Positions 1-64,000 of a DNA stretch of 64,000 nucleotides are shown here, piece after piece. Source of the stretch: Stegostoma tigrinum (taxonomy: Eukaryota). The stretch is from assembly GCF_030684315.1 (NCBI RefSeq), contig NC_081366.1, positions 7,440,001 to 7,504,000 on the forward strand, read 5' to 3'. The translations under genes were made by a program, and so were the position numbers. How positions within the stretch are numbered: position 1 is the first letter of the stretch; the number at the start of each line of letters is the position of its first letter. A model generated the notes under the pieces. It was not told where the DNA came from. It searched no databases and saw only the letters and a program-made list of their open reading frames with translations.

Positions 1-2259
1 GCACTGACCAGGACCACCATAGCTTAAAGACTCGTTCCCCGCACGCATCGAGTTGGAGGTATCATTAGAGTTTCGCTGTCTGTAACAAGAAACTGGAGTG
101 CGGTATTCCTCAGCAATATTACTCTTTTGCTTAAACTTCAGTACAACCAAGAAAACAATGACTGTAAGAAACACAAACGAAGTTGATCCCAAAATGATAA
201 TTAAATAGCGATTTAAGTTCGAAAAATAATCAGAATCTTTAACTTCAGAAACTCGTTCGGAAGATTTCTCTGTAACATTGGATGCGACTGTAAAAGAGAT
301 TGTGGCAGTACTGGATAGACACGGTTGCCCGTTGTCTTTTACCAAAACGATCAACTTTTCATTGGTGATATTTTGATCCCTAAAATGTTGAGTTGCTCTG
401 AGTTGTCCGGACAGGGGATCCAGAGTAAACATACTCGGATGGGTCGCCTCCAACACTTGGTAGGAAAGCCGTGCATTTTGTCCAGAATCGGCATCAGTGG
501 CGATTATCTTGGAAACTAGATATCCTGGATGAACTGACTGCGGTCTAATCTCCAATAATGCAGAACTGTTCCACATTAGGGGTGAGACAATAACCGGCGC
601 ATTGTCATTTTGGTCCAAGATAATAACATGCACCGCGGCAGTGCTGCTCAGTGCGGGTGATCCACCGTCCCGGGCTTGAACTTGGAACCGGAATTGTTTC
701 AGTTCTTCATAGTCAAAGGAGCGAAGCGAGTAAATATTACCATTTTTGGAATTAAGAGTGACATATCCAGGATTCTTTGGCATATGATTTTCCACAATAG
801 AATACGTCACTTCACCATTCTTGTTTATATCAGAATCTAAAGCGGTAACTGCAAATATAGAAGCACCAGGAGTGTTGTTCTCCATCAGATACACATTATA
901 TGACGGCTGTGTGAACTTCGGTGCCTGGTCGTTTATGTCCGAAACAGAGACCAAAATGCTCCTGTGCGTGGATAACGGGGGTGTGCCTCCGTCCCATGCT
1001 GAAATTGTAATGTTATACAGCGGGGTCGTTTCGCGATCAAGAACACCACTTGTGACTAATTTATAGTTGTTTTTCAAAGCCGTCTGAAGTTTAAATGGAA
1101 TATTCTTTGGAACTTCACAGTAAATGTGACCATTTTGTCCTGAATCTAGGTCAGCTATATTGATTACAGCAATCACGGTTCCAATCTGCACATCTTCGGT
1201 TACTGTTCTAGATACAGACGTTACCTCTAACTCCGGTGCGTTATCATTCACATCTATTAGCTCGACTAGAACCTTGGCACGTCCTACCATATAGGAAGGA
1301 GCTTTATCCACTGCTTGTACATCAAGTTCATAAACACGAGATTCTTCAAAATCCAGTACTCCTTGAACTACAATTTCTCCCGTCACGGAATCTAATTTGA
1401 ACAGTTTGCGATTTTTTTGGGAAACGTGTCTTGTGAAATGATATGTCAATTCGGCGTTGGTTCCTTCATCTATATCAACAGCGTTAATCTTTACCACTAG
1501 TGTACCCTGAGGCATGTTTTCAGCAATACTGCTCCTATATATCTCGTGATCAAAAACAGGTGCGTTATCGTTGCTGTCCAGTACTGTAATAACAATTCGA
1601 GCTGTACCAGATCTGTGAGGACTCCCCCCATCGATGGCCGTCAGGACGAGGTCATAGCGAGACTGTAGTTCACGATCCAATGGCTTCTCTAACAACAATT
1701 CAGCGCTTTTACTCCCATCACTTCTTGACTCGACTTCGAGGCTGAAGTGATCGTTTGGGCTAATATAGTAATTGTTGATTGTGTTTCTGCCCATGTCCGC
1801 ATCATGCGCACTCTCGACCGGAAAGCGTGACCCTGGAGTAATTAATTCGCTGATCTCCAATGAAAATTCGTTCTTTTCAAAACTGGGTGAATTATCATTT
1901 ATATCTATTACTTGAAGGACAGCGCGATGCATTTCCGACGGATTGTCGAGCGCTATTTCTAAAAAAAGTGAGCAAGCAAATGTTTGTCGACAAACCTGTT
2001 CCCTGTCAATTCTCTCGGCGATAATTAAAATCCCTTTCTCCAGATTTACCTCCACATATTTCTTTGCATTATCGGACACCACCCGAAGGTTACGACCTTT
2101 TAATTCCCAAACGTGCAATTTTAAATCATCCGCAATATTCCCGACAAAGGCTCCATGCTCCAGTTCCTCCGGAATCGAGTAGAAAATTTGTCCGAAAGCC
2201 AGGTCCAGCACACAAAGAAGGAAAATAAATGACGTTCCGCCCTTGTGCACATTCGCCAT
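1..2259 (-). CDS. Clustered protocadherin variable exon, gene A (3' end beyond window edge)
   Basis: ATG at 2259 in ACAATGG context. Hand translation gives MANVHKGGTSFIFLLCVLDLAFGQIFYSIPEELEHGAFVGNIA...DREQVC...DINDNSP...LDRE...DSNDNAP...ILDQNDNAP...DADSGQNARL, then TM RYLIIILGSTSFVFLTVIVFLVVL near 130-210. Absent from the ORF track, consistent with no stop before base 1. Paralogous to gene B. Confidence 0.93.
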   Translation of the reverse strand, partial: MANVHKGGTSFIFLLCVLDLAFGQIFYSIPEELEHGAFVGNIADDLKLHVWELKGRNLRVVSDNAKKYVEVNLEKGILIIAERIDREQVCRQTFACSLFLEIALDNPSEMHRAVLQVIDINDNSPSFEKNEFSLEISELITPGSRFPVESAHDADMGRNTINNYYISPNDHFSLEVESRSDGSKSAELLLEKPLDRELQSRYDLVLTAIDGGSPHRSGTARIVITVLDSNDNAPVFDHEIYRSSIAENMPQGTLVVKINAVDIDEGTNAELTYHFTRHVSQKNRKLFKLDSVTGEIVVQGVLDFEESRVYELDVQAVDKAPSYMVGRAKVLVELIDVNDNAPELEVTSVSRTVTEDVQIGTVIAVINIADLDSGQNGHIYCEVPKNIPFKLQTALKNNYKLVTSGVLDRETTPLYNITISAWDGGTPPLSTHRSILVSVSDINDQAPKFTQPSYNVYLMENNTPGASIFAVTALDSDINKNGEVTYSIVENHMPKNPGYVTLNSKNGNIYSLRSFDYEELKQFRFQVQARDGGSPALSSTAAVHVIILDQNDNAPVIVSPLMWNSSALLEIRPQSVHPGYLVSKIIATDADSGQNARLSYQVLEATHPSMFTLDPLSGQLRATQHFRDQNITNEKLIVLVKDNGQPCLSSTATISFTVASNVTEKSSERVSEVKDSDYFSNLNRYLIIILGSTSFVFLTVIVFLVVLKFKQKSNIAEEYRTPVSCYRQRNSNDTSNSMRAGNESLSYGGPGQC

Positions 2260-2463
2260 TGTTCTGAGCTGGATTTTGTTGTTAAAATAACGAGGTCCCT
2301 CCCAATCCTTTAAATAAACTGTATTACTACGATATAATTAGATAGATGATATTAAAGCGAGAAATAAAAGCACAAAACCTCAGCCGTATGTCTGAATATG
2401 GCGGTAGACCAAACACAGCATCTCTCTCTCCTTCTCTCCGTTCCTGTTCTGTGCTGCATTTAT

Positions 2464-2563
2464 GGGGGAGGGGGTAGATCTCCTGCAACGTTTCAGCTCC
2501 TAATTGGTACACAGCGACGCAGGCAGCCTGGTGCAACAGTGGGATCAAATTATTCTTAAAGCT
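2464..2563 (-). promoter_or_regulatory. Pcdh promoter module of gene A (CSE/CGCT box + CCAAT)
   Basis: Plus-strand GATC 2477, ATTGG 2503, AGCG 2513, CTTAAAGC 2555; same module found upstream of all five genes. Confidence 0.85.
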
Positions 2564-3323
2564 TGACTGTCAAAATAATATTCCCCTGATGGAAAACAAC
2601 GAGAATTAACACTATGCAACTAAAATCTTTTGGTCGGCATAGGTAAGTGTAATTTTGTTTCTAGAAAAGATTTGTAAAAACGACATTTCAGTTTTGGACT
2701 GCTACATCAAGTAATTGGACAATTTGTCAGTTCACTATGACTGAGGATTTCGTGAGTTCATTGGCAGTATCCAACAGATAATAAACAGAAAAGCGTCAAA
2801 CTAGAAACTTGTTTATTGCTATTCTGTAGAAGCAATCAGAACAATTCCACTTTCTCCCTCCAAAATGTCAAAACATCTTGTTTGAATTTTTGGCATTCCA
2901 CATTGGATGCATTGAGCACAGTTATTTGGCCAAGTGGTGAAAATGCAAATGCTTTATATATGTATGTGTATGTAAATGTAAATCTGTATTTAACTTAGCA
3001 GTGTACATTTTTTTAAAACACCTTTTTTTTCTAGAATATGAAAAGAGCTCAACGACAGAGCCATGGATTCATGATCAATAATGGCAGAGAAGAAGGCAAT
3101 TTATCCCAGAGATTCTAGGCTATCCCACCTGCAGCTCAATGCCCATTAGATTACAAATTTATTTCTCTCTGGTGCCCTCCAATTTGCTTAGCAAAAAAAT
3201 TAATTGTTTCTGCTTGCATTGTGTAGGGAGTGCTAGGTGACTTCCATTTATCCATGTATAAAAGATGCAATTTTAATATTCTACCCGCATATTTGGGCCA
3301 ACAATAGACCCATGCCCCGAAGT

Positions 3324-3620
3324 CGGCATGGCGGCTCAGTGGTTAGCACAACTACCTCACAGCACTGGCAACTTGTGTTTGCTTCCAGCCTTGGGCTGTA
3401 TGTGGAGCTTGCACACACTCCCCTGTCTGCTTGGGTTCCCTTCGGGTGTTCTGGTTTCCTCCCCCACTTTCAAAGATGTGTAGGTTAGGTGCATTGGCCG
3501 TGCTAAATTGTCCATAGTGTTCAGGGATGTGTAGATGAGCTGGATTATAGGGGTGGAATGCTGTGAGGGACAGTGTGGGCATGTTGGGCCAAAGGGCCTG
3601 TTTCCACACTGTAGGAATAT
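3324..3620 (+). mobile_element. HE1/V-SINE-type tRNA-derived SINE
   Basis: A-box head GGCGGCTCAGTGGTTAGCAC, central GGTTTCCTCCC...CAAAGATGTG core, CR1-like tail GGCCTGTTTCCACACTGTAGG; copies at 21165, 37670, 45107. Confidence 0.85.
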
Positions 3621-3639
3621 TATAATGATAGGCCCTTTT

Positions 3640-4850
3640 CATTAACAGTGATAGGGAGAGATGTCCTGGCCTATCCTACTCAAACTCCGGCATGATTGGT
3701 TGTAATTTTCTCAAAATCTCCCTTGTTCTCAGGACAGGAGCACCAAATAGTCCAGTCCAGCTCTGATTAAAATTCCACAGTCTTCTGCAATCTCTCAAAT
3801 TCTCACTCTGCCTTCCTAAAATGTGATTGGCAGAACCTGGCATATTTCTGCTGTTCGAGCTTTATCAATGCCATCCATATGCTCTCTTTACTTCATGGAT
3901 TCCAAGAAGCGATGAGATTCATTAAACATTGTCTCAATGCATCTTGTCACCTTCAAACATGAATTGCACAATATTTCTATACATTGCATTGGATTTGACA
4001 TAAGCCTGCTCATTTGATAGCCTATTTATATCATGTTGCAAATGATGCATATTATCCTTAACGTTGGTCATGCCTCCATGTTTGACATAAATGACAAGTT
4101 GAATTTCTGATCTGCATTTAAAAACGTAAGAGATAAGAAATAAAGCACAGTTCCTGCACTTGTTTGTTGGCAAAATTGCTTATCTCCTTCCAGATGGAAA
4201 ACTACCAATTACTGTGGGTTTTTTCCACATTTTTTCATACAGCTTCTCATCCAACTGGACTGCAGTCCTTCAGTTCTATTACCTCAAGTTTGGTCATGAT
4301 TCTTGCTGTCAAATGCTTCTTTAACATACGTGTAGAGAACGTCCAATTGAGCAGCAGAGAACAGCGTTTTCTATGGTTTGACTGATGCATTAAATAAAGT
4401 AAGTTAGCATGAGAAACCTTTTACAATCATGTGCAGATTCCTTAATTACATCAGACTCTGCAAAGTTTCTGTTTTGTTCCCCTGAATATTGTTCACAATA
4501 CCATTCCCACTATGTAAGTTAAACTATCTATCTGTTATTGCTAGAATTGCCCTTACATCCCTTCTCGACAAGGCCACATTTGACACACTGCAAACGCTCT
4601 TGTATTTTCCCCATGGACAAGGAGGGGATGGGAGATTATGAAAATCTCTCTAATTACCTCCAACTTCACTTCCTTCAGAAACTTGGATTTCAAGCCATAT
4701 GAATTTGATGAGTTACCTATCCTAAGAACAGCCAGCTTTTCAAGTACTTCCTGTCTTTAATTTTCACTCTATCCATTGTCTCTGCGTGGACACACTTCTG
4801 CAGTCATTTTGTCAGATTTCTCTTGGCACAGTTCGAAGTCTAATTTCAAA
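3640..4850 (-). mobile_element. Old degenerate CR1-like LINE fragments
   Basis: Patchy reverse-strand similarity to the RT and 3' portions of the CR1 copy at 58675-61968. Confidence 0.5.
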
Positions 4851-5071
4851 GATCGCATCTGACTTTCCTCATTGAGCATAAAACATACTGATCAAACGTT
4901 CTCCAGAACTCATTTCTGAAATGTGATTCCTTCATTCCTTTCACTCTAACATTATCCCAAGTAATTCTAATATAATTAAAGTCTCCTTTGCCCTACCCTA
5001 CGTCAAGTAGCACTGCTGCATAGGGAAAGATTGTGTACATAGATGGTTTGTGTAAGAATTTAGAGTTATTC

Positions 5072-5424
5072 TTATTATTCATTCATTGGATGAGGACATC
5101 ACTGGCTACGCAGCATTTATTGCCCATCTCTAATTGCCCAGAAGGCAGTTAAAAGCCAACCTCATTGCTGTGGGTCTGGAGTCACATGTAGGCCAGAGCA
5201 AGTAAGGATAGCAATTTCTTTTCCTGAAGGACATTAGTGAACCAGATGGGTTCCTCCAACAATTGACAATAGATTCATGGTCGTCATTAGACTCTTAATT
5301 GCAGATATTTATTTACTTCAAATTCGACTATCTGCCGTGGCAGGATCCAAACATGCACACCCAGAACATTATCTGGGTCTCTGGATTAATAGTCCAGCAA
5401 TAACACCATTAGGCGATTACCTCC
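5072..5424 (-). mobile_element. DeuSINE/SacSINE-like SINE
   Basis: CATTGCTGTGGGTCTGGAGTCACATGTAGGCCAG core and ATTTATTGCCCAT tail; related pieces at ~24590-24780, ~35500-35600, ~47500-47760. Confidence 0.7.
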
Positions 5425-5427
5425 CCA

Positions 5428-5455
5428 TTAGATAGATAGATACATAGATACATAC
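5428..5455 (+). repeat. (GATA/CATA)n microsatellite
   Basis: TAGATAGATAGATACATAGATACATACA. Confidence 0.7.
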
Positions 5456-6699
5456 AGGTATACATCGAGACTTTTGTTTTTGACCAACCATTTGATGTAA
5501 TTTTTTTTCACAGACCAGGAACATAGAAATTTGAAGTGTTTGAGGTTTTTCCTCAGCACTGAAAAGCATATAAAATGATTGATTTAGTTATTAAAACTGC
5601 ATTGAAAACAATCAAAATTATCAGGATTTTACATCTATTCTTGAGCAATTGTACGGAACCATCGGTAGCTTGATCAGTTTGCTCAACCATGTAAACTTCC
5701 AATGAAATTAGCAAAGACGTTCCAGAAACTACTCATGCAAATCCATACACAACTTTCAACATTTACAGCCTTCTCCATCTATCCTTATTAAACTTTTTTT
5801 CTCAAGTCACCTAGCATTGCATCCTTATTGGTTAAACTGTCTTTCGTCCTAAATACATCAAGATTATATTAAAGAGATTACATTCTACATGCTCCGGTAT
5901 CTATAATATGTTTATCTTCACTCAGTCTATTACTTTCTTCAAATCTCTCATTACTCTAACAGTTCTCACCTCCTCCCCCTTAAATCCAAGCACTGTAAAC
6001 ATGGGCATCAAGAACAGCTAAAATCATAAAATCTGGCCAGAAAATGTGAAGAAAATATAGACAATGATTTCCAACAACAAAATTGCTCAGTTTTTGAAGG
6101 TCTTCCGGAATTCAACTTATATTATCTACGTTTTTTACAGTAACTATCCTTCTTAGGCCATTCTCCCTCTCCTGTTCGCCAATCTATCATTCTCCTCTCT
6201 CAAGATACTCCTAAACATCTTCCACTTTTTATAAAGCATTTGGTCATCTTTACTAAGTTCTCAGCCTATGGCTGGTACAGAAAATGACCATCAATATCTT
6301 TTTTATTGATAAAATCTTTTTTTAAAGTTGTTGGAATAATAACTGAAAAGTATTACATTTTGCATTGATTTAGTGGTGGTGGTGGTGTTGTAAAATCGTA
6401 TCATTTTTAGCCAAAATCTGAGGGTCGTGCATGACCAATCCTGGGTATGCCTGCCCTCTGATTGGACTGACCAATTTTTTTAAAAACTGGAAGAAAATGA
6501 CTCTGGGATTCTTAAACTTTGGCTCTTCTTTCAGCGTCATGGTATAAGGTCAGCAGTGGGCAGTAAAAAAAAACTTACTGTGTTTCAAATTTCCACCTAT
6601 TCCCTTCCCTGTTCTGGGGATTCAAAAACCCTGCATGTTTGACATCATTTACCACAAGTGGGAGGGTATTGCGTATAGCTCTTGTAGTATGCATAAATA

Positions 6700-7550
6700 T
6701 TTTACGTTTGAGCATAGAGTGGTTGATCAGAAAGTTTGTAGATGATATGAAATTCATGGGATGGTAATTAGCGAGGAGAATAGCTGTGGATTTCAGAATG
6801 ATGAAAATGGCCTGATCAGATGGGCTCATCAGTGACAAATGGAAATCAATCCTGGCAATTGTGAAGTGATGCATTTGAAGGGCCACAGGGCAATGGAATA
6901 CATTATGAACGAAAGGACCTTGTGAAGTATGGATGATCAGACGAACTTGGTTTGCATACCCACCAGTCCCGTAAAGAAGAGAAAGAGGTACAGAAAGTGC
7001 TTAAGAAGGCATATGGGACATACTTTGTTAGCCAAGGCAAAGAGATTATGACAGGTGTTTCGGAAGATTATGCAGTAATTATGTAAAACGTTGATTAGAT
7101 CACTGCTGCAGTACAGTGTGCAGTTCTGGAATTCACATTTCAGGAGGGATGTGAATGCACTGGAAAGGGTGTAAAGAAGATTTATCAGGATTTTTTTCTA
7201 GGCTGGAGAGTTTTGGTCATGGTGAGATGTTGGATAGATTCGAATTGTTCTCCTTGGAGCAGAGAAAACTGAGGGGAAACATGACTGACATGTATAAAAT
7301 TATGAGGGACATAGATAAGGCAGACAGGACTTTTTACTTAGAGGTTGGTGGGATTATGGAACACACTGTCTGTCAGAGTGCTGGAGACAGAAGCCCTCAT
7401 AACATTTAATAAGCATTTAGATGCAGACGTACAAGTATAAGGTTACAGGCCGAGTGCTGGAAATTGAGATTAGAATAATAAAATGCTTGTCTCCAACTGA
7501 TACTCTATCAATGAACTGAAAGACCGTTTTACCGTGCTGTCAAGCTCTTA
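6700..7550 (+). mobile_element. CR1-like LINE 3' fragment
   Basis: Decayed RT C-terminus; ORF 7155 contains ELFSLEQRKLRGNMTDMYKIMRDIDK, typical of the CR1 ORF2 end. Confidence 0.75.
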
Positions 7551-9649
7551 TTTCCCAAAAAGAAGAAAGTAAATGTCATTGAGGGCACATGATGGATTCT
7601 GGTTGGGAACTTCAATATTAATTGCTAAGAATCATTGATAGAATCACTATTGATAGGACGGCCAAATATTGAAGGGCATAATACCAGACTGGGTCTATGA
7701 TAGGAGGCAAGAAGCCTAAAACTGAAGAAAATCTTACTATTAATGAAGGGTCAGCTCATGACTGTGGTAGTAGGAGTGACCATTGCTCAATCCAAATGCA
7801 CACAAAAACCTCCAGTACACTAAAGACGCGTTGAAGCATGTTCTGTAGTACTTCAAAAGTTTTGGATTGGGTTTATCCAGCACAGAAACTGGATGTACAT
7901 AATGTGCTGTGGAACATCAGTTGCAGCAAAATTGTATTGCACCACAACATGTAAGCTCATGGCCTATCTAACTGTTACTGTACCATTACCATCATGTAAC
8001 AAGACCCGGGCATTGATTAAAATAAGGAGAGAAAATTATTTAAGAAAAACTATTACATGCAATGACACGCAATGCATTAACTTGGTGAAGTAACAGAAAA
8101 TGATGGCATGAACAATAAGCTGTATGAGCATTACGCATTACACAAATGTGCACTACAGCACAATCAACAGTTCACTAAAAGCTTTAGAGTACTGACCCAT
8201 CTAGTCCCACTTCATAAGAAGTTATATGAGTCAGCTCTCTGATTATTTCCACCACCAATACTGCCCAGGGCAGAAAAAGCAAGTTGAAATGTTTGTAATA
8301 ATCTTCAACCCAGAAGTTATGACCCATTCTGGCTTTCCCCTGAGGTCCTGACAATTATCCGGTCAGTTTTCAGTAATTTAGACTCATTCCACCTGATAAC
8401 AAGAAACAATTGCAAATAGAGGGTAGAGAAAATAGATACACCATTGGGAAAACTCTCCACTAGTTGGAGGAAGGGGAAAGTTTATGATTTTAAGGCCAAT
8501 AATATCATCTCCAGTACATCACTGTATGAGTTTCGGTCATCTTCGTATACTTCATGAATAAGCTTCTTTCCATCATTAGAATAAAATTTGGGACATTTAC
8601 AACAAGTTGCACAGTGTTCAGTTCCATTCATTACTTCTCACACAATGCAAAATCCGTGTCCACGTGCACCAAGAACGGTGCAATATTCAACCCTGAGTTC
8701 TTAAGTAACAAATAACATCCACACAACACAATTGCTCATCAATGACCATCTCCAATAAGAAAGGATCTCTACTCTTCCTCTTGATATTCAACAACATTAT
8801 GAAGTCTGAATTCCCTCCCTTCATAACTTGGGTGAATACCAAGGGCCAAATCAATAAACAAGCCATTCACATTAATTCAGTCATTAGGGCTTCCTAGTTG
8901 ACGTTATACTGTATTTTTTTTTATTCTGTCCAAACTCTTATTTTAGCAATATTGGTTGTTGGGAGATTTGCATGTGCATACTGATGTATACATTGGAACG
9001 CAATGTCTGGATTATACAACTATAAGGCTGTCATTGTTACTGAAGGGTATTAAATCAGTTTTCCCTTATGAGTCGTGTTTAGCCAATTTGTCCAAAAATA
9101 GATTACTTAAGACAGCAGAAGCAAATATAGATAACATTAAGCAGACTTGTCGCTGTATTATTTGTGGAAATATGCACCATTTTAAGGAGATTGTTTACTT
9201 CAGAACAATCAGTGTTGTTGCAACTTGTAAGGGTAAATACTTCAATTCACCTTGAATTCTTTAAAACGTTTTACATCCATGAAACGTCGTAATTATTGAA
9301 GAATGCGTCCAAGGCATGAAATTATGCTCTATGGCAGTAACAATTTGAATATACATGCAATAGCTTATCCAACAGTGCAACCCAGATGGAAATGACTGAA
9401 GCATAAATTTAAACCGATGTCAGAATTCATGCCAATGTTTATACCAAATGTACTGCCAACGATTGTCAAAAAAAATGTGGAATATTCAGTATCATAAACA
9501 TGCGGGGCATGGGATAACGTGAAATGGATTCAGCTTGTCAAACCTCTATGCCGAAGGAAAAATTAATTACATGTGCAAAACCTATCTCATTTTCCAAAAC
9601 TTAATGTATATTCGACATCAGTTTGATTACCGAAAGCTTGCTGTCTAAA

Positions 9650-12037
9650 TTAATTCATCACATTGGCGCCCCGGACATTCGCTTCTTTGAATGGCATGGT
9701 CGGATGATAGGGCTTCAGAAACAGAAAGTCACTTTTCGATGATTCTGGAGATAAACAGATGGTGTAATGGTAACCTTCATTTTGAACAGGCCCAGCATAA
9801 TTTAATCGCTCGTTTGGAGAAGGTCTATGATAAGAACTACCATTCCAGCTGCTACTCCTGTGACAAAGTTCGCTGGAGTTACATGTTTCAGCAATACTGC
9901 CGTCTTGTCTAAACTTCAAGATGACGAGAACAATTATGGCAACAAGAAACAGAAACGATGTCGATCCTAAAATAATAATTAAGTAACGATTAGGTACCGA
10001 AAAATATTCTGATAATCTCGGTTTGTCACTGGGTTCCGATGATTTGTCAGTAACATTGGCTCCGATTATAAAGGAGATCGTGGCGGTGCTGGAGAGACTT
10101 GGCTGTCCATTGTCCTTCACAAGGATAATTAGCCTTTCTGCAACGATTTCGTGTTCTCTGATATTTTGTGTTGCTCTAATTTCACCAGATAGATGACCCA
10201 CAGTAAATATTCTGGAATCAGTGCCCTCCAACACTTGGTAGGATAGTCGTGCATTTTGTCCGGAATCGGCATCAGTGGCGATTATTTTGCTTACGAGGGA
10301 CCCTGGATGTACCACCTGCGACTTAATCTCCAATAATGCTGAACTGTTCCACATTAGGGGTGAGGTAATAACTGGTGCGTTGTCATTTTGATCCAAGATT
10401 ATAACATTCACGGTGGCAGTGCTACTCCGTGAGGGCGATCCCGCGTCCTGGGCTTCAACTTGGATCTGGAAATGTTTCAATCGCTCATAGTCAAAGGAGC
10501 GAAGTGAGTAAATATTACCATTTTTGGAGTTAATTGTGACATATCCAGGACCCTTTTGCATACGATTCTCCGAAATAGAATACGCCACGTCACCATTCTT
10601 GTCTGAATCAGAATCAAAAGCGGTAACTGCAAATATAGAAGCACCAGGAGCGTTGTTCTCCATCAGATAAGCGTTATATGACGATTGTGTGAACCTCGGT
10701 GCATTGTCATTGATGTCAGAAAGCTCAATCAGAATAGTTCTATGGGCTGAAAGCGTGGGCGTACCCTCGTCCCAGGCTGAGAGAGAGATGTTGTAGAATG
10801 ACACTGTTTCTCGATCCAGAATATTGCGTGTTAACAATTCAAATTTATTCCTTGAAGACTTTTGCAGTTTAAATGGGCCATCCCTAAGAACTTGACAATG
10901 AACTTGTCCGTTTTGCTCCGAATCTAAATCTGTAACGGTGACGACAGCTATCACCGTCCCGGGTGCAGTATCCTCAGAGACCGTGCTGGATACCGACGTT
11001 ACGTCTATCACGGGAAAATTGTCATTAAGGTCAAGTAGATGAACCATAACTTTGGCATGCCCTGCCAATCCAGGTACAGCGCTATCCACAGCTTGTACAT
11101 CCAGTTCATAAACAGTTGTTTCTTCAAAATCTAGTACCCCTTCAACTCGAATCTCTCCATTGTTCGGTTCTAATGTGAACAACTCGCGAATCCTTTCGGA
11201 AACGTGATGTGTAAAAGAATATGTTACCTCAGCGTTCGTACCCTCATCCAAATCGACCGCGCTGATTGTTGCCACCAAGGTACCTTTAGCGCTGTTTTCT
11301 GCTAGAGTCGACTTGTATATTTCACGATCGAATAAAGGTGCATTGTCATTGATATCCACGACCATAATAGTCAGTCGAGCCGTGCCAGATCTGGGAGGAA
11401 TTCCACCGTCGAAAGCTGTCAGTGTAAGATGAAAGGTAGATTGCTGTTCACGGTCTAATGACTTGTCTAATATCAACTCAGCACTCCTACTCCCATCACT
11501 TCTGATCTGCACTTTAATATAGAAATGGTCATTTGGACTGATCTGATAAGTGCTGATCGCGTTTGTCCCTACGTCCGGGTCGTGCGCGCTCTCGAGAGGA
11601 AAGCGCGCCCCTGGTGCAATTAGCTCACTGATTTGCAAAGAAAATTCGGCTTTGGAAAATTGCGGTGAATTATCATTAACGTCTAGTATCTCCACTACAA
11701 CTCGATGCATTTCTAACGGATTATCTAGCGCTATTTCAAAAGAAAGAGAACAGGTAGAGCTCTGCCTACAAATCTGTTCTCTGTCGATTCTTTCATTAAC
11801 AAATAAAATCCCATCTTCCAGATTTACCTCAATATATTTTTTTCTCTCACTGGTCACAAGCCGACATTTATGAACTGACAATTCCCAAGCTTCGCGTTTT
11901 AAATCCTCCGTGATCTTCCCAACAAAGGCCCCGCGCTCCAGTTCCTCGGGGATCATGTAGCGAATCTGTCCCCTAACCAGGTCCAACACGCAAAGCAGGC
12001 AAATAAAGGACATTCCGCCCTTCCGCGTATTCGCCAT
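9650..12037 (-). CDS. Clustered protocadherin, gene B (795 aa; signal peptide, 6 EC repeats, TM, short tail)
   Basis: Intact ORF with PEE, DRE, DxNDNxP and AxDxD cadherin motifs, TM YLIIILGSTSFLFLVAIIVLVIL and tail motif YHYTICLSPESSKSDFLFLKP. Confidence 0.96.
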   Translation of the reverse strand: MANTRKGGMSFICLLCVLDLVRGQIRYMIPEELERGAFVGKITEDLKREAWELSVHKCRLVTSERKKYIEVNLEDGILFVNERIDREQICRQSSTCSLSFEIALDNPLEMHRVVVEILDVNDNSPQFSKAEFSLQISELIAPGARFPLESAHDPDVGTNAISTYQISPNDHFYIKVQIRSDGSRSAELILDKSLDREQQSTFHLTLTAFDGGIPPRSGTARLTIMVVDINDNAPLFDREIYKSTLAENSAKGTLVATISAVDLDEGTNAEVTYSFTHHVSERIRELFTLEPNNGEIRVEGVLDFEETTVYELDVQAVDSAVPGLAGHAKVMVHLLDLNDNFPVIDVTSVSSTVSEDTAPGTVIAVVTVTDLDSEQNGQVHCQVLRDGPFKLQKSSRNKFELLTRNILDRETVSFYNISLSAWDEGTPTLSAHRTILIELSDINDNAPRFTQSSYNAYLMENNAPGASIFAVTAFDSDSDKNGDVAYSISENRMQKGPGYVTINSKNGNIYSLRSFDYERLKHFQIQVEAQDAGSPSRSSTATVNVIILDQNDNAPVITSPLMWNSSALLEIKSQVVHPGSLVSKIIATDADSGQNARLSYQVLEGTDSRIFTVGHLSGEIRATQNIREHEIVAERLIILVKDNGQPSLSSTATISFIIGANVTDKSSEPSDKPRLSEYFSVPNRYLIIILGSTSFLFLVAIIVLVILKFRQDGSIAETCNSSELCHRSSSWNGSSYHRPSPNERLNYAGPVQNEGYHYTICLSPESSKSDFLFLKPYHPTMPFKEANVRGANVMN

Positions 12038-12259
12038 TGTTCTGTGTTGGATTTTGCGATTTAAAAATCGAAATCTCTGCCCAGCGAAGAGATAACCAGG
12101 AACGTGGTTCTACAGTGAAGACAGTCGCTGATACTAAACCGAAAAATGCGAATAATTGGCCAGATTTGTATCGCTGAAAATAAGCGCAAATACGATCACA
12201 GCATCTGTTTTTCACTCGTTCTCCTTCTCTTCTTCGACTGTGTTTGCGTTTCTCTGAAT

Positions 12260-12355
12260 GGGAGGGCCCGATCTCTTGCAGTGCCCGGACACCTAATTGG
12301 TAGACAGCGACGCAAACAGTTTTAACCAATAACTGCAATGAGGTTCCTTAAAGCT
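12260..12355 (-). promoter_or_regulatory. Pcdh promoter module of gene B
   Basis: GATC 12270, ATTGG 12296, AGCG 12306, CTTAAAGC 12347. Confidence 0.85.
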
Positions 12356-14249
12356 GGACAGTTTCGGAATAATTTATAGTTGAGAAAATATTTAACATCA
12401 TGAGACCAAAATCTTTAGATACGTATTGATTGAGTCACTCTGTTCGTTCAAAAAAATCTGTACGTTTGTTTTATTTTCCAGTATGCTACTGTTCAGCATG
12501 CAAAGAAGTTATTTAACACATGCATTTTGCCGTTTGATTTTTTTTTCTCTGCTCCCTGACGTGTATGATAGCTTAGCGATGGCTGTCACGGTCATCACAG
12601 AGCAGAAGCTGGGGAGCACTGTTAAGTCTGTTGCAGGTATCAGTCATCCTCATTTAGATGGTACTGCCCAGATCATATAGTACAGAAATTATTTGGGGCG
12701 TTTTGCGGACGAATATTACCAATGATATTACAGGATATTATGTATTTCAAGCAGATCCTTAACCCGAAGATATCAATGTGGAGGCTGGCTTATCCAGAGT
12801 GCGCATATTAAAACAAAGAAGTCTCAACTTCCTTCCTCTTGTTTCACTGTGCTTGACGTCACTCTTGTTTTCCTTGCCTTGAAGTATCCAAAGTTTTTGA
12901 ATGGACAGCTACATATTAAACAACGAATTAGAAACTATAAATAGTTTGCTCTATTCAGTTGAAAGTTATGTTTCGTTGGAGTTACTTTAGTAAAAATGAA
13001 GAAGAAAGGGACTAGTTAAACATGATCAATGTGCAGCCAGCAAGCAATGATTATGCACATCGTACATATTTTATTCAATTCATCAGAGGAGAGTACGATC
13101 ATTACTGCATAGTAGCGATTTATATTTAATTAACACGAAAAGGTATGACAATTGCTAAAACTGAAACGATTGAATAGATTGTTTTCTTTTTTCATTTGCT
13201 CAGAAATATAAATATTGGATAATATTTTTCCTTTGTTTTATAATTTATCAGTATTAGTTAATGGATTATTTGCAAGTCTGCTGAGATTGTTCCAAGTATG
13301 TAAAATGGAAAAAGGGGATAATTTGATTGTGATAATTGATTTAATCAGGGCTATTGATAAAAGCAAAAAGTGGAAAGAGTGTGTAAACGCTGGGAAGTCA
13401 AGGACCTAACTGTTGAATTCACGACAGAACAAATAGAACAGATTTCAGTTTCTTGCAAACTTTCTACCAGAAGCGCACCTTTAGATTCTAGTAGATCCGC
13501 AGTCGTATTTTTATGTTGTAATTCTAAGTGTAAAATTAATGGAATGACTAGTCATTTAGTGTGAAGTGTACATAAAGTTCTGAAGTCGAATGCTGAATTC
13601 CCAGTTGCTGGCAAACATGATTAGGATTATTGAAATGTTTTGCAATCACATTTTACCCAACACATAAATGATTTAAAATAAAGTTGATTTTGTGAGAGAT
13701 ATACAGTGATTTGGCTGATCACGGGAAGAAATCAAATAATGTCCGAGGCTGCCGAATACAAATAACTGATTACTGTCGCTACTGAAGTTTCTAATGCCAG
13801 GATTTTGCCTGTGAGAGCTTGCTATATTTGTCAATAGCTCTAGAATCATTACATCTTCGTGATTTTTTTTTCTTCTTAAATGTCCACTTGCTCTACCGCT
13901 GGCTTGTTGTCACTGAAATATTCATTATCTAAAATATGCAATGCAGGAATTCCCCAACATTTTTTCTTTGAAGCTCAACTGACAGTAAGGAAAAGAACTG
14001 CAGCAGCGTCAGAACACCATCGCTGTCAAACGCTTCTGCATCAGCCTCTCTTGTGCTTATATTACCAATGATTTTTTTCTACATGTGATGAGATCCTGCA
14101 ATGCCTTGAGTACTGAACTTCAATGCTGAATGTTTAAAGTAAGTGGAGGAGAAGCATTGGAAGATTTGTTGGTATTTCCCTCTGTAAACCTGAAAGCTGG
14201 CTTTGATGAAACAGCATGAATACAATTGAACACATTGCATGGGGGTTAG

Positions 14250-14340
14250 AGATAACAAGGTGTGGAGCTGGATGAACACTGCAGGCCAACCAGCATCTTA
14301 GGAGCAGGAAAGCTGACGTTTTGGGTTGAGATCCGTTTGC
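14250..14340 (-). mobile_element. Penelope-like terminal-repeat fragment (degenerate hammerhead)
   Basis: GATAACAAGGTGTGGAGCTGGATGAACAC...GCTGACGTTTTGGG matches the end of the Penelope element at 52010-52140. Confidence 0.7.
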
Positions 14341-15049
14341 CGTCGATTGGTCCCACTTGCCCCGAAATGTGAAAAAATAGGATGAATGAATTGAAGCACA
14401 AAGAAGCCCCAAACAAAATAGTCAATAAGAATCAGAGGGGAGATCTTCGCTTCTTCAGCACAAGGAAACTTTGGCTCTGGTAGTTGGAAGTCAGCTATAT
14501 GAATTCCAGGACATCTGTTGATATGGTTCATTCCCTGTGGTTTTGCTGCCACATCCTTGTGGGTCCTATGCAGTGATGGTCTGTTTCAGCATGTTCAGAA
14601 TTGTCAGTAGCATTGAAGGCCCAGCCCTGGATTCCAATGACCCAGGCCAGCGGTGTCTTCGGCAATGACTTTAATTCCTTAAGTCAGTTTCTGCATGGCA
14701 TTCTAGCTGGCATAGTGGTCTACTTGAGTGGTAGTTTCAATGTCGAGATGGGCCTTCACAATAGCATCTGTGGCGACTTCGGTGGTGTGGTGGTCTGGTC
14801 TACGATTCCAATAGTTCCAAAATCGGTGGCTTTGATATTGGCTTTCTGCAGCAGTGGAGAGTTTGACTCCTGTCTTTTCCTCGACTTTGGAAACCCAGTA
14901 GAAGTTAATTGAAAGGAAAGATGGACTTTGCCTTAATTTATATATACACATGATTTCTGTGATTAATATTGCCACTGGAGTATGGCGACTTAAACAATGT
15001 TGACTGTAGTTTTTGTTAAAAAAAATACATTGGGTTGTATCCTAAACTG

Positions 15050-15930
15050 AAACATTTTCAGCTGCTTCATCAAAGATGTCTTGTCCATCACAAGGTCAGA
15101 AATGAGATTGCTCACTGATGATTCCATTCATAATTTCTCAGACACTAAAGCTCTCCATGTCCAAATGCAACAAATCCTAGACAGTATCTGCACTTGGAAT
15201 GAAAAACAACAAGAAAAGTTTGTGACCTTCAAATGCTAAGCAATATCTATCTCCAACATGAAACATTCCAACCGACACCACCCCGACCCTCACATCCACT
15301 TTGAAACTCAGTGTTGTCATCACTGAATCCCCCAATGTCCACATCTTGGGGTGTTACTGCATGCACAAACTGAACCAGGTTAACCATAAAAAATCTGATG
15401 GTTAGCGGAGCATGTCACAGACTGGGAATACTTCAGTGAGTAATTCATGGCTTGATTCTCCAAAGCCCGTCTTCTATCAGCAAGTCAAATTCAGGAGTGG
15501 AGTGGAATACTCTCCATTCTCCTGTATGAGAAATCCCAGCTACACTCAAGAAGATTAACGGCATCCAGGACAAAACAGCCATTTAGTTTGCACCCCATCC
15601 ACAGACACCGACTCCATCTAGCACTGACACTTATTAGCAGCATTCTGTACCATGTAGAAGATGCATGTCAGAAATTCACGAAATATCCTTACAGGGCACA
15701 TTTCAAACATGGGACCTCAACCATCAAGAAGAATGAAGAGCATCAGATATGTGGGTACACTGCCAGCTACAATTCTTTGTGTTGTTGGGTCAAATTCGCA
15801 GAAACACCTCCCTTAGAGACACTGTGAATCTACCACACTGAAGAGTTCAGAGCAGATCAAGAAGGCAGCTCAGCAGCACATTCTCTAAGGCACCAGTAAA
15901 ACATAATAAATGAAGCACAGTCAGCAAGTC
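15050..15930 (+). mobile_element. Degenerate non-LTR LINE 3' region (second family, L2/CR1-superclade-like)
   Basis: Parallels the copies at 18540-19500 and 21980-22720 (RSVMEY...LKKLDxIQDKA remnants). Confidence 0.65.
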
Positions 15931-16399
15931 CTAAATAACTCCAGCCAAATAGATAGAAAAGAAATGACCTTTTCTAAAGATATCACCACCAAACATTGGT
16001 TCATAATTCAATGCAGCTCTAAAAGAATGCTGCATTTTTGGTTGTGTCGACTTTTAGCTGAGTTGCAAAATTGAGGTATTTTATCCTCTCTGAAATGGAG
16101 GCAAAAGTCCATGAGACAGTATTCAAACTATAAGCATGAGAGATCCCCCTTTATTCCTGGCCAATTATTATCTTTGCATCAATGCCATTTAAACCGATTG
16201 TTTGGCCATTATGAGATTGCACTTTGTGAGACTTCACTATGCATGGAGAGGTTCCAAGGCTTCCTACGTTATAACAGCAACTTAACTTGCAAAGTAGTTG
16301 TAAAGGTCTTTGAAATGAATTGAGGTAGGGTAATGCACTACACAAATGCAGATCTTACTTTAATTACAAAAGGTTTGGAAATTATTGGAAAAGATTCTT

Positions 16400-17600
16400 C
16401 AGGATAAGAAGAGCAGACAGTCAGAAAAATATAGACCAACTAATGGGAGACACAATGATTGTTCGGGCAAGGCCCTGTCTGCCATCATGATTGAGTATTT
16501 TTAGGAAGTGCAAAAGATGATTGATAAAGGCAGGGTGATAGCAGTTGTGGATATGGGCTTGAGCAAAGCTTTTGATAATGTCCTTCATAGAAGACTGATA
16601 CAAATCGTTATGTCACATGGGATCTACAGGACTGTCGTGCACTGCAAGGATCTTTGCTGGAACCCCTGTTGTTGTTATACACAAATGATTTGGAGGAGAT
16701 TGTAGGTGGTCTGATTATTAAGTTTACAGATGACACAAACGTTGGTGGAGCTGCCAATAGTGAGGCGATTACCAGATGATACAGAAAGAGATAGACTTTG
16801 GTGGAGAGCTATTGGGTGACGCTTCATCCAGACATATTCATGGTAATGTATTTTGGAAAGCCTATTGCAGGAAGGAAGCACACAGCAAATGTGGAATGCT
16901 TAGTGGTATCAACATACAGAGTGATCTTGGTGTTCAGGTTCACAGTTCCCTGAAAGTGGCAAAACAATTTAATTAATTGATCAAGAAAGCATGTAGCATG
17001 CATACTTTCATCAGTCAGAACACAGAATATGAAAATTAACCATTCATGTTGCATTTGCACATAAATTTAGTTAGGCCACATTGTGTACAGTTCTGTTGCC
17101 ACACTACGAGAAGGATGTGAAGGCTTTGGTGAGGGTATGGATATGGTTTAACGGAATGTTGTCTATTTTGTAGACAAATATGTTTTGTTGTCACTTGAAC
17201 ATTGAAGGATGAGGGGTGGCTTGACTGAAGTTTACAAAATTATGAGAGGCATAGATAGAATGGATGGTCAGGAAAACAAAAATCCCAGGATAGAAATGTG
17301 AATTACTAGGGGACATATGATTAAATTAGAAGTGATTAAGTTTAAAGGACATATCAAAGGCAAAGCTTTTGTTTTACAAAGAGAATGGTTAGTGCCTGAA
17401 ATTTACTGGCGGAGGAAGTGGTGGAGACGAATCCACTAGCAAGTTTTAAGAGGCATCTCGCCACAAATATGAATTGGCAGGGTTAGAGGGATTTAGACTG
17501 CAGAGAGGCAAAATGTTTAGAGCTTGTAAAGACACCATGCATTGGCACAATCATGGTGGACCAAAGGCCCTTTTTGCGCCCTATACTGTTCTTTGACTTT
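16400..17600 (+). mobile_element. CR1-like LINE fragment
   Basis: ORF 16508 reads VVDMGLSKAFDNVLHRRL (RT DFSKAFD motif), followed by CR1 3' sequence. Confidence 0.8.
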
Positions 17601-17619
17601 TTTTATTCTTTGTACAAGG

Positions 17620-19500
17620 AGGAAATGCTCTCATCCAACTCTGCCTCCTTCAGTAATCCCCAGCATCGCAGATACCACCTGTCAGTCAATTTGAATCACT
17701 TCATGTAAATAAATTGTTGTAGATATTGGTTACTTCAATGGTTTTGGACCCTGATAATGTTGCCAGAATAGTATTGAAGACATGAGCTGCATATCTTACC
17801 ATTCCCATTGCCAAGCTCTTCCAGTATAGTTATAACATAGGCATCTACTCAACAATTGGGTAATTGTCCATATATAACCTGTACACTGAAAAAGCAGGAC
17901 AAATCCAACCTGGCAAAATAATTGCCCCATCAGTGTACTCTCGGGTTATTAAAAAAATGTAGCAGCACTTCCTTATCCATAACCTGCTTGGTGACACTCA
18001 ATTTGTATTCTGCCAAGCTTCTGATCTCCTTACAACCTGATTCAAACAAAGACAAAAGAGCTGAATTCCAGAGGCGAGGCTAGAATAATTCCTATAAGGC
18101 CATAAGACATAGGAATGGGAGTAAGGTCATTTGACCCATCAAGTCCACTCCGCCATTTAAATCATGGCTGATGGGCATTTCAACTCCATTACCCTGCACT
18201 CTCCCCATAGCCCTTGATTCCTTTTGAGATCAAGAATTTATCGATCTCTGCCTTGAAGACATCTAACGTCCCAGCCTCCACTGAAATCCGTGGCAATGAA
18301 TTCCACAAGCCCACCACTCTCTGGATGAAGAAACGTCTCCTCATTTCCATGCCCTTGAGATCAAGGATGCATTTTTCTATGTGTGATATAAACGAAGTCA
18401 AGAAAAACTGGAATCAATGACTATAGAGGGCAAACTCTTTGCTACTTGTAGTCGTGCCTGGTGGGTAGGAAATTGGGTTTGTGGGAGATCAGTTATATCA
18501 GCTCCAGGGTATTTCTGCAAGATTTCATCAAAGTAATGTCCTGGGCAAATCACTTTTGACTGCTTTATCAAAGACCTTCCTTCCTTCATAAGGTCCAAAG
18601 TGGAGATGTTCACAAATGATTTATCAATTTTATGCAGTGTTCATAACTCCTCAGATACTGAATTAGTCCATGTTCAAATTCAATGTGATCTGGACAATAT
18701 CGAGACTTGGGCTGACAATTCACAAATAACATTCACAGAACGCAAATGCCAGGAAATTATCATCTCTATAAGAAACAATCTCACCAGCATCTCTTGACAT
18801 TTAATGGTTTTACCATCGCTGAATCCCCCACTCTCAACATCCTGTGGGTTACCTTACCAGATACTCCGTTGGACTCGCCATTATATCACAGTGGCTAAAA
18901 GAGCAAGTCAGAAGCTAGGAATACTGCCGCAAACAACTCGTTTAGTGAGACCTCAAAGCCTGTCCACTATCCACAATGTGGAAGTCAGGAGTGTGATGGA
19001 ATACTGCCCATTTGCCTGGATGGCTGCAGCTTCACCAACAGTCAAGAAGCTTCACAACATCCAAGACAAAGCAATCTGCTTAATTGGCACCGTATCCACA
19101 AATATCTAGTCTACACCATAGATGCACAATAACAGCTGTGTTTACGACCTGCAAGATGCACTGCAGAAATTCACCAGTGGTCTGAGGCGAGTACCTTCCA
19201 AACCACGACTACTTCCATCTATAAGGACAAGAGCAACAGATATACAGCAATACTGCCACTGAGAATTTCCCCTCCAAGGCACTCACAATCTTGACTTGGA
19301 AATATCTCGCTGTTCCTTCACTTACACTGGGTCAAGATTCTGAAATTCCCCCAACACTCACCTCGCACTCCCCGCCATGGAAATGTTTGTCAACCTACTG
19401 CACTTAGAACGTAGAAGTTGAAGAAGGCAGTTCACCACTATGCTCTCAAAGGCGACTAGGAACAAGCAACAAATATTGGCCAGCCAGCGACCCACACATC
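17620..19500 (+). mobile_element. Degenerate LINE RT region, interrupted by a CR1 3' fragment
   Basis: ORFs 18600 and 18804 (FTNDLSI...; VRSVMEYCPFAWMAAASPTVKKLHNIQDKAICLI). Confidence 0.75.
18097..18350 (-). mobile_element. Young CR1 3' fragment nested in older LINE
   Basis: Near-identical, inverted, to the 3' part of 54058-54502 (FIQRVVGLWNSLP...FKAEIDKFL). Confidence 0.85.
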
Positions 19501-20079
19501 ACAGGAATGCATAGAAAAATAAACTAGATAATGGTCAAAGCTTTATAATGTGCTACTGCATAAAGTTTTGTGACCTATTAAGTGCATCTACCCAAGGGAA
19601 GCACTGTTCCCACTGTGAATCAGGGGTACAGGCAACGAATGTTGAATGTGTTGGATGGTTTGCTTTACCCTGAATAATGCAAAACTTCTTGGGTTCTGAT
19701 GAAGCCTCACTCACTAATCATGTGGAAACTCTTTCACCACATTCATGATTGCATCTTATAGACAGTAGCAGGCCAGGAGTAGTCAGAGAGTGATTTACAC
19801 ACGACAGAAGTCCCAGAGTCTGAGCAGTTCTTGTTGGTACGTTCATCTGCATGGTTTCCTCTCAAACAATCAGACATGATAATTTTATTCAGAATATTTT
19901 ATACTGCAATTGGTCAAATATCTCCTTTCTGGGATTTAGTTTTACTTCCATGATTCAACCAAGGCAAGAATGAGGCTCACTCACTGACTGACCACATAGC
20001 AACAACTGTTAAGCAAGCATATGGAGATTCATAGACCGATCAATGATAGCTTTCAACATTGTCCCTTGTATAGAGGAGC

Positions 20080-22720
20080 ACAGCAACTCAGTTGTCAGTT
20101 TTCAGCTGTTTGAACTCAATCTACCCAATATCATGAAATGCCAGAGACACTGGATACTGTAAATAATGTGACCCTGACAATGTTCTAGCAGTAGTATTGA
20201 AGACAGGTTTTCCAGAAGTTTCTCCAATTCGAGATAAATTATTCAAACCTTAGTTACAACTCTGGCACATATACTGCACTGTAAAAAGTTACATGTTTGT
20301 CCACAAAAAGCAGAACAGCTCAAATACCCCTCTTAGTTTACTCATGGCTATCAGTAAAGACATGGAAGTGTGGTCTATATTATGAGAAAGAAGCATTTGC
20401 TTAGTAACAACATTTCCATTGACACTTAGAAGAGCTTTAGAAACAGCCACAACTGATACTGACTCCATAAAATCTTGATAAACCTGGACAATAAAAAAAT
20501 GAATTCTCTCTGTTGTGTGAAAATAACTGGCGTTGGCATTTTTAAATTCATTCATGAGACATGAGGTGTGTGCATCATTAGTTGTCGAGACTTTATTGCC
20601 TGTCACTGGTTGCCCTTGAGAAGGTGATTGTGAACTGTCTTGTTGACTCGCTGCATTCCAGTTGCTATAGGTAGAACCAAAAAGCCTCGAGGGAGGATAT
20701 TCCACAAATTTTACCGAATGACAGTGAAGGAATGCATCACAGCAGCATTTTACAAGAAGTAGCTGCAAGGATCTTGAGCAAATCTCACGTGAATGGAAAT
20801 AAAGAGAAACCTCTCCACTGTTTTGAATCATACTTGGTACAAAGTAAGCTGGCTGTGGTTGCTGGAGGTGCATCACCTTGCTCCAGAACATTCTGAAGAA
20901 GTTTATTTTGGTCATGCCCTGAGCCAAACAATCGTCAGCTGTTACGACAATGACTTTCCCTCATTCAAAACGTCTGAACTGGGGATATTCACGGATGATT
21001 GGGCAATGTTCAGCATCATTCACTAGAACTCAGTTGCTGAAGCAATCTGTGCCTAAAGGAAGCAAGATCTGGACAATGCAGATCATAAGACGTAAGAGTA
21101 CAAGTTGGCCATTCAGCCAAGCGGATCTGTCCCACCTTTCCACAAGATCGGAAGAGATTATGGAGCGACACTGTGCCTCAATGGTTAACACTGCTGCCGC
21201 ACAGTGCCAGGGACCCAGGTTTGATTCCACCCTTGGGCGACTGTGTGGAGTTTGCCCATTGTCCCTGTGTCTGCATGTGATTCCTCCAGGTGCTCTGGTT
21301 TCCTCCTACAGTCCAAAGATGTGGAGGCTAGGTGAATCAGCCATGCTAAATTGACCACAGTGTTCAGGGACGTGTAGATTAGTTGCGCTATAGAAGAATG
21401 TACCTCTATGGGATGCTCTGAGGATCGGTGTGGACTTGTTGGGCCGAAGGGCCTGTTTCCACACTGTAGGGATTTAATGATCATCATAATTATGATCCCA
21501 TCATTCAATAAAAAAAATCTCCGTCTAAGTCTTGAATACACTTCATGACACAAATCCACAATCTTCTGTAGTAGGGATAAATGCGTAGATTCATTTCCAT
21601 CTGTGAGGAAAATCTGATCCATATTTTTGTATTAAATGAGCGATTCTTGACATTGAGATAACGCCCTCTGGTCCGACACACTCTAACAAGGGAAAAAATA
21701 TGTTTAGCCTCAGGTGTATCAAGGCCCCAATTTTTTATACGTTTCCATAACATCTCCACCTACCCTTAACTGCAACGTGCACAATCCCAATCTTCTCATC
21801 CTTTTGACATAATAAAATCTTTTGTTGCCTATCTCCAATGCCAGTCCTTATTTCCCTCGACAAGGTTACTAAAACTGTTCATAGCATTCGAAGTGATATC
21901 TTACCAGTGCATTTTAGAGTTTTAATAAGATGTCCACAGTTTTATTATCAATCCTTTTGCAATAAAGACCAACATCGAGGTTTGAACTGACAAAAAACAA
22001 GTATTATTCATGCCAGTCAAATGGCAGGCAATAACCATTTCCAACAAGAGAGAATCTAACGATCATACCTTGATATTCAATGTAACTTATCATCACTTAA
22101 TACACATTAACATCCTGGAGTCCTCATGGACGAGAAACTAAACAGTACGAGGTGTATAAATACTGTGACTGCAAGAGCAGGTTGGAGGCTTGGAAGTCGT
22201 CAGAAAGTAACTCATCTGCTTACCTCCCAAAACCTTTCCACTAGCTCTCAAGACCAAGTTAGAGTGATATTGAGTGTTTTGCACTTGCTTGGATGAGTGA
22301 AGCTGCAACAGCACTCAAAAAGCTTAAAACCATTCAAGACAGAGCAGCCAGCTTTAATGAGGTGATATCAACACACACTTACTTTCTCCACTAGCAGTAG
22401 CATTTTGGTGGACTGCCTGCGCTACAGAAATTCACCAAGATTCCTTTGTTAGCAACTTCCAAGCAAACGACCACTTCCATCGAGGAGAAAGGCAATGAAT
22501 ATCACACCACAACAGCATGTACCCTTCTCGGTCACTTCGTTTGGTGATATTAAAAAAAACACCAATTTCAGTGTCACTGAGTCAAAATCCTGGAACTCAT
22601 TCCCTCTTGGCATAATGGATCTGACTCGATCAAATGGGCTGCAGGAGTTCAAGATAATAGCTTATCTCCATCGTCGCAACTGTAACTAAGTAAAGGTAAT
22701 AAATGCTGACATAATCAGCA
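20080..22720 (+). mobile_element. Degenerate LINE with nested HE1-type SINE and minus-strand CR1 fragment (~21480-21975)
   Basis: Same family as 17620-19500; sequence interrupted from about 21080 to 21980. Confidence 0.65.
21165..21476 (+). mobile_element. HE1/V-SINE-type SINE
   Basis: tRNA-like head, V-core and TGTTTCCACACTGTAGGG tail. Confidence 0.85.
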
Positions 22721-23379
22721 GCACCAACATACTGTGTATGAATAATAAGTCTTTTTAAAAAAAAGACTGATGATTGAGAGTAAACTGATGAGCTGGTGAT
22801 TGCTATTGAATTTGTCCAGATTTCTTGAGACAAGACATACCTGGAAAGTTTCCCACTTTCCCAATGAGACATCATCTTTTCTTGTTGCTTTGAGACAAGT
22901 ATGTGCCTTGAATGCAATAACTAGGATATGGTAGAACCCATAAACTTTATTGTACCCAGTGTGCCTCGGCATTGGTGGATATCAAACAGTTCAGTGAAGG
23001 TGGGACACTTAATTAAAAACAAGACATGGCTATCCCTGTAACAACTCCTGCCGAAGTTTCTTATGAATTCTATACTCTTGTGTTTATCACCACACCCCTG
23101 TACTGAATTGTACCCTTAATGATTATGGAAATGTGCCCCTTCCTTGTTAATTGTACAATTGTCCATGCCCATTCAGAACTGGATGCAGCAAATTTCTGAT
23201 CCAATTAATTAGTTGTGGCTTCACTTGGCACTCCAAATATTCTTGTGACCCTTCTTTTGACCAGACCCAAAACGTTAACTCTGTTTTCTCCTTCACAGAT
23301 GCTGCCAGACCTGCTGAGCTTTTCCAGCAACTGTGTTTTTGCTTTTCCTCCAAATATTGTGTTGCATGTGCAACTTAGC

Positions 23380-24540
23380 ATATCCGTAAACCCACACTGA
23401 AACTTCACAAAGTTGATGTTTTCATATTAAGTCTGCTTGATATTACGCCTGGCATGCTTTTTAGCCCCTCTCATTGCAGAAAGGTGCCCCTTTGTCTGAG
23501 TGTACCGTGTGTTAAAGGATATAGCAGAGCATGATGTTTTGCATTATGTAATTCTGCTTCTGGTGGGTGCCTTCTTGATACTAGCTTGGAGCTCCTGCAT
23601 CAGTTCTGAGTCTAACTCATTTAGCATGATGGTAATAGCCTCTGAGTTTATGGAGGATGCCACTCGGCTGGGACCAACCTTCCACAGGGTCACTGTAACA
23701 ATTATTCCTACCAATACTGTCAAGAGTAAACATTCTTTCAAATGAAGATTATTAAAGGCACAAGCAATTAAATCATTCTCACTTGATGACTCACTCATCA
23801 ACTGCTACGGATTGTGACAGACTGTAATATTCTTCAACATTCAGACAGCTTTGTAAGGATTGGTGATGCAGCTTATGGGACCCCTTCCCAAAGGTACGAA
23901 ACGTGTCCTTGTAAACCATTTTGCTTCTTCCAAGTTTTGATCAGCATGAAGGAATACTGAGTCAGTAGTGGAGGGTGTTTGTTGGTGGTTATCGTCAATT
24001 CCGTACCAGTTTGAACTGGTGTCATGAAAATTCCTGGAGCCTGAAGCTAATGTTGTGGTTTGGCAGCCAATATTCACTCTCACTTCTGCAGATAAGTGAA
24101 AGCAGAATAACTGAGTAAGTATCACATGAAACAGCAGACCATTTCCAAGCAGCCCTCCTTTTTTAATCATGAGGAGATAACAGTACGTCAAATCTATGAA
24201 ACACGACAAACAAAGGTTAAGGAGAAAATTGCACTGCACTCACTCATAAATATAGGCTACCACACTGCCATCTCTGTTGGAGCTACCTTCACAGGACTGA
24301 ACATACCAAGATGGTGCCGGAAGTGTCTGCAACATTGGCTGAAAAGTATGATTCTGTGAACATGAATTTATCATGTTGTTGCCTGATAAGTCTGCATGAC
24401 AGCTTTGTCACTTTCGCCGCAAGTTTCGAAATGCTAGTAAAGTAGATTGAATACGGGATCTATGTTCTTGTAGGGGACTTGCGTCTGTCCTGAATGGTCT
24501 GTCCAATCTCATACTTAATAGAATCTTTTGAAGCAGTCAT
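23380..24540 (-). mobile_element. Degenerate LINE endonuclease region
   Basis: ORF 23841 segment TPSTTDSVFLHADQNLEEA resembles a decayed APE domain (YRPPS...LEEA); weak. Confidence 0.5.
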
Positions 24541-25245
24541 AATGAACTGAAAAGTTAACAATCTCAAGTGAGTCAACCAGATTTGGATAGCCATGGAATG
24601 CATTACTGAGCAGGCGATACTCCTTTCCTACAATAGTGAACCAGGGATCTGGCACAAAAATGTCGCATTTTCCTCACAATTTAACGACCTGATTTTAAAA
24701 TGCGCTGCTGTGGAGGTGAAATTTGAAGTCCTGCCTCTGGAGCATTATTAAAGGCCCCGGATCATAATTCCAAAATCACAAATACTGTCCCCTTTGTGTC
24801 CGTAAATGTTCAGAATTATTTCGAAGTCCAAATTCCTAAACGGTGAATAAATCTCGCGCATTAAGCTAGCGTGTACAAGAATGTCATATTTTCTATTAAA
24901 ATCTTGCTAAAGTGTTGCACTAATTTTTCGAAGTATTATTCTAACGAAGAAAATATTGCATAAATACATTGGTTTCTACAATAAATGGCAACTAATGGTT
25001 AGAAGAGCGACAGTTGACGCCAAAGTGCTTCACTATTGACGTATTTTTGTTCATTTGTTGATTTTTATTATTATCATTTTTTAATACGAATGGCATTGTT
25101 TATGTTAACATTCATAAATTTGAATTACAGTGAAACTTTATATTCCCGTGCAATTTCCCATGGAACTAGACAAATATATGTGGGCCGCAGAACTAAGTTA
25201 TTCTGCCTTTTTCTTTACCTGTTACAATAACATTACCTAACGCCG

Positions 25246-27608
25246 CTACTCTGGCAAAGTTGAAATAAAAGGCTTCAAGTACAAAAAATCAGTCTTAGAA
25301 GATTGTGGAGACAAACAAACCGCATAACGATACGGGTCAGCGTTGGGACCAAATTCGCCAACACCAGGAGAATTTAAAGGATCTGTTGGTCCAGTTCGCT
25401 CATTACACGAATAATCTAAATCGTCCCGTGTGCAGCAGCATACTGCGGATTTGTAATCTTCATTGATATTTCTATCCTGTTTACATTTGATTCCAACTAG
25501 GAAAATTATAGTCACAAGAAATATTAACGTAGTCGAACCTAAAGCCACGATTAAATAGAGATTTAAATCGGATATATCTTCAGGATTTCTAGCAAAGCTT
25601 TTACTTTCAGAGAATTGTTCTGTAACATTAGCCAAGATTGAAAGGATGATTGTAACAGTGCTGGAGAGACTTGGCTGCCCATTGTCCTTCACCGAGACCA
25701 CTAACCGTTGCCTGGAGGCGTCTTGCCCCAAAATATTTCGGGCTGTTCTGATTTCTCCAGAGTTAGGCGCTACAGTGAACAGTGGGTTTTAGGACTTGAT
25801 AAAGCAGTCGTGCGTTCTGACCTGAATCAGCGTCTTTGTAACCAAATAACCCTGGCCCGCTGACTGAGGCGCGATCACCTCCGCTGCTAATCCATTCTGG
25901 GGTGAGGGTGAAACGATGACTGGAGCGTTATCATTTTGATCCAGGATAATCACATTGATTGTTGTACTGCTGTTTAGTGAAGGAACTCCAGCATCACGGG
26001 CTTGAACTCGGATCTGAAAGCTCTTCACTTGCTCATAGTCAAAACAGCGCAGGGCGTAAGCGTCGCCATTATTTGAGTCAATACTGATCAAAGAAGATGC
26101 TGGTAGATCTTGGATCTTGGTTTCCATTATGTCATAGGAAACAAATGAATTCCCGTCCACGTCTGCATCCAGAGCAGTGACTTTGAAAACCGATGCACCG
26201 GGCTCATTGTTTGCCATCACGTACACCGTGTACGACATCTGGGTAAATTGTGGCACATTATCATTCACATCAGAAACCGAAATCCGGATGGTTACATTTG
26301 TTGATAGTGGGGGAGATCCAGAATCTCTTGCTAAGAATAATATGTGATAATTGGAAACTGTTTCGCGATCCAGCAAGCCGCTTGTAATGAGTTTGTAATG
26401 GTTACTGGAAGATTCTTGAAGCTTAAACGGGATGAGCTTTGAAATCTGACAGTTTACTCGCCCGTTTTTACCAGAATCCTGATCCATTACATTGATCAAT
26501 GATATCAAAGTTCCTGGCGCAACATCCTCTGAGAGAGTGATGGATACTGGTGTTACCTTTATCTCAGGGGCGTTGTCATTCACATCAATGACCTTAATGA
26601 GGACTTTGGAATGTCCGGTAATTGAGGGTGAGCCGTTGTCCACAGCTTGTACATCAAGTGAATAACTGTTTGCTTCTTCAAAATCGACCTTTCCTTGCAC
26701 TTTGATCTCGCCCGTTTTGGGTTCAAACGGAATAATTCTCTCACTCGTGGAGAGGCAAGTTTGCTGAAAGAATAGGTTACTTCCGCATTCGAGCCTTGGT
26801 CCAAATCATTGGCGCTGACCTTGATCACCAAGGTTCCCCTAGGTGAGTTTTCTGCTAAGCTACTCCTGTAAATTGTACGATCAAAAACTGGTGAGTTATC
26901 ATTACTATCCAGAACGGTAATGAGGATCTGAACGGTACCAGACCTGGGAGGAGTCCCACCATCATTGGCAGTCAATACGAGCTGAAAGGACTGATCCTGC
27001 TCGCGGTCCAGAGCTTTCTTCAACAGTAATTCGACAATTTTAACGCCGTCCTCCATAGTCTGCACATTTAGGCCGAAATACTGGTTGGAACTGATTGTAT
27101 AAGCAGTGACAGTATTTATTCCAACGTCCGGATCCTTCGCACTCTCGAGTGGGAAGCGTGCCCCTGGTGCAATTGATTCGGCCATGTGGAGGGTAATGCT
27201 GCTATCCGTGAAACGGGGCGCATTATCATTTATATCCAAAATCTCCACTTCACCACGATAAATCTCGAAAGGATTTTCTACTACCACTTCAAAAGGAAGA
27301 ATACATCTAACGACTGGTCCACAGATATGTTCCCTGTCGATTCTTTCGCGAATGGATAAATCCCCATTATCCGCACTAACCTTCATATACTGGCTTCCAG
27401 TATCAGAGGCGATTCGGAATTTGCGAGCTGACAGTTGCCGTGTGTTCAATCCCAAGTCTCGAGCGACATTCCCAATTAAAGCATCTGGTTCCAGTTCCTC
27501 AAGAAGCGAATAACGAATTTGTCCAAAACTCAAATCTGGTGTACTTATCAGAAAAATCAAAACGAGCGTTTTGATTGCTAAGGCCTCATTGCTCTGTAAA
27601 TTCGCCAT
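25246..27608 (-). pseudogene. Clustered protocadherin gene C, disrupted
   Basis: Three ORF pieces (27608-26580, 26700-25789, 25731-25246) together rebuild a full Pcdh. Versus paralogues: 1-bp loss in the T-run at 26715-26718, ~13-bp deletion at ~25834, ~11-bp deletion at ~25780, in-frame TAA at 25789-25791. Confidence 0.88.
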
Positions 27609-27785
27609 TGTTCTGGACTGAATGTTTTACTAAGCCAGGCCTGTCGTCTATTAAACGGCAGTCTAAGCATAAATTATATACACCAAAGTAGAATGTATAA
27701 AGTTGCGATTTTGATCTCGTCTCCGCAACCTAGACAGAGGAAATGCTCTCTTCTGTGGTAGACCCTGGTCTCTGGCAGTGATGAG

Positions 27786-27883
27786 GGAGGGACGATAGAT
27801 CTAACGCTGTATTTGACTTTCTTATTGGTACACAGCGACACAACCAGCCCTTTTCTACAATTACATCAACATTTCTTAAAGCT
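27786..27883 (-). promoter_or_regulatory. Pcdh promoter module of gene C (intact)
   Basis: GATC 27798, ATTGG 27824, AGCG 27834, CTTAAAGC 27875. Confidence 0.85.
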
Positions 27884-28415
27884 AGTATGTCCTCGTGTAT
27901 GTTTAAAATTGGACAACCGTAAAATCAACGGGGTCGGCTTACTTTGGAATATCACCTTCAAAGGCTACTAAAATCGTTTTAAAGCGTAATTTATCATAAA
28001 AATGTGGAACTGTTTACTAATTCACGGCCAAAATAATAAGTCATCACCATTTGGTACCGAATAAATCACGTGGGCCATCTTCTTCAAATATGATTCCAAA
28101 AATCTGGAACTTAGGAATCTCAGAAAAATGAAAGGCCCATAAACAAAAGACACAGATGTCAAAAATGGTCTTCTAATAAGTTAAGAATATGTAATTATCT
28201 TGGCTTGTTTGATGCATTTGTTTCCAGATCACGTCTCATTAATAATCCGAAAGCCATGTCCCTGATAGGCATGCTTCAGATTCTAGATATTCAAACTGAA
28301 GCTCAACTTTCAGGCAAATTGACAGGAACGCTAGAAGAATCTAAGGAAAATCCAAAACACAACCAAGTAACTTTGAGGATCCACATTAAAATCCATGAAC
28401 AAAGGTGTGGCTGAT

Positions 28416-28505
28416 AGATAACAAGGTGTAGACCTGGAAGAACACAACAGGTCAAGCAGCATCAGCAGGAAAGCTGATGTTTCGGGTCTAGACATTACTT
28501 CAGAA
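28416..28505 (-). mobile_element. Penelope-like terminal-repeat fragment
   Basis: GATAACAAGGTGTAGACCTGGAAGAACAC...GATGTTTCGGGTCTAGAC...CTTCAG. Confidence 0.7.
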
Positions 28506-29612
28506 AAAAACATGTTTTGCCATCTTGTCTAGCAAAGACAATGGAAACTTGTAAAATGATGACAAAATCCAATGAACGAAAATCAGTTCATGCTCTATCC
28601 TATCAATATCTAACTATCGAAAACTTTGTGCAAAGAGCATTTTTATCAGTAAATACCAAGCAATATAAAAATGCAATATTTGACAGCAGGGTGCAAAAAA
28701 TAGGATTCTAAATAATTATCAAGACTTGTACTTTACTGAAACGAAATATAAAGTCAACTTTCATGTTTCATTCATCAGGGCTAGGACACAAGAATTTAAG
28801 TTTTGAATGGGAACTCCAGTTTTTACAGTAATGAAATAACCTGCTTATTAGTTTGTTCGCTGTTCGTTTGGCTATGCAGTAGGAACATGTAATTGTCCAT
28901 TTCTTCTCCGAGCAGATAAATCGATTCTGGCAACAGAAAGAGGTTTTCGATGGCAGCACCGTGAACAATCAAAGTTTACCTATCTGCACTGAGGACTAGG
29001 ATTGACAAGTATCCATTCTTGCTGCGTCTCGAAACTCTCTTGTTGTATAAACATTTGTTGTTATCCAAGTAAAAGTAAAGTAATATGGATGTCTAAAATA
29101 TAAATTGAAACAAAAAACGCTAGCAAAACTCGAAAAGTTTGACAGCATCGGTGGAGAGTGAAACAGTTTGTTTATTTTCAAGTTTCTGATGTGACTTCTT
29201 CAGAGTGCCAAAGCAACTAAATACATAATTCTATTTTGTTTTTTCCATAGCTGCTCCTGGAGCCTGTGAGTTTCTCCGCCACTCTCTGTTTTTATTCATT
29301 TTCCAAATGCTGGTTTCTAGCATTGTGGCTCTGATGGGCAAGAGATGAAATGTTTTGACTTTATTTCTCTTTCTGGTGAAGCTTAATTATGGTCCTATCG
29401 ATATGATTTCTTGTCATAACGTTTCCTTCGCAAAAATCTTTGCAGTTTACTTAGCTGACACGTCAGTTTGTGCGTAACAAACCGAAGTCTTTTCTTGAAG
29501 TGAAAAATGGCAAATGCAATTCAGCTGAAATTGTAGTATTGTCGCATTCAATCGTAAAACAGGCATCACAACAAACAAGGTAAATTCTCAACTCCCAAAA
29601 CTTCCAAAGAAA

Positions 29613-31997
29613 TTAGTGATGCCCCTGTGGCAAGGTAGGATTGCAAGGTTTTAGGAACAAAAAATCAGTCTTGGATGATTCTGGTGATAGACAGACAGTA
29701 TAACGATAAGTGTCAGAGATGGGGAGAGTTTGTCCACAGTAATTTTCAGAACCTTTTGGCACTGGTCTTTGACTATATCCATCAATGGAATCCTCTGGCT
29801 TATAACAACATATTGTGGGATTGCTTTCAGAAAAGTTCTTGTCTTGTTTGCATTTTATGCCCAAAAGTACAATGATAATTACAAGTAATAAAAACGATGT
29901 TGATCCTAATGTGACGATCAAATAAAGATTTAAGTGGGAAAATTGTTCAGTATCCCTGATTAAGTCGTTGCTTTCTGAAGATATTTCAGTAAGGTTGCCA
30001 AAAAGCAACAAGACGATTGTAGCGGTGCTGGAGAGGGTGGGCTGTCCATTATCCCTCACCAAGATGATCAGAGATTGAGTGGCTGCATCTTGCTCCAGAA
30101 TGCCACGGGCTGTTCTGATTTCGCCCGTGTTAAGCCCCACGTTGAACAATCTGGGGTCAGTGGCTCTCACTACCTGGTAGAATAGCCGTGCGTTCTGACC
30201 AGAATCGGCATCAGTTGCGATTATCTTGGTGACCAAATAATTTTGTCCCGCTGACTGAGGGACAATCACCTCTGCTGCTGATCCACTCTGTGCTGAGGGT
30301 GAAACGATGACTGGTGCGTTGTCATTTTGATCCAGGATAATCACATTGACTGTTGCGCTGCTGCTCAGTGGAGGAATTCCAGCATCACGGGCTTGAACTT
30401 GGACCTGGAAGCTCTTCACTTGCTCATAGTCAAAAGATCGCAGTGCGTAAATGGTCCCGCTCACCGAATTAATTTTAAGGTAGGTAGACGCCGGCGAATC
30501 TCGAAGGATCTCTTTGAAAGAATAAGAGACATAGGAATTCTGATCCACATCGGGGTCGGTCGCAGTAACTGTGAAAATAGAAGCACCTGGCAAGTTATTC
30601 TCTGTCACATAAACTGTATAAGTGCGTCGTGCAAACATTGGAGCATTATCATTTTCGTCAAAAACAGAAATCTGGACGGTTTTATTTGATGATAGTGGGG
30701 GCCTCCCTGAGTCCCAGGCTAAAATAGATAGGTTATATCCAGGAGTAACTTCGCGATCCAGTGACGCAGTGGTTATCAGTTTATAATGGGTACTTGAAGT
30801 TGTTTGAAGTTCAAAAGGAACTTTCTTCGGGACTTCACAGTGCACCTGTCCATTTTTTCCACTATCACGATCTATTACGTCGATCAAAGCGATTACAGTC
30901 CCAAGAGTAGCACTTTCTGGAATTATGCTAACCACAGACGTCAATAAAATTTCAGGGGCATTGTCATTCATATCAATTACCTTAATCATGACTTTGCAAT
31001 GTCCTGAAATTGCAGGTGAACCATTGTCCACAGCTTGAAGATCTAGCGAATACGTGTTGCCTTCTTCATAATCAATTATGCCATTGATTCTAATCTCTCC
31101 TGTTCGCGGATCCAAACTGAACAATTCATGTACTTTCTTTAAAACACGGTTACTGAAAGTATAGGTTACCTCAGCATTAGAACCTTCGTCTGGATCAGTG
31201 GCACGGACTGTAGCCACCAAGGTACCCCTGGGTGCGTTCTCTATCAGGTCGACCCTGTAAATTTTGCGATCGAATACCGGCGCGTTATCGTTGCTGTCCA
31301 GCACCGTAATGAGAATGCGAGCAGTCCCGGATCTGGGAGGACTCCCTCCGTCGGTAGCTGTCAGCATCAGCTGAAAGGATGACTGGCTTTCGCGGTCCAA
31401 CGGTTTCCCCAACAACAGCTCGACAATTGTAGCACCGTCTTCGGCAGTCTCCGCTTGTAGACTGAAGTGTGCATTTGGGCTCAGGTTATAAGTCGTGACT
31501 GTATTTATGCCCATGTCTGGATCGAGAGCGCTCTCTAGCGGAAATCGGGAGCCTATAGCAATGGATTCCGCCATTTGTAAGAGGATGGTATTCTCCCGGA
31601 ATCTGGGCGAATTATCATTGATATCAATAACCTCCACTTCACCGCGGTACATCTCCAAAGGTTGTTCTACTACAATCTCAAATGGAAGAACACAAACTGA
31701 TATCTGTCCACACAGTTCCTCTCGATCTATCCTTTCCTTAGTAAATAAAATACCCGTCTCCATATTCACCTCCAGGCACTGTCTTTTACTAGCAGACGCC
31801 AGCCGGAATTGTCGAGCTGACAGCCTGCGAATGTCCAATCCTAAATCCTCTGCGACATTTCCAACGAAAGAGCCAGGTTCCATTTCCTCGCGAATGGAGT
31901 AGCGAATATTTCCGAAAGCCAAGTCTGACAAATGTACAAGTAACATTAAATTGAATAGTTTGTATTTTAAGGCGGTGATGCATGATGGCCCTGCCAT
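29613..31997 (-). CDS. Clustered protocadherin, gene D (794 aa from ATG 31997)
   Basis: Intact ORF. Likely start MAGPSC at 31997 in the shared ACAATGG context. Six EC repeats, TM, tail YRYTVCLSPESSKTDFLFLKP. Confidence 0.95.
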   Translation of the reverse strand: MAGPSCITALKYKLFNLMLLVHLSDLAFGNIRYSIREEMEPGSFVGNVAEDLGLDIRRLSARQFRLASASKRQCLEVNMETGILFTKERIDREELCGQISVCVLPFEIVVEQPLEMYRGEVEVIDINDNSPRFRENTILLQMAESIAIGSRFPLESALDPDMGINTVTTYNLSPNAHFSLQAETAEDGATIVELLLGKPLDRESQSSFQLMLTATDGGSPPRSGTARILITVLDSNDNAPVFDRKIYRVDLIENAPRGTLVATVRATDPDEGSNAEVTYTFSNRVLKKVHELFSLDPRTGEIRINGIIDYEEGNTYSLDLQAVDNGSPAISGHCKVMIKVIDMNDNAPEILLTSVVSIIPESATLGTVIALIDVIDRDSGKNGQVHCEVPKKVPFELQTTSSTHYKLITTASLDREVTPGYNLSILAWDSGRPPLSSNKTVQISVFDENDNAPMFARRTYTVYVTENNLPGASIFTVTATDPDVDQNSYVSYSFKEILRDSPASTYLKINSVSGTIYALRSFDYEQVKSFQVQVQARDAGIPPLSSSATVNVIILDQNDNAPVIVSPSAQSGSAAEVIVPQSAGQNYLVTKIIATDADSGQNARLFYQVVRATDPRLFNVGLNTGEIRTARGILEQDAATQSLIILVRDNGQPTLSSTATIVLLLFGNLTEISSESNDLIRDTEQFSHLNLYLIVTLGSTSFLLLVIIIVLLGIKCKQDKNFSESNPTICCYKPEDSIDGYSQRPVPKGSENYCGQTLPISDTYRYTVCLSPESSKTDFLFLKPCNPTLPQGHH

Positions 31998-32170
31998 TGT
32001 CAGCTGTATTTTGGAGGCGCGAAAAAACAAAACGACACTCTATAAAGGGCAAGAGCAGGCCAATCATATAGCACAGATTATCGGATGTATCCAAAAGCCG
32101 AAGGTGAATTCACTTTTGTCCCGCAAAATGAACTAAAGCAGGATCTGTTTCAGTTCTTGTTTCGTGAGAC

Positions 32171-32271
32171 GGAGGAGGAGCAATAGATCTCCACCGGTAT
32201 TTGTGACCCTCATTGGTCTGCAGCGACACAGCGAGTCTCTGTCTCTAATTACACCAATTATCCTTAAAGCT
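32171..32271 (-). promoter_or_regulatory. Pcdh promoter module of gene D
   Basis: GATC 32186, ATTGG 32212, AGCG 32222 (second CAGCGA at 32229), CTTAAAGC 32263. Confidence 0.85.
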
Positions 32272-32754
32272 GCACTGCCCGTAATGTGAGGGCTGCCATC
32301 AGGAACAGCTTTTTCCTACTGTGCAACCATAATACACACAATCTGGCATAAACAGCAGTCCAATTCCTTTATTCGGTTTTTCTTTTTAAAGGCTATCATT
32401 AGTTCTTTCAAAGGAAACTTAGCACGGAATGTTCTCTTACAATCCATTAAGTTGTATATAATGTCCAATAAAACAATTTCTTATTTTGTGAAAGAAAAAC
32501 TATTCAATTTATAAATATTACATTTGAACTATGGTCGATGTTACAGTCAATTAAGGAAGACAGATTAGATTTAAAAGTTGTCAGTCTCCCCATTTCAGTT
32601 GCAGAGGACAAATTATTTCTTTTCAATCGAACCCTATATTTTGACCACAGCATTGTAAACTACATTTTTAAAATATAGCCTGTAGTAGAATAGCTCATTT
32701 TTCCAACAGGTAACTGCGAAGTACGACAGCAAAATGAATACCATCCTGTTACAA

Positions 32755-32897
32755 TTTGAATCAAGGGTTATGGGGATAAGGCAGGAACAGGATACTGATT
32801 GTGGATGATCAGCCATGATCATAATGAATGGTGGTGCTGGCTCGAAGGGCCGAATGGCCTACTCCAGCACCTATTGTCTATTGTCTATTGTCTATTG
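32755..32897 (+). mobile_element. CR1 3' end with (CTATTGT)n tail
   Basis: GATCAGCCATGATC...GGCTCGAAGGGCCGAATGGCCTACTCC followed by CTATTGT repeats. Confidence 0.8.
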
Positions 32898-34199
32898 ATA
32901 TGTAAGCGAACTTTAGAAACTCTGTTTTCACCTAGAAGATATTTTCAGACATCTTTATTCCGAATATGTACTGGAGTTTACTTGCATTTGTTATTCTAAA
33001 TACCACTTCATTCGATGTTAGGGCCGCAAAAGGATTAAATATTTTGAGATAACAGCAGCTGATGTGCTAAAATATATAAGGGAAATTGAATCATGACTTT
33101 GTATGGCAAGTCAGGTGTAGAATAATAAATACCGTTTTTGGAAAAGGACTGGTAAGATATGTAATCAAAGTAATCAATGCTATACTCGAATTTTCAAATG
33201 CACTTGCCAAGATGTAATTCCTGAGTGAACTACTAATCTAATGGGTTGTTTGGGATGGGTAATTACTATTGGCTTTGCTGACGTTTGACCTTATACCAAT
33301 ATCAGCTTAATGCCAGCGTTAAGCAAAACAGCTTCCCAGCAATGCTCAGAAAAGAGTGTGCCAGTTGGTTGTGATACGTCGCCGAGACTCTTATGGAGAA
33401 GATAAATATCTTCATTGGCCTATTGGACCGCAAGATCTGTTTACGTGCTGCACTTTCAATGTAAACAATGTTACTCTCTGTGGGTGCGCAAAACAATTGA
33501 ACGCAGCACAAATGTCATGTGGCCTATGTTGATTGAAAAATATTTCTCATCCCTTAGACTACTATATTAAAGATTTCTGATCTCAAAGTTTTTTATACCT
33601 ATTACACTAATATGTTATATATTAGCAACATTTTGTTTCAAAAAGATCGTGCCATTGCGAAGCAGCTCCGTGTGTGAAAGACGCCAGAGAGCTCTACTAT
33701 AACTGCCATGAATAGTTAAGATTTTGCATAAGGCCATTGTCAATGTTATAAATGAAAACCAACTCACTGGCCCTGATGACTAAAATAACAAACAGTAAAG
33801 AAACATTTCCACGTGCATTCACGTACAAATACCCTGAGGTCACCTGTGCAGCTGACCATTATTTTTGTGTCTGTCTTTATCAAGGAAGACGTTACTGTCC
33901 AAGTCAAGATGACAGAGAAGTTAGTTTGACATTTTACAGGTTTCAAAGTGATGATGAGAGGAGAAGATTTTGGTTAAATTGACTGTAATGAGTAGACTCC
34001 AGAGCTGGCTGCGATGTGGAAGCAAACTGTCCATAATTTTCCAAATTTGCTTAGGTACAGGGTGGTACCATAGGCCACGAGAATTGCAAGTGTTAGATAC
34101 TTGTTCAAGAATGAGTGTGAACCATAAAATAAGCCTGTCAGTTTTACTGCACTGACAGGCAGGCTTTTATAAGCAACAATTCACAGCAAAATAAATAGC

Positions 34200-35495
34200 C
34201 AATAAAATGTGGGTTAATTAAGCACAGTGAATGTAGATTTTGTGTTTATCTAACTTGCTTGAGCCTCTTTTTTTCCCTCAAGGCAATAGAGAATATTGAC
34301 ATAAGTAATGCTTGGAGGTGGTTTACATTGACTTACAGAATTTATTTAATAAAGTGCTACACAACAGACTTATGCGTAAAGTTAGGGCTCATGGAATAAA
34401 TGGATCAGTAGCAATGTGGGTACAAAATTGGCCAAATGATAGAAAACATTTATTTTTAACTGGTGCAAGGGGTTTTGTTAGGACCCCTGCTCCCCCTATG
34501 CACTTAATGGCCTAGAATTTGGTGTACAAGGTACAATTTCCAGAAGTCTACGTGACACAAAATTCGGAAACATTGTAAGTAGTGAGGAGGATAATATTAA
34601 ACTTTCAAGGGACGTTCATTAGTTAAGGAACTGAGGGCATTGTTGCTAAGTTTGCAGATGACAAAAGAAAATTGGGAGGCTGCAGAAGAATGTGGCCATG
34701 CAAGGAGAGTGGTTAAAGGAATGGCAGATAGAATACAATGTGGCAACGTGTGATGTTATGCACTTTGGTGGGAAGAATAGAGGCATAGACTATTTTCTAA
34801 GCTTCAGAAATCTGAAGCATAAAAGGACTTGGGAGACCTAGATCAGGATTCTCTTAAGATTAATATATAGGCTCAGTTGGCAATGAGGAAGAGAAAGGCA
34901 ATGTTAGCACACATTTCTAGAATACAAGAGCATAGATATATTTCTGAGGCTATTCAAGGCTCTGCTCAGACCACACTTGGAATGATCTAAACAGTTTTAG
35001 GCCTTGTATCTAGGGAAGGATATGATGGCTTTGGAGACGGTCTAAAGGATGCTTGCAAGAATGATCCTGGCGATGAAGGACTTGTCATTTGAATAGACGT
35101 TCAGGACTCTGGGTCTGTACTTGATGGAGTTTGGAAGGATGACGGGGCTATCATTGAAATTTATAGAGAACTGAGAAACCTGAATAGCGTCAACTGTTGA
35201 GAGATTAGGACCTGAGGGCCCAGCCTCAGGGTGATGGGGTGACCCTTTAGTATGGAGACAAGCAGGAATTTCTCCAGTTAGAGGTTAGTGAATCTGTGGA
35301 GTTCATTATTGCAGTGGGCAGTGGAGGTCTGGTTGTTGAGTGTATATAAGATAGGGAAAGATAGGTTCTTGATTAGTGATGGGGTTGTGGGGAGAATAGA
35401 GGAGAATGGGGTTGAGAAACATATCAGTCATTATTGAATAACTGAATTGATAGGCTAAATGGCCTAAATCTGCTCCTATATCTTATGGTCTTACG
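34200..35495 (+). mobile_element. CR1-like LINE fragments
   Basis: ORF 34312 EVVYIDLQNLFNKVLHNRL; KFADD remnant; ends in TCTTATGGTCTTA. Confidence 0.75.
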
Positions 35496-37669
35496 GTGTA
35501 AGTGTGACTCCAGGCCCACAGCAATGTGGTTGACCATTAACTTCCCTCTAGGAAATTAGGGCAATAAATACTGGCCTAGCCAGCAAAGCCAATACCATTG
35601 GCCATAAATAAATAAGTACAAAGACAAGTTGGTGGAATCATTTTGATAGGAAGAATGCAAAGAGGTTACAAAAATAAAGGAGAACCACATAATTGTACTT
35701 GAATTTTCAAACTGTATTTGATAATGTAGCACATAAGAGGATACATAAAAAAAGGATTCGTAAAATTGTGTTAATGCTTTGGCATGTTTTGAAGATTGGT
35801 TAATAACCAGTAAAATCAAAGTAAAAACAGAATGTGTAAGGTTTAGGAGGCTATAACAAAAAGGGTGCAGCAATGATTAGTATTTGAGCCTTACTATTTA
35901 CAATGCGTATAGACAACTTGATGAGTGCAATGTTTGCTGTAATTACAAAGTTAGGTGGGAAAGTAATTGGGAAAGAAAGATGAAGAGCATGCAAAGAAGC
36001 TGCAGAAGGATAATTTATGTAGGCTAAGTGAGAGTACAACATTGTAGCAGATGGGAGAAATGCACTAAAATGAAAAGCTCTGTACTTTGACAGAAAAAGA
36101 AAAAAGTTAATTTTTGAATGATAAATAAATCAGAAATGTTGATGTTCTGATGGGTTTGGGTATCCCGTGTGTAACTCACAGAAGATTAACATGCAGAGTA
36201 TACTAAAAGCAAAAAATCACGATAAAATGTTATTGACAAGGGAAAGTAGACAATAACATTGCGTATTAGAACTGACAACATACTCTCACTTAAGTATTAT
36301 AACTCGAAAGAAACAGTTTGTAAAAACATGATATTGTTTGCAAAAGATTTAAAACAGTTCATAAAAACGGTCTTAGCAACTAAACCTGAAATGAAGTATT
36401 ACTAATTTATTTCAGAAGTTCCAATTCTGTTTGAATTACTATTAAGCAAGTATCATGTTTACAACAAGAGCTGAACATAGTTGAGAAAATTGGACTTTTT
36501 ATTTTAAAATACCTTGTTGAAACCACATGCCTCATGGTGGAAGAGAGATGGAGGAAAAATGCATTAGCAATTTATAAAATGTGAAAAAGTCATGAAATGC
36601 TATTTATGATAGCTTAGAGATTTAGATTTAGGTTAAGGAGCAAGAAGTTTAGAGAAGATACCAAGAAAACATTTTGTCACCCAACGAGCGATTAGAATCT
36701 CGATCTCATTGCCTGTAGGAGTGGTAGATGCAGAAAACCTCATAACAATTAAGAAGTATTCAAAAGTACACTTGCGATGCCAAGGCATACAAGAATCTGG
36801 ACTAAGTGCGGGAAAATGGGATTGGAATACTTAAGAGGTTATTTTTGACCACCAAACTCTCGTTGGGATATCGGGCCTTTTTGATCTGGACCTGAATGAT
36901 TTCATGACTGTAAGAGATTGCAGCTAGATGAATAAACAAGATGACAGGTGGAAGGAGATTGCTCAGACTATTTCTTATTTGGCACACAGAAATGTCAGCT
37001 GAACTGAGGGAATCCCTAGATATAGAAATGGAGAATTATCTACAACAGATGAGGGAAGAAAGTAGCAAAAGCAATAATAATCTTAACAAGCAAATTTTAT
37101 ACAATAGTTACGAAAAATGAATAATTAAACCAGACAAAGCCTAAAGTAACAGATTAAGCAAAATCTAATTTTGGCGGGATAAGATGGGAACTACAAAAGC
37201 AAGACTGGAAAAAGCTTATTGGATAAAGAAATAGAGCAAGGGGTAGCAACATGATTCAGGAGAAATATGTTCCATTATGAACAAAAGCAAACTTGTTAAT
37301 ACTGAAACGCCATGCCTAAATAAATAAGGTTACAACTGAAGCCAAAGGGAAAAAAAGACATATTAAGTACATGAAGCAAAAAGGGATAGCAAAACGGAAA
37401 TATGGAAAATAGAAATATGTTCTGATGATGCAACTTTGTCGAACAGATGCATCTGGGATTCAATTTTTTTTCATCAACTCACAACACTACCACACCCATG
37501 TCTGAGAGGAACTTCGACCTTGTTTGGCACATTTCCTAAACTTTTGCTGTTTGCCTCTCTTGCTGGGGGTCCCCATGCCCTCGCCTTACACTCGATTTAA
37601 TTTCTGTATTCAGTCACTACTTCTCTATTATTTCCACCACGTCAGTACAATGCCACAACCAAGTACATT

Positions 37670-37983
37670 TTAGAATCCCTACAGTGTGGAAACAGGTCCT
37701 TCAGCCCAACAATTCCACGCCGACCTTTGGAGCACCCCATCAGGCCCATTTCCCTATAACCCCCTAGTGTACACATCCCCGAACACTATGGGCAATTTAG
37801 CGTGGCTAATCCACATAGCCTGCCTACCTTTGAGCTATGGAAGGAAACCGGAGAAACTGGGGAAAGCCTACGCAGACGTGGGGAGAACGTGCAAACTCCA
37901 CACAGACAGTCGCCCAAGAGTGGAATCGAACCCAGGTCCTTGGTGCCGTGAGGCAGCAGTGCTAACCACTGAGCCACTGCACA
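37670..37983 (-). mobile_element. HE1/V-SINE-type SINE inside an old Penelope-like relic (~37430-38480)
   Basis: Reverse complement of the SINE at 3324; flanks resemble decayed Penelope ORF sequence. Confidence 0.8.
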
Positions 37984-39099
37984 CCTCTCTGCCCCTTCAA
38001 CATTGCAAAAGAACACTTCATCTGCGCTTTCCTGGTGCTCTCCTCAGTCAACCGCAGCACTTATTCCTCTTCTTGTAGCATCTTTACATGGAAACTGCAA
38101 GAGATGTCACAATCATGTTTTTCCTGCCTCTACTCTCCCCTTTCCAAGGTATCGAATACATTGTTTCCAGCTGAATCAGTGATTTACGTGTACTTATTTA
38201 AACATAATGTTCGTATTTGTCACTCACAACGCAGTCTTCTCTAAATTGCGAATAAAAAAAACAGATTGGGTAACTGCTGCCTGAATGCATCCGTTCAGTC
38301 ACACTGGGTTTCTGATAGCCTGCCATTTGCTCTCATGCTGACAACTACATCATACGCTTATTATTCTGTTCTACTAAAGCTCAGTGTAAGCTTCTGGAAC
38401 AAAACTTCATCCTTCAATTAGGCACTTTACAGTCTCTGGAATCAACACTGAGGGTAAAAATTTCAGACCAAAACCTATTGTCACCATTTCTGGACCTTTA
38501 TTTTGCTTATTCATATTTTGTTTGTTCATTGAGTTTTCACTTCAAGGCGCACTCCTGCACTTTTCTTTATTTCTTTCCTTGTCTTGTCTCTATTCATATA
38601 TTCCGTATAATGTGCGTGTGTATTTATTCAATACATATTCGCATCAGTAATGGTGACCACAAATCTATGGGTTATCATTTAAGAACCATTGGATTTGCTA
38701 TTGTTCCTTCTGAATACAAACTGCAATTTTTATCCATCATTTCCGTACGTGATTCCAGATCCACAGCAATGTAACTGACTCTGAAATTAACTCATAGATA
38801 AATGAAATGAGGATATACCATTATGTGAATGGACTGCCTTTGACGTTTGATAAGATAGACTAGTTAGTAAAAGCACTCTTACATATATTAGAAAAATTAT
38901 TAGGAAAGCAAAAATATGGCAAAATTTGAGTAAAGTTATTGCTGTTCCTAGGTTTACAAAGAGACTTGGGACAAGTGCAGGGAACAATATGCAATTGCAC
39001 TAATATGACTGGCAGAAAATATTATGCAATATGTACTCAAGTTGTAACAAGAAGACATCAGAATCAGTAATGGAATCGTAAGAATGATTTCAAAAAGGA

Positions 39100-40220
39100 A
39101 TTCCGCTCTTGACCAACTCCATTGACTTCATCAAAGGAATAACAAGGTTAACTGTTAACATTGACAGGTGATTAAATTTAATATCTGAGACTAAGGTCAG
39201 AGGCAGGAATAGAGAATATGAATTATATGTAGCTACTCACACTGGAAAAAATGTGGGATATGATATTTTGTACGTATTTCTGGTGAGACCACAGTTGTAC
39301 ACAATCTAATTTAATGATACTGACTAGTGAATTGCTTGTCCAATTTAATTTTTGGACAAGTCACCAATTTTTTTGGGTACAATTAGCAGAACGGAAGATC
39401 ATGATTAAATTCAAGAAGGTATTTAGAATCTAGCGGAGTGGATTTACTTTTAACAATGACTTTCGTTACAGAACAGTGTGAAGTCTGCACTTAGGTAGGA
39501 AGAATGAGAAGTTTCTATCGTGTTTAAAATTAAAAAGGCCGAATGGGATAAAGTAACAAAGAGAATGGGACACTGATATGAAAATCTCTAGATGTATCTG
39601 TATGCATTAAGAGCCCACAGCAAAAACAAACGGATGCTCATTGGCTGAGGCTAGTGTTGGAAAAACAGGGAAGTGATGTTAATCTTATCCACGGCATTTG
39701 TAAGACAGACCCAGTCTATTGTGTTCAGCTCTGGTCACTAAAATGAAAAGTATAGAGATCAATTAGAGAAGCCTAAATGAAGATTGCCAAAGATTATACG
39801 CAAACTTAGTTAACATGTACATAGGGAGCATTAAACATACAGGAACTCTTTATTGTTCTACAAAAAGACAACTAAGAGGTGGCTCAACAGAAGATATTAA
39901 GATATCAAATAGGTTGATTAGTATTGATTGCATAGAGAAAATATTTCTATTTCTGTGGGAGGACAGAACTAGATTACATAATATAAGGTATTCACCGATT
40001 ACTCCTTCAATGAATCAATTTCTTTCCTGGAGCGAATGTTTGAAATGTGGCATTCCCTAACATTAGAATTAGTTGAAACAGATGACATGATATTTTTAAG
40101 AAGCTAAATAAACACATGAGTGAGAAAGGGGTGTGAAGACATACTGAGAGAGATGAAAAAAGGCTGTTGAGGAGCAATAGAACCTGGATGGACCTATGGG
40201 CTGAATGGTCTGCTCCTGTG
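39100..40220 (+). mobile_element. Old CR1-like LINE
   Basis: Decayed RT C-terminus and GGGCTGAATGGTCTGCTCCTG 3' end. Confidence 0.55.
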
Positions 40221-40786
40221 TAATGGGCGACATTTAACAATTAAGATAAAAGAAAATGCAAATATAAGAACATAAATTCATATTGATATTACACATTAAG
40301 ATTGTATATTCTGAATTGTTTATAATATATTTTTGCATCTAGTCATACTGCTACACCAGACGCAAGTGGGCCAGTTAACACTCAAGGAACAGGAAACTGG
40401 ACTAAACAGCCTTTATCGTTATTCAAAAAAAAATCCATTAGCTAGATTAATATCAAAAAAGAAGATATTCAGCCAATTACATCCAAATAGAAAAGGATCC
40501 TAATATACCTCCCTGCAAAATAATTGGAGTATTGGTTTATCAACTTGCGTAGGGATTGATTCACAATGACTGGCAGAGGAACTCCACTGCAATCCTAACA
40601 GCATTTTATCCAACGGCGCCTTCTTTCCTTTACAATATGCCTGTGGATTTATATTATAGCTTTTTTTGCAATGTAATAGATATAAAAAGGAATGAATTCT
40701 CTTGCTTTCCAAGTGGACAGAAGTAAATCAGAGCTTTTATCAAGAATACAAAACTATTGACCTTGAATTCACCACAATTGTATCAC

Positions 40787-43180
40787 TTAGCATTGCCCTT
40801 GAGGCACGAGTGGATTGCAGGGCTTCAGGAACAAAAAATCGCTCTTTGATGATTCCGGAGACAAGCAAACCGTGTAATGGTAGGTTTCAGGGAAAGGAAT
40901 GTTTTGTCCAGTTCCGCTGTAGTTTAAAGAGTTTGTTGGCATAGAAGCCCGACTAAAGGTTTCTTTCGCATCCTTTCGGCTGCAGCAACAAACCGGGGAC
41001 CAACCGTCTGGAACATCGTCCCTCTCCTGGTGGCACTTTAGGACAACCAATAAAACAATGATTACAAGAAATATAAGCGAAGTTGAACCGAAAGCAGCGA
41101 TCAAATAAAGGTTTAGATTGGAGGAGTAGTTCGGGGTACTGATTAAATTATCGGTGTCCGAGACTTTTGCACTAACATTGGCCTGGATTGACAAGAGGAT
41201 TGTTGCCGTGGCGGAGAGACGGGGCTGCCCGTTATCTTGCACCAAGATGACAAGATTGTGAGTACTGCCATCCTGTTCTAAAACGTTCCGCGTTGTTCTG
41301 ATCTCCCCTGAATTGCTTGCGACAGTGAAGAAAGTAGGATCAGTTGATCGAACGATCTGGTCGGAGAGCCGTGCGTTCTGACCTGAATCAGCGTCTATTG
41401 TGATCATCTTTGTAACCAAGAAACCCTGGCCCGCTGACTGAGGCGCGATCACCTCCGCTGCTGATCCGCTCTGTGCTGAGGGTGAAACGATGACTGGGGC
41501 GTTGTCATTTTGATCCAGGATAATCACATTGAGTGTTACGCTACTGCTCAGCGGAGGAACTCCAGCATGACGCGCTTGAACTCGGAGCTGAAAGTTTTTG
41601 ACTTTCTCGTAGTCAAAAGACCGCAGCGCATAAATGGTCCCGTTCACTGAATTAATATTGAAGTATGTGGAGACTGGCGATTCTTGAAGAATTTGTTTGA
41701 AGGAATAAGAGATATAGGAATTCTGATCCAGATCACGATCAGATGCAGTCACTGTGAAAATTGAAGCACCCGGGACGTTGTTCTCCATTACATACTCTGT
41801 ATATGTGCGCCGAGCAAAACTTGGGCCATTATCATTGACATCAGAAATCGAGATCTGAATAGTTTGATTTGATGATAATGGAGGAGATCCCGAATCCCAA
41901 GCTAAAATAGGTATGTTATATTCAGGGGTAGTTTCACGATCCAACAAGCCACTTGTAATCAGTGTATAATGATCATTCAAAGAAGAAAGAAGTTCAAATG
42001 GGAATTCCTTAGGAATCTGACAGCGAATTCGTCCATTTGCTCCAGAATCGCGATCCGTTACATCGATCAAAGCTACCACTGTCCCGGGCTTTGCATCTTC
42101 TGGGACCTTACCTGACAATGAAGTTAGCTTTATCTTAGGGGCGTTATCGTTTATATCAATTAGTTTGATCAATACTTTAGAATGTCCTGCGATTGCTGGT
42201 GAGCCACTATCCACGGCTTGAACGTCGAGTTCGTAACTGTTTGCTTCTTCAAAATCCAACAGTTTTTCAACTCTGACCTCGCCAGTATCTTGGTCCAAAC
42301 TGAACAGTTGACGCACTCTCCGAGAGACAAGTTTACTGAAAGAATATGTTAACTCTGCATTGGCGCCTTGGTCTGGATCGAGAATGTTGATCTTGATCAC
42401 GAAGGTACTTGGGGGAGCATTTTCCACCAAGCTCGCCCAGTACACTTCCTGCTCGAACACAGGCGCGTTATCATTGATGTCGAGCAGATTAATGTTGATT
42501 TGCATTGTCCCAGACCTTGGAGGGGACCCACCATCAAAGGCTGCTAGTACCAGCTCAAAGGTTGGCTGCTGTTCTCGGTCCAAGGGTTTCTCTAACAGTA
42601 ACTCTGCCAGCTTAGTCTTGTCCTCCCTTGTTTGCACGTTTAATCTGAAGTGCTCATTCGGACTGAGTTTGTACGTGGTGACTGCGTTTGTTCCCACGTC
42701 CGGATCAAGCGCGCTCTCTAGCGGAAAACGCGAGCCTGGCGCAATGTTTTCTGCTATTTGTAAAAGAAGGGCACTCTCCGGAAAAATGGGCGAGTTATCA
42801 TTAATATCAATAACCTCGACTTCACCGCGGTACATTTCCAGAGGATTTTCTACTATTATTTGAAAAATCAGAATACATATAGGGATTTGTGCCCACAGCT
42901 GTTCCCTGTCCATTCTTTCATAAACAAACAAAATGCCATTTTCCAGATTTACTTCTAAATGCTGTCTTCCGTCTACAGATACAAGGCGACATTTTCGAAC
43001 TGACAGTTGCCGAACATTTAGTCCTAAATCTTCAGCGATGTTCCCAACAAAGGTACCATATTCCAATTCCTCTGGAATAGAATACCGAATCTCTCCAAAA
43101 ACTAGATTAATTCTACAAAGCAAGAAAATAAAAGTCAACGCCTTAATCACAAAAGCTGTGTTGCTTTGTAGATTCGCCAT
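40787..43180 (-). CDS. Clustered protocadherin, gene E (797 aa; open but possibly decaying)
   Basis: Intact ORF with six EC repeats, TM and YHYTVCLSPESSKSDFLFLKP tail; several conserved residues substituted (see findings). Confidence 0.93.
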   Translation of the reverse strand: MANLQSNTAFVIKALTFIFLLCRINLVFGEIRYSIPEELEYGTFVGNIAEDLGLNVRQLSVRKCRLVSVDGRQHLEVNLENGILFVYERMDREQLWAQIPICILIFQIIVENPLEMYRGEVEVIDINDNSPIFPESALLLQIAENIAPGSRFPLESALDPDVGTNAVTTYKLSPNEHFRLNVQTREDKTKLAELLLEKPLDREQQPTFELVLAAFDGGSPPRSGTMQININLLDINDNAPVFEQEVYWASLVENAPPSTFVIKINILDPDQGANAELTYSFSKLVSRRVRQLFSLDQDTGEVRVEKLLDFEEANSYELDVQAVDSGSPAIAGHSKVLIKLIDINDNAPKIKLTSLSGKVPEDAKPGTVVALIDVTDRDSGANGRIRCQIPKEFPFELLSSLNDHYTLITSGLLDRETTPEYNIPILAWDSGSPPLSSNQTIQISISDVNDNGPSFARRTYTEYVMENNVPGASIFTVTASDRDLDQNSYISYSFKQILQESPVSTYFNINSVNGTIYALRSFDYEKVKNFQLRVQARHAGVPPLSSSVTLNVIILDQNDNAPVIVSPSAQSGSAAEVIAPQSAGQGFLVTKMITIDADSGQNARLSDQIVRSTDPTFFTVASNSGEIRTTRNVLEQDGSTHNLVILVQDNGQPRLSATATILLSIQANVSAKVSDTDNLISTPNYSSNLNLYLIAAFGSTSLIFLVIIVLLVVLKCHQERDDVPDGWSPVCCCSRKDAKETFSRASMPTNSLNYSGTGQNIPFPETYHYTVCLSPESSKSDFLFLKPCNPLVPQGQC

Positions 43181-43365
43181 TGTGCCGACGGTGGGTTGTT
43201 GTGGAAATTCTCAAAAATATTTCAGGGCAAGAATTGGCTTCAGCGCGATAAATGAATCTACCAGCCAAATTTACAAACAGTCGTTTTAACACTCCGAAAA
43301 TCTCTCCACAATGTAATGTGCTGCAACTGACAATTCGTTTTCAGCCAGCTCTCCTTCTATGTTGA

Positions 43366-43464
43366 GGAGGGGCAATGGATCTCCCGCTGCATCTGAGCTT
43401 CTTATTGGTAGACAGTGAGACAACGAGTTCCTGCCATTGACTGAGCATTTCCAATCTTAAAGCT
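43366..43464 (-). promoter_or_regulatory. Pcdh promoter module of gene E (CGCT box mutated to CACT)
   Basis: GATC 43378, ATTGG 43404, AGTG 43414, CTTAAAGC 43456. Confidence 0.8.
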
Positions 43465-44366
43465 GCACTGTTCCATAACTGAACGATTTAGTGGTGCACA
43501 ATTCATTTAGGTACTTAAAATAAGCAGCTTTATTATATGTTTAACAATTTTCTCCATGATCATTATAAATGCCTCCAAGTTTTGGCATTTCCCCGAATGG
43601 AATTTTGATACTTGACTTTCATTTCAGAAAGAAGAAGGACAAAGTGTAACGGAAGTTTTGCTCACAATAAATGGGCGTTCATAGGTAATATTCATCAGAC
43701 CTTGATCTGCAAAGCTGAGTTTCTATATCATTTATTGATGTCTTTCATATTTGTTCGGCTTCCAAATCAATTTCATTATTTATAATGATGCAAACAGAAC
43801 AAGCCCATTAATCCCTAAGAGCTGAAAATTTCCATTAAAATTACTTCAAGTTGCTGAAACCAAGTTGCCTATTTTCTTTTTTATTATTATTTTCTTTATA
43901 TTTCATTCAGCACATCTAATGAAGGGTTGAACTTATAAAGGAACATATTATCATAAAGAAGAGATGGTCACAGTTAAATTGTATGAGTGCGTACGTTTGT
44001 CTGCATGCGTGTGTACGTGAATGTATGTATGCTCGCTAATTGCCAATGAAGAAAGTAGAAAGCGAATGTGGATGTTAAGTGACATGTGAGTTTGGAACAA
44101 AGTTGAAACAAAGAAGAACGTTGTGTTTCTGTAACTTGGGAATTACAAAATGTAGAAACACGTTGCAGAAACAGTGCATTATTTTTTGGTCCTGGAATAA
44201 GGATGTTCATGACAAGGCCAGTATTTATTCCCAACCTCAAGTTGCCCTTGCTCAAAAGGCCGAAAAATGCATCCTGGAAGCTCTGTTGCCGATATGGTTT
44301 TGGTGCGTTCACAGAGATTTTGAACTGTTTGGTTAAACTTGCAGAAGAGATGATAACGCAGTGCGG

Positions 44367-45975
44367 AACTGGAGGAACACAACGGGCACAGCATTAGAAC
44401 AGCGGGAAAGTTGACGTTTCGGGTCTCGATGCTGCTTCAGAAATAGAGAAGGGATCTCGGAAATAAATAGAGGAGGGGTGGGGCTGGGGAAGGCAGGAGG
44501 GATGGTGATAGGTGAGTGCAGGTAGGCAGTGGTAGGGATTGGTCACTGGGCTGAGTGCGGCGGATAGGTGCGAGAGAAGGTGGACAGGTTATGTTGGATT
44601 AAGGAGGCGGGTGGGAGGATGGATTGGGCTGGGAGATGGGTCCCGGATGGGGAGATTTTAAAACTGTGAATTCTTTGTTTGAACTATCGGGCTGTAGGCT
44701 CTCGAGGCGGGATACGAGGTGTTGCTCCTCCAGTTTGTGTGTGGTGTCATTGTGACACTGGAGGAGGCCCAAAATGGACATGTCCACCCAGGGTACGGGA
44801 GGGGGGGGTAAAATGCTAGGTAACCGAAAAGTGTTGCCCTTTGTCATGTACAGATCGTAGATGCTCGACCGAATGATCCCTGCGTCTACGCTTGGTGTCA
44901 GCGATATAGAGGGGGCCACATCGGGAGCAACGCATACAATAGACTAAGTTAGCGGGTGTACAGGTGAATCCCTGTCGGATGTGAAAGGTTTACATTGGGC
45001 CTTGGATGAAGGTGAGGAGTAGGAGCAGGCGTAGCCCTTCCTGCGGTTGCAGGGAAAAATGCCACGTGTGGTGGGATTAGTGCGGAGCGGATGAGGAAGT
45101 CGGAGATTAGATTCCCTCCGGTGTGGAAACAGGCCCTTCGGCCCAACAAGTCCCCGCCGCCCCTTGGAGCATCCCACCCAGACCCATCCGCCTATAGCCC
45201 ACACACGCCTGAATGCTATGGGCAATTTAGCATGGCCGATCCACCTAGCCTGCACATCTTTGGACTGTGGGAGGAAACCCACGCGCACACAGGGAGAATG
45301 TGCAAACTCCTCACAGATAGTTCCCCGAGGCTGGAATTGAACGCGGGTCCCTGGCGCTGTGAGGCTGCAGTACTAACCACTGAGCCACCGTGCCGCCCTG
45401 CGGACTGAGGGGTCACTATCAAAAACAGATGGGAGTGTGGAGAGAAATATCTCTCTGGTCGTGGGGTCAGATTGCAGGCGGCGGAAGTGACAGAGGACGA
45501 TACGTTGGATACGAAGATTGGTGGGGTGGTGTGTGAGGAACAGTGGGATTCTGTCTTTATTTTTGTTGGGGGAAGGGGTTTGATGGTGCAGAGGTGGATC
45601 TGCATATTCCGCCTCGAGACCCTGTAGCCCGATAGCCTAAGCATAGAATTCGCAGTTTTAAAATCCCCCCACCTCTGTCTCCATCCCATGTCCAACACTC
45701 TCTCATCCCTTCCACCTGCCCGCCCCATCCTCCCCGCCAACCAATCTCCACTACCCCCGATCTGCATCCAACCTATCACCACACCAATTACCTTCCCGAG
45801 CCCCACCCCTCCACTATTTATTTCCAGCTCCCTGCCCCCTCCCCATTTCTGAAGCAGCGTCACAACCCGAAACGTCAACGTTCCGGCTCCTCTGATGTTG
45901 CCTGGTCTGCTGTGCTCCTCTAGCTCCACGTTGTGTTGTCTCTGACTCCAGCATCTGCAGTTCTTGCTATCTCCG
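44367..45975 (-). mobile_element. Penelope-like element relic with inverted terminal segment and nested SINE
   Basis: GIY-YIG C-terminal remnant (MSILGLLQCHNDTTHKLEEQHLVSRL); ~44370-44715 mirrored at ~45607-45930. Confidence 0.8.
45107..45397 (-). mobile_element. HE1/V-SINE-type SINE
   Basis: GGCACGGTGGCTCAGTGGTTAGTACTGC head on minus strand. Confidence 0.85.
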
Positions 45976-47091
45976 AGATGAAGATATCAGTTTTTTTTTA
46001 AGATTGAAGTTGGACACACACTGCCCCATGAAAGAGAAAATTAAGATACGTTTCACCGTTGCGCCAGGACAGTCTATGAAGGTTGTACGCATTGCAGATA
46101 TATATACGAAATAAAATTGATGGGTGCATAACATATTAACAGACAATATATTAAATTAGGATAAATAGATAGAGTCTTGCCAGGAGGACAGGAGAAATAA
46201 TGTAAACTTGTATAGATATTAATTGAGACATAATAGGGAGAATAACGGCTACCGAGAACGGAAGCCATCAATGTAACAGCCAGCCAAATCGTGACAAATG
46301 CAACAATGTACTCCAATTCAAAATCTCGAAGATGTTTGGCATTGACCAAATCGCTTCTGGGGTTCTTGCTGAAAAATATATTAGAGCTAAAAACTTAGGT
46401 CCATCCTTTATGAATAATTTCAGATTTAATGGAAAATCTATAGTTTTAGAAAGCGTACATTAGTTTAAAGGGTAAACATTGAATCGTTGATATAAATCAT
46501 ATTGTTTCGTCGAAATGAATAAGACAGCACGAATGACTGAGGCAAAAGTGAATTTCAGTGGGAAAGATCGGCCTATTTAGATAAAATTCTCACCTAATTT
46601 AATCCACCTGATTTAACGAACATTACATCCATCTAATTTTCGCACTAGTCGATTGCCACGAAAATACACTGGACTAAAATCGATGAGAAGAAAAGAATGG
46701 AAATGTTAAGGAATGTGCAACTTGAACAAGAAAAATGCAGGATATTTATATCGATCATTCTCCAGCAAGTTAATATTATGCCCCGTTCTCTTCTACTTGT
46801 CACCAGCTATATTAAAGTTTATCATTGATCCTTTAGAACATTGTTTGCATATTTTGTGCTAGCACCCGAATTAAAGAGCAGTTTTCTTCCTTCTCTGATT
46901 AATTCAATGTTTCTAGTTTCACTGAGGCCGTTATGGTACTAGCCGGAACTCGAGAAATCTTACGAGCTACCTTGAATCATGTGCTAGCAATCTGTTCTGT
47001 TTCAGAAATGTGTCGGCTTACTCTGAAATGTGGAATTAAAGGAACAAGAAAGAATGATTTCCTTGTAGTCATGGAGTGATATATTACCAAA

Positions 47092-47107
47092 AGCGCCATC
47101 TGTTGGT
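47092..47107 (-). promoter_or_regulatory. Candidate CTCF-binding site
   Basis: Minus strand ACCAACAGATGGCGCT; one mismatch to CCASYAGRKGGCRS, in unique sequence. Confidence 0.6.
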
Positions 47108-47273
47108 AAAGTTGTGAAATTGGTACTCGGCTGCCTTTTAAAGATCCCAGGAATGCTCAGAGGATACATTTTCTTTCAAAATGTTGGACACTCTAACTTC
47201 CTTTGTTCAACATTATTCTCCCGGCCAATATCAGCATATCGATTAGCTAAATATTCACTTCATTCCGAGAGAG

Positions 47274-47391
47274 TAAGAACTGCAGATGTTGGAGTCAGAG
47301 ATAACACAGTGTGGAGCTGGAGGAACACAGCAGGTCAGGCAGCGTCAGAGGAGCAGGAAAGTTGACGTTTCAGGCTGAGGCCCTTCTTCAG
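47274..47391 (-). mobile_element. Penelope-like terminal repeat with hammerhead core
   Basis: Minus strand CTGAAGA-AGGGCCTCAGCCT-GAAACGTC. Confidence 0.75.
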
Positions 47392-49040
47392 TTTTGTTTT
47401 AGGGATCTTTCGACTGTTTCTTTTAACTGCACCATAATAGTTGTTGCTATTCAAAGCTGCTAAATATACAGCTGAAGATGGGAAAAATTTAACAATTATT
47501 ACTGCGCTAGTAATCTAGAGTCCTCAGTTTAATGCTCAAGTGCAGAGGTTCAAACTCCACCAGGGCAGCTGGTAAAAATTAAATTCAGTTAAAGATTTGG
47601 AAATAAAAGCAAGTCTCAGTGACAGTGACCATGAAGCTCTCAGATTGTCCGAAAAGATTATCCGGTCGCCAATATCTTGTAGGGAGGAAAATCTGCAGTC
47701 TCTCACTCGCCTCCAAGTGAGGCCCGACCCAGTCAATGTGGTTGACGTTTAACTGCTTCCTGAACCGGTAGAGAACACTCTTAACTGTATGAAACCGCTG
47801 CGGATAAATTGGAAATGAAATAACTGAATGAACAAACTTGCATAGACAAAGGAGACAGTAATAACACTGGCAGAAACATACAATTCGATCCAGCAAAATC
47901 CTGCTTAGGGCCTGGGTCAAAGTTAACAGAATTTCTTCTGAATTCTCTCAGGCAACAGCGTGCACAACATGCATTACGTCAAATCTAACGTCTCCTTCGA
48001 CAGCACTTCCGAACCAAAGATTTCCACTGTCTAGAAATATAAGGGTAGTAGATTCATTGAAAATTACATTGTGATAATTTCTCTCCTAGCCACACACTAC
48101 CCTGAATTGGAGTAATATAGCTGGTCCTTCATCAGTTCCGCTCCAAGCCACTCATTATCTTAACTTAGAAATAGATCGTCGTTGCTTCAGTATGGTTGGG
48201 TCATTCATCTGGAGCAGTCCGAAAAGCACAAGGACTGCAGCAGTTTATTTTTAACTAATTCACGGCATATGGGCGCTCTTGCTGGGCCAACATTTATTGC
48301 CTATCCATAGTTGGCAATCAGGAGGTGGCGGCCAGCAGAATTCACGAATTGTTTGAGCCTATTTGGTTAAGGTAGACCCATAATGCCATTGGGGAAGGCG
48401 TTCCAAGATTTTGACACAGCGCCACTGTTGAAACCGTGCTCCACTTCCCAGTGGGAATGGTGAGTGGCTTGGAGGAGAACTTACAGGCGGTTGTGTTCTC
48501 ATCTATCTGCTGCCTTTTGTCCTTCTAGATGGTAGAGGTCGTGGGTTTGGAAAGTGCTGTCTATGCTGCTTTGGTGAATTGGTTCATCGTCACTTTCTCG
48601 AGACAAAATAGAATTGGGTTCTTTCTAAGAGACTGATAAGACGCTGCATAAATCGAAGCTATTGCTCGTTTTAAGGGAAGTTGGGAAACAACAGATTGCT
48701 TGATCGTGCAACACGCAGACCCGAGACAAGAGACGACAAGGGCTTGCACTTGGATACTTACCTTTAAACAGTCGAAATTGGTGTTGCTTTATAATAGCAA
48801 CAAAGTAATGATCTTAAACGGTGCGTTCTGATGCAGCTTTTGGGCTCTGTGCAAATGTGTCCTGTTACTAAAAGAACAAACATCTCACATTGTATGAGGG
48901 TAAATGTCCTCGTGGGTTTCCTCCAAAAACCCAAGCTATATAACATTTTATCGCGATAGCGTGTCTCCAGGTCGATCTACATACTTCAACTTGAAGTTTC
49001 AACTTGCGTTTTTTGTAGTGTTCACTCCTTCTAAGAACAA

Positions 49041-49337
49041 GCAATAGGTTTTGGAGTAGATTTGTAGCTCGGGTTTTGGGTGCTGAGGTTGGCTGGCTCA
49101 CCGAGCTGGTTTCTTGTTTCGCAGACGTTTCGTCACCCTGTTGGGTTACATCCTCTGTGCAGCCTCCAATGAAACGTCGGTGTGTTTTCTGGCCTGGTTT
49201 TTAAACCCCGGAGTCCGTTGAGATGGATTGCCTCACTTCCGGTTTTCCTTCGTAGTGGAATGTACTGAGGATGTTACCAAGCATGGTAACGAAACATCTG
49301 CGAAACAAGAAACCAGCTCGGGGAGCCAACCAGCCTC
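49041..49337. mobile_element. Palindromic Penelope-derived mini-element with two hammerhead motifs and 8-bp TSD
   Basis: Inverted arms 49084-49161 and 49261-49338; AAGAACAA direct repeats at 49033 and 49338. Confidence 0.75.
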
Positions 49338-50498
49338 AAGAACAATCAATTTTCAATTAACCCTCCCCAATCCCTCCAAATGTGCAGCTGAATAAGGTAT
49401 GAAAGTGTTGCAACCCGATGTCCTTCAGTTAAAGACGGTTAATGGTTTCATGCGCAAACATCGGAAGCAATCAGCCTTCTTTTCATTTCAAGATCCACCG
49501 ACAACTCACGCCCCGCGCCCGCCTAACATTTAGATAGTTCAGTGGAACTCGGTGGCTGCTAGAATCCTGAAATCATTACAGGCCCCGCATGAAAGTTGTT
49601 CAGCAAATCAGGGAACTGTGAGAGCAGTTGCATCTCTAATCGCTCAAGTTGTTGTTTTCGCGTCTGCTGACCGTGTCCAGCGAATGGGTAAATTCAAAAA
49701 GAGTGCGATGCCCCAGAACTTTGATGTTTGTGTTGAAAGGTAATCGTTACCGATATAAGTGCTTCCAGGTGACCTTTCTTTTTGCGTCACATAGTCCAAC
49801 CGGAGATGGGGCAGAGGTAGGCCTCATCCTAGGGAATGAAACCGGTCAAGTGGTTGGAGTTTCAATGAGTGAGCATTTTGGCACAGTGACTATAACTGTA
49901 AGTTTCAAGATTAGTTTAGAAAGGGATGACGATAGTGCAGAAGTTAAGGTTTAAATTAGGGGAATGCGATATCATGAGTCTGGATCTGGCCAACATAGGC
50001 TGGGAGCAGCTATTTGCAGAAAAGCCTACATTTGTGCAATGGGAGACTTTTAAAAGTACCATAATGAAACTTCGGATCCACCATGTTCGTTTAAGAGTGA
50101 AGGACAACGGCAGCAAGTCCACGGAACCTTGAATGTCAAGGAATATGGACAGCTTGATAAAGAAATACCAGTAAATATATGTGAGGTACAGCGCATTCAA
50201 AACAGGGAAGGCCCTTCAAAAGTATGGAGAATATATGGGATTGCTTAAAAAAGAAAATTGTGAGGGCAAAGAGAGCCCATGAAATATCTTTGGCTGATGG
50301 CCTCAAGGAAAATGCCAAGGCTTTTTTTTTACTAAATTAAGAGTAAGAGGGTTAACAAAAACAGTGTCAGACATGTAGGCTAGGTGATAAAGAAGGCAAT
50401 ACGAGATGTCATCATTAGCCGGGCTGTAGAATGTAGAATCAAGGAAGTCTTGTTACAACACTATAAAACATTAGTTGGGCCACAGATAGAATACCGTG

Positions 50499-50723
50499 AT
50501 GATAAGGTGTGCAGCTGGATGAACAGAGCAGACCAAGCAGCATCAGAGGGGCAGGAAAGCTGACGTTTCGGCCTGGACCCTTCTTCAGTCTGCATCTGAA
50601 GAAGGGCCCAGACCTGAAACATCAGCTCTCCTGCCCCTCTGGTGCTGTTTGGCCTGCTGTGTTCATCAAGCTCTCCACTTTGTTGTCGCAGATTCTCCAG
50701 CATCTGCAGTTCCTACTGTCTCC
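50499..50723. mobile_element. Palindromic twin-hammerhead mini-element with 14-bp TSD
   Basis: GATAGAATACCGTG at 50485-50498 and 50724-50737; hammerhead cores at 50559-50588 (-) and 50596-50626 (+). Confidence 0.8.
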
Positions 50724-50884
50724 GATAGAATACCGTGCGCGGTTCTGGTCGTAACACCATCGGAAGAAAGTGATTGCATTGTATCGATGAGGTTCACCAT
50801 GATGTCGCCTGAGATGAAAAGCCTCAGTTATGAGTAGAGATGAGAGAGGTTGGGTTTGTTTTCTTTGGAGCAGACGAGACTGAG

Positions 50885-50994
50885 ACGGTTTCTGAAGAAG
50901 GGTCACTGGACCTGAAACGTTAACCGAGTCCGTTCCACAAATGCTACCAGACCTGTTGAGTTTTTCCAGCAAATTCGGTTTTTTGTTTTTGATC
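50885..50994 (+). mobile_element. Penelope-type terminal repeat with hammerhead motif inserted in CR1
   Basis: CTGAAGA-AGGGTCACTGGACCT-GAAACGTT at 50892-50921; CTGAG on both flanks. Confidence 0.7.
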
Positions 50995-52009
50995 CTGAGG
51001 GGTGATCTGATTGAGGTATACAAAATTATGAGAGACCTAGGCAGAATGGATCGTGAGAATCTGTCGTACATGGCAGACATGTCCAAGACCGGAGGGCACG
51101 GATTTAAAGTGAGAAGCGAGTGTTCAGAGGAGATATAAGGTTTTTCTTAACCCAGAAGGTGGGAGATTTCTGGAACATGCTGGCTGAGAGGGTGAGACGC
51201 GGTGGGCCAAAGGGCCTTTTCCCGTGCTGTATGATTCTATGACTCAATAACAATAATCAAAACATACAAATATTTATGCCCTAAAAATGCTAATTTGGCA
51301 GTGTACGAGAGGAAGCGTTTGAGAATAAACTGGTATCCTTCAAAAGGATACAAATATATTTTGAAAATATTGAATACTTTCCTCTTTTACGCTACCAAGA
51401 CGCAGTTACAAATGAAATAAACAACTATGGATGCTGACGATCTGAAACAATAAAACGAAATTGTTGGAGAAATTCAGCAGGTGGGCAACATCTGGGGAAC
51501 AAGAAATTGAGTTACCATTTTGAGTCCTGTGACACTTCTTCGGAACTAATAGTAGCCAGGAAACATGTGGCATTTATGCCGATGGCAGGGACGAGGTGAG
51601 AAAGGAGAGAGCGGATAATTGAAGGACGAGGCCGGAGAGATATAGAAAGTTAGAAAGTGAATGATTGTTAGTAAGCCGGGAAGAAGAAAAGCTGGTAATG
51701 GGACAATGAATCGGTAAAAATGTGTTGGCTCTGCTGAAAGTAGCCCGTGTCGTGCGAGGGTCTTGGTTGTGGGGCGGTTTAAGAACGTGGAAGAAGTTCA
51801 GGTTCTAAAGTGAGTGAACTCGATGTTGAGTCCTGAAGGCTGCACAGTCCACAAGTGGAAGATAAGATGCCTTTCTTCCAGCTGCGCTGAGCGTTGCTGG
51901 TGTATGCTGACGATCCAACTGTTCCTGCTTTCCCCCTATACCCTTTGATCTCTGTAGCCCTAGGCACGATATACAACGCCTCTTTGATAACATTCAATGT
52001 TATGGCCTC

Positions 52010-53470
52010 AGTGATAATGGGAACTGCAGATGCTGGAGAATCCAAGATAACAAAGTGTGAAGCTGGATGAACACAGCAGGCCAAGCAACATCTCAGGAGC
52101 ACAAAAGCTGACGTTTCGGGCCTAGACCCTTCATCAGAGAGGGGGATGGGGAGAGGGTTCTGGAATAAATAGGGAGAGAGGAGGAGGCGGACCGAAGATG
52201 GAGAAAAGAAGATAGGTGGAGAGGAGAGTATAGGTGGGGAGGTAGGGAGGGGATAGGTCAGTCCAGGGAAGACGGACAGGTCAAGGAGGCGGGATGAGGT
52301 AGTAGGTAGGAAATGGAGGTGCGGCTTGAGGTGGGAGGAAAGGATGGGTGAGAGGAAGAACAGGTTAGGGAGGTGGAGACAGGCTGGGCTGGTTTTGGGA
52401 TGCAGTGGGTGGAGGGGAAGAGCTGGGTTGGTTGTGTGATGCAATGGGGGGAGGGGACGAACTGGGCTGGTTTTGGGATGCGGTGGGGGAAGGAGGAATT
52501 TTGAAGCTTGTGAAGTCCACATTGATACCATTGGGCTGCAGGGTTCCCAAGCGGAATATGAGTTGCTGTTCTTGCAACCTTCTGGTGGCATCATTGTGGC
52601 ACCGCAGGAGGCCCATGATGGACATGTCGTCTGAGGAATGGGAGGGGTGTTAAAATGGTTCGCGACTGGGTTTGCGAGTTGTTTATTGCAAACCAAGCAG
52701 AGGTGTTCTGCAAAGCAGTCCCCAAGCCTCTGCTTGGTTTCCCCAATGTAGAGGAAGCCACACCGGTACAATGGATACAGTATACCACATTGGCAGATGT
52801 GCAGGTGAACATCTGCTTAATATGGAAGGTCATCTTGGGGCCTGGGATGGGGGTGAGGGAGGAGGTGTGGGGGCAAGTGTAGCACTTCCTGCGGTTGCAG
52901 GGGAAGGTGCCGGGTGTGGAGGGGTTGGATGGGAGTGTGGAGCGGACAAGGGAGTCATGGAGAGAGTGGTCTCTCCGGAAGGCAGACAAGGGTGGGGATG
53001 GAAAAATGGCTTAGGTGGTGGGGTCGGATTGTAGATGACGGAAGTGTCGGAGGATGATGTGTTGTATCCGGAGGTTGGTGGGGTAGTATGTGAGAACGAG
53101 GGGGATCCTCTTGGGGCGGTTGTGGCGGGGGCGGGTTGTGAGAGATGTGTTGCGGGAAATGCGGGAGACGCGGTCAAGGGGGTTCTCGACCACTGCGGGG
53201 GGAAAGTTGCAGTCCTTGAAGAACGTGGACATCTGGGATGTGCGGGAGTGGAATGTCTCATCCTGGGAGCACATGCGGAGGAGGCGGAGGAATTGGGAAT
53301 AGGGGATGGAATTTTTGCAGGAGGGTGGGTGGGAGGAGGTGTATCCTAGGTAGCTGTGGGAGTCAGTGGGCTTGAAATGGACATCAGTTTCTAGCTGGTT
53401 GCCTGAGATGGAGACTGAGAGGTCCAGGAAGGTGAGGGATGTGTTGGAGATGGCCCAGGTGAACTTGAGG
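52010..53470 (-). mobile_element. Young 5'-truncated Penelope-like retroelement (RT C-terminus + GIY-YIG endonuclease)
   Basis: Frames read FLDLSV...SHSYLGYTSSHP...PYSQFLRLRRMCS...PCNRRKCYTC...NVVYCIHC / CGFLYIGETKQRL...HFN...LQPNGIN, broken by one stop and frameshifts. Confidence 0.9.
52107..52140 (-). ncRNA. Minimal hammerhead ribozyme motif in Penelope terminal repeat
   Basis: CTGATGA-AGGGTCTAGGCCC-GAAAC-GTC: intact CUGANGA and GAAA cores, short stem II, GUC triplet. Confidence 0.7.
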
Positions 53471-54057
53471 TGGCCGCTTTCTTTGCTGTATTATTGGTAG
53501 TAACCAAGAAAAAAAGACTAGTTTTGAAACAAACAATATTAAAACAGCACTTTATTTCTTTAATGATAAGTAGCAAAGAAGGATGCATGACAATATGAAT
53601 GTATTCCGGGGATAATATAAAATCACAACACATCCAAACAAAGCGATTATCATTGGTGCCGTGCACCCAATTGATTTAGAAAAGTTAGAAACACATAATT
53701 AGTGCATATTAAAATACTCATACTTATTCACTTACCCACTCATTGCTACCACGAGTTAGAATTCAAATTGGTGAACAAAACTTTTAATTATTTGGTTGTA
53801 GCCATACCTCACTGTGCATACCCAAACACTGCAGCTGTTGTCCTGTTTTTTGTTTGTTCTATGTACATTTTGCACTCGCAAACTTTCACTTTAAGGTGTG
53901 GCCCATGTAATTCTGGATGTACTGCCTACGTCAATGTAACTGCATACATTACCAATATCTATTTAGCAGCAAAGACAAGATAATATATAAAGTTGACATA
54001 AATGGTAGCCACAATATGGAGTGAAACATTTGGATTCTCTCTGCGCAATATTTAAGG

Positions 54058-54502
54058 TGTGATGAATGGCTAAGGATCCTGGGATTGTACACATTAGAGT
54101 TTAGAAGGTTGAGGGGAGATCTAATAGAAACTTACAAGATAACGTATGGTTTAGAAGGGGTGGACGCTAGGAAGTTGTTTCCGTTAGGCAGGGAGACTAG
54201 GACCCGTGGGCACAGCCTTAAAATTAGAGGGGGTAAATTTAAAACTGAAATGAGAAGACATTCCTTCAGCCAGAGAGTGGTGGGCTTGTGGAACTCATTG
54301 CCGCAGAGTGCAGTGGAGGCCGGGATGTTGGATGCCTTCAAGGCAGAGATCGATAAATTCTTGATCTCAGAAGGAATCAAGGGCTACGGGGAGAGTGCAG
54401 GGAAGTGGTGTTGAAATGCCCATCAGCCATGATTTAAATGACAGAGTGGACTTGATGGGCCGAATGGCCTTATTTCCACTCCTATGTCTTATGGTCTTAC
54501 GG
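54058..54502 (+). mobile_element. Young CR1 3' fragment
   Basis: 109-aa ORF YTLEFRRLRGDLIETYKI...TRGHSLKI...FSQRVVGLWNSLP; TATGTCTTATGGTCTTA tail. Confidence 0.9.
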
Positions 54503-55374
54503 TTTTATTTCTTTCATCACAAATTAACAAATGCATTCCCATTTCGCATTAATTTCTCTTTAATTAGTGAAGAAATGGAAATAAGCAGTTAATACACTAT
54601 CAATGAGTCATTTTATAAGTTTATAGTATAATTTGAACATTCGTTTTCAATGATCTTCATCGATGAGTAATACAAAACAGCCTAGGGAAAAGAAGCAGAG
54701 AAAAGAATGGCAAGTATAACCTACCAACATATTTGTTAAGTGTCTTAATCATTTTGATAAAATCACACAGCATAGAAGACATTTTTCCAGCTCATCATAC
54801 ACCATGTTCGCTTCTAGAATGAGTAGTCTTGTGTTGTCTCTTTTCTTAATTGATAGCACTTTTAAGATCCTCATTCTCCAGTACCTGTTTAATTGCATTC
54901 ATTAAAATCATGAGATCAGTTTCCAGTGATTTATGAGATCTTCCCAGTGCACATGCTTTGTCCCAACAATTATCTGTGTGGAAGCGACTCTGCTCACACC
55001 ATCTCCAATATCTTTAGACCATGTTTTGGAAACAATAATAAATCAGAAAGTTGCGGGAGAAATGCAGCAGGTATGAAGAGAAAAACAGAGTTAACGTTTC
55101 CAGTCCAATCTGACTCTGAGAAGCTGAAAGCAACAATCTATGATTAATGATTCATTCAGTAGCAGGACAATTCTTTCTTATCTATCAATTCTCATTAAAT
55201 TTCTAATCATCTTAAACATCTCTCAATCATTGAGTTTTAACTTTGTTTCTCCGAAGGACGACAGCCCTGACATTTCCAAGCACACCACATACCTAAGCTC
55301 CTTGTCGCTGTTCAGTGGATTCATTTAGCTTTGGCAAGTATTATTAAAGAGAACACAAAGAGATTCAACAACAC

Positions 55375-57095
55375 ATTCAGGACAAAACAGTAACTCGAGA
55401 AAGAATAGCCCCCCCTTAAAAATCAGCAAGGCCAACTATGTGTGGAACCGCAGGGGATGAGTGAGATGCTAAATGAGCATTTCGCATCACTTTTCACTGT
55501 GGAGGAGCTAGAGAAAATGGAGAACTAAATAGATACCTTGGAAAGTGTCCATATTACAGAGGAGGAGGTGCTGGGCATCTGAAAACACATAAATCTGGAT
55601 AAATGCCTGGCACCTGATCAGATATACCCCAGAGCTACGCGGGAAGCTAGGAAAGTGATTGCTGAATCCCTTGTTGAAATATTTGTATCACAGATTGCCA
55701 CAGGTGAGGTGCTGAAAGATTGGAGGTTAGCTACCATGGTGCCATTATTTAACATGGGTGATGAGGAAAAGACAGAGAACTACAGACTGGTCAGTCTTTC
55801 GTCAGTGGTGGTGGAAATGTTGTGGGGATTCTGAGGGACAGTATTTACATGCATAATGAAAAGCAACGATTGATTAGAGATAGCCAGCAAGGCTGTGTGC
55901 TGGGGAAATCATATATCACTAACTTTGCTGAGTTTTTTGAAGAGATGAAAATGATTGGTAAAGGCAGAGAGGTGGATGCTATCTGTATGGACTTCAGTAA
56001 GGCATTTGACAAGGTTCCACATGATAGACTGGTTAACAAGGTTAAATTACATAGAAGACAGGGAGAGTGACACATCTGGATACAAAATTTCCCCAAAGAT
56101 AGGAAACAGGGCATGGCATTAGTGAGTTACTTTTCAGGCTGGAAGCCAAGATCAGTGCTGGGTTCTCTGCTTTTAGTCATTTATATAAATAATTTGGATG
56201 TAAATATGGGAGGTACGGTGAATAAGTATGCAGACAACACTAAAATTGGTGGTGCAGTAGATAACAAAGAAGTACAATGGGACATTGATCTGATTAGCAA
56301 ATTGCAGAGGGGTGGCAGATGGAGTTTAATTCAGATAAATGTGAGGCGTTGCATTTCAGCAGGGCTAATCATGGCTGAACTTATACACTAAATTGTAAAG
56401 TTCTGGGAAGCGTTGCTCAACAAAGAGACCCTGGGCTGTTGGTTCATTGTTCCTTGAAAGTGGAGTCACAGGTAGACGGCGTGGTGAAAAGAGCATTTGG
56501 TACATTTGGCCTTTATTGATCAATGCATTGAGTATAGGAGCTGGGACGTCATTTTACAACATTGGTAAAGCCACTTTTGGAATAGCATTCAATTCTAGTC
56601 TCCATGCTATAGATGTTGTGAAATTTTAAAGGATTCAAAAAAAAGATTTACAAGAATGTTGCCAGGGTTCAAGGGTTGAGTCTATAGGAAGAGGCTGACT
56701 AGACTGGGACCATTTCCTCTGGAGTGTCAGACCTTATAGAAGTTTACAAATTCTTGAGGGGCATGGATACAGTGAATAGCCAAAGTCTTTTCCCCAAGAT
56801 AGAGGGCATAGGTTTAAAGTGAGAGGAGAAAGATTTAAAAAAGACCTAAGGACCAACTTTTTTCACACAGAGGGTGGTGTGAGTGAGGAATGACCCATTT
56901 GAGGAGGTAGTGGAGGCTGGTACAATTACAACATCTTAAAGACCATCTGGATAGGCATATGAATAGGAAGGGTTGAGAAGGATATGGGCCAAATTCTGGC
57001 AAATGGGACTAGATTAATTTAGGATGACTAGTTGGTATAGACAAGTTGGATAGAAAGACCTGTTTCCATGCTGTCTACATCTATGACTCTATGCT
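55375..57095 (+). mobile_element. CR1 LINE, 5'-truncated and decayed
   Basis: DAICMDFSKAFDKVPHDRL, SVLGSLL, YADNTKIGG; CTATGACTCTATG tail. Confidence 0.85.
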
Positions 57096-58674
57096 AACAT
57101 GTCTCCATGAGACCTCTCACTAGACATAACCAGCAATTCATGAAGATCTGACATAATTTAATTGCTTCTATCATCTATTCCTCATCTTATCAACTTAGTA
57201 ACACAAATGCCCTTCAACTGTCTTATGGTCATGCACAGCCACTTTCACAATTTATGCATAGCCAAGTCCAGATCTCTATACTGGGCTAATCATTGCAAAA
57301 CTATATCCTTCACAATGTATTTAATTTCCATTGGAGTCTTCTCAAAATACAGAAAAATCACACTACTCCACTGAACTCTATCCGTCATGCTTGTGCTCAT
57401 TTGAATATTACATCTATGTCATCCCAAAGTCTGCAAACTTCATAATGCATCCGCCTAACTCTGAGTGTATGGTATTTGTAACAATTGAAATATTAATGGG
57501 CCACATATGACGCCTGTGATAACATCAATGCAAACACCCTTTCATACTAAAAGACATCTAGTGCTCACTTTTTTGTGTGTTCACTGATTTTTATTATAAT
57601 ACTAATTTTTATCCCTATACCATTACTTCCAACTGAATTCCACCTCTTGCCTTCCATACTGTGTAAAATTTTGGTCTCCCTATTATAAAAATAATATAAT
57701 AGTGTTTGAAAAAGTTCAGAGAATGTTCTTCCTACTCTTTCCTGGGATAGAATTCTTAATTTCTGAAGAAAGACTAAACAAATTAAGCATTTACCAATCC
57801 AGGGTTTAGGTAAATAAAAGGTGATCTCATTGAACCATATCAGTTCAGGAGCAGACTAGACAGGGGGAATTCTGAGAGGATGTTTTCTTTTGTGGGAAGA
57901 CTAGAACTAAGGTATACCATCTAATAATAAGACATCACACTTTTAAGATGGACATGTGGAGAGTTTTTTTTTTAATTTCTCTCACAGCGTCATTTGTTTG
58001 TAGAATTCTCTTTCCCAAAAACAGTGTAAGATGAACTATTGAATTTATTCAAGGCTGAGAGAGATGGATTATTGATAGGCAAGTGAGTCAAGAGTAAATC
58101 AAGTCAGAAAATGCTAGGGAAACTCAGGTCTTGCAACATGTGTTGAGAGAGAATCAGAGTTCATGTTTCAAGTTCAGAATGATGCCTCTTCAGAAATGAA
58201 AGCAGTTGGAAAGTCTGTTTTTATTTTAATGACAGAAAGGGTGGAGAATCAAGTGGAACAGATTGTGAGATTGTACAGTGCAAATAAAAACAAAAGCAGT
58301 GATGATAATGGTAAAGGAGAGATAGATGTGTAAAATAGGTATAAATGCTAGATGTAAAAAGGATCAAATATGGACACTCTGTTGAGAGTAAGGCCAACAA
58401 AACACAATTAAAAGACACTGCCAGAGAAAGTGAGGATGTAAAAAAGAATGAGTACAGAAGTCATACACTGAAGTTGTAGAACACAATACCAAGTCCTAAA
58501 GGGTGTACACAGAGTGAAAAATTAGGTTTTGTTCATTCAGCTTACATTGAGCTTATTGGAACAGTGTTTCAGACCAAGAATGGAAACGTTAACATTAGAC
58601 CAGGGTGGTTATTGAAATGGAAACCAGCTGGAAGTTCAGCATTATTTTCATGAACAGAGTGGAGATGAAAAGCG

Positions 58675-61600
58675 AGGAACAAAATTAAAAAACAGGTCTC
58701 CAAGGGTCATAATCTCTGGATTGTTGCCCGAGCCACATGCAAATTGGCATAGGGAGGCGAGGATTGTGAAGTAAACACATGGCTAAAAGAATGATGTGGG
58801 AAAGAATGTTTCTTTTTCATGGGGCATGGGCATCAGTTCTGGGACAGAGGGGATCTATACCGCTGGGATGGGCTCCACCTGAACAGGGCCAGGTCTAGTG
58901 CTCTGGCGAGAATGGTGAATAGGGTGGTTGATAGGACTTTAAACTAGTAAGTGGGGGAAGGGAGAAGTGAGAGTAGAGGGAGAATAACAATTAATGTAAG
59001 GCAAAGCTGCATATTAGCAGGTGACAAGGATGCTTCAACTCCACTGAAAATTAGGAAAAAAGTTAAAGCGAAGAACTCAAGAGTTGCTAGTAATGGAGGT
59101 AATAGAACAGAAAAAGAAGGTGCAAAAACTGCCATAAGGGCACTTTATCTGAATGCTCAGAGCATTTGAAACAAGCTGGATGAGTTGATGGTGCAAATCA
59201 TGGCAAATGGGTATGATTTAGTGCCCATTACAGAGACATGGTTACAGGATGGTCATGGAGTTAAATATCCAGGGGTATCAAACTGTTTGGAAGGACAGGC
59301 AGGGAGGTAATTGCCCCCTTGTGTTGCTCTGACTTTTAAGAATGATATCAGGGCAGTAGTGAGAGATGATATAGGTTCTACTGAACAACACATTGAATCC
59401 ATTTGGGTGGAAATTAGGAATAGCAGGGAGAAGAAGTCACTGATAGGTGTGGTCTATAGGCCACCAAACAATGATAACGTGGTGGGCTGGGCAATAAACA
59501 TAAAAATAGCTAATACATGTAAAAATGGTACAGCAATTATCATGGGGGATTTTAATCTACATATCAATTGGTCAAACCGGGTTCGTCATGGCAATCTTGA
59601 GTAGAGGCTCACAGAATGCACCTGCGATGATTTCCTTGAACAATTTGTAATGGAACCTATGAGGGAGCAAGCTATCCTAGATCTAGTCCTGTGTAATGAG
59701 ACAGGAATAATTAATGATCTCACAGTTAGGGATCCTCTCGGAAGGAGCAATCACAGCATGGTCGAATTTAAATTACAGATGGAGCATGAGAAGGTTAAAT
59801 CCAGTACCTATGTCTTGTGCTTAAACAAAGGAAACTAGGAAGGAATGCGGAAGGAGTTAGCCAAGCTATTATGGGAGCAAACATTTTATGGTGTGTCAAT
59901 TGAGGAACAGTGGAGGAATTTCAAAACAATTTTTCACAGTGTTCAGCAGAAGTATATTCCAGTGACAAGGAAGAACTGTAGGAAAAGAGACAGCCAGCCA
60001 TGCATGTCTAAGGAAATAAAGGCAAGTATCAGATTGAAAATAAAAACGCATACAAAAAAGCAAACAGTAGTAGACTGGGAAATCTTTAAAAGCCAACAGA
60101 AAGCCACAAAAAACGTAATAAAGAAAAGTAAGATAGATTATGACAGTAAACTAGCTCAGAGTATAAAAACAGACAGCAAAAGTTTCTATAAATATGTAAA
60201 TCATAAAAGAGTGGCAGAGGTAAACATTGGTCCTTTAGAGGACAAGAAGGCCAATTTAATAATTGGGAATGAGCAAATAGCCGCGACATTAAACCGTTAT
60301 TTCGTGCCGGACTTCACAGTGTGAGACACAAATAACATGCCGTAAATTAATAGCAAGAAGGTTATAGCAGGTGAGGAACTAGAAACTATCATCATCACCA
60401 AAGAGGCAGTGCTGGGCAAGCTAATGGGGCTAAAGGTAGACAAGTCTCCTGGCCCTGATGAATTGCATCCCAGGGACTAAAAGAGGTGATGGCAGAAATA
60501 GCAAATGCACTAGTAATTATTTACCAAAATTCACTGGACTCTGAGGTGGTTCCTGCAGATTGGAAAATAGCCAATGTGATGCCACTTTTCAACAATGGAA
60601 GTAGACAAAAAGTGGGTAACTATAGGCCAGTTGGCTTAACTTCGGTAGTGGGGAAAATGCTTGAATCTATCAATATGGAAGAAATAGCAAGACATCTGGA
60701 TGTAAATTCTCCCAGTGGGCACACCCAGCATGGGTTCATGAAGGGTAGGTCATGTTTCACTAATCTGGTGAAATTCTTTGAGGACATTACTTGCACAGTG
60801 GACAATGGGGAACCTGTGGATGTGGTATATCTGGATTTCCAGAAGGCATTTGACAAGGTGCTACATAAGATAACATTGCACAGTATCACAGGCAATGTAT
60901 TTGCATAAATGTAGGATTGGTTGAACAATAGAAAGCAAAGTATAGGGGTAAATGGGTGTTTTCCTGGTTGGCGGTCAGTGGCTAGTGGTATGCCTCAAGG
61001 ATCAGTGTTGGGACCTCAATTGTTTACAATTTACATAAGTGATTTGGAGCTGGGGACTAACTGTGATGTGTCAAAATTTGCAGATGACAATAAAGTGAGT
61101 GGGAGAACAAAATGTGCAGAAGACACTGAACATCTGCAGAAGGATATAGATAGTCTAAGTGAGTGGGCAAAGGTCTGGCAGATGGAGTACAAAGTTGAGA
61201 AGTGTGAGGTCATCCATTTTGGTAGGAATAGCAGCAAAATGGACTACATTTTAAATGGTGAAAACTTGCAGCATGCTGCTGTGCAAGGGGATTGGCTGTC
61301 CTTGTGCATGAATCACTGAAGGTAGGATTGCAGGTGCAGCAGGTGATTAAAAAGGCAAAAGGAATTTTGTCTGCCATTGCTCGAGGGCTGGAGGCCACAC
61401 CTGGAGTACTGTGTGCAGTTTTGGTCTCCTTCCTTGAGAAGGGATATAGTAGCACTGGTGGGGGGTGGGGTGCAGAGGAGATTCACTCAGTTGATTCCAG
61501 AGTTGAGAGGATTGGATTATGAGGAGAGACTGAGTAGAGTGGGCTTATACTCATTGGAATTCAGCGGAATGAGGAGAGATCTTATACAAACATATAAGGT

Positions 61601-61968
61601 TATGAAGGGAATAGATAAAGTGGAGGCAGGGAGTTTGTTTCTGCTGGCAGGTGAAACTAGGACTAGAGAGCATCACCTCAAAATAAAGAGAAGCAGATGT
61701 AGGACTGAGGTCAAAGGCAACTTCTTCACCCCAAAGGGTTGTGAATCTGTGGAATTCCCTGCCCAGTGATGTGGTTGTAGCTACCTCACTGAATGTTTTT
61801 AAGGCAAAGCTAGATAAATTTTTGAACAGGAAAGGAATTAAGGGTTATGGTGAGTGGGCAGATAAGTGGAGCTGAGTCTCAAAGGTCAGCCATGATCTTA
61901 TTAAATGGCGGGGCTGGCTCAAGGGGCCAGATGACCTACTCCTGCTCCTAGTTCTTATGTTCTTATGT
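58675..61968 (+). mobile_element. Large CR1 LINE (ORF1 esterase remnant + broken ORF2 EN/RT)
   Basis: VIISGLLP...DGLHLN (SGNH-like), LYLNAQSI, GVVYRPPN, IMGDFN, DLVLCN, NYRPVGLTS, DFQKAFDKV, PQGSVLGP, FADD; (GTTCTTAT)2 tail. Confidence 0.92.
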
Positions 61969-61969
61969 T

Positions 61970-62550
61970 GTACGCTCCAGCCTTTGAAAAATGAAGGCCA
62001 GCACTTCATTGGCTTTCTTGACTACTTTTAGCTTCTGCTTGTGGCATTTTAAAGAACTATGTGCCTTACTATCCATATCTCATTGGAAATCCACTGCATT
62101 TAACGTTGCACCTTGTATAAAAACCATGATCTATCATTTTTTGATCCAAAATAGATAAATTTATACCTGCTTATATGATAATCCATCTGCCACAGCTTTG
62201 CTGATTCACCTAATCAATCAAAATCCTGCTACAGTTTTATGCAGTCAATATTGTCGACAATGCTGCCCAATTTAGTGTGTTAGAAAATTTAGATATTTGA
62301 CTTGTTGTATTATCCAAGTCATTGATGAATATCGTGAATAATTGAGGTCCCAAATCAAATTCCTGCTAGACATCACAAGTCAGATCCTGCCAAATGAATA
62401 CTCATCTATTACTCCAAACTTTGTTTCCTATCTCTCAACCAATGTCAGTAATTCGTCCTCAATTCTGCGGGTTTCTACCTTACCTAACAGTCTGTTGTGT
62501 GGGATTTTATTTAAAAAAACCTTCTGGAAGTGCATTTAAACAGCATACCT
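61970..62550 (-). mobile_element. Old CR1 RT fragment
   Basis: Minus strand CACTTCCAGAAGG...CCCACACAACAGACTG, a remnant of the DFQKAFDKVPH coding region. Confidence 0.6.
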
Positions 62551-64000
62551 TACTTTGACTCAACTTTTCTCTCTCCAAGAACCTTTTTCCGTCTCTCGTC
62601 TTTACTAATGTAGTCGTTCATATTAATCAATCTTCTTCATCAACTAAATGGGACGCCATTTCCAGATATGGGGTCAGTTGTTCTACGATGAAGATACCCA
62701 GTTTCTAGCTCAGTTACAATGCCGCTTTGTCCGAAAAGCGGAATCAAATGAGATTTTTTTTCCTACATGAAACAAAGCTAAGATCAAAGAGGTTCCCGTC
62801 ATAAACACCATCCATCACTGTCGCACCGTGAAGGCAATTGGTGCTAAATTGTGCTTGCAAAAACACGTCCGAAAGAACGCCCGGTACTTTCATCGTGAAC
62901 AGACGTTCGGGTCCCAATAGCGACGAACACTAATTGCGAGTTGCAACGGCATCGGATTTGCGGGGAGTCTATTTACGCCTGCTTGCACAACTTTCTGAAT
63001 GGCTCCGTGGGATCTCTTCCTTCTGGTCACCCAGGGACCTGTGGCTATCAGTCCCAGCCAGCTACAATCAAAATGTCCAATCAACGTTTAACATCTAGTT
63101 TCAATATGCTTCATGGTCGATTCTCTGTCCTTCCATTATTATTAATTCAGCTTAACCGAAGTTCTGCCGTCTGCGAAATAGCAGTACATTGCACCCTATT
63201 ATAACCGCCAGAAAGAATAAAGACGCAAAGAACATGTTTATGGCAAACATTTATTAAAGCTAAAACAACTGCACATCACATACAAAACATCATTTACCAT
63301 ATTTACGTTTCATTTCGTTTGCAGAATGGTGACCTTAAAAGCAATATACAGATTTTTTTTTGCAAAGAAAATGCACGAGTTTAATTCTAGAAAATAAACG
63401 CGTTTTCTGTTGTAATTGACGCGTCGACGCAGGAACTTGCAACTTCTCGTATCGCGGCGTCTGATAGAAACATGGAGAGAATAGTTTATTTCAAGTATTC
63501 ATTTGTAACTTGATGTTGCTTCTTTTAAAACACGATTTTAAGACAGTTCCTAAAGATGAGAATTGGTGAGTTTAACATATTTCTTTTTTCTCCTGGTAAA
63601 ACCATGAAACTGCAAACCTTAAAACCAGTGAATCTCTGACATATCAGTATAACAGTGCAAATTCTTTATTGATATCTCTCAAACACTGCAATAAAATTAA
63701 GACTTAGCATCAGCCCGTTAAAGTGCAGCACGAATGTGCAAAAATAATCATTTCAATCGAGGCCACATAGAAGGCTGATCAGTTCGTCGCATTTCCGAGC
63801 CTGTTTGGGCTATTTTTTTCCCCAAATCATTGTACCATTCAAAACGTCTATGAAGATCATGCTATACTATAATGTTAAAATTCAATAATTTGCTACTTTT
63901 GATGAAAAAAGATGAATGACCATTGGATCACTAAGAACTGAGAGTTCCACAAATGCATGTAACTGTTCTTGGTTCTTTTTAAACATACCTTGGTATGCTT

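Follow-up and report, generated by a model that had tools for sequence, protein, structure and literature searches.

A Fixed-Spacing Promoter Module at Clustered Pcdh Exons of Stegostoma tigrinum That Resembles a Weak CTCF-Binding Element

Introduction

The CSE of mammalian and frog clustered Pcdh promoters lies about 200 bp upstream of the ATG (PMC4978886). All the cPcdh CTCF sites of the mouse have been reported to carry weak core motifs, many of them with an upstream U motif (PMC11217373). The sequence on the 5′ side of the CSE differs from gene to gene in human PCDHA and yet is bound by recombinant CTCF fingers; insertions of 5, 10 or 15 bp abolish promoter activity, and the co-partner at this promoter was termed undetermined (PMC3333863). 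Moreover, mammalian Pcdh alpha genes have an exonic site (eCBS) about 700 bp downstream (PMC7811963). The CTCF core and upstream motifs are identical in lamprey, chicken and human (PMC5504073), so that sharks are bracketed by animals using the same motifs. Sharks have been reported to lack the alpha subcluster, and a CGCT element had already been described in the Pcdh cluster of the elephant shark (Yu et al. 2008, as stated in PMC2926608).

The window analysed here, a single stretch of 64,000 nucleotides from Stegostoma tigrinum, contains five Pcdh variable exons, A to E (Table 1), and no further Pcdh remnant was found in it. Vertebrate clustered Pcdh variable exons are large, lie in tandem and code for six cadherin repeats followed by a Cadherin_C_2 tail; accordingly, exons A, B, D and E show Pfam Cadherin_2, five Cadherin stretches and Cadherin_C_2. 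The nearest named relatives of the exons are shark and ray Pcdhs, exon E being 85% identical to its nearest full-length named relative, from Chiloscyllium plagiosum. Domains and relatives thus agree with the initial annotation of these promoters as belonging to shark clustered Pcdh genes. The reading frame of exon C is disrupted by a frameshift near 26721-26739 and by an in-frame stop codon at 25789-25791, so that C would be either a pseudogene or an assembly error.

Table 1. Positions of exons, promoter modules and exonic CTCF-like sites in the window
Feature	Position	Strand	Remarks
Pcdh variable exon A	1..2259	-	extends past window end
Pcdh variable exon B	9650..12037	-	reading frame intact
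Pcdh variable exon C	25246..27608	-	broken
Pcdh variable exon D	29613..31997	-	reading frame intact
Pcdh variable exon E	40787..43180	-	intact
Gene A promoter module	2464..2563	-	AGCTTTAAG 2555-2563; CTCF-core position 2513-2527
Gene A boxes		-	CCAAT 2503-2507; AGATC 2477-2481; then CCTCC tract
Gene A U position	2539-2544	-	without U motif, 3/6
Gene B promoter module	12257..12355	-	AGCTTTAAG 12347-12355; core 12306-12320
Gene B boxes		-	CCAAT 12296-12300; AGATC 12270-12274
Gene B U motif	12332-12337	-	TGCAGT, 6/6
Gene C promoter module	27785..27883	-	AGCTTTAAG 27875-27883; core 27834-27848
Gene C boxes		-	CCAAT 27824-27828; AGATC 27798-27802
Gene C U-like motif	27860-27865	-	TGTAAT, 5/6
Gene D promoter module	32173..32271	-	AGCTTTAAG 32263-32271; core 32222-32236
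Gene D boxes		-	CCAAT 32212-32216; AGATC 32186-32190
Gene D U-like motif	32248-32253	-	TGTAAT, 5/6
Gene E promoter module	43365..43464	-	AGCTTTAAG 43456-43464; core 43414-43428, CACT variant
Gene E boxes		-	CCAAT 43404-43408; AGATC 43378-43382
Gene E partial U	43440-43445	-	CTCAGT, 4/6
Exonic forward CTCF-like site, D	31526..31544	-	score 12.5; FPLESA codons; 695 bp downstream of CGCT box
Exonic forward CTCF-like site, E	42709..42727	-	score 10.6; 704 bp downstream of CGCT box

A Module of Boxes with Rigid Spacing

The five promoters share sequence blocks, the spacing of these blocks, conservation beyond the neutral level and CpG-rich surroundings. A module of five boxes with fixed spacing before every Pcdh gene was the central claim of the initial annotation, and it holds in all five genes, where the blocks AGCTTTAAG, CGCT, CCAAT, AGATC and CCTCC are all present. 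Counted from start to start, as are all box distances given here, the plus-strand GATC (at 2477, 12270, 27798, 32186 and 43378) is followed after 26 bases by ATTGG and after another 10 by AGCG/AGTG in every copy; from there, CTTAAAGC is 42, 41, 41, 41 and 42 bases away (A to E). The GGAGG tract stands 10, 9, 12, 12 and 12 bases ahead of GATC, whereas the distance from ATTGG to the ATG varies as claimed (244, 259, 216, 215 and 224). Read in the sense of the genes, the CGCT box (CGCT in four copies, CACT in E) lies 228-272 bp upstream of the ATG, with the CCAATNAG box starting 9 bases after the C of CGCT. No copy shows a net indel between CGCT and AGATC, yet the stretch from AGATC to the ATG has five different lengths (193-237). 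CCTCC and AGCTTTAAG are displaced by 1-3 bases among copies, the former shifting by 3 (offsets 44-47).

A four-block pattern occurs five times on the plus strand and never on the minus strand, with about 1e-7 occurrences expected in the 64-kb window, an expectation that speaks of non-randomness only, the pattern being derived from the same five sites. With a leave-one-out matrix, the omitted promoter reached 36-56 bits and the next best position of the window at most 6.1; the matrix scan found no orphan copy of the module in the window, and no Rfam match was found there either. The paralogues share 0.84-1.0 identity over the CGCT, CCAATNAG and AGATC blocks (0.90 for CCAATNAG and 1.0 for AGATC, with 0.58 for the 5′ half of the CTCF-like site), compared with 0.26-0.27 in the flanks and 0.34-0.57 at fourfold-degenerate sites. 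Since the blocks exceed both, they are under selection, and the claimed constraint on their spacing is likewise upheld. The divergence of the spacers stood only in part: offsets -37..-29 (0.28) and +17..+21 (0.32) are at background, but -22..-12 (0.40) and +22..+33 (0.49) stay above it, and an invariant G occurs within the spacers at offsets -18 and +30. Over the 600 bp downstream of the box, CpG observed/expected is 0.73-1.28, versus 0.53 for the window.

The CCAAT box agrees with an NF-Y consensus, in which CCAAT has purine-rich 5′ and SRG 3′ flanks, at 8, 8, 8, 10 and 8 of 10 positions (A to E), and is therefore compatible with NF-Y, as had been proposed. It is the best of 600 registers, a rank that adds little since the CCAAT letters belonged to the original finding.

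The CGCT Core as a Possible CTCF Site

The bases preceding CGCT do not match CCASYAG, in agreement with the initial annotation, and 8-9 of the 15 IUPAC positions of the core are satisfied. On a standard CTCF matrix, the cores of A to E score -5.2, -8.6, -4.4, -4.6 and -14.8, all negative and far below the threshold of 8 used for skate, hence the core is non-canonical. The forward CGCT register ranks first of 600 on this matrix, narrowly (-37.6 versus -40.0 for the second). C2, G8, C12, C14 and T15 of the CTCF core are matched in all five copies, G10 and G13 in four and G11 in none, and both the ZF3-4 half (GGC GCT) and the C at core position 2 were recognised. Positions 1, 3, 6, 7 and 11 mismatch in every copy, with an invariant non-consensus T at 3, 7 and 11 that could reflect selection for another protein. 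Direct binding of ZNF143 at the module was set aside, as ZNF143 does not bind human CSE probes (bioRxiv 2023.09.27.559875).

Two features had been overlooked in the initial annotation, a U-like hexamer at the CTCF spacing and exonic CTCF-like sites. The first is a TGCART-like motif 17 bp before the core, which matches at 6, 5 and 5 of 6 bases in B, C and D, and at only 4 in E and 3 in A; in a CTCF site with an upstream module, TGCART would begin 17 or 18 bp ahead of the core and face ZF10-11. Its offset of -28 was fixed by outside sources and not fitted here: the ZF3-11 crystal numbering sets the offset of the upstream motif (PMC10484683), and Module1 is reported to precede Module2 by 8 or 9 bp (bioRxiv 2023.09.27.559875). 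At this offset the motif ranks first of 184 upstream registers, be the query TGCAGT (20 of 30 matches, next 15), TGCAAT (21, next 15) or TGCART (23, next 16), and the U motif and core taken jointly place the forward CGCT register first of 600 (64, next 59, mean 33). If the copies are counted as a single draw from their ancestor, p for the U match is only about 0.012-0.025, for a motif spotted by eye before the test. At the ZF9 bases A(-11), C(-10) and C(-9), none of the 15 cells agrees, and a 9-base upstream motif does not put the site first among the registers of the two strands; the measured optimum for the upstream site is TGCAATACCC (PMC10287918). Paralogue identity of the U block is 0.48, no higher than that of the nearby spacers (0.40-0.49).

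The second feature, a forward exonic site, lies 695-721 bp downstream of the CGCT box in all five genes and scores above 8 in two of them, D and E; the homologous positions in A, B and C score 0.3, 4.9 and 3.7. Given the peptide, the codon choice at this site is unlikely (p 0.002 in D and 0.006 in E), and a shared strong exonic site anywhere arose in 25 of 5000 recodings. The site is in part a by-product of the protein, because FPLESA is the peptide most often seen at this place among sharks and rays (46 of the 77 named rows).

Possible Readings of the Module

We regard the module as probably the shark CSE, in the form of a weak CTCF anchor in forward orientation that is embedded, along with an NF-Y-like box, in a larger promoter of fixed spacing; the centre of the module looks like an already known weak CTCF-binding element and not like a CTCF-free switch. 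A low-affinity forward CTCF site would then sit in a promoter of about 100 bp with constrained spacing, where CTCF fingers 3-4 may read GTCGCT and finger 7 the C that never varies at core position 2. The TG(C/T)A(G/A)T hexamer, which precedes the core by 17 bp in B, C and D and in part in E, would be read by fingers 10-11. NF-Y would bind the CCAATNAG box, helping to keep the promoter open, with AGATC and AGCTTTAAG as putative binding sites for further factors. By analogy with mammals, CTCF binding at this tandem array of forward sites would be weak and methylation-sensitive, the stronger exonic site may assist in D and E, and cohesin loops from a downstream enhancer would pick promoters stochastically. 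A bolder and rather doubtful extension is that of a rigid 100-bp platform of cartilaginous fishes, perhaps of the jawed-vertebrate ancestor, in which promoter choice would come about as CTCF and an NF-Y-centred complex, including the AGATC and CTTTAAG binders, compete for the promoter or pass it from one to the other, or in which CTCF would be absent from the promoter and loops would form at the exonic sites. Since the crippled CTCF site directly abuts the NF-Y box, the two proteins would hardly co-occupy the promoter in such a contest.

The initial annotation had offered two modes of promoter choice, one independent of CTCF and one using it in a non-canonical way. In the former, NF-Y and other proteins would assemble with fixed geometry on CTTTAAG, TGYGTCGCTG, CCAAT and AGATC, the likeness to CTCF being a relic. 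The invariant T at three core positions, the negative matrix scores, the better conservation of CCAATNAG and AGATC than of the CTCF 5′ half, and a CGCT-AGATC stretch without net indels next to an AGATC-ATG stretch of varying length all argue for such an assembly. So does the in vitro finding that even the best upstream site fails to hold CTCF on a defective core, which is not rescued (PMC10287918), and the CGCT box has been lost from frog and zebrafish alpha promoters (PMC4978886), indicating that Pcdh promoters can vary. However, the mouse Pcdh promoters to which CTCF binds are reported to have weak cores as a rule (PMC11217373), the U hexamer keeps the CTCF spacing, the human promoter with spacing dependence was CTCF-bound (PMC3333863) and D and E carry exonic CTCF-like sites. 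An assembly of this kind is in our opinion unlikely, and CTCF-independent choice is poorly supported; the non-canonical mode fits better, although it has already been reported for mammalian Pcdh promoters, and the earlier interpretation as a whole is partly supported. Quite improbable in our view is that the spacing was mostly inherited from one ancestral promoter, with independent boxes, few indels and no stereospecific need, whether CTCF or another protein binds. The sample of only five related copies, the above-background identity of several spacers (0.40-0.49) and the mobility of CCTCC and AGCTTTAAG would fit such inheritance, but the flanks have decayed to background (0.26-0.27) and the 5′ UTR lengths all differ while the CGCT-CCAAT-AGATC spacing is identical.

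Two further readings concern the identity of the CGCT box. Read on the opposite strand, it could form the right half of a REST/NRSF silencer whose two halves are set 8 bp apart, in a non-canonical way, and which serves neuron-restricted expression; this we judge very improbable. The right half matches at 7-9 of 10 positions in all five copies, the left half is best of 600 registers exactly at the 8-bp gap (26/45, next 24), and the window contains a single match of 15/19 or better, in gene A (16/19). Pcdh clusters are reported to contain NRSEs, that of the elephant shark five, and sites with a gap of 7-9 bp are also bound (PMC8096226). Against this, the GGA triplet opening the right half, whose mutation abolishes binding, is present in none of the five copies, so that GGACAGCGMC with its GGA, and with TTCAGCACC as the left half 2 or 7-9 bases before it, was not found. 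The left half scores 8, 4, 4, 5 and 5 of 9 (A to E), thus only 4-5 in B-E, and in fugu there is no overlap between the NRSE motif and the CGCT element. Hardly credible is a CTCF site in reverse orientation, with a U-like motif at +24..+32 and a core running through ATTGG to CAGC: gene B does carry TGCAGTGCC at the U-like place, and this register comes second among the 600 when U and core are scanned together (59 versus 64), but its matrix sum is -97.5 against -37.6 forward, and in mammals the promoter sites face forward, finger 3 lying on CGCT (PMC7811963).

If the module is indeed a shark CSE with a weak CTCF anchor, weak-core, U-assisted anchors would predate the split between sharks and bony vertebrates, and the pair of promoter and exonic sites possibly as well, a modest addition to Pcdh evolution that leaves the CTCF model standing. 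CTCF ChIP-seq in sharks is reportedly part of the 2018 work of Hara, with the Pcdh cluster covered; our literature search, which left key shark papers outside, found neither a report of such data for shark clustered Pcdh genes nor a description of the flanking boxes. Only these boxes stay unexplained by the known CTCF-binding element, and the literature searched offered no description of mammalian promoters with invariant CCAATNAG, AGATC and AGCTTTAAG at constant distances. The boxes are the more useful part, since the shark module supplies three short candidate sites, open to mutation, for tracing the factors other than CTCF that switch on a Pcdh promoter once it is chosen.

Comparison with Known Systems

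At some CCAAT-box promoters NF-Y has stereo-positioned partners, as in the S-X-Y module of MHC class II genes. The shark module likewise has a CCAAT box at a fixed distance from other boxes, but by eye a conserved X-box-like sequence is absent at the matching place. The likeness to the mammalian CSE, especially to the weak, U-motif-dependent sites of Pcdh beta, is broader: a CGCT box about 200-270 bp upstream of each ATG in the same orientation, a weak core, a U-like upstream motif (in B, C and D) and a CpG-rich promoter. CTCF is bound at the mammalian element and would be predicted to bind the shark one, a likeness of layout and motifs. As in the mammalian Pcdh alpha pair of CSE and exonic CBS, a second forward CTCF-like site lies about 700 bp downstream in the coding exon, although it is strong in only two of the five shark genes. 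A CGCT promoter element is also reported for the elephant shark cluster, likewise of a cartilaginous fish. Finally, the human PCDHA SSE-CSE composite (PMC3333863) also combines divergent bases 5′ of the CSE with a spacing that matters for activity. CTCF is the bound factor there and the putative one in the shark. The upstream part of the human composite is gene-specific and a YY1 site lies 3′, whereas the extra boxes of the shark are common to all paralogues.

A fixed-spacing promoter module in the shark Pcdh array

The initial annotation had described a module of constant geometry before each of five clustered protocadherin (Pcdh) variable exons (A–E), and this module is real. Measured start to start, GATC to ATTGG is 26 bp and ATTGG to AGCG/AGTG 10 bp in all five promoters, with the outer box CTTAAAGC 41–42 bp after AGCG/AGTG. 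From CGCT through CCAAT to AGATC there is no shift among the promoters, and the length from AGATC to the ATG is different in all five. The AGCTTTAAG box and AGATC, the latter with a partly conserved stretch at +25 to +31 (sense-strand offsets, zero being the first C of CGCT), occur in every copy, and a CCTCC tract is a further part of the module. A pattern search placed it at the five promoters only, and a leave-one-out matrix gave each promoter 36–56 bits, against at most 6.1 at any other place. Spacer divergence had been overstated, as two spacers are still 0.40 and 0.49 identical. Paralogue identity reaches 0.84–1.0 in three central blocks, compared with 0.26–0.27 in the flanks and 0.34–0.57 at fourfold sites, which indicates selection on these blocks; that the spacing is inherited without function seems to us improbable.

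The central CGCT element itself is already known, having been described earlier in the elephant shark as stated in PMC2926608, and the module is a variant of the known conserved sequence element (CSE) of clustered-Pcdh promoters. For sharks, our literature search gave no account of the extended module, the upstream motif or the exonic site discussed below; Yu 2008, Hara 2018 and some supplements that may hold CSE alignments lay outside its reach.

The closest full-length named relative of exon E is a Chiloscyllium plagiosum protein (85% identity), and 77 of the 120 matches listed carry names of sharks, rays or chimaera. A tblastn search of 20 kb lying upstream of this exon found no additional Pcdh sequence. 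Gene C, which is either a recent pseudogene or an assembly error, keeps a complete module despite its frameshift and in-frame stop.

Features of the window (CTCF-like scores from a CTCF matrix)
Feature	Position	Strand	Remark
Exon A	ATG 2259	-	A–E as a group: large exons, Pfam make-up of clustered Pcdh variable exons
Exon B	ATG 12037, end 9650	-	Same Pfam make-up
Exon C	ATG 27608, end 25246	-	Frameshift near 26721-26739; in-frame stop 25789-25791
Exon D	ATG 31997, end 29613	-	Same Pfam make-up
Exon E	ATG 43180, end 40787	-	Same Pfam make-up
Gene C with module	25246-27883	-	
REST-like match, gene A	2492-2518	+	16/19, 8-bp gap
U motif TGCAGTGCC, gene B	12277-12285	+	Near-perfect; between CCAAT and AGATC
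CTCF-like site	47091-47109	-	16.7
CTCF-like site	48315-48333	+	14.8
Dispersed ~100-bp repeats	14240-14343, 28406-28503, 44389-44440, 47289-47392, 50487-50590, 52035-52138		Probably a retroelement end
GC-rich, strongly skewed stretch	51782-53490		Minus strand carries several long open frames that overlap; probably left over from a retroelement

A probable weak CTCF core and its putative upstream motif

Crystal numbering (PMC10484683) puts the first C of CGCT at position 12 in the 15-bp CTCF core. C2, G8, C12, C14 and T15 match in all five copies and G10 and G13 in four, with no match at positions 1, 3, 6, 7 and 11. With a CTCF matrix the cores score -4.4 to -14.8, short of the cutoff of 8 that was set for skate (PMC10115646), so the initial annotation rightly held that the CGCT boxes are not canonical CTCF sites. 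When scores from this matrix were summed over promoters, the forward CGCT register came top of 600 within 150 bp on both strands, by a narrow lead (-37.6, next -40.0, mean -151). CTCF in reverse orientation sums to -97.5, and we give it hardly any credence.

The upstream (U) motif of CTCF has its first base 17 or 18 bp ahead of the core (PMC10484683; bioRxiv 2023.09.27.559875), which corresponds to -28 or -29 here, and its measured optimum is TGCAATACCC (PMC10287918). At -28 we read TGCAGT in B, TGTAAT in C and D, CTCAGT in E and TCCCAC in A. This register ranks first of 184 upstream for TGCAGT (20/30, runner-up 15), TGCAAT (21/30, 15) and TGCART (23/30, 16), with p about 0.012–0.025 when related copies are taken as one draw. 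The evidence it offers for CTCF is moderate, since the match was spotted by eye before being tested, the copies are kin, finger-9 bases match in 0/15, gene A has no U motif, the opposite strand at +24 to +32 matches comparably, and in Spec-seq a strong upstream site did not rescue a defective core (PMC10287918). A and E, both without TG, are the same two copies in which the interval from AGCTTTAAG to the core is longer by one base. The opposite-strand U motif of gene B lies in that +24 to +32 stretch, partly conserved in the other four promoters.

CTCF-dependent or independent promoter choice

The non-canonical core had suggested that promoter choice could run independently of CTCF or through a non-canonical CTCF mode. 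The first inference is weakened, as all clustered Pcdh CTCF sites in mouse brain were reported to have weak cores, with binding too weak for default peak calling (PMC11217373); by analogy, a weak core need not imply a CTCF-free promoter, and we regard a CTCF-independent complex as unlikely. The same work reports that sites lost in a finger-11 mutant are rich in the U motif, and that a crystal structure of fingers 6–11 was solved on a Pcdh gamma-b7 CSE. Much less probable still is REST, reading the opposite strand: the match in gene A, overlapping CCAAT and CGCT, is the sole one of at least 15/19 in the window, and A is also the copy lacking a U motif, but the GGA triplet, essential according to PMC8096226, is absent from all five promoters.

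We consider it probable that every copy provides a CTCF anchor, weak, forward and containing CpG, within an NF-Y-type promoter, and that choice would then proceed by the mammalian loop model. From the observed sequence features we infer CTCF binding, looping and stochastic expression at shark promoters. The CCAATNAG box agrees with an NF-Y consensus at 8–10 of 10 positions; its first base is also the one that closes the finger-1 triplet, which would bring NF-Y very near to a fully engaged CTCF.

Exonic sites and comparison with known clusters

A scan with the CTCF matrix revealed two forward exonic CTCF-like sites, one in D (12.5) and one in E (10.6), both at ATG+453; scores at the homologous positions are weak in A (0.3), B (4.9) and C (3.7). 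With the peptide and the local codon usage taken into account, p comes to 0.002 in D and 0.006 in E, and 25 of 5000 recoding simulations produced a strong shared site anywhere. As D and E agree at 47% of their fourfold sites, the two cases are not independent. The peptide most often seen at this place is FPLESA (46 of the 77 named rows among the matches listed, with 9 lacking a pattern match). These sites support CTCF use in the cluster, short of proof. The highest CTCF-like scores in the window belong to a divergent pair of sites 3.7–4.9 kb upstream of gene E, at the end of the array, possibly a boundary; 4 of 100 simulated windows held two sites as strong.

Two further reports bear on why a weak core need not be CTCF-free. 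The core and upstream motifs that CTCF uses in lamprey are those of mammals too (PMC5504073). In human PCDHA, gene-specific sequence 5' of the CSE is bound by recombinant fingers, and insertions of 5, 10 or 15 bp abolish activity (PMC3333863). With stops at about 795 codons and no splice donor obvious by eye, B–E resemble single-exon beta-type Pcdh genes. The five exonic places, 695–721 bp downstream of the CGCT box, recall the exonic CTCF sites of mammalian alpha genes, likewise forward and about 700 bp downstream (PMC7811963).
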